Assembly (NCBI RefSeq): GCF_030684315.1
Contig: NC_081404.1
Span: 13,769,140 to 13,833,139, forward strand
DNA from: Stegostoma tigrinum
Lineage: Eukaryota
DNA length: 64,000 nucleotides
Direction of reading: 5' to 3'
Shown: piece after piece, positions 1 through 64,000 of the stretch
How the letters are laid out: every line of letters starts with the position of its first letter
How positions within the stretch are numbered: position 1 is the first letter of the stretch
Notes under the pieces: generated by a model
The model's input: only the letters and a program-made list of their open reading frames with translations
The model's database searches: none
What the model was told of the DNA's origin: nothing
Program-made: the position numbers and the translations under genes

Positions 1-3000
1 GGGGTGTTCGGGGACCCAGGAGCTCCCAAAGTGTCATCCTGAGACCGACACAGTCCGTTTCAAGCGCCCGAATCTCCCGAGGCTCGGTGTTGGGCTCCAG
101 CAGATATGGTGGCGGCGGTGGATCGAGCTTCAGCCGAATAAGTGTCGGTGCGGCTGGTTTAGGCTCAATGGGCTACCGGGGATATGGGGGAGGTATGTCT
201 CAAGGTCTGATCCAGAGAACCGCTGCCCTGGACCTGAGCACCCCTTTGCCTCAAATCGATACCACCCAGCGGGCTATCCGAGTGGAGGAGAGCAAGCAGC
301 TTCAGGGACTCAATAACCAGTTCGCGGACTTCGTTGGCAAGGTAATGTTCAGTGCTGCCCAGGCGGGTGGGTTTGTCAAATGCGTCCTCCGTGTCGTTTT
401 CTCTCGTGCCTTGTGGTGTCCGTCGCAACGTCTAACTATCTGTCTCTCCATCTCACCCCGCCAGGTTCGGTATTTGGAAAGGATCAATACTGAGCTGAAT
501 ATCAAACTGAAACTTCTGCAGGATCAAGGCGAATACAAATCCAACATCGAGAGCATGTTCCAGGTCTACATTGACAATCTGAAGAAACAACTGGAGGCAC
601 TTGGCCAGGAGAAGCTGAGGTTCGAGGCAGACCTGGTCCAAATGCAAGCTCTGGTCGAGGACTATAAGGGCAAGTAAGTGAGCTGCAGCTGAGTTGAGTC
701 ACGGGTTGCTTCGGAGGCGGGTTCGTGTCCGAACCAAACAGAAATACCAGGGACAGAATGAGTTCGCTTTGCCAAACCGGTAGAATGACAGCTGACGGAA
801 TTGTCCGCAGCATTGCCATGTAGACCGAACCGAACTGCACAGGGCTGTGCCGCTTCTCGTCTACGCGCTCGTTTGATTGAAGTGGGAGCACGGCTGATGC
901 TTCCGACAACATCGTCTGACAGTGTGTGTCTTGTGTCGGGACGGAAAGGTAACGACGAGCGGAGACAGAGACAAAACAGGGACGGTGATAGGGATCAGGC
1001 TGAAAGACTGAGCATCGGTAAAACAATCTCTTTCGTTCCAGGTACGAAGATGAAATCAACAAGCGGACGGAAATGGAAAATGAGTTTGTCCTGGTCAAGA
1101 AGGTGACTTTTATAACGATGCGCGGTACAGATCTCCGTTTGCGGCGACTTTTGCTCACTTTCATCAATGCATTCCCTCCCTCTGCTCTTTAGGATGTTGA
1201 TGACTCGTACATGAGCAAAGTGGAGCTGGAAGCTAAACTGGAAGGTCTGACAGATGAAATCGATTTCCTGCGGTCTATCTATGAAGAGGTAAACACGTGG
1301 CAATGGTCGGGCTGTTATCGTTTTCTGATCTGCTTTCCATTCGAGTCTCATGCAATGTAGCCCGAATGGTTTTCAATCACCTTGCAATCTTCATCCGCCT
1401 CCCCGCCCCCGCCCACATGTAGGAAATCCGGGAGCTGCAAGCCCAGATACAGAACACATGTGTCAATGTGCAATTGGAGGGCGGTCCGAAATTCGATGTC
1501 GAGGAGCTCCTCGCCAATGCCAGGAGGCAGTACGAAGCCTGCGCCCAGCAGAGCCGTGAGGAAGCGGAAACTTGGAAACAAACCAAGGTGAAGATTACGT
1601 GTCGCTGTCGCGTTCTTATCCAGCGGGCTGCAAAGTGAACTGTGGGACTAACGTGTTCCCAATGTCTGTTTGCAGATGCAGGAACTGGCCATGGCGTCTG
1701 GACAATGTGGCGATGATCTCAATATGCTGAAGTCAGAGATTAAACAGTCGACAGATCAAATCCGGAAACTGAAAGCATCCATCGATGCCCTGAAAAAGGA
1801 GGTAGGCAAAGGTGTGAAAGCGAACAGGGGGTGGGAAACGGTTGTAAATATCTGTACGTCTCTTTTACTCTCTCTGTCTTACCTCTCTGTCCGACATTAT
1901 TATCGGGAAGGCAATAAGGGGATAGGATCAGCTCAGCTGGGTTCTTTTCTGAACGCGTGGGGGGTCTGACTGCTGTCCTTTCCGATTGGAATCAGTGGCT
2001 GGCCAGTCACGCCGCCCTCCCCAAATCATTGCGCGGGGCGGGAGCGTTTTGCCTCGGTGTCGTTCTGAACACTGAGCTGACCCCAGTAAATACTGAAGAA
2101 ACTGGCCGAATGAATATTTATGTTCCTCAGCGTCTGAAACTGGAAGATGCAATCCGAGAAGCAGAGGAACGCGGCGAGAATTCTCTGAAAGACTCTCGGA
2201 TGAGGATTAGCGAACTGGAAGAGGCCATCTTGAGAGCCGGGCAAGAGCTTTCCAAACAAGCCAGGGAGTACGAACAGCTGGTGGGCATCAAGCTTGCACT
2301 GGACATTGAAATTGGGACCTACAAGAAAATGCTGGAGGGAGAGGAGGCAAGGTAAGATCAGGGCCAGTCGCTAATCGCAGCCATCACATTGAGTCCCGTG
2401 CTGGCAAATTGCAGTCCGTCCTTGCAGTTGACTGGTAGCTCTGGTCTCTGAGAATGGAATGGACTGCAGGCACTGGGAGTGACAATCTCTTCATTATCGA
2501 CATGTCCCGGGTAAAGGTCAGCTGTCCCGTTCCTCACGCTCCCATGGCCTGCTGGCCCCTGCTGCCTGTGACAGCAGCACCTAAAGACTGGGCACTTTGC
2601 CTGAGGCGAAGGAAGCTGACAGTGCCCTTTCAGAAGTGCATCCCAGCAGATGTCAGAGTCTCTGGGTGAGGGAGGAACTTGGGAAAACGGAGTGAAAGGG
2701 TGACTGTGATTTCCTGCAATTTCCTGCTCCGATCTGAGTGTGTTTCATTTCTCAACAGGATGGCAAGTGGGGTTAAAACCCTCAACATCCAGCAAGTCCA
2801 GAGCCAAGGTAAGAGAATTTGAGGTCCAAGTGAAGTGTGATGATTCTTTCTGGTCAGGTTCTGCTCAGCTTCATTCCAATCAGCCATCATCATTTCCCAC
2901 CTTCAACATCAGATGCTTGTATCATTTGGCCTTGTAAAATGATCGGTAATCACCAGCCCTTGCCAGCCTACTTCACATCCCTGATTGACATCACCCAACC

Positions 3001-3468
3001 AGCTTTCAGTTCATGAGGCTCCAATTCTCGGAATTCCTTCTGTCAGCATTTCCTTCATTCTCCTTCCCAGTCGCCTCCTTCAAGGGCTAGATTTTCCGCA
3101 TGCTTTTTCTCATCGTCCTGATGGATTTTAGGGTGTCAAATTGTTTCTTGGAGAAAGCGGCTGCAAAACATCTTGGGCTGTCGTACTTTGCGAAAGATAC
3201 AACACAAATTGAGTTACTTTATCATTTTGCAATTATACTTTCAATTGTAGCACCAAGATTACAAGAAAATTTTTTTTTTCTCTCTCTCTCTCTCTCTGCC
3301 CCTTTGACAGGTGGTTTGCAGCAAGGCTTGGGTTGGGGAGCTGGATCATCTTCCTATGAGACCTCACTCAGTTCAAGTGGCTCTTACGCGAGCAACAGAG
3401 CGACGGTGGGTGGACGAACCACGTATGAGGTGTCGAGCACAGGACTCAGTCAACAAGGGATCATTTGA
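1..3468 (+). CDS. Type II keratin, array copy 1 (5'-truncated by the window edge). Exons <1-341, 465-673, 1042-1102, 1193-1288, 1423-1587, 1676-1801, 2131-2351, 2759-2808, 3311-3468
   Basis: Gly/Ser-rich head; helix-initiation-like [16 protein letters not shown]; helix-termination [20 protein letters not shown]. All introns are GT-AG. Internal exon sizes 209/61/96/165/126/221 nt and their phases match the canonical type II keratin gene layout. Stop TGA ends at 3468; AATAAA at 3654-3659. Confidence 0.95.
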
Positions 3469-4520
3469 AACCATCAGTGCCTCCCAGCCGTTCATTGTCA
3501 GAGGTTATACTTTCCCTCAGTACTGTTTTTAGAGCGGTGGTTGACATCTTTATATTCACTTCATGTCTGCTACTCGGAATGACTGCATTAACCTGTTCAC
3601 GTTTCATACTTAAATGACATGAAGTCTACAGCGACATCTTCATCAGTTGACAAAATAAAGTAAACTTTGTGAAAGTTTGGGTTTGTGGGAAATGCAGTCA
3701 GGACGTTCACACTGTATTTGTTGGTATCTTTAAAATGGGAATTAAAGCAAAGCTTTCGCTGTTGAACTCTGTTTCACTTTGATGTGTAATTTTGTTCGTT
3801 GATTTACCTTATGGCATTGCTGTCCGGCTGAATAAACGTGTAAACTGCACAACTCGATTGCTTTTTGAACAGCACAATGTTAAATGAATGAAAAGGACAA
3901 TGCTCATCCATTGTTGTGTAATTCAAGAAGTGCCCACTCCAATATCGTTACATTTCCACAAGTATGATGACACGTGGAAAGACGTCTTTGTAGTTAGCAT
4001 GTCGGCACAAATACCCCAACACTGAAAATAAGCTGTCAGCCGTGAATGAAACTATTCAGTCCAACATCAGTGAAACCACTGTTGTGAATCTGACCAGATT
4101 CCCTCAAAATATTTTACCAAGTTATCTAGACCTTCACTCGTTCTGATCAGAAATGTAAATATAATGTGTGTCCCAAATGAACTACGACTCATCAAACCAC
4201 ATGATGTTAAGCTCTACTTAAAATACAACCAAGGAAGGAAGCATTTGGAATAACAACTGTATTGGAAATCTTCATAGAAGAATAAATACAGTAATTATGA
4301 CTTACTTCCTGTGCCAATACAGAAGCATCCCATAAGCAACATCCATTGGGTAAAGGGAAAATTCAGGCACAGATTCTCACACACATTTCTCCAGTCTAGG
4401 AGGGAAATATCACCCGGAGAAAATACAAAGAAAGTAGCGACCCGGAGGCATTCACTCAAGCTCCCAACTCTGTTGAGACTCCAACAGCTTCTGATGCTGC
4501 ATGAAAAAGTCCCGAAATCT

Positions 4521-6696
4521 ATAGACAATAGACAATAGCTACTGGAATCGGCCATTCGGCCCTTCGAGCCAGCACCCCCATTCGTTATGATCATGGCTGA
4601 TCATCCACAGTCAGTATCCTGTTCCTGCCTTCTCCCCATAACCCTGGATTCCACTGTCTTTAAGAACTAATATCTATCTCTTTCTTCAAAGCATCCAGAG
4701 AGTTGGCCTCCACTGCCTTCTTGGGCAGAGCATTCCATATATCCACCACTCTCTGGCTAAAGAAGTTTCTCCTCAACTCTGTTCTAAATGGCCTAGCCCT
4801 TATTTTTAAACTGTGTCCTCTGGTTCTGGACTCACCCGTCAGCGGAAACATGCTTCCTGCCTCCAAAGTCTCCAATCCCTGAATAAACTTATACGCCTCA
4901 ATCAGATGCCCTCTCATCATTCTCAGCTCAAGTGTATACAAGCACAGTCGCTCCAATCTTTCAACATCCGATAGTCCCGCCATTCTGGGAATTGACCTCG
5001 TGAGCCTACACTGCACTCCCTCAATAGCAACAATGTCCTTCCTCAAATTTGGAGACCAAAACTGCACACAAAACTCCAGGTGCACTCTCACCAGGGCCCT
5101 GTACAGCTGCAGAAGGACCTCTTTGCTCCGATACTCAATTCCTCTTGTTATGAAGGCCAGCATGTAATTAGCTTTCTTCACTGCCTGCTGTACCTGCATG
5201 CTTGCTTTCATTGGCTAATTGACAAGAACACCTAGGTCTCGTTGTACTTCCCCTTTACGGAAATTGACTCCATGGAGGTCGTAATCTGCCTTCCTGTTCT
5301 TGCCACCAAAGTGTATAACTGCACATTTATCCACATTAAACTGCATCTGCCATGCATCCGTCCACTCAACCAGCTTGTCCAAATCACCCTGTATTCTCAA
5401 AACATCCTCCTCACATTTCACACTGCTACCCAACTTTGTGTCATCTGCAAATTTGCTAATATTACTTTAAATGCCTTCATCTATATCATTAATATATATC
5501 GTAAACAGCTGCGGTCCCAACACCGAATCTTGTGGTACCTCACTGGTCACTGCCTGTCATTCCGAAAGGGACCTGTTTATCACTACTCTTTGCTTCCTGT
5601 CAGCCAGCCAATTTTCAGTCCAACTCAGTATTTTGCCCCCAATACCATGTGCCCTAATTTTGTTCACCAATCTCCGATGTGGGACTTTATCAAAGGCTTT
5701 CTGAAAGTACATCCACTGTTTCTCCCTTAACCATCTTCAGAGATACATTCTCCAAAAAATGCAGAAGATTAGTCAAGCACGATTTCCCCTTCGTAAATCC
5801 ATGCTGACTCTGACCTATTCTGTTCCTGCTATCCAAATGAATTGTAATTTCATCTTTTATAATTGACTCCAGCATCTTTCCCACCACTGACGTCAGGCTA
5901 ACCGGTCTATCATTTCCTCTTTTCCCTCTCCCTCCTTTCTTGAAAAGTGCGACAACATTTGCCAGCCTCCAATTCACAGGAACTGATCCTGAATCTATCG
6001 ACCCTTGGAACATAATTACCAACGAGTCCACAATTTCTGGAGCCACCTCCTGAAGTACCGTGGGATGCACACCATCAGGTCCCGGGGACTTATCGGCCTT
6101 CAGACCGAACAGTCTATCCAACACCTTTTCCTGCCTAAGAGAAATACCCTTCAGTTCGTCCATTACCCTAGGTCCTTCAGCCACTATTGCATCTGGGAGA
6201 TTTCTTGTGTCTTCCCTAGTGAAGACAGATCTAAAGTACCTATTCAATTCTTCCTCCATTTCCTTGTTCCCCGTGTTCAATTCACCCGTTTCTGACTTCA
6301 AGGGCCCAATTTTAGTCTGAACCATTTTTTTTCTTTTCACATCGCTAAAAAAGCTTTTACTATCCTCCTTTATATTTTTGGCCAGTTTTCTTTCATAGCT
6401 CATTTTTTCACTGTTTATTGCCTTTTTACTTATCGGCTGTTGCTCTTTAAAAGCTTCCCAGTCCTCCCGCTTCCCACTCATCTTAGCTATGTTATACTTC
6501 TCTCTTATCTTTATGCAGTCCTTAACTTGACTCGTCAGCCATGAGCTGATCCTGCACCTTCTGCATTATATCCAGAAATACCTGCCACTGTTGTTCCACT
6601 GCCATCCGTGCGAGGGGATTGTACTATTGAACTTTGGCCAGCTCCTCCCATATAGCTGCATAGTTCCCTTCATTCAACTCAATGCTGACACATCCG
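4521..6696 (-). mobile_element. 5'-truncated, frameshifted CR1 LINE (ORF2 RT and C-terminal region), unit 1
   Basis: ORF fragments KSPGPDGVHP, RPVSLTSVVGKMLE, QHGFTKGKSCLTNLL, WQMQFNVDKC, RTRGHSLK and FFSQRVVDIWNALP; 3' tail repeat atagacaatagacaatag. Confidence 0.92.
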
Positions 6697-8976
6697 GAAC
6701 GGACCCCACCTCTTCAGGCTTTATTTTTTTCAAAATCCAAGACTTTATCACCTGTTTACTAAAAAGGGTCTTGATGAGCCAGCTCCAAACCTCTGCCTTA
6801 CAATGTCTCCGAGAGCACACAGGACAAAATAACCTCTTCAAATGACAGCACACCATTCAGTACACCACCGCCGAAACCGCTCAGTTCACACTCACGGAAA
6901 CTAATGAGTGCACCATCCTTGAAAGCACCCCGGCACCATCACTGAAACTGCGCAATACCCCAGTATTGATACATCCTGGCTGTCAATTAGCTGAGTCGGC
7001 TGGGCAGTTGTTTTGCGATGCAGATTGATGGCAGCAGCACGCGTCGAGCCCGTGCAGTGCCTGCGACCACCTTGCCGATCCTGCCTTCTCAAGCTTCCGT
7101 CTTGCCTGAGGCATGGTGACCCGCTGGTTAAGCTGACAACCAGTTTTCCCTCACTGTATTGCAGGCACTTTCCGCCCGAACTGTGTGAGCCGGCACTGCA
7201 CGCACACCTAGTTTGAAGGCAAGACAGCAGAGTAACATTTCTGTCTTTTGCAATGATGTGTTCAATGATTGCAATTCTCTGGTTTTGCGAGACTGTGTCG
7301 AGGCACAGAAGCAAACATGTTGGTGCTGATAACACACATCCATATCCCGACATGATGTTGCATGGTGTGCATTGAGGAAGTGCTGCACCATGAGCAGACA
7401 AACGGAAGTCGCTGCTGCATGCAATATTCACAGATCTGCTGCACAGACATTAGTTTTGCGTCACAAGGATTTTTAGGGCTCCCGTTCCGTCTTTCGTGAC
7501 ATGGTCAAGGTGCTTGCGCTAAGTCGTTGGTTTGCGCTCAGTGGACAGATGGCCACCGGGTCAAAGCAGGATGAGTTTGCAGCTGCATGACACCTTCACT
7601 TTCTGGCTGTGTGTATAATGCTGTTCCCTTTTGAACAGTCTCACGTTGCCGCGATACGCAGCACCCTCCCTGACATGACCCAGCACCAACGGCAGCTGCT
7701 TTGGGCCTGGCCTCAGACATTTCCATTCCCATTGAGCACTTGTGCTTTTCAGCAAAATGGAAGCTACAAATGGCAGCTCTTTCAGACGTGCGTTCTGTGA
7801 GTCTAACTGAGTCTGCACCTGCCCACTTATCCCCCGAGCTGCAAGGATATCTGGTCAATAGGTCAGCATTTCCGGGGAACCGACACTTTCCCATTCACAT
7901 CCAGCCTTCCGCGGATTATCGTCTCCCCACTGATATATTCAGCTGTCCCCCAGGGCCTTTTCACTTTTCTCATCACCATTATGTTCGTAGCCCTTCTCCC
8001 GCAGCACTGGCAACCGAATACCCGCCACCTAACCTTGACTTTCTGTGGATGGACACCTCACATTGACCGTGGTGCACCACTTCAGCTGCTTCGCTGTGCA
8101 GCCCTGATCAATGAGTGACCAGAACCCTGACTGATACTTCTGCAGCTCTGCTACTCTGTTCCTGTGTCTCGCTGGACTGATTGCAATGGATCCACGCGGC
8201 TGACCATAGCCAACTCTCCAGGCTGCACTGCTATGGGCCACCGAACCGTCAGCACTCTAAGCGCCTCACACCTTGCCCAAGCCCCTGGACTGATATCATA
8301 GACAGCCCAGAACTTTACAAATTCCAAAGGGGTTATTAATGTCGCCAGATTGCACACATTCCAATTATACCGTTTTGATACTGCAACGCATTCTTTGCCT
8401 TGCATCACAGCGGCATCCACTAGCTCCCTCAGGCTTCATTCTGCCTTATTTATTTACTTTTATTGTAAATAATCAACACTGCTGTTCCCGATAAGCTCAT
8501 TATAACACTGCAGTGAAGTTTTCTGATATTCACGAAGCCTTACAATCCCTGAAACATCTGTTCAATTTAAACAGTGGTGAACAAAATACTCAACGGCCCC
8601 ATTTGACTGGAATGTCACCATTTATTTAACCGTGTGTTTGGGGGTTTGGTGGTTGTACAATGTGGGTGGGTGTAATGGTGCACAGCGCTCAATTCCCATG
8701 GGCTCTCTGCCCGCTCTCACGCAATCTTCCATTGCTAATTTTCATGAGACTGCCCAAGTCAGAAAAGCAGCTCGTCGCTCTCACCAAACTCCGTCATTCA
8801 CCAAACTCCAAGGTCCAGATCGTGTTGCAAGTTGCACTCAGTGACCAGCTGCCTTCCAATCTCATTGATTTCCAGAAACTGCGACTAAGATCATTCGTGG
8901 GTGGGAGCCTGAGACTTGCTTGCTGGCCTGGCCATGTCCAAGATTCAGACGCGACCAGAAAAGCTGCAAACTGATC

Positions 8977-9500
8977 ATAGAACATAAAACATAGAACATT
9001 ACAGCACAGTACAGGCCCTTCGGACCTCGATGTTGTGCAGACCTGTCATACCGATCTTCAGCCCATCTAACCGACACTATTCCATGTACGTCCATATGCT
9101 TGTCCAATGACGACTTAAATGTACCTAAAGTTGGCGAATCTACTGCCGTTGCAGGCAAAGCGTTCCTTTCCCTAACTACTCTCTGAGTAAACAATCTACC
9201 TCTGACATCTGTCCCATATCTTTCACCCCTCAATTTCAAGCTCTGACCCCTCGTGCTCGCCGTCACCATCCTAGGAAAAAGGCTCTCCCTATCCACCCTA
9301 TCTAACTCTCTGATTAGTTTATATGTTTGAATTAAGTCACCTCTCAACCGTCTTCTCTCTGATGAAAACAGCCTCAAGTCCCTCAGCCTTACCTCGTAAG
9401 ACCTTCCCTCCATACCAGGCAACATCCTAGTAAATCTCCTCTGCACCCTTTCCAGAGCTTCCACCTCCTTCTTACAATGCGGTGACCAGAACTGTTCACA
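8977..9500 (-). mobile_element. CR1 LINE 3' fragment of a second subfamily, unit 1
   Basis: [28 protein letters not shown]...RRRLRGDLI...FTQRVV; tail repeat catagaacataaaacatagaac. Confidence 0.9.
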
Positions 9501-10379
9501 AACTGCACTGTAAAGTTCGTTGTGTATATTCAGACGCTGTGACACGACTGTGCAGCAAGTAGGACTGCAACTCAGGCCTCCTTACTCAGAGCTAGGGACA
9601 TTCCCACCACATCACCAAAGCGCTGAACTTTCCATTTGATGCTGCTTGTGGAAGAGAAGGCGCTGGAGATCCTGTGAATTCACCCGTTTCACCAGTTGGT
9701 GGAGCCTCTGGAACACAGTCCTCGGGAACTGCGCGACTGTGCAAAGGGGATCGTTCCAAGCGCCTCTCACACACTTCTTGCTCGCTGCATCCTGTCACCC
9801 GCACCCCCCAACAAGCACCAAACCAACTCAGCGCTCGAACGCTGTCAGCAAGGCACTTAACAACTTCGAATCATACGTTCAACATCAGAAACACGATCCA
9901 AGAGGCAGATTTTTATGTTCAAAATGTATTCGAAGAAAGGCACGCACTATTTGGGCGGAGACAGTGGCGAATGTGCAAAGAGGGCAGAGGTGGAGGAATG
10001 CCCAGACTGTCTGAGGGTTGGAGGGAGCCCAAACAGGGAGAAAGAAAAGTGGGTTCGGGACCAGAAGGAGTGTCCGAACATGGAGGGGTGCGCGGGTCGA
10101 CCGGGATTTGCGAAATCCCGGCTATGAAGTGAATGGGGAAAGCTGGATGTGGGTAATGGGTTGGCAAAGGGGTGACCATTCAGGAGAAGATGCGGTTGAA
10201 GCAGGGACTGCCCAGTTGAGAAAAGGCCTGAAACAGCTGACGATGTAAAATGGGGTGGTGGTTAGGAGGAGTGGGCGGTGTTGGAGAACCTTGGACTGAT
10301 TGCAAGTGGCGAGCTAAGCAAAGAATCAGGTGTTGGCGCTCGGCAAAGGTGCAGGTCCCACCTCTCCTCCCCGGCCCAG

Positions 10380-10603
10380 GGGCACAGGGCGGCGGCTGGT
10401 TCCTCCCCTCTCCGGCTTGCTCCATTCTGGGCGGTTCCTTGTCAACAGACAGCCCCTTGGCCAACCCAGACTCACACGGACATAAAAGCAGCCGAGTCCG
10501 TCCTCAGCTCCACCGAGCCGTTCACGTTCTGACTGTGCTCTCTCTCTCTCACTCTCTCTCTCTGTCTCTGCGAGTCTGTGTCTACGTCGTGAAAAACCTC
10601 GAA
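10380..10603 (+). promoter_or_regulatory. Proximal promoter and 5' UTR of copy 2: GC boxes, CATAAAA TATA variant (10481-10487), (CT)n tract. Equivalent CATAAAA at 21208-21214 and 31923-31929
   Basis: CATAAAA lies ~120 nt upstream of the ATG and is preceded by GGGCGG boxes; same position in all three complete copies. Confidence 0.6.
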
Positions 10604-13600
10604 ATGACATCGAAAATCATCAGCAGCACCACCAGCAGCACCTCCCGCAGCAGCAGGAGCCGAGGGGGAGGCCCAATTGGCGGAGCAGCCGGGTTTTCCA
10701 CTGGACTGATCCTTTCGGGAAGCGGAGGGGGTGTTCGGGGACCCAGGAGCTCCCAAAGTGTCATCCTGAGACCGACACAGTCCGTTTCAAGCGCCCGAAT
10801 CTCCCGAGGCTCGGTGTTGGGCTCCAGCAGATATGGTGGCGGCGGTGGATCGAGCTTCAGCCGAATAAGTGTCGGTGCGGCTGGTTTAGGCTCAATGGGC
10901 TACCGGGGATATGGGGGAGGTATGTCTCAAGGTCTGATCCAGAGAACCGCTGCCCTGGACCTGAGCACCCCTTTGCCTCAAATCGATACCACCCAGCGGG
11001 CTATCCGAGTGGAGGAGAGCAAGCAGCTTCAGGGACTCAATAACCAGTTCGCGGACTTCGTTGGCAAGGTAATGTTCAGTGCTGCCCAGGCGGGTGGGTT
11101 TGTCAAATGCGTCCTCCGTGTCGTTTTCTCTCGTGCCTTGTGGTGTCCGTCGCAACGTCTAACTATCTGTCTCTCCATCTCACCCCGCCAGGTTCGGTAT
11201 TTGGAAAGGATCAATACTGAGCTGAATATCAAACTGAAACTTCTGCAGGATCAAGGCGAATACAAATCCAACATCGAGAGCATGTTCCAGGTCTACATTG
11301 ACAATCTGAAGAAACAACTGGAGGCACTTGGCCAGGAGAAGCTGAGGTTCGAGGCAGACCTGGTCCAAATGCAAGCTCTGGTCGAGGACTATAAGGGCAA
11401 GTAAGTGAGCTGCAGCTGAGTTGAGTCACGGGTTGCTTCGGAGGCGGGTTCGTGTCCGAACCAAACAGAAATACCAGGGACAGAATGAGTTCGCTTTGCC
11501 AAACCGGTAGAATGACAGCTGACGGAATTGTCCGCAGCATTGCCATGTAGACCGAACCGAACTGCACAGGGCTGTGCCGCTTCTCGTCTACGCGCTCGTT
11601 TGATTGAAGTGGGAGCACGGCTGATGCTTCCGACAACATCGTCTGACAGTGTGTGTCTTGTGTCGGGACGGAAAGGTAACGACGAGCGGAGACAGAGACA
11701 AAACAGGGACGGTGATAGGGATCAGGCTGAAAGACTGAGCATCGGTAAAACAATCTCTTTCGTTCCAGGTACGAAGATGAAATCAACAAGCGGACGGAAA
11801 TGGAAAATGAGTTTGTCCTGGTCAAGAAGGTGACTTTTATAACGATGCGCGGTACAGATCTCCGTTTGCGGCGACTTTTGCTCACTTTCATCAATGCATT
11901 CCCTCCCTCTGCTCTTTAGGATGTTGATGACTCGTACATGAGCAAAGTGGAGCTGGAAGCTAAACTGGAAGGTCTGACAGATGAAATCGATTTCCTGCGG
12001 TCTATCTATGAAGAGGTAAACACGTGGCAATGGTCGGGCTGTTATCGTTTTCTGATCTGCTTTCCATTCGAGTCTCATGCAATGTAGCCCGAATGGTTTT
12101 CAATCACCTTGCAATCTTCATCCGCCTCCCCGCCCCCGCCCACATGTAGGAAATCCGGGAGCTGCAAGCCCAGATACAGAACACATGTGTCAATGTGCAA
12201 TTGGAGGGCGGTCCGAAATTCGATGTCGAGGAGCTCCTCGCCAATGCCAGGAGGCAGTACGAAGCCTGCGCCCAGCAGAGCCGTGAGGAAGCGGAAACTT
12301 GGAAACAAACCAAGGTGAAGATTACGTGTCGCTGTCGCGTTCTTATCCAGCGGGCTGCAAAGTGAACTGTGGGACTAACGTGTTCCCAATGTCTGTTTGC
12401 AGATGCAGGAACTGGCCATGGCGTCTGGACAATGTGGCGATGATCTCAATATGCTGAAGTCAGAGATTAAACAGTCGACAGATCAAATCCGGAAACTGAA
12501 AGCATCCATCGATGCCCTGAAAAAGGAGGTAGGCAAAGGTGTGAAAGCGAACAGGGGGTGGGAAACGGTTGTAAATATCTGTACGTCTCTTTTACTCTCT
12601 CTGTCTTACCTCTCTGTCCGACATTATTATCGGGAAGGCAATAAGGGGATAGGATCAGCTCAGCTGGGTTCTTTTCTGAACGCGTGGGGGGTCTGACTGC
12701 TGTCCTTTCCGATTGGAATCAGTGGCTGGCCAGTCACGCCGCCCTCCCCAAATCATTGCGCGGGGCGGGAGCGTTTTGCCTCGGTGTCGTTCTGAACACT
12801 GAGCTGACCCCAGTAAATACTGAAGAAACTGGCCGAATGAATATTTATGTTCCTCAGCGTCTGAAACTGGAAGATGCAATCCGAGAAGCAGAGGAACGCG
12901 GCGAGAATTCTCTGAAAGACTCTCGGATGAGGATTAGCGAACTGGAAGAGGCCATCTTGAGAGCCGGGCAAGAGCTTTCCAAACAAGCCAGGGAGTACGA
13001 ACAGCTGGTGGGCATCAAGCTTGCACTGGACATTGAAATTGGGACCTACAAGAAAATGCTGGAGGGAGAGGAGGCAAGGTAAGATCAGGGCCAGTCGCTA
13101 ATCGCAGCCATCACATTGAGTCCCGTGCTGGCAAATTGCAGTCCGTCCTTGCAGTTGACTGGTAGCTCTGGTCTCTGAGAATGGAATGGACTGCAGGCAC
13201 TGGGAGTGACAATCTCTTCATTATCGACATGTCCCGGGTAAAGGTCAGCTGTCCCGTTCCTCACGCTCCCATGGCCTGCTGGCCCCTGCTGCCTGTGACA
13301 GCAGCACCTAAAGACTGGGCACTTTGCCTGAGGCGAAGGAAGCTGACAGTGCCCTTTCAGAAGTGCATCCCAGCAGATGTCAGAGTCTCTGGGTGAGGGA
13401 GGAACTTGGGAAAACGGAGTGAAAGGGTGACTGTGATTTCCTGCAATTTCCTGCTCCGATCTGAGTGTGTTTCATTTCTCAACAGGATGGCAAGTGGGGT
13501 TAAAACCCTCAACATCCAGCAAGTCCAGAGCCAAGGTAAGAGAATTTGAGGTCCAAGTGAAGTGTGATGATTCTTTCTGGTCAGGTTCTGCTCAGCTTCA

Positions 13601-14192
13601 TTCCAATCAGCCATCATCATTTCCCACCTTCAACATCAGATGCTTGTATCATTTGGCCTTGTAAAATGATCGGTAATCACCAGCCCTTGCCAGCCTACTT
13701 CACATCCCTGATTGACATCACCCAACCAGCTTTCAGTTCATGAGGCTCCAATTCTCGGAATTCCTTCTGTCAGCATTTCCTTCATTCTCCTTCCCAGTCG
13801 CCTCCTTCAAGGGCTAGATTTTCCGCATGCTTTTTCTCATCGTCCTGATGGATTTTAGGGTGTCAAATTGTTTCTTGGAGAAAGCGGCTGCAAAACATCT
13901 TGGGCTGTCGTACTTTGCGAAAGATACAACACAAATTGAGTTACTTTATCATTTTGCAATTATACTTTCAATTGTAGCACCAAGATTACAAGAAAATTTT
14001 TTTTTCTCTCTCTCTCGCTCTGCCCCTTTGACAGGTGGTTTGCAACAAGGCTTGGGTTGGGGAGCTGGATCATCTTCCTATGAGACCTCACTCAGTTCAA
14101 GTGGCTCTTACGCGAGCAACAGAGCGACGGTGGGTGGACGAACCACGTATGAGGTGTCGAGCACAGGACTCAGTCAACAAGGGATCATTTGA
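10604..14192 (+). CDS. Type II keratin, array copy 2, complete, ~516 aa. Exons 10604-11068, 11192-11400, 11769-11829, 11920-12015, 12150-12314, 12403-12528, 12858-13078, 13486-13535, 14035-14192
   Basis: ATG in gaaATGa ([12 protein letters not shown]...). Spliced CDS is 1551 nt and open throughout. Same splice sites as copy 1 at offset 10727; AATAAA at 14378-14383. Confidence 0.95.
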
Positions 14193-15246
14193 AACCATCA
14201 GTGCCTCCCAGCCGTTCATTGTCAGAGGTTATACTTGCCCTCAGTACTGTTTTTAGAGCGGTGGTTGACATCTTTATATTCACTTCATGTCTGCTACTCG
14301 GAATGACTGCATTAACCTGTTCACGTTTCATACTTAAATGACATGAAGTCTACAGCGACATCTTCATCAGTTGACAAAATAAAGTAAACTTTGTGAAAGT
14401 TTGGGTTTGTGGCAAATGCAGTCAGGACGTTCACACTGTATTTGTTGGTATCTTTAAAATGGGAATTAAAGCAAAGCTTTCGCTGTTGAACTCTGTTTCA
14501 CTTTGATGTGTAATTTTGTTCGTTGATTTACCTTATGGCATTGCTGTCCGGCTGAATAAACGTGTAAACTGCACAACTCGATTGCTTTTTGAGCAGCACA
14601 ATGTTAAATGAATGAAAAGGACAATGCTCATCCATTGTTGTGTAATTCAAGAAGTGCCCACTCCAATATCGTTACATTTCCACAAGTATGATGACACGTG
14701 GAAAGACGTCTTTGTAGTTAGCATGTCGGCACAAATACCCCAACACTGAAAATAAGCTGTCAGCCATGAATGAAACTATTCAGTCCAACATCAGTGAAAC
14801 CACTGTTGTGAATCTGACCAGATTCCCTCAAAATATTTTACCAAGTTATCTAGACCTTCACTCGTTCTGATCAGAAATGTAAATATAATGTGTGTGTCCC
14901 AAATGAACTACGACTCATCAAACCACATGATGTTAAGCTCTACTTAAAATACAACCAAGGAAGGAAGCATTTGGAATAACAACTGTATTGGAAATCTTCA
15001 TAGAAGAATAAATACAGTAATTATGACTTACTTCCTGTGCCAATACAGAAGCATCCCATAAGCAACATCCATTGGGTAAAGGGAAAATTCAGGCACAGAT
15101 TCTCACACACATTTCTCCAGTCTAGGAGGGAAATATCACCCGGAGAAAATACAAAGAAAGTAGCGACCCGGAGGCATTCACTCAAGCTCCCAACTCTGTT
15201 GAGACTCCAACAGCTTCTGATGCTGCATGAAAAAGTCCCGAAATCT

Positions 15247-17423
15247 ATAGACAATAGACAATAGCTACTGGAATCGGCCATTCGGCCCTTCTAGCCAGCA
15301 CCCCCATTCGTTATGATCATGGCTGATCATCCACAGTCAGTATCCTGTTCCTGCCTTCTCCCCATAACCCTGGATTCCACTGTCTTTAAGAACTAATATC
15401 TATCTCTTTCTTCAAAGCATCCAGAGAGTTGGCCTCCACTGCCTTCTTGGGCAGAGCATTCCATATATCCACCACTCTCTGGCTAAAGAAGTTTCTCCTC
15501 AACTCTGTTCTAAATGGCCTAGCCCTTATTTTTAAACTGTGTCCTCTGGTTCTGGACTCACCCGTCAGCGGAAACATGCTTCCTGCCTCCAAAGTCTCCA
15601 ATCCCTGAATAAACTTATACGCCTCAATCAGATGCCCTCTCATCATTCTCAGCTCAAGTGTATACAAGCACAGTCGCTCCAATCTTTCAACATCCGATAG
15701 TCCCGCCATTCTGGGAATTGACCTCGTGAGCCTACACTGCACTCCCTCAATAGCAACAATGTCCTTCCTCAAATTTGGAGACCAAAACTGCACACAAAAC
15801 TCCAGGTGCACTCTCACCAGGGCCCTGTACAGCTGCAGAAGGACCTCTTTGCTCCGATACTCAATTCCTCTTGTTATGAAGGCCAGCATGTAATTAGCTT
15901 TCTTCACTGCCTGCTGTACCTGCATGCTTGCTTTCATTGGCTAATTGACAAGAACACCTAGGTCTCGTTGTACTTCCCCTTTACGGAAATTGACTCCATG
16001 GAGGTCGTAATCTGCCTTCCTGTTCTTGCCACCAAAGTGTATAACTGCACATTTATCCACATTAAACTGCATCTGCCATGCATCCGTCCACTCAACCAGC
16101 TTGTCCAAATCACCCTGTATTCTCAAAACATCCTCCTCACATTTCACACTGCTACCCAACTTTGTGTCATCTGCAAATTTGCTAATATTACTTTAAATGC
16201 CTTCATCTATATCATTAATATATATCGTAAACAGCTGCGGTCCCAACACCGAATCTTGTGGTACCTCACTGGTCACTGCCTGTCATTCCGAAAGGGACCT
16301 GTTTATCACTACTCTTTGCTTCCTGTCAGCCAGCCAATTTTCAGTCCAACTCAGTATTTTGCCCCCAATACCATGTGCCCTAATTTTGTTCACCAATCTC
16401 CGATGTGGGACTTTATCAAAGGCTTTCTGAAAGTACATCCACTGTTTCTCCCTTAACCCTCTTCAGAGATACATTCTCCAAAAAATGCAGAAGATTAGTC
16501 AAGCACGATTTCCCCTTCGTAAATCCATGCTGACTCTGACCTATTCTGTTCCTGCTATCCAAATGAATTGTAATTTCATCTTTTATAATTGACTCCAGCA
16601 TCTTTCCCACCACTGACGTCAGGCTAACCGGTCTATCATTTCCTCTTTTCCCTCTCCCTCCTTTCTTGAAAAGTGCGACAACATTTGCCAGCCTCCAATT
16701 CACAGGAACTGATCCTGAATCTATAGACCCTTGGAACATAATTACCAACGAGTCCACAATTTCTGGAGCCACCTCCTGAAGTACCGTGGGATGCACACCA
16801 TCAGGTCCCGGGGACTTATCGGCCTTCAGACCGAACAGTCTATCCAACACCTTTTCCTGCCTAAGAGAAATACCCTTCAGTTCGTCCATTACCCTAGGTC
16901 CTTCAGCCACTATTGCATCTGGGAGATTTCTTGTGTCTTCCCTAGTGAAGACAGATCTAAAGTACCTATTCAATTCTTCCTCCATTTCCTTGTTCCCCGT
17001 GTTCAATTCACCCGTTTCTGACTTCAAGGGCCCAATTTTAGTCTGAACCATTTTTTTTTCTTTTCACATCGCTAAAAAAGCTTTTACTATCCTCCTTTAT
17101 ATTTTTGGCCAGTTTTCTTTCATAGCTCATTTTTTCACTGTTTATTGCCTTTTTACTTATCGGCTGTTGCTCTTTAAAAGCTTCCCAGTCCTCCCGCTTC
17201 CCACTCATCTTAGCTATGTTATACTTCTCTCTTATCTTTATGCAGTCCTTAACTTGACTCGTCAGCCATGAGCTGATCCTGCACCTTCTGCATTATATCC
17301 AGAAATACCTGCCACTGTTGTTCCACTGCCATCCGTGCGAGGGGATTGTACTATTGAACTTTGGCCAGCTCCTCCCATATAGCTGCATAGTTCCCTTCAT
17401 TCAACTCAATGCTGACACATCCG
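15247..17423 (-). mobile_element. Same CR1 LINE fragment, unit 2
   Basis: Duplicate of 4521-6696 at offset ~10726. Confidence 0.92.
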
Positions 17424-19703
17424 GAACGGACCCCACCTCTTCAGGCTTTATTTTTTTCAAAATCCAAGACTTTATCACCTGTTTACTAAAAAGGGTCTTG
17501 ATGAGCCAGCTCCAAACCTCTGCCTTACAATGTCTCCGAGAGCACACAGGACAAAATAACCTCTTCAAATGACAGCACACCATTCAGTACACCACCGCCG
17601 AAACCGCTCAGTTCACACTCACGGAAACTAATGAGTGCACCATCCTTGAAAGCACCCCGGCACCATCACTGAAACTGCGCAATACCCCAGTATTGATACA
17701 TCCTGGCTGTCAATTAGCTGAGTCGGCTGGGCAGTTGTTTTGCGATGCAGATTGATGGCAGCAGCACGCGTCGAGCCCGTGCAGTGCCTGCGACCACCTT
17801 GCCGATCCTGCCTTCTCAAGCTTCCGTCTTGCCTGAGGCATGGTGACCCGCTGGTTAAGCTGACAACCAGTTTTCCCTCACTGTATTGCAGGCACTTTCC
17901 GCCCGAACTGTGTGAGCCGGCACTGCACGCACACCTAGTTTGAAGGCAAGACAGCAGAGTAACATTTCTGTCTTTTGCAATGATGTGTTCAATGATTGCA
18001 ATTCTCTGGTTTTGCGAGACTGTGTCGAGGCACAGAAGCAAACATGTTGGTGCTGATAACACACATCCATATCCCGACATGATGTTGCATGGTGTGCATT
18101 GAGGAAGTGCTGCACCATGAGCAGACAAACGGAAGTCGCTGCTGCATGCAATATTCACAGATCTGCTGCACAGACATTAGTTTTGCGTCACAAGGATTTT
18201 TAGGGCTCCCGTTCCGTCTTTCGTGACATGGTCAAGGTGCTTCCGCTAAGTCGTTGGTTTGCGCTCAGTGGACAGATGGCCACCGGGTCAAAGCAGGATG
18301 AGTTTGCAGCTGCATGACACCTTCACTTTCTGGCTGTGTGTATAATGCTGTTCCCTTTTGAACAGTCTCACGTTGCCGCGATACGCAGCACCCTCCCTGA
18401 CATGACCCAGCACCAACGGCAGCTGCTTTGGGCCTGGCCTCAGACATTTCCATTCCCATTGAGCACTTGTGCTTTTCAGCAAAATGGAAGCTACAAATGG
18501 CAGCTCTTTCAGACGTGCGTTCTGTGAGTCTAACTGAGTCTGCACCTGCCCACTTATCCCCCGAGCTGCAAGGATATCTGGTCAATAGGTCAGCATTTCC
18601 GGGGAACCGACACTTTCCCATTCACATCCAGCCTTCCGCGGATTATCGTCTCCCCACTGATATATTCAGCTGTCCCCCAGGGCCTTTTCACTTTTCTCAT
18701 CACCATTATGTTCGTAGCCCTTCTCCCGCAGCACTGGCAACCGAATACCCGCCACCTAACCTTGACTTTCTGTGGATGGACACCTCACATTGACCGTGGT
18801 GCACCACTTCAGCTGCTTCGCTGTGCAGCCCTGATCAATGAGTGACCAGAACCCTGACTGATACTTCTGCAGCTCTGCTACTCTGTTCCTGTGTCTCGCT
18901 GGACTGATTGCAATGGATCCACGCGGCTGACCATAGCCAACTCTCCAGGCTGCACTGCTATGGGCCACCGAACCGTCAGCACTCTAAGCGTCTCACACCT
19001 TGCCCAAGCCCCTGGACTGATATCATAGACAGCCCAGAACTTTACAAATCCCAAAGGCGTTATTCATGTCGCCAGATTGCACACATTCCAATTATACCGT
19101 TTTGGTACTGCAACGCATTCTTTGCCTTGCATCACAGCGGCATCCACTAGCTCCCTCAGGCTTCATTCTGCCTTATTTATTTACTTTTATTGTAAATAAT
19201 CAACACTGCTGTTCCCGATAAGCTCATTATAACACTGCAGTGAAGTTTTCTAATATTCACGAAGCCTTACAATCCCTGAAACATCTGTTCAATTTAAACA
19301 GTGGTGAACAAAATACTCAACGTCCCCATTTGACTGGAATGTCACCATTTATTTAACCGTGTGTTTGGGGGTTTGGTGGTTGTACAATGTGGGTGGGTGT
19401 AATGGTGCACAGCGCTCAATTCCCATGGGCTCTCTGCCCGCTCTCACGCAATCTTCCATTGCTAATTTTCATGAGACTGCCCAAGTCAGAAAAGCAGCTC
19501 GTCGCTCTCACCAAACTCCGTCATTCACCAAACTCCAAGGTCCAGATCGTGTTGCAAGTTGCACTCAGTGACCAGCTGCCTTCCAATCTCATTGATTTCC
19601 AGAAACTGCGACGAAAATCATTCGTGGGTGGGAGCCTGAGACTTGCTTGCTGGCCTGGCCATGTCCAAGATTCAGACGCGACCAGAAAAGCTGCAAACTG
19701 ATC

Positions 19704-20227
19704 ATAGAACATAAAACATAGAACATTACAGCACAGTACAGGCCCTTCGGACCTCGATGTTGTGCAGACCTGTCATACCGATCTTCAGCCCATCTAACCG
19801 ACACTATTCCATGTACGTCCATATGCTTGTCCAATGACGACTTAAATGTACCTAAAGTTGGCGAATCTACTGCCGTTGCAGGCAAAGCGTTCCTTTCCCT
19901 AACTACTCTCTGAGTAAACAATCTACCTCTGACATCTGTCCCATATCTTTCACCCCTCAATTTCAAGCTCTGACCCCTCGTGCTCGCCGTCACCATCCTA
20001 GGAAAAAGGCTCTCCCTATCCACCCTATCTAACTCTCTGATTAGTTGATATGTTTGAATTAAGTCACCTCTCAACCGTCTTCTCTCTGATGAAAACAGCC
20101 TCAAGTCCCTCAGCCTTACCTCGTAAGACCTTCCCTCCATACCAGGCAACATCCTAGTAAATCTCGTCTGCACCCTTTCCAGAGCTTCCACCTCCTTCTT
20201 ACAATGCGGTGACCAGAACTGTTCACA
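19704..20227 (-). mobile_element. CR1 3' fragment, unit 2
   Basis: Duplicate of 8977-9500. Confidence 0.9.
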
Positions 20228-21322
20228 AACTGCACTGTAAAGTTCGTTGTGTATATTCAGACGCTGTGACACGACTGTGCAGCAAGTAGGACTGCAACTC
20301 AGGCCTCCTTACTCAGAGCTAGGGACATTCCCACCACATCACCAAAGCGCTGAACTTTCCATTTGATGCTGCTTGTGGAAGAGAAGGCGCTGGAGATCCT
20401 GTGAATTCACCCGTTTCACCAGTTGGTGGAGCCTCTGGAACACAGTCCTCGGGAACTGCGCGACTGTGCAAAGGGGATCGTTCCAAGCGCCTCTCACACA
20501 CTTCTTGCTCGCTGCATCCTGTCACCCGCACCCCCCAACAAGCACCAAACCAACTCAGCGCTCGAACGCTGTCAGCAAGGCACTTAACAACTTCGAATCA
20601 TACGTTCAACATCAGAAACACGATCCAAGAGGCAGATTTTTATGTTCAAAATGTATTCGAAGAAAGGCACGCACTATTTGGGAGGAGACAATGGCGAATG
20701 TGCAAAGAGGGCAGAGGTGGAGGAATGCCCAGAATGTCTGAGGGTTGAAGGGAGCCCAAACAGGGAGAAAGAAAAGTGGGTTCGGGACCAGAAGGAGTGT
20801 CCGAACATGGAGGGGTGCGCGGGTCGACCGGGATTTGCGAAATCCCGGCTATGAAGTGAATGGGGAAAGCTGGATGTGGGTAATGGGTTGGCAAAGGGGT
20901 GACCATTCAGGAGAAGATGCGGTTGAAGCAGGGACTGCCCAGTTGAGAAAAGGCCTGAAACAGCTGACGATGTAAAATGGGGTGGTGGTTAGGAGGAGTG
21001 GGCGGTGTTGGAGAACCTTGGACTGATTGCAAGTGGCGAGCTAAGCAAAGAATCAGGTGTTGGCGCTCGGCAAAGGTGCAGGTCCCACCTCTCCTCCCCG
21101 GCCCAGGGGCACAGGGCGGCGGCTGGTTCCTCCCCTCTCCGGCTTGCTCCATTCTGGGCGGTTCCTTGTCAACAGACAGCCCCTTGGCCAACCCAGACTC
21201 ACACGGACATAAAAGCAGCCGAGTCCGTCCTCAGCTCCACCGAGCCGTTCACTTTCTGTCTGTGCTCTCTCTCTCTCTCTCTCTCTCTGCGAGTCTGTGT
21301 CTACGTCGTGAAAAACCTCGAA

Positions 21323-24300
21323 ATGACATCGAAAATCATCAGCAGCACCACCAGCAGCACCTCCCGCAGCAGCAGGAGCCGAGGGGGAGGCCCAATTGGC
21401 GGAGCAGCCGGGTTTTCCACTGGACTGATCCTGTCGGGAAGCGGAGGGGGTGTTCGGGGACCCAGGAGCTCCCAAAGTGTCATCCTGAGACCGACACAGT
21501 CCGTCTCAAGCGCCCGAATCTCCCGAGGCTCGGCGTTGGGCTCCAGCAAATATGGTGGCGGCGGTGGATCGAGCTTCAGCCGAATAAGTGTCGGTGCGGC
21601 TGGTTTAGGCTCAATGGGCTACCGGGGATATGGGGGAGGTATGTCTCAAGGTCTGATCCAGAGAACCGCTGCCCTGGACCTGAGCACCCCTTTGCCTCAA
21701 ATCGATACCACCCAGCGGGCTATCCGAGTGGAGGAGAGCAAGCAGCTTCAGGGACTCAATAACCAGTTCGCGGACTTCGTTGGCAAGGTAATGTTCAGTG
21801 CTGCCCAGGCGGGTGGGTTTGTCAAATGCGTCCTCCGTGTCGTTTTCTCTCGTGCCTTGTGGTGTCCGTCGCAACGTCTAACTATCTGTCTCTCCATCTC
21901 ACCCCGCCAGGTTCGGTATTTGGAAAGGATCAATACTGAGCTGAATATCAAACTGAAACTTCTGCAGGATCAAGGCGAATACAAATCCAACATCGAGAGC
22001 ATGTTCCAGGTCTACATTGACAATCTGAAGAAACAACTGGAGGCACTTGGCCAGGAGAAGCTGAGGTTCGAGGCAGACCTGGTCCAAATGCAAGCTCTGG
22101 TCGAGGACTATAAGGGCAAGTAAGTGAGCTGCAGCTGAGTTTAGTCACGGGTTGCTTCGGAGGCGGGTTCGTGTCCGAACCAAACAGAAATACCAGGGAC
22201 AGAATGAGTTCGCTTTGCCAAACCGGTAGAATGACAGCTGACGGAATTGTCCGCAGCATTGCCATGTAGACCGAACCGAACTGCACAGGGCTGTGCCGCT
22301 TCTCGTCTGCGCGCTCGTTTGATTGAAGTGGGAGCACGACTGATGCTTCCGACAACATCGTCTGACAGTGTGTGTCTTGTGTCGGGACGGAAAGGTAACG
22401 ACGAGCGGAGACAGAGACAAAACAGGGACGGTGATAGGGATCAGGCTGAAAGACTGAGCATCGGTAAAACAATCTCTTTCGTTCCAGGTACGAAGATGAA
22501 ATCAACAAGCGGACGGAAATGGAAAATGAGTTTGTCCTGGTCAAGAAGGTGACTTTTATAACGATGCGCGGTACAGATCTCCGTTTGCGGCGACTTTTGC
22601 TCACTTTCATCAATGCATTCCCTCCCTCTGCTCTTTAGGATGTTGATGACTCGTACATGAGCAAAGTGGAGCTGGAAGCTAAACTGGAAGGTCTGACAGA
22701 TGAAATCGATTTCCTGCGGTCTATCTATGAAGAGGTAAACACGTGGCAATGGTCGGGCTGTTATCGTTTTCTGATCTGCTTTCCATTCGAGTCTCATGCA
22801 ATGTAGCCCGAATGGTTTTCAATCACCTTGCAATCTTCATCCGCCTCCCCGCCCCCGCCCACATGTAGGAAATCCGGGAGCTGCAAGCCCAGATACAGAA
22901 CACATGTGTCAATGTGCAATTGGAGGGCGGTCCGAAATTCGATGTCGAGGAGCTCCTCGCCAATGCCAGGAGGCAGTACGAAGCCTGCGCCCAGCAGAGC
23001 CGTGAGGAAGCGGAAACTTGGAAACAAACCAAGGTGAAGATTACGTGTCGCTGTCGCGTTCTTATCCAGCGGGCTGCAAAGTGAACTGTGGGACTAACGT
23101 GTTCCCAATGTCTGTTTGCAGATGCAGGAACTGGCCATGGCGTCTGGACAATGTGGCGATGATCTCAATATGCTGAAGTCAGAGATTAAACAGTCGACAG
23201 ATCAAATCCGGAAACTGAAAGCATCCATCGATGCCCTGAAAAAGGAGGTAGGCAAAGGTGTGAAAGCGAACAGGGTATGGGAAACGGTTGTAAATATCTG
23301 TACGTCTCTTTTACTCTCTCTGTCTTACCTCTCTGTCCGACATTATTATCGGGAAGGCAATAAGGGGATAGGATCAGCTCAGCTGGGTTCTTTTCTGAAC
23401 GCGTGGGGGGTCTGACTGCTGTCCTTTCCGATTGGAATCAGTGGCTGGCCAGTCACGCCGCCCTCCGCAAATCATTGCGCGGGGCGGGAGCGTTTTGCCT
23501 CGGTGTCGTTCTGAACACTGAGCTGACCCCAGTAAATACTGAAGAAACTGGCCGAATGAATATTTATGTTCCTCAGCGTCTGAAACTGGAAGATGCAATC
23601 CGAGAAGCAGAGGAACGCGGCGAGAATTCTCTGAAAGACTCTCGGATGAGGATTAGCGAACTGGAAGAGGCCATCTTGAGAGCCGGGCAAGAGCTTTCCA
23701 AACAAGCCAGGGAGTACGAACAGCTGGTGGGCATCAAGCTTGCACTGGACATTGAAATTGGGACCTACAAGAAAATGCTGGAGGGAGAGGAGGCAAGGTA
23801 AGATCAGGGCCAGTCGCTAATCGCAGCCATCACATTGAGTCCCGTGCTGGCAAATTGCAGTCCGTCCTTGCAGTTGACTGGTAGCTCTGGTCTCTGAGAA
23901 TGGAATGGACTGCAGGCACTGGGAGTGACAATCACTTCATTATCTACATGTCCCGGGTAAAGGTCAGCTGTCCCGTTCCTCACGCTCCCATGGCCTGCTG
24001 GCCCCTGCTGCCTGTGACAGCAGCACCTAAAGATTGGGCACTTTGCCTGAGGCGAAGGAAGCTGACAGTGCCCTTTCAGAAGTGCATCCCAGCAGATGTC
24101 AGAGTCTCTGGGTGAGGGAGGAACTTGGGAAAACGGAGTGAAAGGGTGACTGTGATTTCCTGCAATTTCCTGCTCCGATCTGAGTGTGTTTCATTTCTCA
24201 ACAGGATGGCAAGTGGGGTTAAAACCCTCAACATCCAGCAAGTCCAGAGCCAAGGTAAGAGAATTTGAGGTCCAAGTGAAGTGTGATGATTCTTTCTGGT

Positions 24301-24911
24301 CAGGTTCTGCTCAGCTTCATTCCAATCAGCCATCATCATTTCCCACCTTCAACATCAGATGCTTGTATCATTTGGCCTTGTAAAATGATCGGTAATCACC
24401 AGCCCTTGCCAGCCTACTTCACATCCCTGATTGACATCACCCAACCAGCTTTCAGTTCATGAGGCTCCAATTCTAGGAATTCCTTCTGTCAGCATTTCCT
24501 TCATTCTCCTTCCCAGTCGCCTCCTTCAAGGGCTAGATTTTCCGCATGCTTTTTCTCATCGTCCTGATGGATTTTAGGGTGTCAAATTGTTTCTTGGAGA
24601 AAGCGGCTGCAAAACATCTTGGGCTGTCGTACTTTGCGAAAGATACAACACAAATTGAGTTACTTTATCATTTTGCAATTATACTTTCAATTGTAGCAAC
24701 AAGATTACAAGAAATTTTTTTTTTCTCTCTCTCTCTCTCTGCCCCTTTGACAGGTGGTTTGCAGCAAGGCTTGGGTTGGGGATCTGGATCATCTTCCTAT
24801 GAGACCTCACTCAGTTCAAGTGGCTCTTACGCGAGCAACAGAGCGACGGTGGGTGGACGAACCACGTATGAGGTGTCGAGCACAGGACTCAGTCAACAAG
24901 GGATCATTTGA
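21323..24911 (+). CDS. Type II keratin, array copy 3, complete, ~516 aa. Exons 21323-21787, 21911-22119, 22488-22548, 22639-22734, 22869-23033, 23122-23247, 23577-23797, 24205-24254, 24754-24911
   Basis: Intact frame and splice sites. Differs from copy 2 by head V>A and R>K (SVLGSSRY > SALGSSKY) and tail A>S. AATAAA at 25097-25102. Confidence 0.95.
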
Positions 24912-25963
24912 AACCATCAGTGCCTCCCAGCCGTTCATTGTCAGAGGTTATACTTTCCCTCAGTACTGTTTTTAGAGCGGTGGTTGACATCTTTATATTC
25001 ACTTCATGTCTGCTACTCGGAATGACTGCATTAACCTGTTCACGTTTCATACTTAAATGACATGAAGTCTACAGCGACATCTTCATCAGTTGACAAAATA
25101 AAGTAAACTTTGTGAAAGTTTGGGTTTGTGGGAAATGCAGTCAGGACGTTCACACTGTATTTGTTGGTATCTTTAAAATGGGAATTAAAGCAAAGCTTTC
25201 GCTGTTGAACTCTGTTTCACTTTGATGTGTAATTTTGTTCGTTGATTTACCTTATGGCATTGCTGTCCGGCTGAATAAACGTGTAAACTGCACAACTCGA
25301 TTGCTTTTTGAACAGCACAATGTTAAATGAATGAAAAGGACAATGCTCATCCATTGTTGTGTAATTCAAGAAGTGCCCACTCCAATATCGTTACATTTCC
25401 ACAAGTATGATGACACGTAGAAAGACGTCTTTGTAGTTAGCATGTCGGCACAAATACCCCAACACTGAAAATAAGCTGTCAGCCGTGAATGAAACTATTC
25501 AGTCCAACATCAGTGAAACCACTGTTGTGAATCTGACCAGATTCCCTCAAAATATTTTACCAAGTTATCTAGACCTTCACTCGTTCTGATCAGAAATGTA
25601 AATATAATGTGTGTCCCAAATGAACTACGACTCATCAAACCACATGATGTTAAGCTCTACTTAAAATACAACCAAGGAAGGAAGCATTTGGAATAACAAC
25701 TGTATTGGAAATCTTCATAGAAGAATAAATACAGTAATTATGACTTACTTCCTGTGCCAATACAGAAGCATCCCATAAGCAACATCCATTGGGTAAAGGG
25801 AAAATTCAGGCACAGATTCTCACACACATTTCTCCAGTCTAGGAGGGAAATATCACCCGGAGAAAATACAAAGAAAGTAGCGACCCGGAGGCATTCACTC
25901 AAGCTCCCAACTCTGTTGAGACTCCAACAGCTTCTGATGCTGCATGAAAAAGTCCCGAAATCT

Positions 25964-28140
25964 ATAGACAATAGACAATAGCTACTGGAATCGGCCATTC
26001 GGCCCTTCGAGCCAGCACCCCCATTCGTTATGATCATGGCTGATCATCCACAGTCAGTATCCTGTTCCTGCCTTCTCCCCATAACCCTGGATTCCACTGT
26101 CTTTAAGAACTAATATCTATCTCTTTCTTGAAAGCATCCAGAGAGTTGGCCTCCACTGCCTTCTTGGGCAGAGCATTCCATATATCCACCACTCTCTGGC
26201 TAAAGAAGTTTCTCCTCAACTCTGTTCTAAATGGCCTAGCCCTTATTTTTAAACTGTGTCCTCTGGTTCTGGACTCACCCGTCAGCGGAAACATGCTTCC
26301 TGCCTCCAAAGTCTCCAATCCCTGAATAAACTTATACGCCTCAATCAGATGCCCTCTCATCATTCTCAGCTCAAGTGTATACAAGCACAGTCGCTCCAAT
26401 CTTTCAACATCCGATAGTCCCGCCATTCTGGGAATTGACCTCGTGAGCCTACACTGCACTCCCTCAATAGCAACAATGTCCTTCCTCAAATTTGGAGACC
26501 AAAACTGCACACAAAACTCCAGGTGCACTCTCACCAGGGCCCTGTACAGCTGCAGAAGGACCTCTTTGCTCCGATACTCAATTCCTCTTGTTATGAAGGC
26601 CAGCATGTAATTAGCTTTCTTCACTGCCTGCTGTACCTGCATGCTTGCTTTCATTGGCTAATTGACAAGAACACCTAGGTCTCGTTGTACTTCCCCTTTA
26701 CGGAAATTGACTCCATGGAGGTCGTAATCTGCCTTCCTGTTCTTGCCACCAAAGTGTATAACTGCACATTTATCCACATTAAACTGCATCTGCCATGCAT
26801 CCGTCCACTCAACCAGCTTGTCCAAATCACCCTGTATTCTCAAAACATCCTCCTCACATTTCACACTGCTACCCAACTTTGTGTCATCTGCAAATTTGCT
26901 AATATTACTTTAAATGCCTTCATCTATATCATTAATATATATCGTAAACAGCTGCGGTCCCAACACCGAATCTTGTGGTACCTCACTGGTCACTGCCTGT
27001 CATTCCGAAAGGGACCTGTTTATCACTACTCTTTGCTTCCTGTCAGCCAGCCAATTTTCAGTCCAACTCAGTATTTTGCCCCCAATACCATGTGCCCTAA
27101 TTTTGTTCACCAATCTCCGATGTGGGACTTTATCAAAGGCTTTCTGAAAGTACATCCACTGTTTCTCCCTTAACCCTCTTCAGAGATACATTCTCCAAAA
27201 AATCCAGAAGATTAGTCAAGCACGATTTCCCCTTCGTAAATCCATGCTGACTCTGACCTATTCTGTTCCTGCTATCCAAATGAATTGTAATTTCATCTTT
27301 TATAATTGACTCCAGCATCTTTCCCACCACTGACGTCAGGCTAACCGGTCTATCATTTCCTCTTTTCCCTCTCCCTCCTTTCTTGAAAAGTGCGACAACA
27401 TTTGCCAGCCTCCAATTCACAGGAACTGATCCTGAATCTATAGACCCTTGGAACATAATTACCAACGAGTCCACAATTTCTGGAGCCACCTCCTGAAGTA
27501 CCGTGGGATGCACACCATCAGGTCCCGGGAACTTATCGGCCTTCAGACCGAACAGTCTATCCAACACCTTTTCCTGCCTCTGAGAAATACCCTTCAGTTC
27601 GTCCATTACCCTAGGTCCTTCAGCCACTATTGCATCTGGGAGATTTCTTGTGTCTTCCCTAGTGAAGACAGATCTAAAGTACCTATTCAATTCTTCCTCC
27701 ATTTCCTTGTTCCCCGTGTTCAATTCACCCGTTTCTGACTTCAAGGGCCCAATTTTAGTCTGAACCATTTTTTTTTCTTTTCACATCGCTAAAAAAGCTT
27801 TTACTATCCTCCTTTATATTTTTGGCCAGTTTTCTTTCATAGCTCATTTTTTCACTGTTTATTGCCTTTTTACTTATCGGCTGTTGCTCTTTAAAAGCTT
27901 CCCAGTCCTCCCGCTTCCCACTCCTCTTTGCTATGTTATACTTCTCTCTTATCTTTATGCAGTCCTTAACTTGACTCGTCAGCCATGAGCTGATCCTGCA
28001 CCTTCTGCATTATATCCAGAAATACCTGCCACTGTTGTTCCACTGCCATCCGTGCGAGGGGATTGTACTATTGAACTTTGGCCAGCTCCTCCCATATAGC
28101 TGCATAGTTCCCTTCATTCAACTCAATGCTGACACATCCG
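25964..28140 (-). mobile_element. Same CR1 LINE fragment, unit 3
   Basis: Duplicate of 4521-6696 at offset ~21443. Confidence 0.92.
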
Positions 28141-30418
28141 GAACGGACCCCACCTCTTCAGGCTTTATTTTTTTCAAAATCCAAGACTTTATCACCTGTT
28201 TACTAAAAAGGGTCTTGATGAGGCAGCTCCAAACCTCTGCCTTACAATGTCTCCGAGAGCACACAGGACAAAATAACCTCTTCAAATGACAGCACACCAT
28301 TCAGTACACCACCGCCGAAACCGCTCAGTTCACACTCACGGAAACTAATGAGTGCACCATCCTTGAAAGCACCCCGGCACCATCACTGAAACTGCGCAAT
28401 ACCCCAGTATTGATACATCCTGGCTGTCAATTAGCTGAGTCGGCTGGGCAGTTGTTTTGCGATGCAGATTGATGGCAGCAGCACGCGTCGAGCCCGTGCA
28501 GTGCCTGCGACCACCTTGCCGATCCTGCCTTCTCAAGCTTCCGTCTTGCCTGAGGCATGGTGACCCGCTGGTTAAGCTGACAACCAGTTTTCCCTCACTG
28601 TATTGCAGGCACTTTCCGCCCGAACTGTGTGAGCCGGCACTGCACGCACACCTAGTTTGAAGGCAAGACAGCAGAGTAACATTTCTGTCTTTTGCAATGA
28701 TGTGTTCAATGATTGCAATTCTCTGGTTTTGCGAGACTGTGTCGAGGCACAGAAGCAAACATGTTGGTGCTGATAACACACATCCATATCCCGACATGAT
28801 GTTGCATGGTGTGCATTGAGGAAGTGCTGCACCATGAGCAGACAAACGGAAGTCGCTGCTGCATGCAATATTCACAGATCTGCTGCACAGACATTAGTTT
28901 TGCGTCACAAGGATTTTTAGGGCTCCCGTTCCGTCTTTCGTGACATGGTCAAGGTGCTTCCGCTAAGTCGTTGGTTTGCGCTCAGTGGACAGATGGCCAC
29001 CGGGTCAAAGCAGGATGAGTTTGCAGCTGCATGACACCTTCACTTTCTGGCTGTGTGTATAATGCTGTTCCCTTTTGAACAGTCTCACGTTGCCGCGATA
29101 CGCAGCACCCTCCCTGACATGACCCAGCACCAACGGCAACTGCTTTGGGCCTGGCCTCAGACATTTCCATTCCCATTGAGCACTTGTGCTTTTCAGCAAA
29201 ATGGAAGCTACAAATGGCACCTCTTTCAGACGTGCGTTCTGTGAGTCTAACTGAGTCTGCACCTGCCCACTTATCCCCCGAGCTGCAAGGATATCTGGTC
29301 AATAGGCCAGCATTTCCGGGGAACCGACACTTTCCCATTCACATCCAGCCTTCCACGGATTATCGTCTCCCCACTGATATATTCAGCTGTCCCCCAGGGC
29401 CTTTTCACTTTTCTCATCACCATTATGTTCGTAGCCCTTCTCCCGCAGCACTGGCAACCGAATACCCGCCACCTAACCTTGACTTTCTGTGGATGGACAC
29501 CTCACATTGACCGTGGTGCACCACTTCAGCTGCTTCGCTGTGCAGCCCTGATCAATGAGTGACCAGAACCCTGACTGATACTTCTGCAGCTCTGCTACTC
29601 TGTTTCTGTGTCTCGCTGGACTGATTGCAATGGATCCACGCGGCTGACCATAGCCAACTCTCCAGGCTGCACTGCTATGGGCCACCGAACCGTCAGCACT
29701 CTAAGCGCCTCACACCTTGCCCAAGCCCCTGGACTGATATCATAGACAGCCCAGAACTTTACAAATCCCAAAGGCGTTATTCATGTCGCCAGATTGCACA
29801 CCTTCCAATTATACCGTTTTGGTACTGCAACGCATTCTTTGCCTTGCATCACAGCGGCATCCACTAGCTCCCTCAGGCTTCATTCTGCCTTATTTATTTA
29901 CTTTTATTGTAAATAATCAACACTGCTGTTCCCGATAAGCTCATTATAACACTAGTGAACTTTTCTAATATTCACGAAGCCTTACAATCCCTGAAACATC
30001 TGTTCAATTTAAACAGTGGTGAACAAAATACTCAACGTCCCCATTTGACTGGAATGTCACCATTTATTTAACCGTGTGTTTGGGGGTTTGGTGGTTGTAC
30101 AATGTGGGTGGGTGTAATGGTGCACAGCGCTCAATTCCCATGGGCTCTCTGCCCGCTCTCACGCAATCTTCCATTGCTAATTTTCATGAGACTGCCCAAG
30201 TCAGAAAAGCAGCTCGTCGCTCTCTCCAAACTCCGTCATTCACCAAACTCCAAGGTCCAGATCGTGTTGCAAGTTGCACTCAGTGACCAGCTGCCTTCCA
30301 ATCTCATTGATTTCCAGAAACTGCGACGAAGATCATTCGTGGGTGGGAGCCTGAGACTTGCTTGCTGGCCTGGCCATGTCCAAGATTCAGACGCGACCAG
30401 AAAAGCTGCAAACTGAAC

Positions 30419-30942
30419 ATAGAACATAAAACATAGAACATTACAGCGCAGTACAGGCCCTTCGGCCCTCGATGTTGTGCAGACCTGTCATACCGATCTT
30501 AAGCCCATCTAACCGACACTATTCCATGTACGTCCATATGCTTGTCCAATGACGACTTAAATGTACCTAAAGTTGGCGTATCTACTGCCGTTGCAGGCAA
30601 AGCGTTCCTTTCCCTTACTACTCTCTGAGTAAACAATCTACCTCTGACATCTGTCCCATATCTTTCACCCCTCAATTTAAAGCTATGCCCCCTCGTGCTC
30701 GCCGTCACCATCCTAGGAAAAAGACTCTCCCTATCCACCCTATCTAACTCTCTGATTAGTTTATATGTTTGAATTAAGTCACCTCTCAACCTTCTTCTCT
30801 CTAACGAAAACAGCCTCAAGTCCCTCAGCCTTACCTCGTAAGACCTTCCCTCCATACCAGGCAACATCCTAGTAAATCTCCTCTGCACCCTTTCCAGAGC
30901 TTCCACCTCCTTCTTACAATGCTGTGACCAGAACTGTACACA
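30419..30942 (-). mobile_element. CR1 3' fragment, unit 3
   Basis: Duplicate of 8977-9500, with more substitutions than the other two copies. Confidence 0.9.
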
Positions 30943-32035
30943 AACTGCACTGTAAAGTTCGTTGTGTATATTCAGACGCTGTGACACGACTGTGCAGCAA
31001 GTAGGACTGCAACTCAGGCCTCCTTACTCAGAGCTAGGGACATTCCCACCACATCACCAAAGCGCTGAACTTTCCATTTGATGCTGCTTGTGGAAGAGAA
31101 GGCGCTGGAGATCCTGTGAATTCACCCGTTTCACCAGTTGGTGGAGCCTCTGGAAAACAGTCCTCGGGAACTGCGCGACTGTGCAAAGGGGATCGTTCCA
31201 AGCGCCTCTCACACACTTCTTGCTCCCTGCATCCTGTCACCCGCACCCCCCAACAAGCACCAAACCAACTCAGCGCTCGAACGCTGTCAGCAAGGCACTT
31301 AACAACTTCGAATCATACGTTCAACATCAGAAACACGATCCAAGAGGCAGATTTTTATGTTCAAAATGTATTCGAAGAAAGGCACGCACTATTTGGGCGG
31401 AGACAGTGGCGAATGTGCAAAGAGGGCAGAGGTGGAGGAATGTCCAGAATGTCTGAGGGTTGGAGGGAGCCCAAACAGGGAGAAAGAAAAGTGGGTTCGG
31501 GACCAGAAGGAGTGTCCGAACATGGAGGGGTGCGCGGGTCGACCGGGATTTGCGAAATCCCGGCTATGAAGTGAATGGGGAAAGCTGGATGTGGGTAATG
31601 GGTTGGCAAAGGGGTGACCATTCAGGAGAAGATGCGGTTGAAGCAGGGACTGCCCAGTTGAGAAAAGGCCTGAAACAGCTGACGATGTAAAATGGGGTGG
31701 TGGTTAGGAGGAGTGGGCGGTGTTGGAGAACCTTGGACTGATTGCAAGTGGCGAGCTAAGCAAAGAATCAGGTGTTGGCGCTCGGCAAAGGTGCAGGTCC
31801 CACCTCTCCTCCCCGGCCCAGGGGCACAGGGCGGCGGCTGGTTCCTCCCCTCTCCGGCTTGCTCCATTCTGGGCGGTTCCTTGTCAACAGACAGCCCCTT
31901 GGCCAACCCAGACTCACACGGACATAAAAGCAGCCGAGTCCGTCCTCAGCTCCACCGAGCCGTTCACGTTCTGACTGTGCTCTCTCTCTCTCTCTCTCTC
32001 TGCGAGTCTGTGTCTACGTCGTGAAAAACCTCGAA

Positions 32036-35000
32036 ATGACATCGAAAATCATCAGCAGCACCACCAGCAGCACCTCCCGCAGCAGCAGGAGCCGAGGGGG
32101 AGGCCCAATTGGCGGAGCAGCCGGGTTTTCCACTGGACTGATCCTGTCGGGAAGCGGAGGGGGTGTTCGGGGACCCAGGAGCTCCCAAAGTGTCATCCTG
32201 AGACCGACACAGTCCGTTTCAAGCGCCCGAATCTCCCGAGGCTCGGTGTTGGGCTCCAGCAGATATGGTGGCGGCGGTGGATCGAGCTTCAGCCGAATAA
32301 GTGTCGGTGCGGCTGGTTTAGGCTCAATGGGCTACCGGGGATATGGGGGAGGTATGTCTCAAGGGCTGATCCAGAGAACCGCTGCCCTGGACCTGAGCAC
32401 CCCTTTGCCTCAAATCGATACCACCCAGCGGGCTATCCGAGTGGAGGAGAGCAAGCAGCTTCAGGGACTCAATAACCAGTTCGCGGACTTCGTTGGCAAG
32501 GTAATGTTCAGTGCTGCCCAGGCGGGTGGGTTTGTCAAATGCGTCCTCCGTGTCGTTTTCTCTCGTGCCTTGTGGTGTCCGTCGCAAAGTCTAACTGTCT
32601 GTCTCTCCATCTCACCCCGCCAGGTTCGGTATTTGGAAAGGATCAATACTGAGCTGAATATCAAACTGAAACTTCTGCAGGATCAAGGCGAATACAAATC
32701 CAACATCGAGAGCATGTTCCAGGTCTACATTGACAATCTGAAGAAACAACTGGAGGCACTTGGCCAGGAGAAGCTGAGGTTCGAGGCAGACCTGGTCCAA
32801 ATGCAAGCTCTGGTCGAGGACTATAAGTGCAAGTAAGTGAGCTGCAGCTGAGTTTAGTCACGGGTTGCTTCGGAGGCGGGTTCGTGTCCGAACCAAACAG
32901 AAATACCAGGGACAGAATGAGTTCGCTTTGCCAAACCGGTAGAATGACAGCTGACGGAATTGTCCGCAGCATTGCCATGTAGACCGAACCGAACTGCACA
33001 GGGCTGTGCCGCTTCTCGTCTGCGCGCTCGTTTGATTGAAGTGGGAGCACGGCTGATGCTTCCGACAACATCGTCTGACAGTGTGTGTCTTGTGTCGGAA
33101 CCGAAAGGTAACGACTAGCGGAGACAGAGACAAAACAGGGACGGTGATAGGGATCAGGCTGAAAGACTGAGCATCGGTAAAACAATCTCTTTCGTTCCAG
33201 GTACGAAGATGAAATCAACAAGCGGACGGAAATGGAAAATGAGTTTGTCCTGGTCAAGAAGGTGACTTTTATAACGATGCGCGGTACAGATCTCCGTTTG
33301 CGGCGACTTTTGCTCACTTTCATCAATGCATTCCCTCCCTCTGCTCTTTAGGATGTTGATGACTCGTACATGAGCAAAGTGGAGCTGGAAGCTAAACTGG
33401 AAGGTCTGACAGATGAAATCGATTTCCTGCGGTCTATCTATGAAGAGGTAAACACGTGGCAATGGTCGGGCTGTTATCGTTTTCTGATCTGCTTTCCATT
33501 CGAGTCTCATGCAATGTAGCCCGAATGGTTTTTAATCACCTTGCAATCTTCATCCGCCTCCCCGCCCCCGCCCACATGTAGGAAATCCGGGAGCTGCAAG
33601 CCCAGATACAGAACACATGTGTCAATGTGCAATTGGAGGGCGGTCCGAAATTCGATGTCGAGGAGCTCCTCGCCAATGCCAGGAGGCAGTACGAAGCCTG
33701 CGCCCAGCAGAGCCGTGAGGAAGCGGAAACTTGGAAACAAACCAAGGTGAAGATTACGTGTCGCTGTCGCGTTCTTATCCAGCGGGCTGCAAAGTGAACT
33801 GTGGGACTAACGTGTTCCCAATGTCTGTTTGCAGATGCAGGAACTGGCCATGGCGTCTGGACAATGTGGCGATGATCTCAATATGCTGAAGTCAGAGATT
33901 AAACAGTCGACAGATCAAATCCGGAAACTGAAAGCATCCATCGATGCCCTGAAAAAGGAGGTAGGCAAAGGTGTGAAAGCGAACAGGGTATGGGAAACGG
34001 TTGTAAATATCTGTACGTCTCTTTTACTCTCTCTGTCTTACCTCTCTGTCCGACATTATTATCGGGAAGGCAATAAGGGGATAGGATCAGCTCGGCTGGG
34101 TTCTTTTCTGACAACGTGGGGGGTCTGACTGCTGTCCTTTCCGAATGGAATCTGTGGCTGGCCAGTCACGCCGCCCTCCGCAAATCATTGCGCGGGGCGG
34201 GAGCGTTTTGCCTCGGTGTCGTTCTGAACACTGAGCTGACCCCAGTAAATACTGAAGAAACTGGCCGAATGAATATTTATGTTCCTCAGCGTCTGAAACT
34301 GGAAGATGCAATCCGAGAAGCAGAGGAACGCGGCGAGAATTCTCTGAAAGACTCTCGGATGAGGATTAGCGAACTGGAAGAGGCCATCTTGAGAGCCGGG
34401 CAAGAGCTTTCCAAACAAGCCAGGGAGTACGAACAGCTGGTGGGCATCAAGCTTGCACTGGACATTGAAATTGGGACCTACAAGAAAATGCTGGAGGGAG
34501 AGGAGGCAAGGTAAGATCAGGGCCAGTCGCTAATCGCAGCCATCACATTGAGTCCCGTGCTGGCAAATTGCAGTCCGTCCTTGCAGTTGACTGGTAGCTC
34601 TGGTCTCTGAGAATGGAATGGACTGCAGGCACTGGGAGTGACAATCACTTCATTATCTACATGTCCCGGGTAAAGGTCAGCTGTCCCGTTCCTCACGCTC
34701 CCATGGCCTGCTGGCCCCTGCTGCCTGTGACAGCAGCACCTAAAGACTGGGCACTTTGCCTGAGGCGAAGGAAGCTGACAGTGCCCTTTCAGAAGTGCAT
34801 CCCAGCAGATGTCAGAGTCTCTGGGTGAGGGAGGAACTTGGGAAAACGGAGTGAAAGGGTGACTGTGATTTCCTGCAATTTCCTGCTCCGATCTGAGTGT
34901 GTTTCATTTCTCAACAGGATGGCAAGTGGGGTTAAAACCCTCAACATCCAGCAAGTACAGAGCCAAGGTAAGAGAATTTCTGTTTCCTCCTTTTGACAAA

Positions 35001-35536
35001 TAATTTCTGAACGAATTGCTTGACACCTTAAAGAAAAATGGGAAATTCTGGAACACCTATTGGAAACTGATCATGAACGAATAGCAAATTGATGATTTGT
35101 TCTTTTAGCTTTCCACTGTTGTCACTTTTTATCTGTTTGCTGAAGAGCATCAATGGTGCTCCCAATATAGTATCGTTCCTTTGCCCATTCCCAGGCTGAT
35201 AGAATTGTTGTGTGTTTCCAATATTTTCATAATGTCCTCTGATACTGCTTCATTTTGATCAATTGCATGGATGAGTGGACATTTTGAAAGCTATTCACTG
35301 AAGATGATCATTTTTGACATTAGAGTAAGAGCTCATATATTGAAGTGTGTTTCCTTTTGTTTTCAGCTGATTTTTCATCATTTAATTCAATGTCATCTGG
35401 ATTGACTCCATTTTTGAACGCCAGTGCATATGAAACCTCTGTCATGTCTTCATCCACAAGAAGTCCTCTGTTGGTGAAGAAAACAGAGTTGGTGGATGGA
35501 GTTACAATTTCTTCATCTATAAATCCCTTGAACTAG
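32036..35536 (+). CDS. Type II keratin, array copy 4, with a different terminal exon, ~520 aa. Exons 32036-32500, 32624-32832, 33201-33261, 33352-33447, 33582-33746, 33835-33960, 34290-34510, 34918-34967, 35367-35536
   Basis: Exons 1-8 are near-identical to the other copies (G>C in YKCK). A pyrimidine-rich acceptor ttccttttgttttcag ends at 35366, and the phase-1 join gives [62 protein letters not shown] at 36134-36139. Confidence 0.9.
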
Positions 35537-36133
35537 CTGGGAGGAAAACATTCTGTCCAGTGTTTGTCTCATGTCTCCATACAATTCAATTTTCATCTTT
35601 CATCTTCTTCTTTGAGTACGGTTCTGAAAATTCCTAGTTTTGCATGTTTTGGGAACTCTTTAAAAATACTAACACTGGTGAGATCCCAAATCCACAGTCC
35701 TTTTCAGCCTTCCGAGCTTTGTACGTGATGAATTTGCGCCACAAACAGTATTGATTAGTCTGCCCTAAACTTCCAGCACAAGCTGTACAATCATTAATTA
35801 TAACTGTGCCATGTGATATCAGTTGCAGTATATCAGATTATTTTTGGTTACTTTACTGATTGCCTGATATTATAAGTTTCGCATCATGAAAAATCTTGTG
35901 TATGCACACATTTTGGCTTAACTGGTGGGAATGGCTCAGTAATTCTTTTTTGTCACTGTCTTGAGTCTCGAAAGGTAGATATCCAACTTCTGAAAGGCTA
36001 ATTATTGAGGTTAATGGGAAACAATTATTGGGTCATTTAAGAAAGAAATCAATGTTTTCTTTGTAGAACTGTTTCAAATTCTGCATCTTCTTGTACCAGA
36101 TAATTATCTTTCATCACAGCCAGTGAAATACCG

Positions 36134-36139
36134 AATAAA
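36134..36139 (+). terminator. Polyadenylation signal of keratin copy 4
   Basis: AATAAA ~600 nt after the alternative exon 9 stop, followed by T/GT-rich sequence. Confidence 0.5.
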
Positions 36140-36209
36140 TGTGCTTTCTGCAATTCAAAATTGTTGATTCCTTGTGTTCCACGCATTGGTGTCCCTATCT
36201 ATTTCATCG

Positions 36210-36557
36210 AACATAGAATCCCTACAGGGTGGAAACAGGCCATTCAACTCATCCAGTCCATATCAACCCTCAGAAGAGCATCCCACCCCGACCCACCCCT
36301 CCCCTGTTCCTGTAATCCTGCATTTCCCATGGCTAATCCACCTAGCCTTGCACGTCCTTGGACACAATGGGACAATTTAGCATGGCCAATCCATTTAACT
36401 TGCCTATCTTTGAACTGTGGGAGGAAACTGCAGCATTGGAAAATCACCCACGCAGACATGAGGAAAATGTGCAAACTCCATACAGAAAGTTGCCTGGGGT
36501 AGAATCAAACCTGAGACTCTGGCTTAGCGAGGCAGCATTGCTAACCACTGAGCCACC
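36210..36557 (-). mobile_element. tRNA-derived SINE of the shark HE1/V-SINE type
   Basis: On the reverse strand it starts ggtggctcagtggttagc (A box) with a B-box-like ggtttgattc. Central region ...acccacgcagacatgaggaaaatgtgcaaactcc... and a CR1-like 3' tail catagaatcc. Family assigned from recalled consensus. Confidence 0.75.
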
Positions 36558-38299
36558 ATACTTATTTCTCCCATCATGATTTTTTTTACATTATGGTTTC
36601 AATGTTACATTTTCGTGCTTTGGAAATCCTGAGCCACACTCAATCTGCATTCATTCACAAAAACATGCCTGAACAGAAAAGATATATTCACCAAGCAAAT
36701 TCACACAGTAGGCACCATGGATTTAGAGAATTGGTGAAAATCTGAATACAATGCTCAGCAAAAACACTCTTATTCATGTTTCTGTATAACCAGTTTAGAT
36801 TAGCAGCCACCTTCACTGAGTGCCTTAAAAAATGATTTCTCATGGACTTAAAATTAAGTTATGCACAGGCCTTTTTTGTTTTAACATTTTCAAGCATGCT
36901 CTTCAGGGGCCTGTCCCACTGTTAGAAAATGGAGACTAAAGTTGGTGAGGCTTTCTCCATGTCCCTTGAGTGTATATATCAACGCCATACTGCAGATGTC
37001 CAAATGCACCAGTGTCATTGTAAGTTTGTGACCACCAGAAAAAACTACCTCATTTTCTCTCTATCAGATAAATCAAAGAATGCAAGGTATAACAAGGAAG
37101 CCCTGGCTTGCCCGATAATGATAACCACCATGTTTTAAAATTTTTGGCACTCATTGAGTTTCAAAAGTCCCAGTCATTTCTGTCTTGCTATGCATTAATG
37201 AATGTATAATTGAGTGCTTTTCTAGTTGTCTAATATTTCGTCTTGCAACATTGCATTCAATCAATTATGTCAAAGCAAGATAAAGGCAATTCAAAACTCA
37301 AATGATATGGAACATAGAAATCAAATTAAGGAATGAAGCTCTAAAATGATTACAAAAATAAATAAATCAGACATTGAATTCTCAAACTTAATTTCAAGCA
37401 AGTTACACACATAGGATATGTTAATCTACTCAATTGTTACACCACAGTCAGATCGCATCTGTCAATAGTAATCCCTGTGGTTTCTTTTTATCAACATAAT
37501 AAAAAAAATTCTTCTCTTGGTTGAAATGTTCAAGTGCGTTTCAGTTTGTTTTACTAAATTATTTCAAACTAACTGGAAGATGAACTTTAATTATTGAGAT
37601 TCCTCCCTCTTATCTGCTGCCTTTATCAATCATATTCATCATCACACTTAATTCCAGCCACAGGCATAAACAACAGCTATCCAATAGCAAGGGCCATTGT
37701 TTTATTGACTCATATGAAAATTGGCACCTTTGCTGCACAGTGCAGCGTTCCCTCAGAGTATGTGCTTAAGGCTCTGAATCTGCAAACCTCTAACTCAAAG
37801 GTGACAATGGATCGATCGAGCTTCCTGTTATGTATAATATCCCTTGCAGAGGCTTTTCCATTTGTTACTATGTTAGTAGGTCTCAATATAGCACATGCTC
37901 GCAAGACAGCTTTTCTCTTAGCACCCGAAAGTTCTGTATGCTGTCACATCCATTTCTGCCATTTAAGTGTCAATACTGGTAGAAAATCAGTTAGTAAAAT
38001 CAGATTTGTTTGTGGTTCAGTGAGCTCCACACATCTGGCAATACATATCTGCTTAGCAATAAAGAAGATGGAGAAACATATGTTCATTTTGAAATCTGAG
38101 AATAACCAGTTTATTGATGAAAGCCAATGAGGACAGTTAAGTTTTAATTATTCCCAATCATGGCTGCTTTTTCCTATGTAACTGGAAAAGATAATCAGCC
38201 CTGTTTAACTGCAAAGATTAAAAACAATTCAAGTTCCCATCTTATAGTTATCAATTCACCCAGAAATGCCACTTCTCCCCCTATGATACAACATTTAAC

Positions 38300-38620
38300 T
38301 TGCATAGAAGCTTAGAAGCCAGGAGCAAGAGGAGGCCATTCGACACCTCAAGCCTGCTTTGTGATTCAATATGATCATGGCTGATCATGACCTCAATACC
38401 CTGATCCCACAGTCCCCCATATCCCTTGATCCTTCAGTCACAAGAACTATATCTGCCTCCATCTAGAAAACACGTACTGCTCTAGCCTCAACAACTTGCT
38501 TTAGTAGTGAATTACACAGGCTCATCACTCTCTGTGTGAAGAATTTCTTGTCATCTCAGTCCTAAAAAGTTTACCATGAAGTCTTAAACTATGACCCCTT
38601 GGTTCTGAACTCCTCCACCA
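38300..38620 (-). mobile_element. Old CR1 3' end fragment
   Basis: ggccattcgacacctcaagcctgc...atgatcatggctgatc...ctcatcactctctgtgtgaagaa is homologous to the 3' end of the CR1 at 4521. Confidence 0.7.
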
Positions 38621-41600
38621 TTTATTTATTCTTTATTTAATCAGCTGGATGTTGTTGTTAGGATTGGAGTTGTAGTGACTGTAGTTTTCTCTCTCTCCAG
38701 ATGAATGAGCTTTTATATAAACACAGAAAGATAAAAGGGCAATTGTCCTAGTAAAGGAAAGGTTAGGGCCTTTAAAGGTTAGAACAGAAAAAAAAACCTC
38801 TTCTACTGGCAGGGAATGAATGGTTTAAAATGTTAACAAGTATTTTATCTCAGCTTTGCAAAGGAAATTGAAAGTAGGAAACTGGGTGAAATAACTCCAC
38901 AGAGGCCTGTAACCTGTCTTCAAGTCACCCTTTATTTACATGTGAAAAGTCCTTGACACTGATCCAGCGTCCTCAGAGCCAGCTCTCAGAGTGAACAGAA
39001 CCTCTGACATTCCAGTCAACTAGATTAACCTGGCTGACTTTGTTACAATCATTTAATCCCTCCCCCTCTGAGGCTGAGGACATAGGCTGGTTTTTTTTTT
39101 GCAGCTCCCCCTGGAGTGTCTTACCACTGGGTCAGGTTCCTCCAACTCTGCCTCTGATATGGGTGGCATATAACGCATAGTAACTCGCCTCTTGCACCCA
39201 GCACATCTCAGAAGAAATTCATTCTCCTCTTCAGATGGTAAAGTCATCGAAGCAACAACATCTGCCACGTCCACCTCAGATTCTGAGGGATCTTCGATGC
39301 ATGACAGAGAGAGTGGACCCATGAGCTCCACAACAGTTGGAAAGTCAAGGAGCTGAGCATGTTTTGCTCACCATTTGTGAGTTTTCAGGTTTCATACAGT
39401 CTATGTGCTTGTACAGGACAGTCGCATTTACTGGAACTTGATATGTCAGGGGGCCTGACTTCAAGTTGACCATGCCTCTTACCCATGCAGGGCCATCCCC
39501 ATGACTCCTACATCAAACTTCATTCCCTGAGGTAAACTGTCTCTCTCACCAAGCAGGGTCTTGTGCCCAGCACTGGTATTCGTGATGCTGTTTCACTATT
39601 CTCCACAACCCCCAGCCCCTACCTCCGAACTCTGAGAAAATCAGATTTAGCCAGGTCCAGAGTCTTCTCCCCATTAAAAACTCCGTTGAAGGTATCCCTG
39701 TAGTGCATGAGGGGTGTTCTGATAATCAAAAAGGAACTGGGACAGTTTAGTATGTAGTGAACCTGTAGGCTGCTTCTTTCAGCCTGCCTTCAAAGTTTGG
39801 ACTGCTCTTTCTGCCAGACCATTGGATGATGGATGGTATGAAGCTGTCCTTATATGATGACCATCATTCAACTTTATGAAATACTCAAAGTCCCTGCCGG
39901 TAAACGATGGCCTGTTATCTGTGACTCCCAGAAGTCCATGCCTTACTCAAGATGCATGCAGTCTTTCTATCATCATCCTCATGTTTGATGACTGGACACT
40001 GTGCATGTCCAGCCACTTTAAGTAGGCACCCACAAAGACTAATAATATCGGCCCATGATAGAACCAGCATAGTCAACATGTAACCAAATCTGGGGTTTAT
40101 CCAGCCATTCCCATGAATGTTGGGGAGCTGCTGGTGGCAATTTTTGTCCTTATTCGCACTCTGAGCACTGACCCCACCAACACAGCTATGTCTGCATCCA
40201 ATCCTGGTCACCAGACATAAATTCTCCCCAACATCTTCATTTTGGACACCCCTTGATGACCTTGATGGAGTTCAGCCAGTATCTGGAAGCAACCTTTGCT
40301 TGGGACAATCACTCTTTTCCACATAATAATATGCTGTCCTGTACCGTGACCTGGTCTCTCCAGGTCCAAAAAGGTTTCAATCCTGGTAGTGAGGGCCCTT
40401 AGGCATCCCCCATCATTACCAGCTGTTTCAGTTTTGCTTGAACCAGATCTTCTGTGTCTAAGATCTGATATTATTGACTGTGAGTAGAAGTATGTCCAGA
40501 AAATTTAAAACCATTACGGATTTCTGGCCAACATGCAAGGAGGCTTTGACTCCTTTGATAGTCCCTAGACATTCCTCAAAAACTTCTGGGTACTTAATTC
40601 AGACTTTTCTCCACGGCCATTTTTTAATTGACAAATGTTGAGTCAATCTAGGTGAATCTTTCTCAACCAATTTCTCCCCATTAATCTTAGGTTCGAGTAT
40701 TTACCACAATTAGTGCTAACTGAAAGAGTTTCTTCTCACAAGAGACCATAACCAAAGTTGTATACTTAATACATAAAGGTTCCCTGGTATAGGCTCTCAG
40801 CCTGGCCGAGGTCTTATGTAAACTTAAGGTTTGGAGTCCAGAGTGAATTTTGTTAAGGACTGGTTCTGCGATTACTGAAACGTGTGTGCCGGTATCAACC
40901 TCCACTCAAATAAGGAGGCCACTTAACCAGATTTTTCTTTGATTTGTTCTGATTTGGATGTTGCTAAGGAATTTAACTGCTCCAAACCAGATGTCGGTAG
41001 GCTTTCCAAGATATACACTCTCCTGGGTACCAGCTTCGGAGTCCTCTCACTTGATTCAGCCCTAGTGGGACTCTTTTGCTGTTGAGTCAACATACTGACA
41101 ACAACTTCAATGGCTAGTTGGCCCAGATGCTGAAGGAAATTTTAACTGTTTGGCCAAGGCTTGGGTTTGTTTTGGGGTTTTGCTGTGGGCTGGCCTAGAG
41201 TCCATCTGTTCAGGATATGCCCTGAGTGAGGCTCTGCAATTGTCTTCAGTCAAATGGCGTTCCCCAAGCTCAACTGGACTGGTGAGGGCATCCACTTCCA
41301 TTGGGATACCCTACAACTCATATGCTCCACTTGACAAATATTCGAATGACAAAGCCAGTTGTAGTGCCTGTTTGAAGTCCAATTGGGCTTCAGCTAGTAG
41401 ATGCTTTTGCACGGTTACATCATCAATCCCACATACCAAAGGTCTCTCAGCATCTCATTCAGGGTTAAATGATAGCCACATGTCTCTGCCAGTCATATTA
41501 ACCTCATCAAACATACCAGAAATGAATTCCCCTCATTCTCAGGGTGCCAAGTAAAACCGATAGAATCTCAGACTTAGAGGAGGCTTAGACTCATAAGATT

Positions 41601-42031
41601 TCTTAGCTTAGTCCAACAACTCTGAAAGCTTTAGTATCTGGTTTCTCAGGGAAATTTAGGTTCCTAATGACTGAAAAAGCTGCAGGTCCACAAGCTGTCA
41701 GGTGAATTACTTATCGTTTTTCATTTGCCCGGAAAAAAATTATGCATTCTTTCCACATACTGGGCCCAGTCTTCAATGGCAGGATCAAATGAATCAAGCT
41801 TCACAAATAAGTGCATGATGCCAAAAATGCTTACCCCAAATCAAAGATACCTGTTGCAAGTGAATTTTTTCAGGAGTGTTCTTTTCTCTCATTGCCACTG
41901 AAATTTCCCAGAGGCCAGTATCCTGTCAACAAGTCGCCCTTTATTTACACTTGAAAAGTCCTTGGCACTGATCCAGCTCCCTCAGAGCCAGCTTTCAGAG
42001 TGAACAGAACCTCTGACACTCCTGTTGATAT

Positions 42032-43114
42032 TTTTTTTTCACGTGTGTGCATGTGACTGTGCAGGACACAGTAAAAACACCAGGTGTGTAAATAACTTTA
42101 TCAATAGCCCACCACCAAGAAAAACACCCACGTGACCCAAGAACCAGAAGCAAGCAGAGTCCCACTGGTGGCAATACCTATGTGAACGAGAAAGTGAGGG
42201 TGAGGGTAGGGATCAAATCAAAATAGAGGTTGAAGAGGAAATGAAGCGCTCCACACTCTGTGGTGCCCACATCTCCCATAAGGCATCAAGAGTGTCAGTG
42301 CACACCTCATGCTCCTTCTTCAGGGACACCTGGGCATGGATGTAGCCATGGAAGAGGGACAGACAGGACAAGCCCCTCCAGGGCCCACTGCCTGGACCTA
42401 TTAATGACCAGCTTGGTCAGGTCCAGAAGCAGACCTACAAGGAGATCCTCTGACTTGCCAGTTCCTCTCTGCACCAGGTGTCTGATGATTAGGAGCGTGG
42501 GGCTGAAGTACAACTGAAAACACAAAAGGAAGTCTTTAAGATAACTGAACATGGAGTGCAAGCACCCACACCCAACATATATATGGTCCGTAGGCTCCAC
42601 AGTGTTGCAAAACAAACAGCTGGGCTGGGAGTCCGTGAATCAAAACAATCTGTGGTTACCGGGGACTGCTGTGTGCAAAACTCTCCCCGCTACACACCGC
42701 CCCCCCACATCCCCAAGGGAAAATGGGAGGACTCCTGTGTAGCGACCCCTCCACTGGGGATCCCTGTCACCTGGTGGCAAACAGGCATGGCCAGGTATAT
42801 CAGGTGGTAGATGAAAGAGAAGAGGTGGATGGTGAGCAGCAGCAGTCTGTACAGGGCCTGCCATTTCATGCCTTTAAAAGACACAAAATTAAAATTCTGG
42901 ATGTGGCTCAGGTGGCTCCCTGAGGAGGCACAGGATCCTGGGCCAATGTGAAATTCTGTCCAACAGGTGTCTGTGCAGATAGGATTCCATTGCATACCTG
43001 AGAATCCTCCAACTGGTGCACAATGTCGGGACTGAGCACCACCATTTCAAGGCATTGAATCGTGGTAGCCCTGAACCAGACATCTACCATGGCCCTCCGT
43101 GCCAATTCCTGTGG
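42032..43114 (-). mobile_element. 5'-truncated L1/Tx1-like LINE 3' end nested in the Gypsy 5' LTR
   Basis: Poly(T) on + at 42031-42039 (poly-A tail). ORF2 C-terminal-like CLHSMFSYLKDFLLCFQLYFSPTLLI...LLVGLLLDLTKLVINRSR. Flanking 15 bp duplication cactcctgttgatat / cactcctgtctatat. Clade assigned from recall. Confidence 0.7.
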
Positions 43115-43182
43115 CACTCCTGTCTATATCTGTCAGCCAGGGCTCCCCGATAGGACCAGGTTAACAGCCGCAATCAGGGAAA

Positions 43183-43536
43183 GCGATGGCCTTGTGGTAT
43201 TATTGCTTGAACTGTTAATCCAGAGACTGTGATAACATTCTGAAGATCCAGGTTCAAATCCCACCACAGCACATGATGGAATTTGAATTCAATAAATATC
43301 GGGAATTAAGAATCTAATGATGACCATGAATCTATTATCAATTGTTGGAAAAACACATCTGGTTCACTAATGTCCTTTAAGGAAGGAAACTGCCATTGTT
43401 ACCTGGTCTGGCCTACATGTGACTCCAGATACACAGCAATATGGTTGAGTGTTAACTACCCTCAGGGCAATTAGGGATGGGCAATAAATGCTGCCTAGCT
43501 AACAATGTCCTCGTCCCATGAATGAATAAAAAAAAA
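43183..43536 (+). mobile_element. tRNA-derived SINE nested in the Gypsy 5' LTR
   Basis: A-box-like tggccttgtgg, B box ggttcaaatccc (~43251-43262), 3' end ggcaattagggatgggcaataaatgc...atgaatgaataaaaaaaaa. LTR sequence resumes right after it. Confidence 0.75.
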
Positions 43537-44249
43537 CTCATATTCTATAAGGTCTACCTGGCGCACCTTGTTATAATCACTACACTGGTAGTCTTAGAAG
43601 GGTGTTGAAGGCTACTGCAGGAGATCAACTTTAAATGAGAGATTTTAAAAAGTCTTATGGGTTGACAGTTGAAAACTAGCAAAGTTGAGATCCTTGAAGG
43701 AGGCCATGAAAGGATATCAGAGACTCTAACTGTGATTTTCCAAAAACTTTCAGAACAGGAATATTCCACAGAACCAGAGGACAGTCATTGTAATGGTGTT
43801 ATTTAAAGAAAGGAAATGTAAATTATACCAAAACTATAAACAATTGGATTCATGGGTTTTGAGAAGTGTCGTAAAGGACAGAAGAAACTTTTGGGGCAGA
43901 GGGGCTGAAGAAGGAAAGGTCAGAGCACACATCTGAGACAACAGAATGTAAATTTGTCGATGATGGGATGAGGAAAAGCAGGAATACATAGGAGATCAGA
44001 GGAATAGACAGTCTAATAGTTTTGTGGGGCTGGATGGATATTTTGAAATAGATAGGAATAAAATAATGGAAGGATTTTGTGATAATCCTACAAGGCCCAT
44101 GGTGAATCATTAATTTATCTCCTTGTTGCACTAATTGCATATGAGTTGTCTTGGCATTGAGCAATGGCCTGCCCAGCTGGAACTTATCATCTGAAGGCCT
44201 TTGTTGCTGTTCTATGGACAGTACAACTAAAACTGTTAAGGGTCTGTAC

Positions 44250-44515
44250 TGGTGCAGTGGTAATGTCTCTGTCCAGATCAGGAGACCTTGGTTCAAGTCA
44301 CATCTGCTCCAGAGGTGTGCAGTAACACTTGTGAATGGGTTGGTTAGAAAGAAAGTAAGTAGGTTAAATAAACAAAAAAAATTAGAAAAGCAGACCCATG
44401 AGCCTTCTTGTGGCACAGTGATAGTGTCAATACCCCAGAATGGGAGGCCCAGATACAAGTCCCATCTGCTCCAGCAATGTGTAACAACACTTACAAACAA
44501 GTTGATTAGAAAAAT
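44250..44515 (+). repeat. Two diverged tandem ~100 bp tRNA-like SINE heads
   Basis: ggtgcagtggtaatgtc...ggttcaagtcacatctgctccag at ~44250-44350 and ggcacagtgatagtgtc...tacaagtcccatctgctccag at ~44410-44515. Confidence 0.5.
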
Positions 44516-44621
44516 AGGTGAATGAGAAACAAAAGAAGTGATGGAAAAATATATTTTGGGTGCGTGTGATAGCTTTTCCATCTATTAAAAGAAGACCCAA
44601 CCACTTTTAATTCCATCAGTG

Positions 44622-45715
44622 ATAATGGGAACTGCAGATGCTGGAGAATCCAAGATTACAAAGTGTGGAGCTGGATGAACACAGCAGGCCAAGCAGCATC
44701 TCAGGAGCACAAAAGCTGACGTTTTGGGCCTGGACTCTTCATCAGAGAGGGGGATGGGGAGAGGGAACTGGAATAAATAGGGAGAGAGGGGGAGGCGGAC
44801 TGAAGATGGAGAGAAAACAAGATAGGTAGAGAGGAGAGTATAGGTGGAGTGGTAGGGAGGGGATAGGTCAGTCCAGGGAAGATGGACAGGTCAAGGAGGC
44901 AGGATGAGGTGGTAGGCAGGAAATGGAGGTGCGGCTTGAGGTGGGAGGAAGGGATGGGTGAGAGGAAGAACAGGTTAGGGAAGCAGAGACAGGCTGGGCT
45001 GGTTTTGGGATGCAGTGGGGGGAGGAGACGAGCTGGGCTGGTTTTGTGATGCAGTGGGGGGAGGGGAAGAACTGGGCTGGTTTTAGGATGCAGTGGGGGA
45101 AGGGGAGATTTTGAAGCTTGTGAAGTCCACGTTGATATCATTGGGCTGCAGGTTCCCAATATACCATATATTGTATCCATTGTACCCAGTGTGGCTTCCT
45201 CTACATTGGGGAAACCAAGCGGCAGCTCGGGGACCACTTTGCAGAACACCTCCGCTCGGTTCGCAATAAACAACTGCACCTCCCAGTCGCGAACCATTTT
45301 AACTCCCCCTCCCATTCCTCAGACCACATGTCCATCATGAGCCTCCTGCAGTGCCACAATCATGCCACCCAAAGGTTGCAGGAACAGCAACTCATATTCC
45401 GCTTAGAAACCCTGCAGCCCAATGGTATCAATGTGGACTTCACCAGCTTCAAAATCTCCCCTCCCCTACTGCATCCCAAAACCAGCCCAGCCTGCCCCCG
45501 CTTCCCTAACCTGTTCTTCCTCTCACCTATCCCCTCCTCCCACACCAAGCCGCACCTCATCCCACCTCCTTGACCTGTCCGTCTTCCCTGGACTGACCTA
45601 TCCCCTCCCTACCCACCTATTCTCTCCTCTCCACCTATCTTCTTTTCTCTCCATCTTCGGTCCGCCTCCCCCTCTCTCCCTATTTATTTCAGAACCCTCT
45701 CCCCTCCCCTCACTT
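44622..45715. mobile_element. Penelope-like element: GIY-YIG endonuclease remnant flanked by inverted pseudo-LTR arms
   Basis: + strand ~45160-45450 reads IYCIHCTQCGFLYIGETKRQLGDHFAEHLRSV...VANHFNS...EQQLIFRLETLQPNGINVDF. Region ~44752-45157 is the reverse complement of ~45408-45706. Confidence 0.85.
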
Positions 45716-48203
45716 TTTCATGGTTAACAGTACCCTTAACAGGCTTTGCATGCAAGTATTTGGCTACAGGAGTGATTTATTGGTGGCAGTTAATAAGTAA
45801 AAACAAAGTATTTTCAATAGTGATTTGGTGTTAGAAAAAAAAACAAGTTCAGTTGTGTGTGAGATCACTTCTGGATTTAAAGCAAAATAAAGCAGACCCA
45901 GGGATGACTCTGCAGATCTGTCTGTCCCAGGCTGGGACTAGCCAATATACATCATGAGTGGTGGCTCTATTTTGGTGTTCAACAACAAATGTTGTTCCTT
46001 TCAGTTGGGTTTCCTGAGTTACTACAGATTTAGACATGAAAATGCAACTACCTCCTGTTGAGGTACTTGTTCACAGTGAGGCAGTTTGATTCAACAGCCT
46101 CAGAGTGATAGGTGAGAGGGATTAGTGTGGGGCAGGATGTGGGCGTAGAGTTTTGGATGAGCTGAGGTGGAAGACATGAGAGTGGGAAGTGTAAGGGTGG
46201 TCTGGGAGAATTGGGAAAGTCATATCTGAACAAAGACATCAATCAGGATTTGAGTTACAGCTTGGCAGAGATAGTGGCAGAATCAAGGGCTCATCCAGAT
46301 CAGTTTCAAACCTCATTTTCTCTTCTAACTGGCCTAGCAGATTCAAGAACCTTCCCTAATTGGACAGTGCACCTATCAGTGTGGGGTCCAGACCCCAAAA
46401 TTGATCTGACTCCAGAGTTTCAATCCAAAATCCTGCCCATTGTTCTGCCTTTATTTCAATATTTATTTGTTCCTATTCTGTTTGGTTTCAACTTATTTGT
46501 TGGGCATTAACAGTGAAAGAATTTTGACACGTCTGGGTAGACCTCCCTGCCTTGGTCATTAGTAGTTCTCTGCCTAATGTCAGAACCAAACTCGGAAGAA
46601 TATGACTGCTTTCAAACTTTGTTGCTGGTAGGAACTGCAAGAGGCTATTTGAGTCGATGTTCAATACTGCACTGCCAGCCTACTAAGTGAAACTTACTGG
46701 GTGTGCAGCAAACACACTGACATGGGGCAACAGTAGAAAACTCAGGGATGTCTCTCATCTGATTATATTTCTTTGAGTAATCCAAATCTTGTACGAAATT
46801 GGGCTAACTTTCTCACGACTTGTACCACAAGAAATCTTGGTAAAACATGTATAACTATTGAAAGTTACTGAGTCCCCCTCCAGGTTTTAGGTTGGGTTCC
46901 TGCACAATCTATTAAGACTCTACCAAACAGTTCTTCAAAAGCTGGTATTGAAGTAAAGGGTGCAGATTGAACCGATGGTTGGAAATGAATGGCATGTCTG
47001 GCAAAATTACACCATATCTTCATGTAATCCTGATCAATAAAAATGTTTTAGCATTTTAGCCTGTATTGAAATTTCATGACCCACTCAAAAAACAATGATA
47101 TGATACTCAAAACAATATTACCACCTGATGTGCTATTGCCTTTTCTTCATTGTCTGGTATTTAAGGTGGTTGCTATTGTGTCAGTAGCACTTTGTCCTTT
47201 AAATAATAACACTCGGGTATTGGTTCTGACGCAATTTCTGACTAGGTTGTTTGATATTACCCTGCCGTTCTATCAGCCTGATATCTAGTCACAATATAAT
47301 TAGGAAACAATCCAGTATTTTACTCTTATAGCATCACAGTTTCTTTTACTTCAATTGATTGCTTCTCCTGCCTCTTATGCAGATCGTTGCCTAAGATAAA
47401 ATCAATTGCTTATATCAGGATTTGTTGCATTATTCTGACTGCATCTCCATTTATTAAGTCACTTTTTAATTCAACTTGGTATTATGGGAACAATTCCAAC
47501 CTTCATGTATACCACCATGTGATATATTTTCCTCAAATATTCAGTTGGTAGCTCTGAATTTGCGTTTTGCTGCAAAAAGACACATTTGTTGAAATTCTTT
47601 TGCCTTGCATTCATCAGAACAATTTACAAGAAATGTAATTTAAGGGAAAACTGATACTTATAATGTAGGAGATGACAGTGCTGACTGGTTGGCAAGTAAT
47701 CTAATCAGAGACTCTGTGGCATGTGCCCTTCTCACTCGAAGGCACCTCTAAGACAGAGGATTCAGAACAAAAACAAAGATAGTCTCTGGTTAGAGAAGCT
47801 CATGTCAGTTGGGCACAAAGTGGGTGTGACTACTATCTGCCTTTAACATGCTTATGCTGAAGAAAGTTTTAGCATTAGTAGCTGCATCTTCACCTCATTG
47901 CTCCTGCCTCACTTTTGTCCAGGATCCTTGGTACTGAGAAGAACCTAGTGGCCAGGCTCATTTGGCAAAAATGGGTCCAAGGTGTCCAGGCTAGTATCAG
48001 TAACTAGAATGTCTTGGAAGAAGGCAGATCAAGGGATGAGTGAGGCCTTCAGATTTCAGCTGGATCATGCCAAAGCTGTGCCCATATCTTTCATGTTGAG
48101 AACATGTAAATATGATGACACTAACCAGACCCTAGAAACGTCAGTGAGCTTAGGAGGGAAGTCAACTTTTATGTTTCGCCATTCCTTTCCACTAAGTTGA
48201 ATC

Positions 48204-48378
48204 TTGCTGAAAGAGAGACTGAACTCTTTGACTTGCACTCATTAGGACAATCACAAGAACACCCATGTTCAAACAATCACAGGAATGTCTATCACAGCAA
48301 TTTACATCAACCATCTGTGTTTGCCCTGATGAGTGCAAGATGAGAAACTTCAACAACATGCCTTTCTCTTTTCAGCAA
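48204..48378. repeat. Imperfect inverted-repeat element; a related half copy lies at ~47575-47710
   Basis: ttgctgaaagagag...cttgcactcattaggacaatcaca pairs with tgtgtttgccctgatgagtgcaag...ttctcttttcagcaa. Confidence 0.5.
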
Positions 48379-49129
48379 TACTCAAGCTTTTGATGGTCAA
48401 GTGCCAGTTTCCCACTAATTGTGAATTAAGCCTCAAGGCATTGGCTAGCAAGCTCGACAGATATATTTTCACAATAATAAATAACTGATGTGCAATTTTT
48501 GCCAAAGTTTACATTCTAGTTTCTAGTTGCCCAGAAATCACGGAAGAAAGTTTCCCTCCTGCAGCAGCTACTTATTTCTTTAACTTTCCAATTTTGATGG
48601 AAGGATTCATTTTTCTGTTGTGGTGCAACCAAGATTGGAAGAAACCAGTGTTCAGGGTGAGAGTCGCAGACACAAATCTAACCCCACCATTTCTGCAAGA
48701 GATCCACCCTGCCCATACTTGCATGCAATTGTGATTCGGTAAATGGCAGAGTCATGACTGGGGTGAAACTACTTATCAAGTTTAATAGAGAGGTCAAGAA
48801 TAGAATGCAATATCAGTGGTATAATCATAGCAATAGCCAAAGTATGGAGAGCACATTTTACTTCTGCACATTGCAGCTTTGTTGTGCAGTGAAGCAACTT
48901 TATGCAACAGTAAATATCACAACACAAAGCCACACAGTGTTACCCATAAACTATGATCAGCTGGCAAGAACAAATATGACTGATACAAGAGAGCTTCCCC
49001 TCGGTAAAGATTCACATCCATGTTGGACTGAAGTCAATGCTTTCATCATGCTTCTCCTTTTCCTTTCATACTGGAGTTAACTGAAGACTCTCAGTTCTTG
49101 AGGTCTTGTACAAAGAACTCTATGTTCAT

Positions 49130-49135
49130 TTTATT
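49130..49135 (-). terminator. Polyadenylation signal AATAAA of the minus-strand keratin
   Basis: tttatt on the + strand, ~320 nt downstream of the stop codon. Confidence 0.55.
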
Positions 49136-49457
49136 TTGAAAACAGTATTTTTCTGATACATGATTCTTACCTGGCTGTGGCATGGCCATTATTACTCTGA
49201 TGACATACAATACATCATGATGCTGGAGAAGGAAGGAATTTAGAGGGGTTCAATTATTCACTCAGAATTAAATAGGAAGGTTCTGAGCATAGAAGTAGCT
49301 CACAGTAATTAAAAAAAAGAGAGAGACAGGATGAGTTGGCTAGACTGCAAGCAGAAAGACTTTTTGCTGCCCATTTGATGCAAAATAGAAATTAAATTGA
49401 GAGGCAATGAGGCAGAGAACCAGCTTTTTTTTCCCCTGCAGTTGTGTCAGATTTCTT

Positions 49458-52400
49458 TTAGAGCATATTTCTGCTACTTGACTGAATAGTCTTGACCATC
49501 ACAGCTTTCTTTGTGCTTGAGCTTCTAGAGGCATCCTGAGTAATGCCTGCATTCAGGATTCCTTCATGCTGTTCACTGGAGTAACTTCTGGAATATGAGT
49601 GAGTTGAACCTGCATGGTCAAAAGGAAATAAAGCAAAGAAAGAAAAGGATTTTACATGCAGAAATCTATCATTTCAGCAGAAAGGTAAAAGTTATTGCTT
49701 TACCGTGATGAAGGTACAGCTTCATTTTTGTCTATTGTCCATGAGCACCTTTTTCTTTGTTTACCTGTTCTGACGCTTGAAGCTGAAAACTGTGAGCTAT
49801 TCACAGACTCTTGGCAATGCCAATCCACCTCTCCCATCGCCAGTCATCAAGGAATGCTTAGGATGACCAAAATTTTGCTAGCCTTTGATTTTTCCCTTTG
49901 CACACACAGACTCTCTAGCTGGGGTGTTCTCTGTTCCTTAAAGGATACCTTTTTATCCCTTATTCTAGAATTGTCTGTGGGGAATTGAGCCTGGGTGTAT
50001 CCTCATTCCTTTGGTCTTATGGTCACCCAATGACCCCTGCAGCCCACGATCACAGAACCCAGCAATCTCTATCAGGCCGCTCTCTTCTGGTCACCAGCAT
50101 TTCCCCAATCTCTTCATCATCTGACTTCCTCTCAGGTCCTATTATCAAAATGCACCACAATCCCTTAAAATATCATCCTGTGAACATTGCCAGGCTTGAT
50201 ATAACTTAATCAAAAAGCTGAATTCTAAAATGGTGTAGAACAACTTACCAGCTACTGGTGCAGTGTTAACATGAACAATCGCCTTCTGCTGCTGACCAAT
50301 CCTGCAAGTTAATGTTTATCACAAGTAAATAATTAAATAGAGCAAGAAAATTATCAAACAGTGAAAGGAGCTATATAATCAAACAATATTTTTGTTAGAT
50401 AAAAACCTCCTGACTGCCATTAAACTGATTTTTTAAAAAATTAAACAAACGGGCTCAATACATTTCTGTCTTCAAAATGATGCAATGGCATGGCATTACT
50501 TCTGTAAAAGATATTGGTCCCTGAAAATATCCTGCTTGTGGAGATATACAAAGCTTTCGAAACATTACAGCGCAGAAAAGGGCTATTCAGCACATCATCT
50601 GTGCTGGTTGAATGAAGTAGATGCCCATTCTAATCCCACTGTCTAGTACTTGGTCTGTAACTTTGCAGATTCCAGTGCTTCAGGGTCATATCCAGGTTTG
50701 TTTAAAAATGAGTAGACAGTTTCCACCTCAACTAACTGGGCAGCTAATTCTGGACATACGACGCTCTGCGTGAACAGATTTGTTCTCATGCTGCCTCTAA
50801 TCCCTTACCAATCATGTAAAATCTATGACCCTGGTAATTGATCGCTCCACTCGGGGAAAACAGGTCTTCTTTGTCCTCTCTATCCAAGCCCCTCATTATT
50901 TTGTATACCTCAATTACAACCACCCATCAGCCTCCCCTGTTCTAAAGAAAATAACCCTCACCTATCCAATCTTTCCTCATAATTGTAATTTTCACATCCT
51001 GGCAACATTCTTGTAAATCTCCTCTTCAGCAATTATATCTTTTCTATAATCTGCTGTCCAGAAATGTACATAAAACTCCAACTGTGGTCTAACCAGTGCC
51101 TTATATAGTATGAGTATTTCATCCCCATTTTTGTATTCAAAACCTTATCCAAACGAAACAAAGCATCTCATATTACCTTCTTTACCACCTTATCCACCTA
51201 CCATGTCATCTTCAGAAATGTGGTCATGCACACCAAGGACACTCACTTCCTCTACCACCCTCAAAACCGTCTCATTTATTTTATATTCTCTTGCTTTGTT
51301 TTCCCTCGCTAAATATATTATTTCACACTTCAGGTTGAATTCCATTCACTACTTTTCTCCCATTCGACCAAGACATTAATATCTTCCTGCAGCCATCCTT
51401 ATCATGAAACAACTACCTGGCCTATATTTACTTTGTCTGCAAATTTCCCAATCAATTATAAAACATCAGTACAGAAGACAAAACAGCAACAGATCCAAGA
51501 CTGAACCCTGCAGAAAACCACTAGAAACTGCTTTCCATTCGCAAAAGTTATCAATCGATCATTACACTTCATTTCCTGTCACTGAGCCAACGTGGATCAA
51601 CTCACCATATTCCCTATATCCCATGTTGTACCTTCTGCAATATCCTTTGTTACTTCCTCAAAAACATTAAAGCTAGTAAGGCATACGTTCCTTTAAATTC
51701 GTGTTGACGATCCCTGATCAATCTGGGTCTTTCCAAGTAACAGTTAATGCTATCTTTCAATATTGATTCCAGTAATTTGCTCACCACTCAGGTCAGACTG
51801 ACAGGCCTATAATTACTTGGTCTATCCCGCATACCATTTCTGAATAATGGATACCTCACCCACAGACCTCCAACTCTCAGCTACCTCATCTGCTTTCAGT
51901 CAGGATTGGAAAATGATCCTCGAGGATCTGCTCCTTCCTGGTTTCCTTTAGCAGCAAAGGATACAGTTCATGTGGCCCTGATGATTCATCCATCTTCAAG
52001 GAGGTCAGATCCTCCAGTACTTCCCTTCTCATTATGCTTATTTTATCCAATATTTCACAGTCTTCTTTGAACAGAATATTTGTATAATTGCCTCAGCTAA
52101 TGAAGTTTAAGTGACCTGCCTGGAGTTTGACTGGGTTTATCTGCCAATTTAACCATTCCTTTTATCCTAATCCACTAGTAGAGACTAAGATTGTAAGAAC
52201 ACAAGTGTAGGGGCAGGAGTAAGCTCCTCATGCCTATTCTGCTATTCAATATGACAGTGGCTGATCTAGCTCATCTCCCCTCTCCCCATATCCTTTTATT
52301 GCCTTAGATTTTTTGGACACTATTACTCTCAATCTGAAATTTTACTCAAGGATTGAACATCCACAGTCTTTTGGGTCAAAAGTAGATAAGCAAGGCAGGT

Positions 52401-55400
52401 GACAGATTGGCTCAAGCTAACTTTTGCCTACAATCAGCGTCTTATCTCAATGACTGCTTGAACAGTCACTGCTTAACATAAGGAAGCTTGCTAAATGAGC
52501 TGCTTTGCTTGAATAATAAGGTCAGAGCCTGTGTACTCTTTCAGAATGCCATCAATGTTCTGCATCTCTTTACCTTCAGACGCCTTTGCTCCTTTTGTGC
52601 TGGATGTGATGCAACTCAAGCAAGCTATTTAGGGAGAAGCTGAAGTAGTATCGGTGAGTAAATTTACTTTGTCCTCTCTATCCTGAGTCTGCATCTTCTA
52701 ATAGATTTACACTCACTTGGGTTTCACTTTACAGGTAATATCTAAAATTCATTTAACTTGGGTAAAATGAGATCCGAAAGAAAGGAAAAAAAAGAGGAGA
52801 GGGATGCATTAGTTAGTTTTGGAGTGTCCATTAGTCACATCATTTTTGGAGATCTGAGTTTGCCCACTAAACCTGACATCATATGAAAAATTTAATGATT
52901 TCTTGAAGGGATAAGATAGATTTTAAAAACTGATGTGCTATTGAATGTATTCCCGTCATTTGCAACTAAACAATAAGCATGTACTTTATAAAGACATTTA
53001 CAATTTACTTGTACAAAGTTTTCCTGCAGGGAAACTTTTTTTAAAGAATAATCTTAATGAAGATAGACTATCAGGCAAGCTCACACCCCATGAACAAATA
53101 AAAAGAATTATCCCATAATGTTCTGTACCTGATCTCCTCTCCCTCCAGCATCTTCCTGTAGGTGGCAATTTCAATATCTAGGGCAATTTTGACGTTCATT
53201 AGCTCTTGATATTCCCGTAATTTCCGAGCTACATCCTGCTTGGCTTTGAATATCTCATTCTCTAGTTCAGTAATCCTCATCCTTGTGTTTCTCACATTTA
53301 TTTCTCCACGTTCCTCTGCTTCAGCAATTGCTGCTTTCAACCCAGTGTGCTAAATGCATGTTTATTTGAAAAGTGAAATGTTAGCAAAGAAAATGACATC
53401 TTAAACTTACAATAGTTGCTCTTAAACAGTTTAATTTTTTAAACAGAAATATTCAGAAGCGAATCATCTTAATAACCTTTTATTGCTTAAAAAAAGCACA
53501 TCTCCCCCCAGTCCCAATACCAATAAATGCAGTGTGGGTGAATGGACCATATTATAACATTTATGGTCTGCATGGTTCAATGTTCAATGTTTGATTCCAG
53601 GTCTGGGTGCTGAGTTACTTGATATCAGTTGGGCATCTCTTGCCACTGCACTGGCATAGAAAGCCAGCACTGCTGACATTATGACTATGCATCTGGAACC
53701 AGAAGCTGGCATTGACTGTACCCACATGTGCACATGTGGTGCCACTAATGCCTAAGGTAGACTCTCCACTCTCACTCCACTCAGCGCCGTGCTCTCCAAT
53801 TATCCTGAACAGTAAGCATGGAAGATTAATATTGTAGAAATGTCCACATATCTTAATATTTTCCAATTAAGACAAAATGCCACTCTATTGACTGTTTCTC
53901 TCCAAACCCCACACCCCAGCAGCGTGCTACTTGGCACCCTACAGCATGCTTTCAGCTTTTTCTGTTTATATTTCAGATTTCTGCATTCTGTGCTTTTTGG
54001 CTTTTGACACACTAGAGCACCCTGGTGTTCATTGCTGAGTGGGCCAGGGTTTGAGGAGCAGGTGCAGAGAGCGAGAGAGAAAAAAAATGGTATCACCACA
54101 GAGCAATTGTTTTGTTGAAAAGAGGCAGCAGAAGAGGCTGAAAAAGTAGAAGGCATAAAAGCATTCCATTATATCCTCACATTGTCCTTTTGCATCATAG
54201 GGCAGAAGAGGAAAGAGCAGTGAGAAATAAGTTGTACGCTGCTACTCCTCTGGCCCCATTTGCTTTGTTATATGTGCTAGACTTTCGTGGGACAAGTGGC
54301 ACTTCAGGTGTCCTCCAACCCTCACAAACATTCTCTCCAAATTACTAACAGGGAGGTGAGATGAGGCAGAATTGCTCGATTCATTTCTCAGGCTCCAGCA
54401 ATTGCCTCAAATTTACTATAGTAGACAAGGAGAGAATCAACTGAGATTCCACTCTGATATAATGACCGACATTGGAAAAGTGCATGCATGGACAGAATTG
54501 GCTTTGGCAACATTCTTTAGTTGAACAAGTTTCCAGTGCAATCAGCGAAGATAACAAATGGCCAAAGTGCTAGAGAGTGGCTACAGACTGTGCCATCAGA
54601 ACGGGGGTAAGGCCATCTGGAAATTAAACGAAAACAATTAGAAAAGGAGCAATGAAGTGTTAATATGAATTGATATGGACATGATTACCTGTCCCTTAAG
54701 GGCATCGATTTCAGAGGTAAGTTTTGTGATTCGCCTGGTTGTTTCTGTGATGTCATTTTTGATGAAGCGCAGATCATCATCATATTTTCCAGTAGACTGA
54801 GTCAGTTGATTGAACTGAAATGAAAGAAATATTAAAAACATAAGAAAACGCAGCAGGGAATTAGAAAGACTAGCAGCCCATCAGTTTTGCTACTTCTAAC
54901 AAGCCCAAATTTTATAGCACCTTCCAAACCTGCATCTTCTATCACCTAAAAGGGCAGCAGGTGTGGGGAACGACAACAATTCCCCTCCAAGCCACACGCC
55001 ATCTTAACTTGCATAAGTATTAGCTGTTCATTCACTGTTATTGGGTCTAAACCTTGAAACTCCATTTCTACCATCACGGTGGGTACACATATACCAGATG
55101 GTACTGCAGCAGTTCAAGAAGGCGGCTCCCCACCATCTTTTCATGGGCAATTATGGACAGACATTAGATGAGATAGACATTGTGCACGAGAGCATAGGGT
55201 GTGGGAGCAGAAGTAAGCCATTTCAGTCAAGGAAGTCTGATTTGACATTCAATGAGACTATCACTGATATGATAACCCTCAAATCCACTTGCCTGCCCTT
55301 TTTTTCCCCATAACCTTATCTGTTTGAGTATATTCAACACAGATAGGCAATGACTCAGTCTCAATAGCCCTCTGAGGTAAAGAATGCCACCGATTCAATA

Positions 55401-58400
55401 CCCTCTAAACGACAAAATTCCCCCTCATTTGTCTTAAATCACCTCTGATCCTAGACTCTTCCATACAGGGAAACAACTTCTCTGCATCTACCCTGTTATG
55501 TTGAGGATGCACAAATAAGGAAGACACCAACTGCTACTTATTCTATCATAATCTCTACTACCCCAGGGCAGTGAATAAACACATTGGGCCGAATCACACT
55601 TGTTTTGGCAATGTGTCAGTTTCTTTAGGGTTTCTCACTGCAAGGTCGAGTGATGTCGCTCATCGTATGTTACCAACTTGCCTCATTAACTCTGCCCTTT
55701 CACTTCCAGTAGTTGCTGCATCTTACCACAGGCTGATCTCAAAAAAACTTGTCACCACCAGGATATCCTAGAATTGATGGTCATCCCTGACCACCACCTT
55801 TAAAAGGCTGCTGTGCACCCAGACAAGCGCTGAGTCTGGAGCTGCCCCACACGGTTCTTGGCATTTGCCCAGAATATGGTAAGGGAGGGAAAGTTGGTGG
55901 CCTGCTTTGCAGGAAGGAATCTGAAGACTGTACTGACCAGGTTGGTGCAGAGGCTCTTCCTGTAGAACTAGCAGAGGCGACCACAACACCAGACCATGCC
56001 AGCGTGGTCAGAGGTTGCTGCCTTAGTCAGTGTAGTTTCAGCATCTGGAGGAATACCCAGTGCTGTAGGAAGAAGCTCAATGACTTTCCCCACTCTGCCA
56101 GCGTAGGTGCCACCATCTTCTCTCCAATACCTCACACTCACTCTCTCTCTGCTCCTGCACCCACCTCCCACCCAGCCTCATGTTTTATCACTCTCACTAT
56201 TGCCCACACACATCTTCCTGCACTTGCTGTTACCCATCCCACTTGACCAAGGACTGCTGTCAACCATGACTAGCTTTTTGGTTTTGTGCATGTGCTAAAT
56301 GGCAAGTCAAGGCAAAAATATGATTTACTTGGTATTTCTGATTGAGGGAGAAAAGGGCAAAATGTAAGGAAAGCAGGGGTGCTGTGATCACCAAGCTAGG
56401 CCCGGGGTGAGCGAGTGCTCCAAGAGCAAGCAAGCAGCCAGCAATGCAGCTTGCTCCAGTGCATGAGCTAGGTGTATGCCCCTGTGCATACAATGCACTT
56501 GTTACAGCATTACAATGATAGTTGTTTTTTTCCCTAAGCATTAAGTGCAGAGTTCTCTAAGTGGATCAGAGAAGTGTCTTGAGGTCTGGCACGTGGCGGA
56601 TGACACTGCCCATGGATGCAGGGTGCAAGTGGCTGGTTGCCCATTCAGTATGTCCTTGAGGTGTTGATCCTTGGAGTCCAACATGAAAATCATTTGCAAC
56701 AAGCAGCAAGCCAAAGTCGCAAGGAACCTGCTCTGATTTCCGCGTTGAGAATTCTCAGCATCTAGTTTGCTCGCAGCCAGTGACAAGATAGGAGCTTGTT
56801 TATTAATGAGGCAATATTTGCAGTTAATAAGGTCTCGGGTCCGGTGATCCTTCCTCAGAACTGATGGTGGCCATCAGTTCTGAGGAAGGGTCACCGGACC
56901 TGAAACGTTAACTCTGTTTTCTCCTCCACAGATGCTGCCAGACCTGCTGAGTTTGTCCAGCAACTTTGTTTTTGTCCCTGATTTACAGCATCTGCAATTC
57001 TTTTTGTTTTTATTGTGCAGTTAATAAAGTCATTAACAAGCAATAATCCCACCCGTAACAAGGAACTCTATGCCCGTAACATGCTTAAAAGATGCAGCAA
57101 GTTGCTCCTGATATTAAGGTAGGCATCGTTGGACTTCTTGGGTGATGCTGCCACATTTCTTGCAATAGCCCAAGTCTTTCAGGTCCCTATAAGACTGAGT
57201 CCAAAGAATTTCTTCAAAGACATAAAAGTTAAAAACTTACTAAAGCTAATTTCATGAGGGTCCAGATATGGAAGTCAGCATGGTCTCATTGCCAATACAG
57301 GTGCTGCATGTGTCGGTGCATAAATGAGCTAACCCCATTGGAAAAACCTAAAAGCAACTAATTTGCATAATTCTCCAATTGCTGGGAGTGGGATGGCCAG
57401 TTTGCCAGAAACCACCAGGAAGTGATTGCCCAGTTGTGTGCCAGGATACTTTCTAGCATTGGAGGAGTAGGGGAGCATAAACAGTGACTCTTCAATGCAG
57501 TGACACAGTTTCCAAGAAGAACAACAAACAGATAATGTTTGAAAGCTTTACTTCATCTGGCTTCCTCTTCTATAACCTCACCCAAATGGACCACAGTTCA
57601 GCTCAGACACTCCAGCTTTTGGCATGGAGTGGTTGTCTAATTTAATAGAAAGAACACCTCCTGTTCAGCATCTGAACATGTTGCTTTGGGTACAAATGAA
57701 AGTTTAAACTTTCAAGGACCCATAATCCAAACTTTTAGAGACCCAGACCCATTGTGACAAGAGCTTACCATCTGATTATCAGCCATACCATGGTCTGGTA
57801 GAATCTAGGATTATGGGTTGTGTAGTAAAATGGAGAGTGGAAAAGGTCCCTTTATCCCATCCCAACAATGCCCATTAACCTCAAGCTCAGAAGAACAGTG
57901 TGCTCGCTCGATCAATTTGGCACTTTCCCACTTCCTAATTTTTTGAATGCAAATGCCAATTTGTCACCGAATGTCCTAATAAACCAAAGGGGTGGCTTTC
58001 TCCTATCAGTCTGAGGAGCTTTGTACTCAGGTGCCAGAGATGAAAGGTCAAGATTTTACCACAATTAGTCTTTTTTACCTTGGTTTTATATGCAGCCTGA
58101 GCTTCATCACGACCCTTGATTGCCAAAATCTCATACTGTTCTTTCATGCTATTGACAAGCTCATTCAGGTCCAGATCACGGTTATCATCAAGTTCAACAG
58201 TGACAGCAATATCCTTAACTTGTGCTTGCAGTTCATGCAGTTCCTTATTTATTGTTGAAAGGAAAGTACATTGATTAGGAATGAAGAAATCAAATGCCAG
58301 AAGCAACTTAAAATACAGTACTCTGTAATCAGAGCGAGTATGTGACTAAGTATGTCATCTCAGGTTTAAGACCCATCATTAAATTGAGCCGATATCACCT

Positions 58401-61400
58401 CAAACCTAAAATCTCCACTCCCAATTCCAGTGTCATTTCGTGCAGACAAACGCTGTCTTGGAGAAAGGTAGGGAGTAGAATATTAGGAACAATTCCCACC
58501 CCCAGTAAAATAATTTGGAAAGGAACAGCTAGGGTGCTTGCCTAACACAATGAAATTATGTTTAGTTTCTTTTAAGGGAACTGAATAAATCTTTCCACAA
58601 ACAATATATTTTCAAATTCTCAGGTAAAAGAAAGCAAAATTCAAATGACCCTGCCTTGTCAGTCTTCCTTGGTCATCTTTCTGGGAGAGTGATTTTTTTT
58701 TGAAAGGTAAAGCTTCACAGGAATACTATCTAAACATCATCTCTCAGTTGGTTTTTAAATCATTTTGTAAAATAATGTCATAAATGCCTCAAAACACACA
58801 AAAAAACCTTTCAACTCTTGCACTGAAAGATCAAACTATTCTACCTTGCATTTCATTCTGTGGTAAAATACATACTTCAGGCATAAATAGGATGGGTCTG
58901 GACAAAATATCTCAGCCCACTTTTCCGAAAAAGGCTGAGAGTTCAGAGTAAAGGCCATTAATCAAGGTACTCAAAGCCACAAAAAATAATTTTACAGGCA
59001 AGATTTAATCAATTTAGTATGTTTCAAATTGTCTCAAGCCCTGGATGGTCCAGCTGCTAAGAAAGAAAAGTTGAAGGATTTTTCAAAAAGAACATTTTTA
59101 CTGTTTTAATGGGGAGGGACCCTATCTTCAGAAGGCCCACAAAGTTTCTGTCTACAGTTTAATACCATTCTGTTATATTATGCCAGCAAAGTATTCTAGT
59201 ATCATTTACCTCATCATAGACCGTTCTCAGGAAGTCAAGTTCGCTAACAAGTCCATCCAGTTTATCACCAAGTTGATGTTTTGTCAGATATGAATCATCA
59301 ACACTCTAAAATACAACAGACAGTTTATATTTAATGCCATTATGGCATGTAAAAAACAATTATTCAATAATAAAATGCCATTAAAACATACCTTCTTCAA
59401 GGTAACAAAATCATTTTCCATTCCTGCACGATTATTCAGTTCGTCTTCATATCTTTTTAGAAAAAGTAACATTAATTATCTTAAAATGTGTGAACATTAC
59501 ACATACTATGACTATATCCAGAGTGGAGAAATAATTATTCAAACACTTCTGTCAGAAAACCAGAAAGTTTGAGCATTCTAAGACAGAAACAAAGATATTT
59601 AAGGATGCAGTGGTCAGATGACATGAACCTTTGATTTTAAAAATTTGCAATTGGATTAGGATGGAAGACTTAGAGAAGGAAGGAGCTCTCTACTTTGTCT
59701 TGGAAAGAATGGATTTTAGTTTGGTAAAGAATAATTTAGTGTCGGAGATGGTGAACTGCAGGCAACTTATTTGCTCAGACAGAATGCACCCAATGACATT
59801 GATACTGGAATATACAGACCACCAGTGCTGATTGGTCTCCTTCTGTGTTGCAAATCTTCCTTTGTTTTAATGTCTCAAAGCTACACCTTCTTGTTGGATA
59901 GACATTCGGTGCCACCACACAATGGTGGGGATGCTCCCCTCAGAAAATTTAGGGAAATGGATCTCCTCAAACAGGATAAATCAGGGGGTTTTTTTTGCCA
60001 ATAATTAGCCAGGTCCTGAGCTATCAACATACTGGTTGTGATTACAGTACTGGTGATTGTAATTTCATGATGCAGTCCCTGGAGTTACATTCATATACTG
60101 ACCACTTTGTGAACAGAATTTCTTGCTGTTGGCTCTAAATTTATCTTTTACTATATTAAAATTATGCCCTCTTGTCCTATTCACCCAATTTTAAATTAAT
60201 ATTGCCTATTTTTCCTTTCCTTGCTATTTGTAGCTTTAAATGATGCTTCCTACTGAGCATTAATGGTATTTGGGGATCTTTTAATCCATTTTAGAGGATA
60301 AATGGGCATTTGGTTTAATGTCTTAAATCAGCACCTCCACATCAAGAAACTGCTGCGATTGGGAGCAGCTGAAAGGGTTTATCTTTAAGCCAGGAAATAG
60401 TTACAATGTTTTGTCACTCCCTGGGCATACTAAACAAGGAGGAAATTAAAGTAGAGGGAGGAGGTTTCAGCATCGCAGTGAGGTTAGTTGGGTCTGTTCT
60501 TACAATTGTTATACAACCTTGTACAACAGATCCCTTGGGAATGTTTCCATGTTTCTGACCCACCATTAATACAGTTCTTATTCAAATTTGACTACGTAAA
60601 AATGAATATTCCACACCGTTAAGAAAGAAAAACTAAGGCAGTTAAGCCTAGTATTTAAACTAAACAAAGCAGGGCAAAAATCACATGTACTTAATTGATT
60701 CTGTTCTGGGAAACAATGAGGGAAAGAGGTGGGCCCGTTGAAAGTTTTTTTTGTTGGAGCAGTAGGCAAATTTTGCTGCTTTTCAACTGCAGTTTGTTAA
60801 ACAGTGGAGTTGACCGTACAATAAATATCTAATAAAGAAGAAAAGTTCAAATTTCATTTTGAGCAATTATTTTCCTGGAACTATTCCTCAACTGGAACAA
60901 TTGTTTGATGAAATGGAGCAAGCCAAAATTTAATATTATTTTTGATATTTTTAAAGTGAAAGTGCAGGTACTTTCTTAGATTTATAGCTGGAGCCCTGAA
61001 TTAGAAGTGCTCCAACACTCCTCTCAGCAAAACCAGTTAAGCCAATATCCCTCCAGTTCGATGCAAACAGTTATCCCTGCAGTTCATCAGGAGCAGACTT
61101 TGGTGAAGTAATTGAGCTGTGCCCATCAAAGAGTGACTTTGAAAGTTCCCATGCCCACTTCTTTGCCTTTACAGACCTCAGGTGAGTCGATATAGTTGGC
61201 CTCACCGACCGCTGGGCTTGGAAAAACAAGTTACTGGAGGAGTGGGGAAAAAAAAGTCATTGAAGGGGAGATTTACAGTAGCGAAGAACGAGATAGAGAG
61301 AGGGATTGCCTGACAAAATGGGCCAGATGACGAACTTCTGAAAACTTCTTTTGACTCTGGTGCTTACACCAACTTTTTAATAAGAATTTAAAAGCAACAG

Positions 61401-62107
61401 AAGTTATTTGATACATACTGGACTTTGAGCCCATTCACTGCACTATGCATGTGCTGCAGTTCGCTATCTAGGCGTATCTTGTCCTGTTTAAAACTTTCCA
61501 GCTGTCGCATGAGGGCATTGACGTATGCTTTGTACAGCTCCTCAGAGTTGGAACTGTAATCTCCTTGACGTTGCAAGAGGGACCATTTGGTCTCCAACAT
61601 TTTGTTTTGTTGCTCAAGGTTACGGACCTGTAGGAGTTCAAAAATGGAGGGAGGGTAAAGAGAACACGCAGCATTCAACATATAATCAACAAACAGAAGG
61701 CCATTCTATGCATTTATCAAATTCAAAAACAGGTAAACAAAATGACAGACATTTCCCATCGATCTTTCTTCTAATGTGGGGAAGAAGTCCAAAACATTTT
61801 TTATGCAGCATTGACATAAATTATTTTATTCAGTTACCTTGTTAATAAAGTGAGCGAAACGGTCATTGAGTGACTTGATCTGCTCCCTCTCGTCTCGTCG
61901 AATCATCTGCAAGAGAGGATCCACCTCCTGCTTGGAAGCAGTGGAGGTGATGGTGCTTCTGTAAACTGGAGAAACAATATGCTCAGTACTACTCGTTTTC
62001 AGGGTTGTGAATGTGCTCTTGCTCACAGGACTTCCTATTCCCATTCTGCTAATCTGGGAGTCACTTCCACTGCTACTGGAGTACTCAGTTTTCTTCACTG
62101 ATTTCAT
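49458..62107 (-). CDS. Second type II keratin paralogue (short head, K8-like tail), ~450 aa. Exons 62107-61838, 61627-61419, 59452-59392, 59305-59210, 58243-58079, 54814-54689, 53349-53129, 50301-50249, 49609-49458
   Basis: Canonical [33 protein letters not shown] and [20 protein letters not shown] motifs. Exon sizes 209/61/96/165/126/221. Exon 8 ([18 protein letters not shown]) and exon 9 (GSTHSYSRS...[17 protein letters not shown]) join in the correct phases, giving an open 1353 nt CDS. Exons 8 and 9 were found by hand from splice signals. Confidence 0.9.
50560..52100 (-). mobile_element. Old, heavily decayed CR1-type LINE fragment in intron 7 of the minus-strand keratin
   Basis: Residual CR1 motifs: catcctggcaacattcttgtaaatctcctc, gaaatgtacataaaactccaactgtggtctaacc, caccactcaggtcagactgacaggcctataatt. 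Confidence 0.7.
55870..56110 (+). mobile_element. Possible PIF/Harbinger Myb/SANT-like ORF remnant in intron 5 of the minus-strand keratin
   Basis: Frameshifted [14 protein letters not shown] / [12 protein letters not shown] resembles the W-x-E-V-A...Q-C-R-K-K-x-N-D-L pattern of Harbinger-associated Myb/SANT proteins. Confidence 0.4.
56831..57015 (+). mobile_element. Short non-autonomous Penelope-type terminal fragment with a 5' palindrome
   Basis: 30 bp inverted arms (56838-56867 and 56871-56900), followed by ...acagatgctgccagacctgctgag...cagcatctgca; flanked by the 12 bp direct repeat tgcagttaataa (56819-56830 and 57016-57027). Confidence 0.7.
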
Positions 62108-62201
62108 TTTGGCGTTTGTTTTCGCAGACAGACAGTCAGCTGGAACCCTTCTGAATCAATGTTTTCCAAAATCTGGTTGGGATCAACAAGTCTGCATGTC
62201 C

Positions 62202-62209
62202 TTTATATA
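62202..62209 (-). promoter_or_regulatory. TATA box (TATATAAA) of the minus-strand keratin
   Basis: Reverse complement of tttatata, ~95 nt upstream of the ATG at 62107. Confidence 0.7.
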
Positions 62210-64000
62210 TAATGATAACCTGCTTCAAGTTGTATTGCACGTTTGTCAGGAAGATCTGTTCTTTGGGGAGTTGTGTGGAATGTCGTTATGCCACCAGCAT
62301 CCTGAAGGCTTGGCTGAATACATAATGGACACATTCCACTGTTATAATTAGAAATATTTGCCGCGCATGACTTTGCTGGGAACAAGTTGCCTGCCGTAAC
62401 GCATGAACTGATTTATTTTGTCACCTGTTAGAAATAAAATCAATATGTTCAAAGCCAATAGCCCAGTAGGGCACAGTTTTATGCAAATTGATTGCCATTG
62501 TTAAGTAGATAGAAAATGGCAGCAGACATGAGTTTTGCTGCACTAAATCTGTCTGTGAAATAGCCAAGGCCAAGAAGACACTCAAGATGCTGCCTAATAC
62601 AGGGCTAGGCACTGTTAATTGTTTAATAATTGTGTTTATGCACTTGAAGTTGGTGGACATTTTCTGGGTATTCACATGTACTCCTGTGAATAAGACTTAA
62701 AGTGGGTGGATTAATGAGGAGTTGCGTTTTCAAACCTGCAAGTAGGAGTTTATAAAAATGTGTTAAGATTAACTCCAGTTCTACTTTTCACTACCTGGCT
62801 TAGTGGATTGGAATAAGCTCTTTGCCCGTGTGGATAGGAAGTGTAACATCCACTTTAGGACCCCTTTAGGAAATTGGGCTGCCTTAATTGGAGCTACCAG
62901 AGGTGCAGCCTAGGGAGCAGGCATTGATTAAAAAGTTGAATATAACTTGTAGGAGGATTTTAAAAAGGAGTCTGAAGGAGCAACACGATGGCCTGCATAC
63001 AGACACGACTATTAATTTCCTTGTCCATTATTTCAAAAGAGGCATTTTTCTGATGCATTCAAATAGCTAAACTCAGCCATTTAAATAGTCAATGGAAGAA
63101 TTCGATATGAATATGTTGCGTGATCATTCACCAATATTTGCATAAGACAATTCCATGGGCAAATAAGGCCTAAAGTGATTAATTAAATCTTCTTGGATCC
63201 TTGACAACATCAGTAATTTACTTTAAAAATAGGTCAAATGAAACTGTGTTGTAATTATAGGAAAGATCATAAAACTGGTTGGGTAGGATTTGAAAGGTAA
63301 TGCAAAAGTTCCATGACCCAGATGTATTTTGATTATACAATTCGTCAAACTTGTTCTGATGGAGGAATAAATTTAATTCTGAACAAAAACAACTATCTTA
63401 AGATCTATATAGAAGTAACAGGATAAGGGAAGGTAGGAGGGATCCTAAAACAAGTGTTTATACCACACATAAGCTTCCTCCTACACTCATGAACTCCTCC
63501 CATCCTGCACTTGCATCTCTATCCCTTTCTCCCACAAATTCCCTTAAATCCATCCAACTTCAGGCATGGAAGTCAGCTACCTGGTGCCTACAGCTCACTG
63601 CTTGCTCCTCCGGACCTCCATATTTTCACCACTCTGTAAAGAAATTCCTTCTAAATCCATTATCCTGTCAGCTTTTGGCTATTGAATATTTATGTGCCTT
63701 GTTCTGGATTCACTGACAACTGGGAGTTTTTCTTTTCCATATCCAACTAATATTGAGCCACACACAAACTTTAGAAACCTTGACAAGATTAGTTTTAGCC
63801 AATTCTTTGCAGTATCATGACCACGGGTCAGAACTCCAAAGTATTAGGGCCATTTTTAACTTGGAATTCCAATGTATATATTTTTTAAAAGGCTGATACA
63901 GCCAATAATGGCTACAAATGTAAATTAATCAGTTTTCTGAAGAAAGAGACACATGAATGTCACACCATATGAAGAGAATTTCAAACAACAACCCTTTAAA

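What the first reader, a model, noticed from the sequence alone, without database searches (positions are those of the whole stretch)
1..34979. Recent amplification of an intact type II keratin in ~10.7 kb near-identical tandem units
Seen: at least four copies, all with open frames and intact splice sites, each full unit carrying the same two CR1 insertions. The CR1s therefore predate the amplification. The array is cut by the left window edge, so copy number may be higher. Keratin clusters usually consist of diverged paralogues. An rDNA/histone-like homogeneous array suggests recent expansion or concerted evolution, possibly under dosage selection for a bulk structural or secreted filament protein (inference).
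Basis: partly seen in the sequence, partly recalled or inferred. Interest (0 to 1): 0.7.

Follow-up and report, generated by a model that had tools for sequence, protein, structure and literature searches.

The report
Ancient self-copying shark skin keratin array
Sharks and rays carry a run of near-identical skin keratin genes plus one partner gene that shares everything but its last exon; the copies have kept overwriting each other for hundreds of millions of years, so they look young but are old.

Summary
The tandem array is real: ~10.72 kb units, 0.4-0.7% apart, with four intact type II keratin genes. An independent DNA run and spliced contigs support it. Named homologues point to zebra shark, with at least six copies. 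The same two-tail set occurs in 16 of 20 cartilaginous fishes retrieved. In them, exons 1-8 are 94.7-100% identical within a species, while zebra and epaulette shark bodies are 69% identical; the odd tail is conserved across species. So this is an old locus under concerted evolution, not a recent amplification. The family includes the catshark epidermal type II keratin. Concerted evolution of keratin paralogues is known in mammals; this layout and depth were not found in print.

The parts
1..3468 (+). Gene A, array-tail type II keratin, 5' end cut by the window edge
   Evidence: open frame, GT-AG introns
10604..14192 (+). Gene B, 9 exons, 516 aa, array tail (= P0005)
21323..24911 (+). Gene C, 9 exons, 516 aa, array tail (= P0007, named Stegostoma tigrinum K8-like)
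32036..35536 (+). Gene D, terminal gene, 520 aa: exons 1-8 as in the array, private exon 9 (= P0001)
35367..35536 (+). Private exon 9 of gene D with the K8-type tail motif; single copy in the window
   Evidence: covered by spliced-run contigs
34980..35366 (+). Private part of intron 8 of gene D; identity with the array ends at 34,979, 12 nt after the exon 8 donor; GC and CpG drop here
24754..24911 (+). Array-type exon 9 (also 3311-3468 and 14035-14192)
2821..13547 (+). Repeat unit 1: rest of intron 8, array exon 9, spacer with two CR1s, promoter, exons 1-8
13548..24266 (+). Repeat unit 2
24267..34979 (+). Repeat unit 3 (edge unit, most divergent, ends in the body of gene D)
25960..28200 (-). 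CR1-like LINE fragment 1 (ends approximate; present in all three full units)
30416..30940 (-). CR1-like LINE fragment 2, 5'-truncated, 7-bp target duplication at 30409-30415 and 30941-30947 (right-hand site also at 9499 and 20226)
49458..62107 (-). Gene E: separate, intact, convergent type II keratin (450 aa, ~45% identical), long AT-rich introns, not homogenised

Best explanation
An old pair of tandem epidermal type II keratin genes: one with an array-type tail and, downstream, one (D) with the ancestral K8-type tail. Their promoters and exons 1-8 are kept near-identical by gene conversion and unequal crossing over. A misaligned crossover between two bodies adds or removes the block [array tail + spacer + body], so array-tail genes vary in number while the D tail, anchored in unique flank, stays single. 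The diverged intron 8 stops conversion tracts, so the two tails evolve separately. Shown: the layout in this window, species-wise clustering of bodies, cross-species conservation of the D tail, transcription of both tails. Inferred: the crossover/conversion mechanism, selection for both tails, epidermal role in this species, X-linkage.
For: Boundary 12 nt into intron 8, with no other similarity between the two introns. Of 20 species retrieved, 16 have both tails; each of the 15 elasmobranchs among them shows one distinct D-type protein beside 1-6 distinct array-type proteins (the Rhinoraja D call was made by eye). Within-species body identity D vs array is 98.8-100% in 13 elasmobranchs, 94.7% in Amblyraja and 97.4-99.8% in Callorhinchus (Rhinoraja 97.6-99.4% among its three). 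Zebra vs epaulette shark: bodies 69%, D tails 68%, array tails 57%; the two tails within a species 33-36%. The body tree groups by species or sister species; forcing D bodies into one clade costs 4,692 log units, p-AU 1e-83 (fast search, 2,000 replicates, 36 rows). A leave-one-species-out D-tail profile scores D above the array tail in 16 of 16 species. Edge unit most divergent; 7 sites are shared by neighbours (cut unit + unit 1 vs units 2 + 3). G224C is shared by D and an array-tail copy outside the window. GC 0.52 and CpG o/e 0.72 over exons 1-8 fall to 0.36 and 0.27 past the boundary. Private changes run 44 S>W vs 26 W>S, as expected with GC-biased conversion. Contigs of runs X1, X5 and X6 all break at the D-private site 34,957, and X5 and X6 cover both tail types (that the 39 unlaid letters are exon 8 is inferred from lengths).
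Against: Gene order and separate-gene status were seen only in this window; for other species only proteins were seen. Array-type tails do not form one clade in the tail tree: carpet-shark tails are a long branch, and skate, catshark and chimaera array tails fall among D tails, with weak support. Heptranchias separates weakly (15.1 vs 11.9 bits), and the chimaera's two tails resemble each other more than other species' tails. Four of 20 species showed one tail type only (whale shark, Mustelus, S. stellaris, little skate). Substitutions among units are 33 transitions to 62 transversions, an odd spectrum that I cannot explain. Selection on either tail was not tested.
Confidence: 0.8

Rival explanations
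1. Repeated independent origins: the D gene is ancestral, and several lineages separately duplicated it and evolved a new tail on the extra copies. Homogenisation is then real within orders but the pair is not one 300-My-old locus.
For: Array tails are not monophyletic in the tail tree; chimaera and Heptranchias tails resemble their own D tails.
Against: Array tails of 10 sharks and rays from several orders group together (support 0.72), and horn shark and sevengill array tails match best (score 175). Even on this reading the pair predates the zebra/epaulette split.
Confidence: 0.1
2. Recent, zebra-shark-specific amplification of one gene, driven by dosage need.
For: Units are 0-0.8% apart and share both CR1s. 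Only one whale shark protein was retrieved. The latest expansion round is indeed young.
Against: Multi-copy clusters with the same two tails in bamboo, epaulette, white, basking, horn, saw and sevengill sharks and in rays. The whale shark X assembly of that version was fragmentary.
Confidence: 0.04
3. In most species the two tails are alternative last exons of one gene; only some species hold separate genes.
For: Accessions are often adjacent; Heterodontus bodies are 100% identical.
Against: Here they are separate genes, and no second tail exon lies in the spacer or after D. The family records listed carry no 'isoform' label. Bodies differ in all four species with one of each (94.7-99.8%).
Confidence: 0.04
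4. Assembly over-expansion of a one- or two-copy locus.
For: The cut unit and unit 1 are identical over 2,820 bp; transversion excess. Run X1 depth suggests somewhat fewer copies than six.
Against: In run X1, long contigs over the unit have depth 22-30 against 4.6-8.3 in unique flank; the tool warns that contig depth is no copy number, so this is a hint only. X1 carries 3 alleles found in single window units outside the CR1s. Six distinct annotated proteins. The same layout in 15 other species' records. The VGP zebra shark assembly is HiFi plus optical map (that this window comes from it is inferred).
Confidence: 0.02

Closest known systems
Scyliorhinus stellaris 'epidermal keratin type II' (CAA76715.1, P0020)
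   Same: Falls inside this family in the body tree; 66% identical over the searched region; its short tail resembles the start of the S. torazame D tail. The elephant shark member A0A4W3HRB3 (P0166) is listed among chain catshark skin mucus proteins (PMC10707392 Table 2).
   Different: One database record; no array or second tail is described in what I read. The original paper was not seen.
Mammalian keratin paralogues under concerted evolution (K6A/B/C; K81/83/86/87; K31/33A/33B/34)
   Same: Tandem keratin genes that cluster by species (PMC5540548 passages).
   Different: Confined to mammals. Here homogenisation covers whole 10.7 kb units, stops at intron 8, leaves one fixed partner with another tail, and spans sharks, rays and probably chimaeras.
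Vertebrate type II keratin cluster 2
   Same: Elephant shark has a cluster of several type II genes (bioRxiv 2020.05.06.063123); 9-exon layout with type II intron positions (layout recalled).
   Different: No elasmobranch was surveyed there, and 'gene conversion' and 'concerted' have 0 occurrences in its text.
Human OPN1LW/OPN1MW opsin array and alpha-globin pairs (recalled, no call)
   Same: One-plus-n tandem layout in which unequal crossing over changes the number of one type while conversion homogenises shared parts.
   Different: The private part here is the last exon, all copies share a promoter, and the layout is far older.
Keratin 8 (K8)
   Same: D tail carries the K8-type motif: 82 of 96 bony-vertebrate type II (nearly all K8-like) tails score at least 15 bits on the D-tail profile. 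Databases name the family 'K8-like'.
   Different: Only 55-59% identical to bony-vertebrate K8 over residues 95-330; own clade on a long branch; no Pfam Keratin_2_head hit; linked to epidermis, not simple epithelia.

Membership tests
Type II keratin | Intermediate filament rod domain | tested here: met
   Pfam Filament, residues 137-448, 297 bits, full profile
Type II keratin | Nearest relatives are type II keratins | tested here: met
   Named hits among the best 120 of 401 are type II keratins or unnamed IF-rod proteins
Type II keratin | Nine exons with conserved sizes (61, 96, 165, 126, 221 nt in the rod) | tested here: met
   the canonical sizes are recalled; gene E has the same sizes
Type II keratin | Forms heterodimers with a type I keratin | not tested
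   No type I gene among the ORFs noted in the window; partner not sought
K8 orthologue | Groups with bony-vertebrate K8 | tested here: inconclusive
   K8s served only as outgroup; no shark K8 in the tree. Rod identity 55-59%
K8 orthologue | Head-to-head with krt18 | tested here: not met
   Genes B, C and D have a keratin tail exon and spacer upstream; the left end of the array was not seen
K8 orthologue | Simple-epithelium expression | not testable with these tools
   Family member named epidermal; tissue of runs X5 and X6 not on record
Concertedly evolving multigene array | Paralogues closer within than between species | tested here: met
Concertedly evolving multigene array | Duplication older than the speciations | tested here: met
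   Tail types shared across species; firm within carpet sharks, mackerel sharks and rays, weaker at the deepest nodes
Concertedly evolving multigene array | Signs of exchange (shared variants, edge divergence, GC rise) | tested here: met
   no formal conversion-tract test was run
Concertedly evolving multigene array | Copy-number variation among individuals | tested here: inconclusive
   Only contig depths from one sample
X-linked locus | Lies on the X, outside the pseudoautosomal region | tested here: inconclusive
   Host contigs of 16.41 Mb (Pristis), 28.81 Mb (Carcharodon) and 73.08 Mb (Mobula hypostoma) match the X size range limits 16.4, 28.8 and 73.0 Mb (that passage does not name the species). 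12.2 and 19.6 Mb match '~12' and '~20 Mbp' for whale and zebra shark X. Shark X is homologous to part of human chr12. No male/female depth was seen; PAR status unknown

The most novel reading that the evidence does not exclude
A two-tail epidermal keratin system as old as cartilaginous fishes: one fixed gene supplies the ancestral K8-type tail, an expandable array supplies the same rod with another tail, and copy number sets the ratio of the two tails in the filament. Because the locus sits on an X without full dosage compensation, females would make more of it, which could contribute to the thicker female skin of many sharks (thicker skin is recalled, no call).
Probability: 0.12. Interest if true: 0.8.

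Novelty: new variant of a known kind. Interest (0 to 1): 0.55.

Why it matters
It would be one of the longest-running cases of concerted evolution of a protein-coding gene in vertebrates, with an exon-sharp boundary. It is a natural experiment on keratin tails: same promoter, head and rod, two tails, kept across sharks and rays. It also warns that species-wise clustering in keratin trees, often read as lineage-specific expansion, can hide an old duplication. If X-linked outside the PAR, it is a structural-protein array whose dose differs by sex in animals with incomplete dosage compensation.

Tried and rejected
No whole genome is held for this window, so the left end of the array and any type I partner could not be examined. 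A tail-only protein search found only P0001 (1 of 13 candidates), because D-type relatives are hidden inside 90% clusters; they appeared through cluster listings. The run search listed no holder on record as RNA; X5 and X6 are treated as RNA only because their contigs skip introns. Contig depths of the two tails in X5 and X6 were not used to rank expression, as the tool forbids it. Lower depth of run X16 in flank bins (1.2-1.7) than on unit contigs (4.5-7.8) may reflect partial cover and is not taken as a copy number. My first idea, that the array genes are chimaeras carrying a foreign tail, was dropped: the whale shark has the same head, rod and array tail. The gene E model had wrong exon ends and was fixed; its GC3 is not used. 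A treekit tree gave no answer and was replaced by FastTree and IQ-TREE. Rows dropped: five Callorhinchus records that were short or had an odd tail (P0161, P0164, P0165, P0167, P0168), the partial whale shark model P0004, and three unnamed Logan hits (P0015, P0027, P0030). No earlier scan findings were returned. 'keratin' had 0 hits in the main texts of six shark genome papers and in the supplements held for three of them. Table 2 and the supplements of bioRxiv 2025.02.26.637739 were not seen and would bear on X-linkage.
Full report
Observation. Self-comparison shows direct repeats from base 1 to 34,979 with periods of about 10.72 kb and 99.2-99.4% identity. Four keratin genes lie on the + strand: A (cut at the left edge, ends 3,468), B (10,604-14,192), C (21,323-24,911) and D (32,036-35,536). 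All have open frames and GT-AG introns. The rod matches Pfam Filament over its full length. Each of the three full units holds the same two CR1-like fragments; the second has a 7-bp target duplication. Among units there are 95 substituted columns and 5 indel events, most in short repeats.

Identity ends 12 nt after the exon 8 donor of gene D. A, B and C end in one exon 9; D ends in another at 35,367-35,536. The two introns 8 share only those 12 nt, and the two last exons with their 3' flanks give no real DNA alignment. The repeat unit is therefore [rest of intron 8 + array tail + spacer + promoter + exons 1-8], and D is a body from the array joined to a private tail. That tail has the K8-type motif: 82 of 96 bony-vertebrate type II (nearly all K8-like) tails score at least 15 bits on a profile of D tails. 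A related RDG/IKT stretch is conserved in desmin, and the chaperone-binding site mapped there lies next to it (PMC5465037, passages); carrying this over to keratin is my inference.

Source and copy number. The protein of gene C is identical to a record named Stegostoma tigrinum K8-like on a 19.6 Mb contig. The cluster holds six distinct proteins on that contig; two (G263S; G224C with the array tail) fit no gene in the window, and a third with a one-residue head deletion fits at most the cut gene A. So there are at least six genes.

Is it real? In DNA run X1, long contigs over spacer and tail have depth 22-23, over exons 1-8 30, and over unique flank 4.6-8.3. The tool warns that contig depth is no copy number, so I take this only as a hint of several copies with one more body than spacer. 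Of 20 X1 alleles that I compared, 12 match the majority against a unit 3 variant, 4 match a variant of a single other unit (one of them inside a CR1 and set aside), and 4 occur in none of the three window units. Intron-skipping contigs of X5 and X6 cover the shared exons and both tail types. Contigs of all three runs break at 34,957, a D-private site in exon 8. This fits D being a separate transcribed gene; the unlaid letters were not shown, so the exon 8 link is inferred from lengths.

Age. Cluster listings gave family members from 20 cartilaginous fishes. Sixteen have both tail types. Each of the 15 elasmobranchs among them shows one distinct D-type protein beside 1-6 array-type proteins; the chimaera has both types in records from mixed sources. 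Identical proteins collapse in this collection, so these are lower bounds. Bodies are near-identical within species and group by species or sister species in the tree. A tree with D bodies as one clade is rejected. The tails do the opposite: zebra and epaulette shark D tails are 68% identical and their array tails 57%, while the two tails within each species are 33-36% identical. A leave-one-out profile ranks D above the array tail in 16 of 16 species. Against the deepest dating: array tails are not one clade, Heptranchias separates weakly, and the chimaera's tails resemble each other. The pair is certainly older than the zebra/epaulette split, likely older than the shark-ray split (the shared X is dated to around 300 Mya in PMC12318234), and possibly older still.

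Mechanism. Shown: the layout, the boundary, the species-wise bodies, the conserved D tail. Inferred: conversion and unequal crossing over between bodies. Such crossovers can only add or remove the block with the array tail, which explains 'n plus one'. The edge unit is the most divergent, neighbours share variants, and one amino-acid variant is shared by D and a distant array copy. GC and CpG are high over the homogenised part and fall at the boundary; private changes lean towards A/T, 44 to 26. Gene E, inverted and 45% identical, has long AT-rich introns and is not homogenised. A relative in run X16 covers spacer, promoter and exons at about 88-93% identity. One of its contigs stops matching at the target site of the second CR1 and runs on for 733 letters not shown as laid there. 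This suggests the CR1 came later and spread through the units, but the joint itself was not displayed.

Function. The family contains the S. stellaris 'epidermal keratin type II', and an elephant shark member was the best match for a chain catshark skin mucus protein (PMC10707392, passages; the authors regard such cytoskeletal proteins as probably sloughed). Most likely this is an epidermal ('E'-type, PMC1896152 passages) filament protein made in two tail versions. Selection for both tails is inferred from their persistence; a dosage role is untested.

Chromosome. Contig sizes of orthologues match published X sizes, and the shark X corresponds to part of human chromosome 12, where the type II keratin cluster lies (recalled). 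Sharks show incomplete dosage compensation. X-linkage is probable but indirect, and a position in the PAR is not excluded.

Known versus new. Concerted evolution among mammalian keratin paralogues is in print (PMC5540548, passages). A survey of fish keratin clusters covers elephant shark but no elasmobranch and does not mention conversion (bioRxiv 2020.05.06.063123; parts 1-2 of 5 and passages). Seven searches (listings only, except the papers named here) found no description of this array or its two tails. The library lacks most subscription papers, including Schaffeld 1998 and Vandebergh and Bossuyt 2012, which I saw only as citations. Other papers read: bioRxiv 2025.02.26.637739 (passages, sections 10 and 18), PMC13100897 (passages), PMC11406177 and PMC10620051 (passages, supplement search), PMC12318234 (passages, section 6, supplement search), PMC11979771 (term search, no hits).

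Verdict. Real, old and homogenised, with a conserved exception at the last exon. New variant of a known kind; interest 0.55.

Noticed in passing
window 1-34979: Differences among units are 33 transitions to 62 transversions, with only 7 CpG transitions of 95; unusual for a vertebrate and unexplained.
   Followed up: partly
window 30417-30943: The second CR1 has 32 differences per kb among units against 4-10 per kb elsewhere, mostly private to unit 3; possibly conversion from other genomic CR1 copies.
   Followed up: partly
window 49458-62107 (-): Intact, diverged type II keratin gene E (450 aa) with a short, glycine-poor head, convergent with the array; 51-54% identical to the best bony-vertebrate K8-like hits, 45% to the array protein.
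   Followed up: partly
window 10241-10603: An upstream in-frame ATG could extend the head by about 115 aa, depending on the length of a CT microsatellite; open in gene B, shifted in C and D, and used in the annotated 630-aa P0009.
   Followed up: no
window 24382, 24581, 25400, 25742: Run X1 contigs carry alleles absent from all three window units, hinting at array-wide differences between haplotypes or at unseen copies.
   Followed up: partly
window 10604-13535 vs whale shark P0002: The body is 87% and the rod 92% identical at protein level between zebra and whale shark, while the array tail is 94%. Chromosome-median dS between them is only 0.06-0.11, so the homogenised part seems to evolve fast.
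   Followed up: no
window 44750-45709: Inverted pair of Penelope-like fragments with a weak GIY-YIG match and a 39-bp tandem repeat.
   Followed up: no
window 33259-33350 and 33833-34288: Contigs of other type II keratin transcripts, at far greater contig depth, match parts of the rod exons in runs X5 and X6; probably a paralogue such as K8 itself.
   Followed up: no
window 34094-34153: Cluster of six unit 3-private changes in intron 6 of gene D, possibly a remnant of less-converted sequence near the boundary.
   Followed up: no

What the first reader, a model, noticed from the sequence alone, without database searches (positions are those of the whole stretch)
34918..35536. Keratin tail swap at the array boundary: one head and rod, two different last exons
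Seen: copy 4 matches copies 1-3 up to 12 nt into intron 8 (gtaagagaattt, 34979). It then runs into unrelated AT-rich sequence and an in-phase exon encoding ADFSSFNS...[31 protein letters not shown]. Copies 1-3 instead end in [10 protein letters not shown]...[11 protein letters not shown]...QQGII. The two tails share a YETS-S core, so they look paralogous. Established: VKK.E..DG...S resembles the conserved K8-type tail motif (VVKKIETRDGKLVS), and only copy 4 has it. Inference: unequal crossover near exon 8 between an upstream gene A and a downstream gene B made a unit of [A intron 8 + exon 9, spacer, B promoter + exons 1-8], which was then amplified. Copies 1-3 would be new chimeric keratins and copy 4 the parental B gene.
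Basis: partly seen in the sequence, partly recalled or inferred. Interest (0 to 1): 0.85.

Follow-up and report, generated by a model that had tools for sequence, protein, structure and literature searches.

The report
Shark keratin array keeps two tails
This shark has nine near-identical keratin genes in a row, eight ending in one tail and the last in another; the same two tail types sit on near-identical protein bodies in most sharks and rays examined, so the bodies have likely been copied over one another for hundreds of millions of years while the two tails stayed separate.

Summary
The junction at 34979 and the second last exon (35367-35536) are real, but this is not a recent tail swap. 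The array has nine intact type II keratin genes. Eight end in tail A (GGLQQG...) and the last ends in tail B (ADFSS...). The first gene is not a divergent parent. All nine share a 3.2-kb block from about 290 nt before the ATG to 12 nt into intron 8. Copy B differs from the A copies by 0.67% there, against 0.62% among the A copies, and its variants are a patchwork. In 16 of 20 named cartilaginous fish species both tail types occur on bodies 94.7-100% identical within the species, while bodies differ 5-53% between species. Bodies group by species, tails mostly by type. Spliced contigs hold both tails. Best reading: an old gene pair under partial concerted evolution, with conversion stopping at intron 8, at least since the shark-ray split. 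Unequal crossover would change only the number of A copies. The kind is known (IFIT1/IFIT1B, KRT81/83/86); nine paper searches did not find this case. A functional difference between the tails is untested.

The parts
1..2820 (+). Copy 6 of 9: shared block (exons 1-8 and 12 nt of intron 8); its ATG lies 123 nt before the window. Copies 1-5 lie upstream, ATGs at window positions -74274, -63566, -47422, -31272, -15133
2821..3310 (+). Intron 8A, A-specific part
3311..3468 (+). Exon 9A coding part of copy 6 (tail A, GGLQQG...QQGII); AATAAA at 3654
3469..10303 (+). 3'UTR A and intergenic spacer with repeat fragments; part of the amplified unit
10304..13547 (+). Copy 7 shared block (proximal promoter, ATG 10604, exons 1-8)
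14035..14192 (+). Exon 9A of copy 7
21031..24266 (+). Copy 8 shared block (ATG 21323); its protein is identical to P0007
24754..24911 (+). Exon 9A of copy 8
31746..34979 (+). Copy 9 shared block: proximal promoter, ATG 32036, exons 1-8 (32036-32500, 32624-32832, 33201-33261, 33352-33447, 33582-33746, 33835-33960, 34290-34510, 34918-34967) and 12 nt of intron 8; a mosaic of variants seen in A copies
34980..35366 (+). Intron 8B, unique, 35% GC; present at about 89% identity in a DNA run of another organism
35367..35536 (+). Exon 9B coding part (tail B, ADFSS...[22 protein letters not shown])
35537..36140 (+). 3'UTR of the B gene; AATAAA at 36134; contigs of spliced runs reach 36100-36108

Best explanation
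Nine intact keratin genes share one head and rod, eight with tail A and the last with tail B, and this is likely an ancient two-gene pair whose promoter-to-exon-8 block is repeatedly homogenised by gene conversion and unequal crossover while the two last exons evolve apart. Shown: the architecture [unique 5' flank]-(S-A-spacer)x8-S-B, with S the 3.2-kb shared block; nine open frames with GT-AG introns; copy 9 no more different from A copies than they are from each other; both tail types on within-species identical bodies in 16 of 20 species. Inferred, step by step: (1) a type II keratin gene duplicated in tandem before the shark-ray split; (2) intron 8, exon 9 and the 3'UTR diverged until they could no longer recombine; (3) S stayed identical, so mispairing keeps renewing it, introns included; (4) a crossover between two S blocks adds or removes an A-tail unit but cannot change the number of B tails, because B lies outside the repeat; (5) GC-biased conversion likely raised the GC of S; (6) selection likely keeps both tails. 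Because copy 9 has the same spacer and proximal promoter as copies 2-8, A and B would be co-expressed and differ mainly in tail, 3'UTR and dose.
For: Array map and non-divergent first copy. Nine intact ORFs; 7 synonymous and 4 replacement variable codons in exons 1-8. In S, mean A-B difference 0.67% and A-A 0.62% over 3221 columns, against 1.36% A-A in the A-specific part over 7458 columns; 132 of 528 informative site pairs incompatible, at least 7 exchanges; copy 9 shares 7 sites of one pattern with copies 2-4 and 3 sites with copies 5-8. Within-species A versus B bodies 94.7-100% identical and tails 20-45%, in 16 of 20 species; between-species bodies 47-95%. The A/B label needs 18 changes on the body tree (shuffled mean 12.5) and 3 on the tail tree (shuffled mean 11; 0 of 500 as low). 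The tail tree rejects pairing A with B within this species (p-AU 0.0185) and within basking shark (1.9e-5). For 30 of 32 tails the best tail from another order outscores the own-species partner. Introns 1-7 are 52% GC against 35% in intron 8B and 41-43% in introns 2-6 of both neighbour keratins; fourfold sites 0.70 against 0.53 and 0.42. A contig of run X10 joins exon 7 to exon 9A with 50 letters between; in run X5 the shared contig stops at 34956 and two contigs over exon 9A and exon 9B each carry 39 unlaid 5' letters, which fits a branch at the 34957 variant of copy 9. DNA run X14 of another organism holds intron 8B, exon 9B and its 3'UTR at about 90%.
Against: Only proteins, no DNA or gene order, were available for the other species, so the last position of B and the intron identity are shown for this genome only. 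Cluster members are grouped at 90% identity, which favours near-identical bodies; only 120 of 1989 hits were listed from 8000 scored candidates. I assigned A and B by eye from the tails, so class agreement is partly circular. Four of 20 species showed one tail only. Carpet-shark A tails (GGLQQG type) have no clear match to A tails of other orders (z 2.4-3.9), so tail A may have been replaced in that order. Chimaera A and B tails group with each other (87/80, long branches), the tail tree has only 57 columns, and B monophyly is merely not rejected (p-AU 0.307). The X14 contig has only 24 laid letters left of 34979, under the tool's 31-letter rule for bridging. High GC and CpG could also reflect low methylation. 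Clustered variants also arise from serial duplication, as in the spacer.
Confidence: 0.85

Rival explanations
1. Recent tail swap: one unequal crossover between divergent genes A and B made new chimeric keratins, which then amplified.
For: The unit geometry fits, the junction is sharp, and copies are 98-99.8% identical.
Against: There is no divergent gene A at the 5' end. Both tail-rod combinations exist in epaulette and bamboo sharks and, as two tail types, in 16 of 20 species.
Confidence: 0.02
2. Old pair, but tail A has been replaced or re-created more than once (for example in carpet sharks and in chimaeras), so only tail B and the homogenising process are shared by all lineages.
For: Carpet-shark A tails match no other-order A tail (z 2.4-3.9); skate A tails match best to B tails (z 3.9-6.1); chimaera A and B tails group together.
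Against: A tails of horn shark, sawshark, sevengill, mackerel sharks and several rays match each other across orders (z 8-25) and 10 of them form one weak group (54/91). Fast drift of a low-complexity tail would look the same.
Confidence: 0.08
3. In other species the two tails are alternative last exons of one gene, and the separate genes here are a local rearrangement.
For: In some species A and B bodies are 100% identical at aligned columns, and some accessions are consecutive. No gene order was seen outside this genome.
Against: Most species show a few body differences between A and B and several distinct A sequences. The source names carry no isoform label. In this genome the two tails are on separate full genes.
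Confidence: 0.03
4. Purifying selection alone keeps the bodies alike, or the array is an assembly artefact.
For: Keratin rods are conserved (general knowledge). Copy number was not checked by read depth, and copies 6 and 7 have 0 substitutions in the shared block.
Against: Introns and synonymous sites are as identical as the protein, and bodies differ by 13% from whale shark and about 30% from bamboo sharks. Copies differ by 0.2-2.2% in the spacer and carry copy-specific insertions of 5.4 and 4.2 kb. Spliced contigs hold both tails.
Confidence: 0.02

Closest known systems
IFIT1 / IFIT1B in mammals (PMC4887208, passages read)
   Same: Old tandem paralogues with the 5' part homogenised by recurrent gene conversion in many lineages, a recurrent breakpoint, and 3' ends that keep paralogue identity.
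   Different: Here the boundary is 12 nt into intron 8 of a nine-exon gene, promoter and seven introns are included, near-identity holds in all 16 species with both tails, one partner is amplified up to eightfold, and the pair is older (shark-ray split at least; date recalled). Function of the two ends was tested for IFIT, not here.
Mammalian K6A/B/C and K81/K83/K86/K87 (PMC5540548, passages read)
   Same: Type II keratin paralogues that group by species, read as concerted evolution.
   Different: In that paper only 3 of 19 such groups gave significant conversion signals, and the passages read do not describe a fixed boundary with two conserved last exons. Different lineage.
KRTAP1 repeats (10.1101/282418, abstract read)
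   Same: Tandem skin-protein genes with an abrupt switch between concerted and normally diverging sequence.
   Different: There the whole coding region is concerted and the switch is at start and stop codons; here the switch lies inside the gene and leaves two protein tails.
Catshark 'epidermal keratin type II' CAA76715 (P0020) and the proteins named 'keratin, type II cytoskeletal 8-like'
   Same: P0020 falls inside this clade next to the other catshark pair (100/100) and carries a short B-like tail.
   Different: The name is the source's label; the paper behind it (Schaffeld et al. 1998, seen only as a reference in PMC2174949) was not read. The array genes are not the locus's best K8 candidate.

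Membership tests
Type II keratin gene | Intermediate-filament rod with closest relatives among type II keratins | tested here: met
   PF00038 on P0001; the named hits among the best 120 are nearly all labelled type II keratins or IF proteins
Type II keratin gene | Nine exons with lengths 209, 61, 96, 165, 126, 221 for exons 2-7 (type II pattern, recalled) | tested here: met
   Same lengths in all nine copies and in both neighbour genes
Keratin 8 orthologue | K8 tail motif K.[IV]ET.DG | tested here: not met
   Absent in tail A; tail B of this species reads KKTELVDG (z 4.2); the upstream gene has KTIETKDG (z 10.9). The epaulette shark B tail has the full motif.
Keratin 8 orthologue | Head-to-head with a K18-type gene | tested here: not met
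   The type I gene at about -132 to -135 kb faces the upstream gene, not the array; its K18 identity is by resemblance only
Keratin 8 orthologue | Groups with bony-vertebrate K8 in a rod tree | tested here: inconclusive
   K8 rows were used as outgroup; upstream gene, downstream gene and the array clade are unresolved
Partial concerted evolution (IFIT1/IFIT1B type) | One part groups by species, the other by paralogue | tested here: met
   18 versus 3 label changes on body and tail trees; identities
Partial concerted evolution (IFIT1/IFIT1B type) | Homogenisation covers neutral sites | tested here: met
   Introns and synonymous sites about 99.3% identical between A and B; this genome only
Partial concerted evolution (IFIT1/IFIT1B type) | Same breakpoint in independent lineages | tested here: met
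   At protein level identity ends at the exon 8/9 border in the 15 elasmobranchs with both tails and about 7 residues later in the chimaera
Partial concerted evolution (IFIT1/IFIT1B type) | Conserved gene order across species | not testable with these tools
   No genomic context for relatives
Partial concerted evolution (IFIT1/IFIT1B type) | Distinct function of the two diverged ends | not testable with these tools
   Needs expression and filament assays

The most novel reading that the evidence does not exclude
Since the common ancestor of all cartilaginous fishes (about 400 million years, date recalled), this keratin has been made from a self-renewing array that keeps one head and rod but two selected tails. 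Unequal crossover tunes the A:B tail ratio (8:1 here, apparently 1:1 in some rays), so the array is a dosage dial for filament tail composition and one of the longest-running cases of boundary-limited gene conversion in vertebrates.
Probability: 0.35. Interest if true: 0.72.

Novelty: new variant of a known kind. Interest (0 to 1): 0.56.

Why it matters
It turns an apparent one-off chimera into a lineage-wide pattern. It gives a natural experiment on keratin tails: two proteins with the same head, rod and proximal promoter that differ only in the last exon, kept across sharks and rays. It offers a clean long-term test case for gene conversion boundaries and GC-biased conversion. It also warns that rod-based keratin trees would read these pairs as many independent recent duplications, and that short-read expression counts cannot separate these genes except by their last exons.

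Tried and rejected
Looked for a divergent parental gene A or a remnant upstream of copy 1: none; the spacer matched that region only in short interspersed-repeat-like pieces, and 2 kb upstream of the left boundary was no more like the spacer than shuffles (53 of 300). A search with tail B alone against longer proteins found only P0001 among 68 candidates: uninformative, as B tails then appeared through cluster members. Intron 8 and 3'UTR of A and B are not alignable (176 and 109 of 300 shuffles). The run search listed no holder on record as RNA: no RNA holder listed. X10 gave no cover over exon 9B: not used as evidence. Contig depths were not used as copy numbers or expression levels. A third clade test (manta A+B) stopped with an error because of identical rows. 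An ad hoc B motif matched only 14 of 21 B rows and 0 of 48 A rows. Earlier findings near this place: none. Paper searches listed no paper on this pattern in shark or ray keratins; the library lacks most subscription papers. Structure prediction was not run, as the tails are low-complexity and it would not change the reading.

Full report
Observation. The window starts inside a tandem array with a period of about 10.7 kb whose alignments all end at 34979. The 12 nt after exon 8 are shared by all copies; then copy 9 runs into a 35% GC intron unrelated to intron 8A and an in-phase exon at 35367-35536. The spliced product is a 520-aa ORF identical to stored protein P0001.

Whole array. The window is G000:C64:13769140-13833139. 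I took 200 kb on each side. There are nine genes: eight with tail A and the last with tail B. All nine have open frames and GT-AG introns. Homology starts abruptly about 290 nt before the first ATG. The layout is unique flank, (S + A + spacer) eight times, S, B, with S the 3.2-kb block from proximal promoter to intron 8 +12. Neighbours are a type I keratin (minus strand, about -132 to -135 kb) head-to-head with a type II gene (-131.8 to -114.6 kb), and another type II gene on the minus strand at about 49.5-62.1 kb. The upstream gene has the best K8-type tail (median z 10.9, against 4.2 for tail B and 0.6 for tail A, over the 75 of 93 bony-vertebrate hits that carry the motif).

Inside the array. 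Over 3221 ungapped columns of S, copy 9 differs from the A copies by 0.67% on average and the A copies differ from each other by 0.62%. The A-specific part differs by 1.36% over 7458 columns. Of 33 informative sites in S, 132 of 528 pairs are incompatible and at least 7 exchanges are needed. Copy 9 shares one pattern with copies 2-4 at 7 sites, another with copies 5-8 at 3 sites, and single sites with copy 4 (34957) and copy 5 (32828). The spacer is also mosaic (2530 of 7503 pairs incompatible), so exchange is array-wide. Introns 1-7 are short (1539 nt) and 52% GC. Intron 8B is 35% GC, and introns 2-6 of the neighbours are 41-43% GC and 7.6-13 kb long. This fits GC-biased conversion but does not prove it.

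Relatives. Protein searches and cluster look-ups gave this keratin in 20 named cartilaginous fish species; the protein identical to copy 8 is labelled Stegostoma tigrinum. I left out five short or aberrant chimaera models, one N-extended model of this species, one whale shark model without tail (P0004) and three unnamed proteins, and classed tails by eye. Sixteen of 20 species have both tail types on bodies 94.7-100% identical, with tails 20-45% identical; bodies of different species are 47-95% identical. Each of the 15 elasmobranchs with both types shows exactly one distinct B sequence and one to six distinct A sequences (sequences, not gene counts). The chimaera has four B entries from different sources, probably one gene (not tested). 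Whale shark and smooth-hound showed A only; nursehound and little skate showed B only. On the body tree (36 array rows plus 6 others) the A/B label needs 18 changes. On the tail tree (32 rows, one A and one B for each of the 16 species, 57 columns) it needs 3, and 0 of 500 shuffles were as low. Pairing A with B tails within species is rejected for this species (p-AU 0.0185) and basking shark (1.9e-5). For 30 of 32 tails the best tail from another order beats the own-species partner, and all 16 B tails hit a B tail first.

Results against. Carpet-shark A tails have no clear match outside their order (z 2.4-3.9), skate A tails hit B tails first, and the chimaera's two tails group together. So tail B and the process reach safely to the shark-ray split, but the single origin of tail A and the inclusion of chimaeras are open. 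The 90% clusters favour near-identical bodies, and only 120 of 1989 hits were listed. No DNA or gene order was available for the named relatives.

Reads. I laid 4 of 20 listed runs on 24270-37500; all are contigs, and none is on record as RNA. A 431-nt contig of X10 covers exon 7 and exon 9A with 50 letters between, the length of exon 8. In X5 a spliced contig covers exons 1-8 up to 34956; two other contigs cover exon 9A with its UTR (3 other letters) and exon 9B with its UTR to 36100 (0 other letters), each with 39 unlaid 5' letters. With words of 31 letters this is what a branch at 34957 gives, the site where copy 9 differs from seven of eight A copies. I infer splicing 34967>35367 from this; the joint row itself was among those not displayed. 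X6 has pieces on both 3' ends. DNA run X14, from another organism at about 90% identity, has contigs over 34956-35384, 35383-35787 and 35786-36281, so intron 8B and exon 9B follow exon 8 there too. Only 24 of its laid letters lie left of 34979, short of the tool's bridging rule.

Mechanism. Shown: architecture, intact genes, neutral-site identity and mosaicism in this genome, and the species-versus-type split in proteins. Inferred: an old tandem duplication; divergence of intron 8 onward beyond the reach of recombination; continual renewal of S by conversion and unequal crossover; change in A number only, since B lies outside the repeat; selection on both tails. Copy 9 has the same spacer and proximal promoter as copies 2-8, so co-expression is predicted, with tail, 3'UTR (about 190-210 nt against 600 nt) and dose as the differences. 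That keratin tails affect bundling and regulation is recalled knowledge, not tested here.

Known systems. IFIT1/IFIT1B is the closest logic: 5' homogenised, 3' divergent, recurrent breakpoint (PMC4887208, 12 of 25 passages). Species-wise grouping of K6A/B/C and K81/83/86/87 is reported as concerted evolution (PMC5540548, 2 passages). KRTAP1 shows an abrupt concerted/non-concerted switch (10.1101/282418, abstract). The survey of fish keratin clusters used elephant shark as its only cartilaginous fish and has 0 occurrences of 'conversion' or 'concerted' in the main text (10.1101/2020.05.06.063123, 12 of 24 passages; supplements not seen and could bear on this). A keratin family review has 0 occurrences of 'shark', 'conversion' or 'concerted' (PMC8733776). 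Passages of PMC2174949, PMC13558645 and PMC10620051 added nothing on this locus. Nine searches listed no description of this pattern. Schaffeld et al. 1998 and Vandebergh and Bossuyt 2012 were not read. Divergence dates are recalled.

Verdict. Real feature, wrong age. It is a new variant of a known kind: boundary-limited concerted evolution of a keratin pair across sharks and rays, with one partner amplified. Confidence 0.85, interest 0.56.

Noticed in passing
window about 49460-62110, minus strand: A further type II keratin gene facing the array tail to tail; exons 2-7 open, exon 8 near 50301, last exon near 49609 ending ...[17 protein letters not shown], large introns at 41% GC.
   Followed up: partly
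upstream loci, window positions about -131820 to -114590 (+) and -132400 to -134800 (-): Head-to-head pair of a type II gene with a K8-type tail and a K18-like type I gene; the best candidate for the krt8/krt18 pair of this cluster.
   Followed up: partly
spacers after copies 2-4 and copy 5 (window about -59137 to -53722, -42988 to -37573, -26844 to -21429; -6507 to -2279): A 5.4-kb insertion shared by copies 2-4 and a 4.2-kb insertion in copy 5, with matches to repeat fragments; they mark copies 2-4 and 6-8 as two recent sub-expansions. Not classified.
   Followed up: partly
window 34968-34979 and about -115635: The donor gtaagagaa is the same in intron 8A, intron 8B and intron 8 of the upstream K8-like gene, so part of the 12-nt overhang may be a conserved splice signal rather than conversion tract.
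   Followed up: no
window 31065-31745, run X14: In the other organism one contig runs from 31065 through the promoter to exon 6, past the point where homology of copy 1 begins in this genome; the left boundary of the shared block may differ between species.
   Followed up: no
window 32828: Copies 5 and 9 share a Gly224Cys change in the rod.
   Followed up: no
window 44750-45709: An inverted pair of about 280 nt at 84% identity, probably two copies of an interspersed repeat.
   Followed up: no
proteins P0001-P0175: The body of this keratin differs strongly between orders (about 50-65% identity); whether this is faster than other shark keratins was not tested.
   Followed up: no
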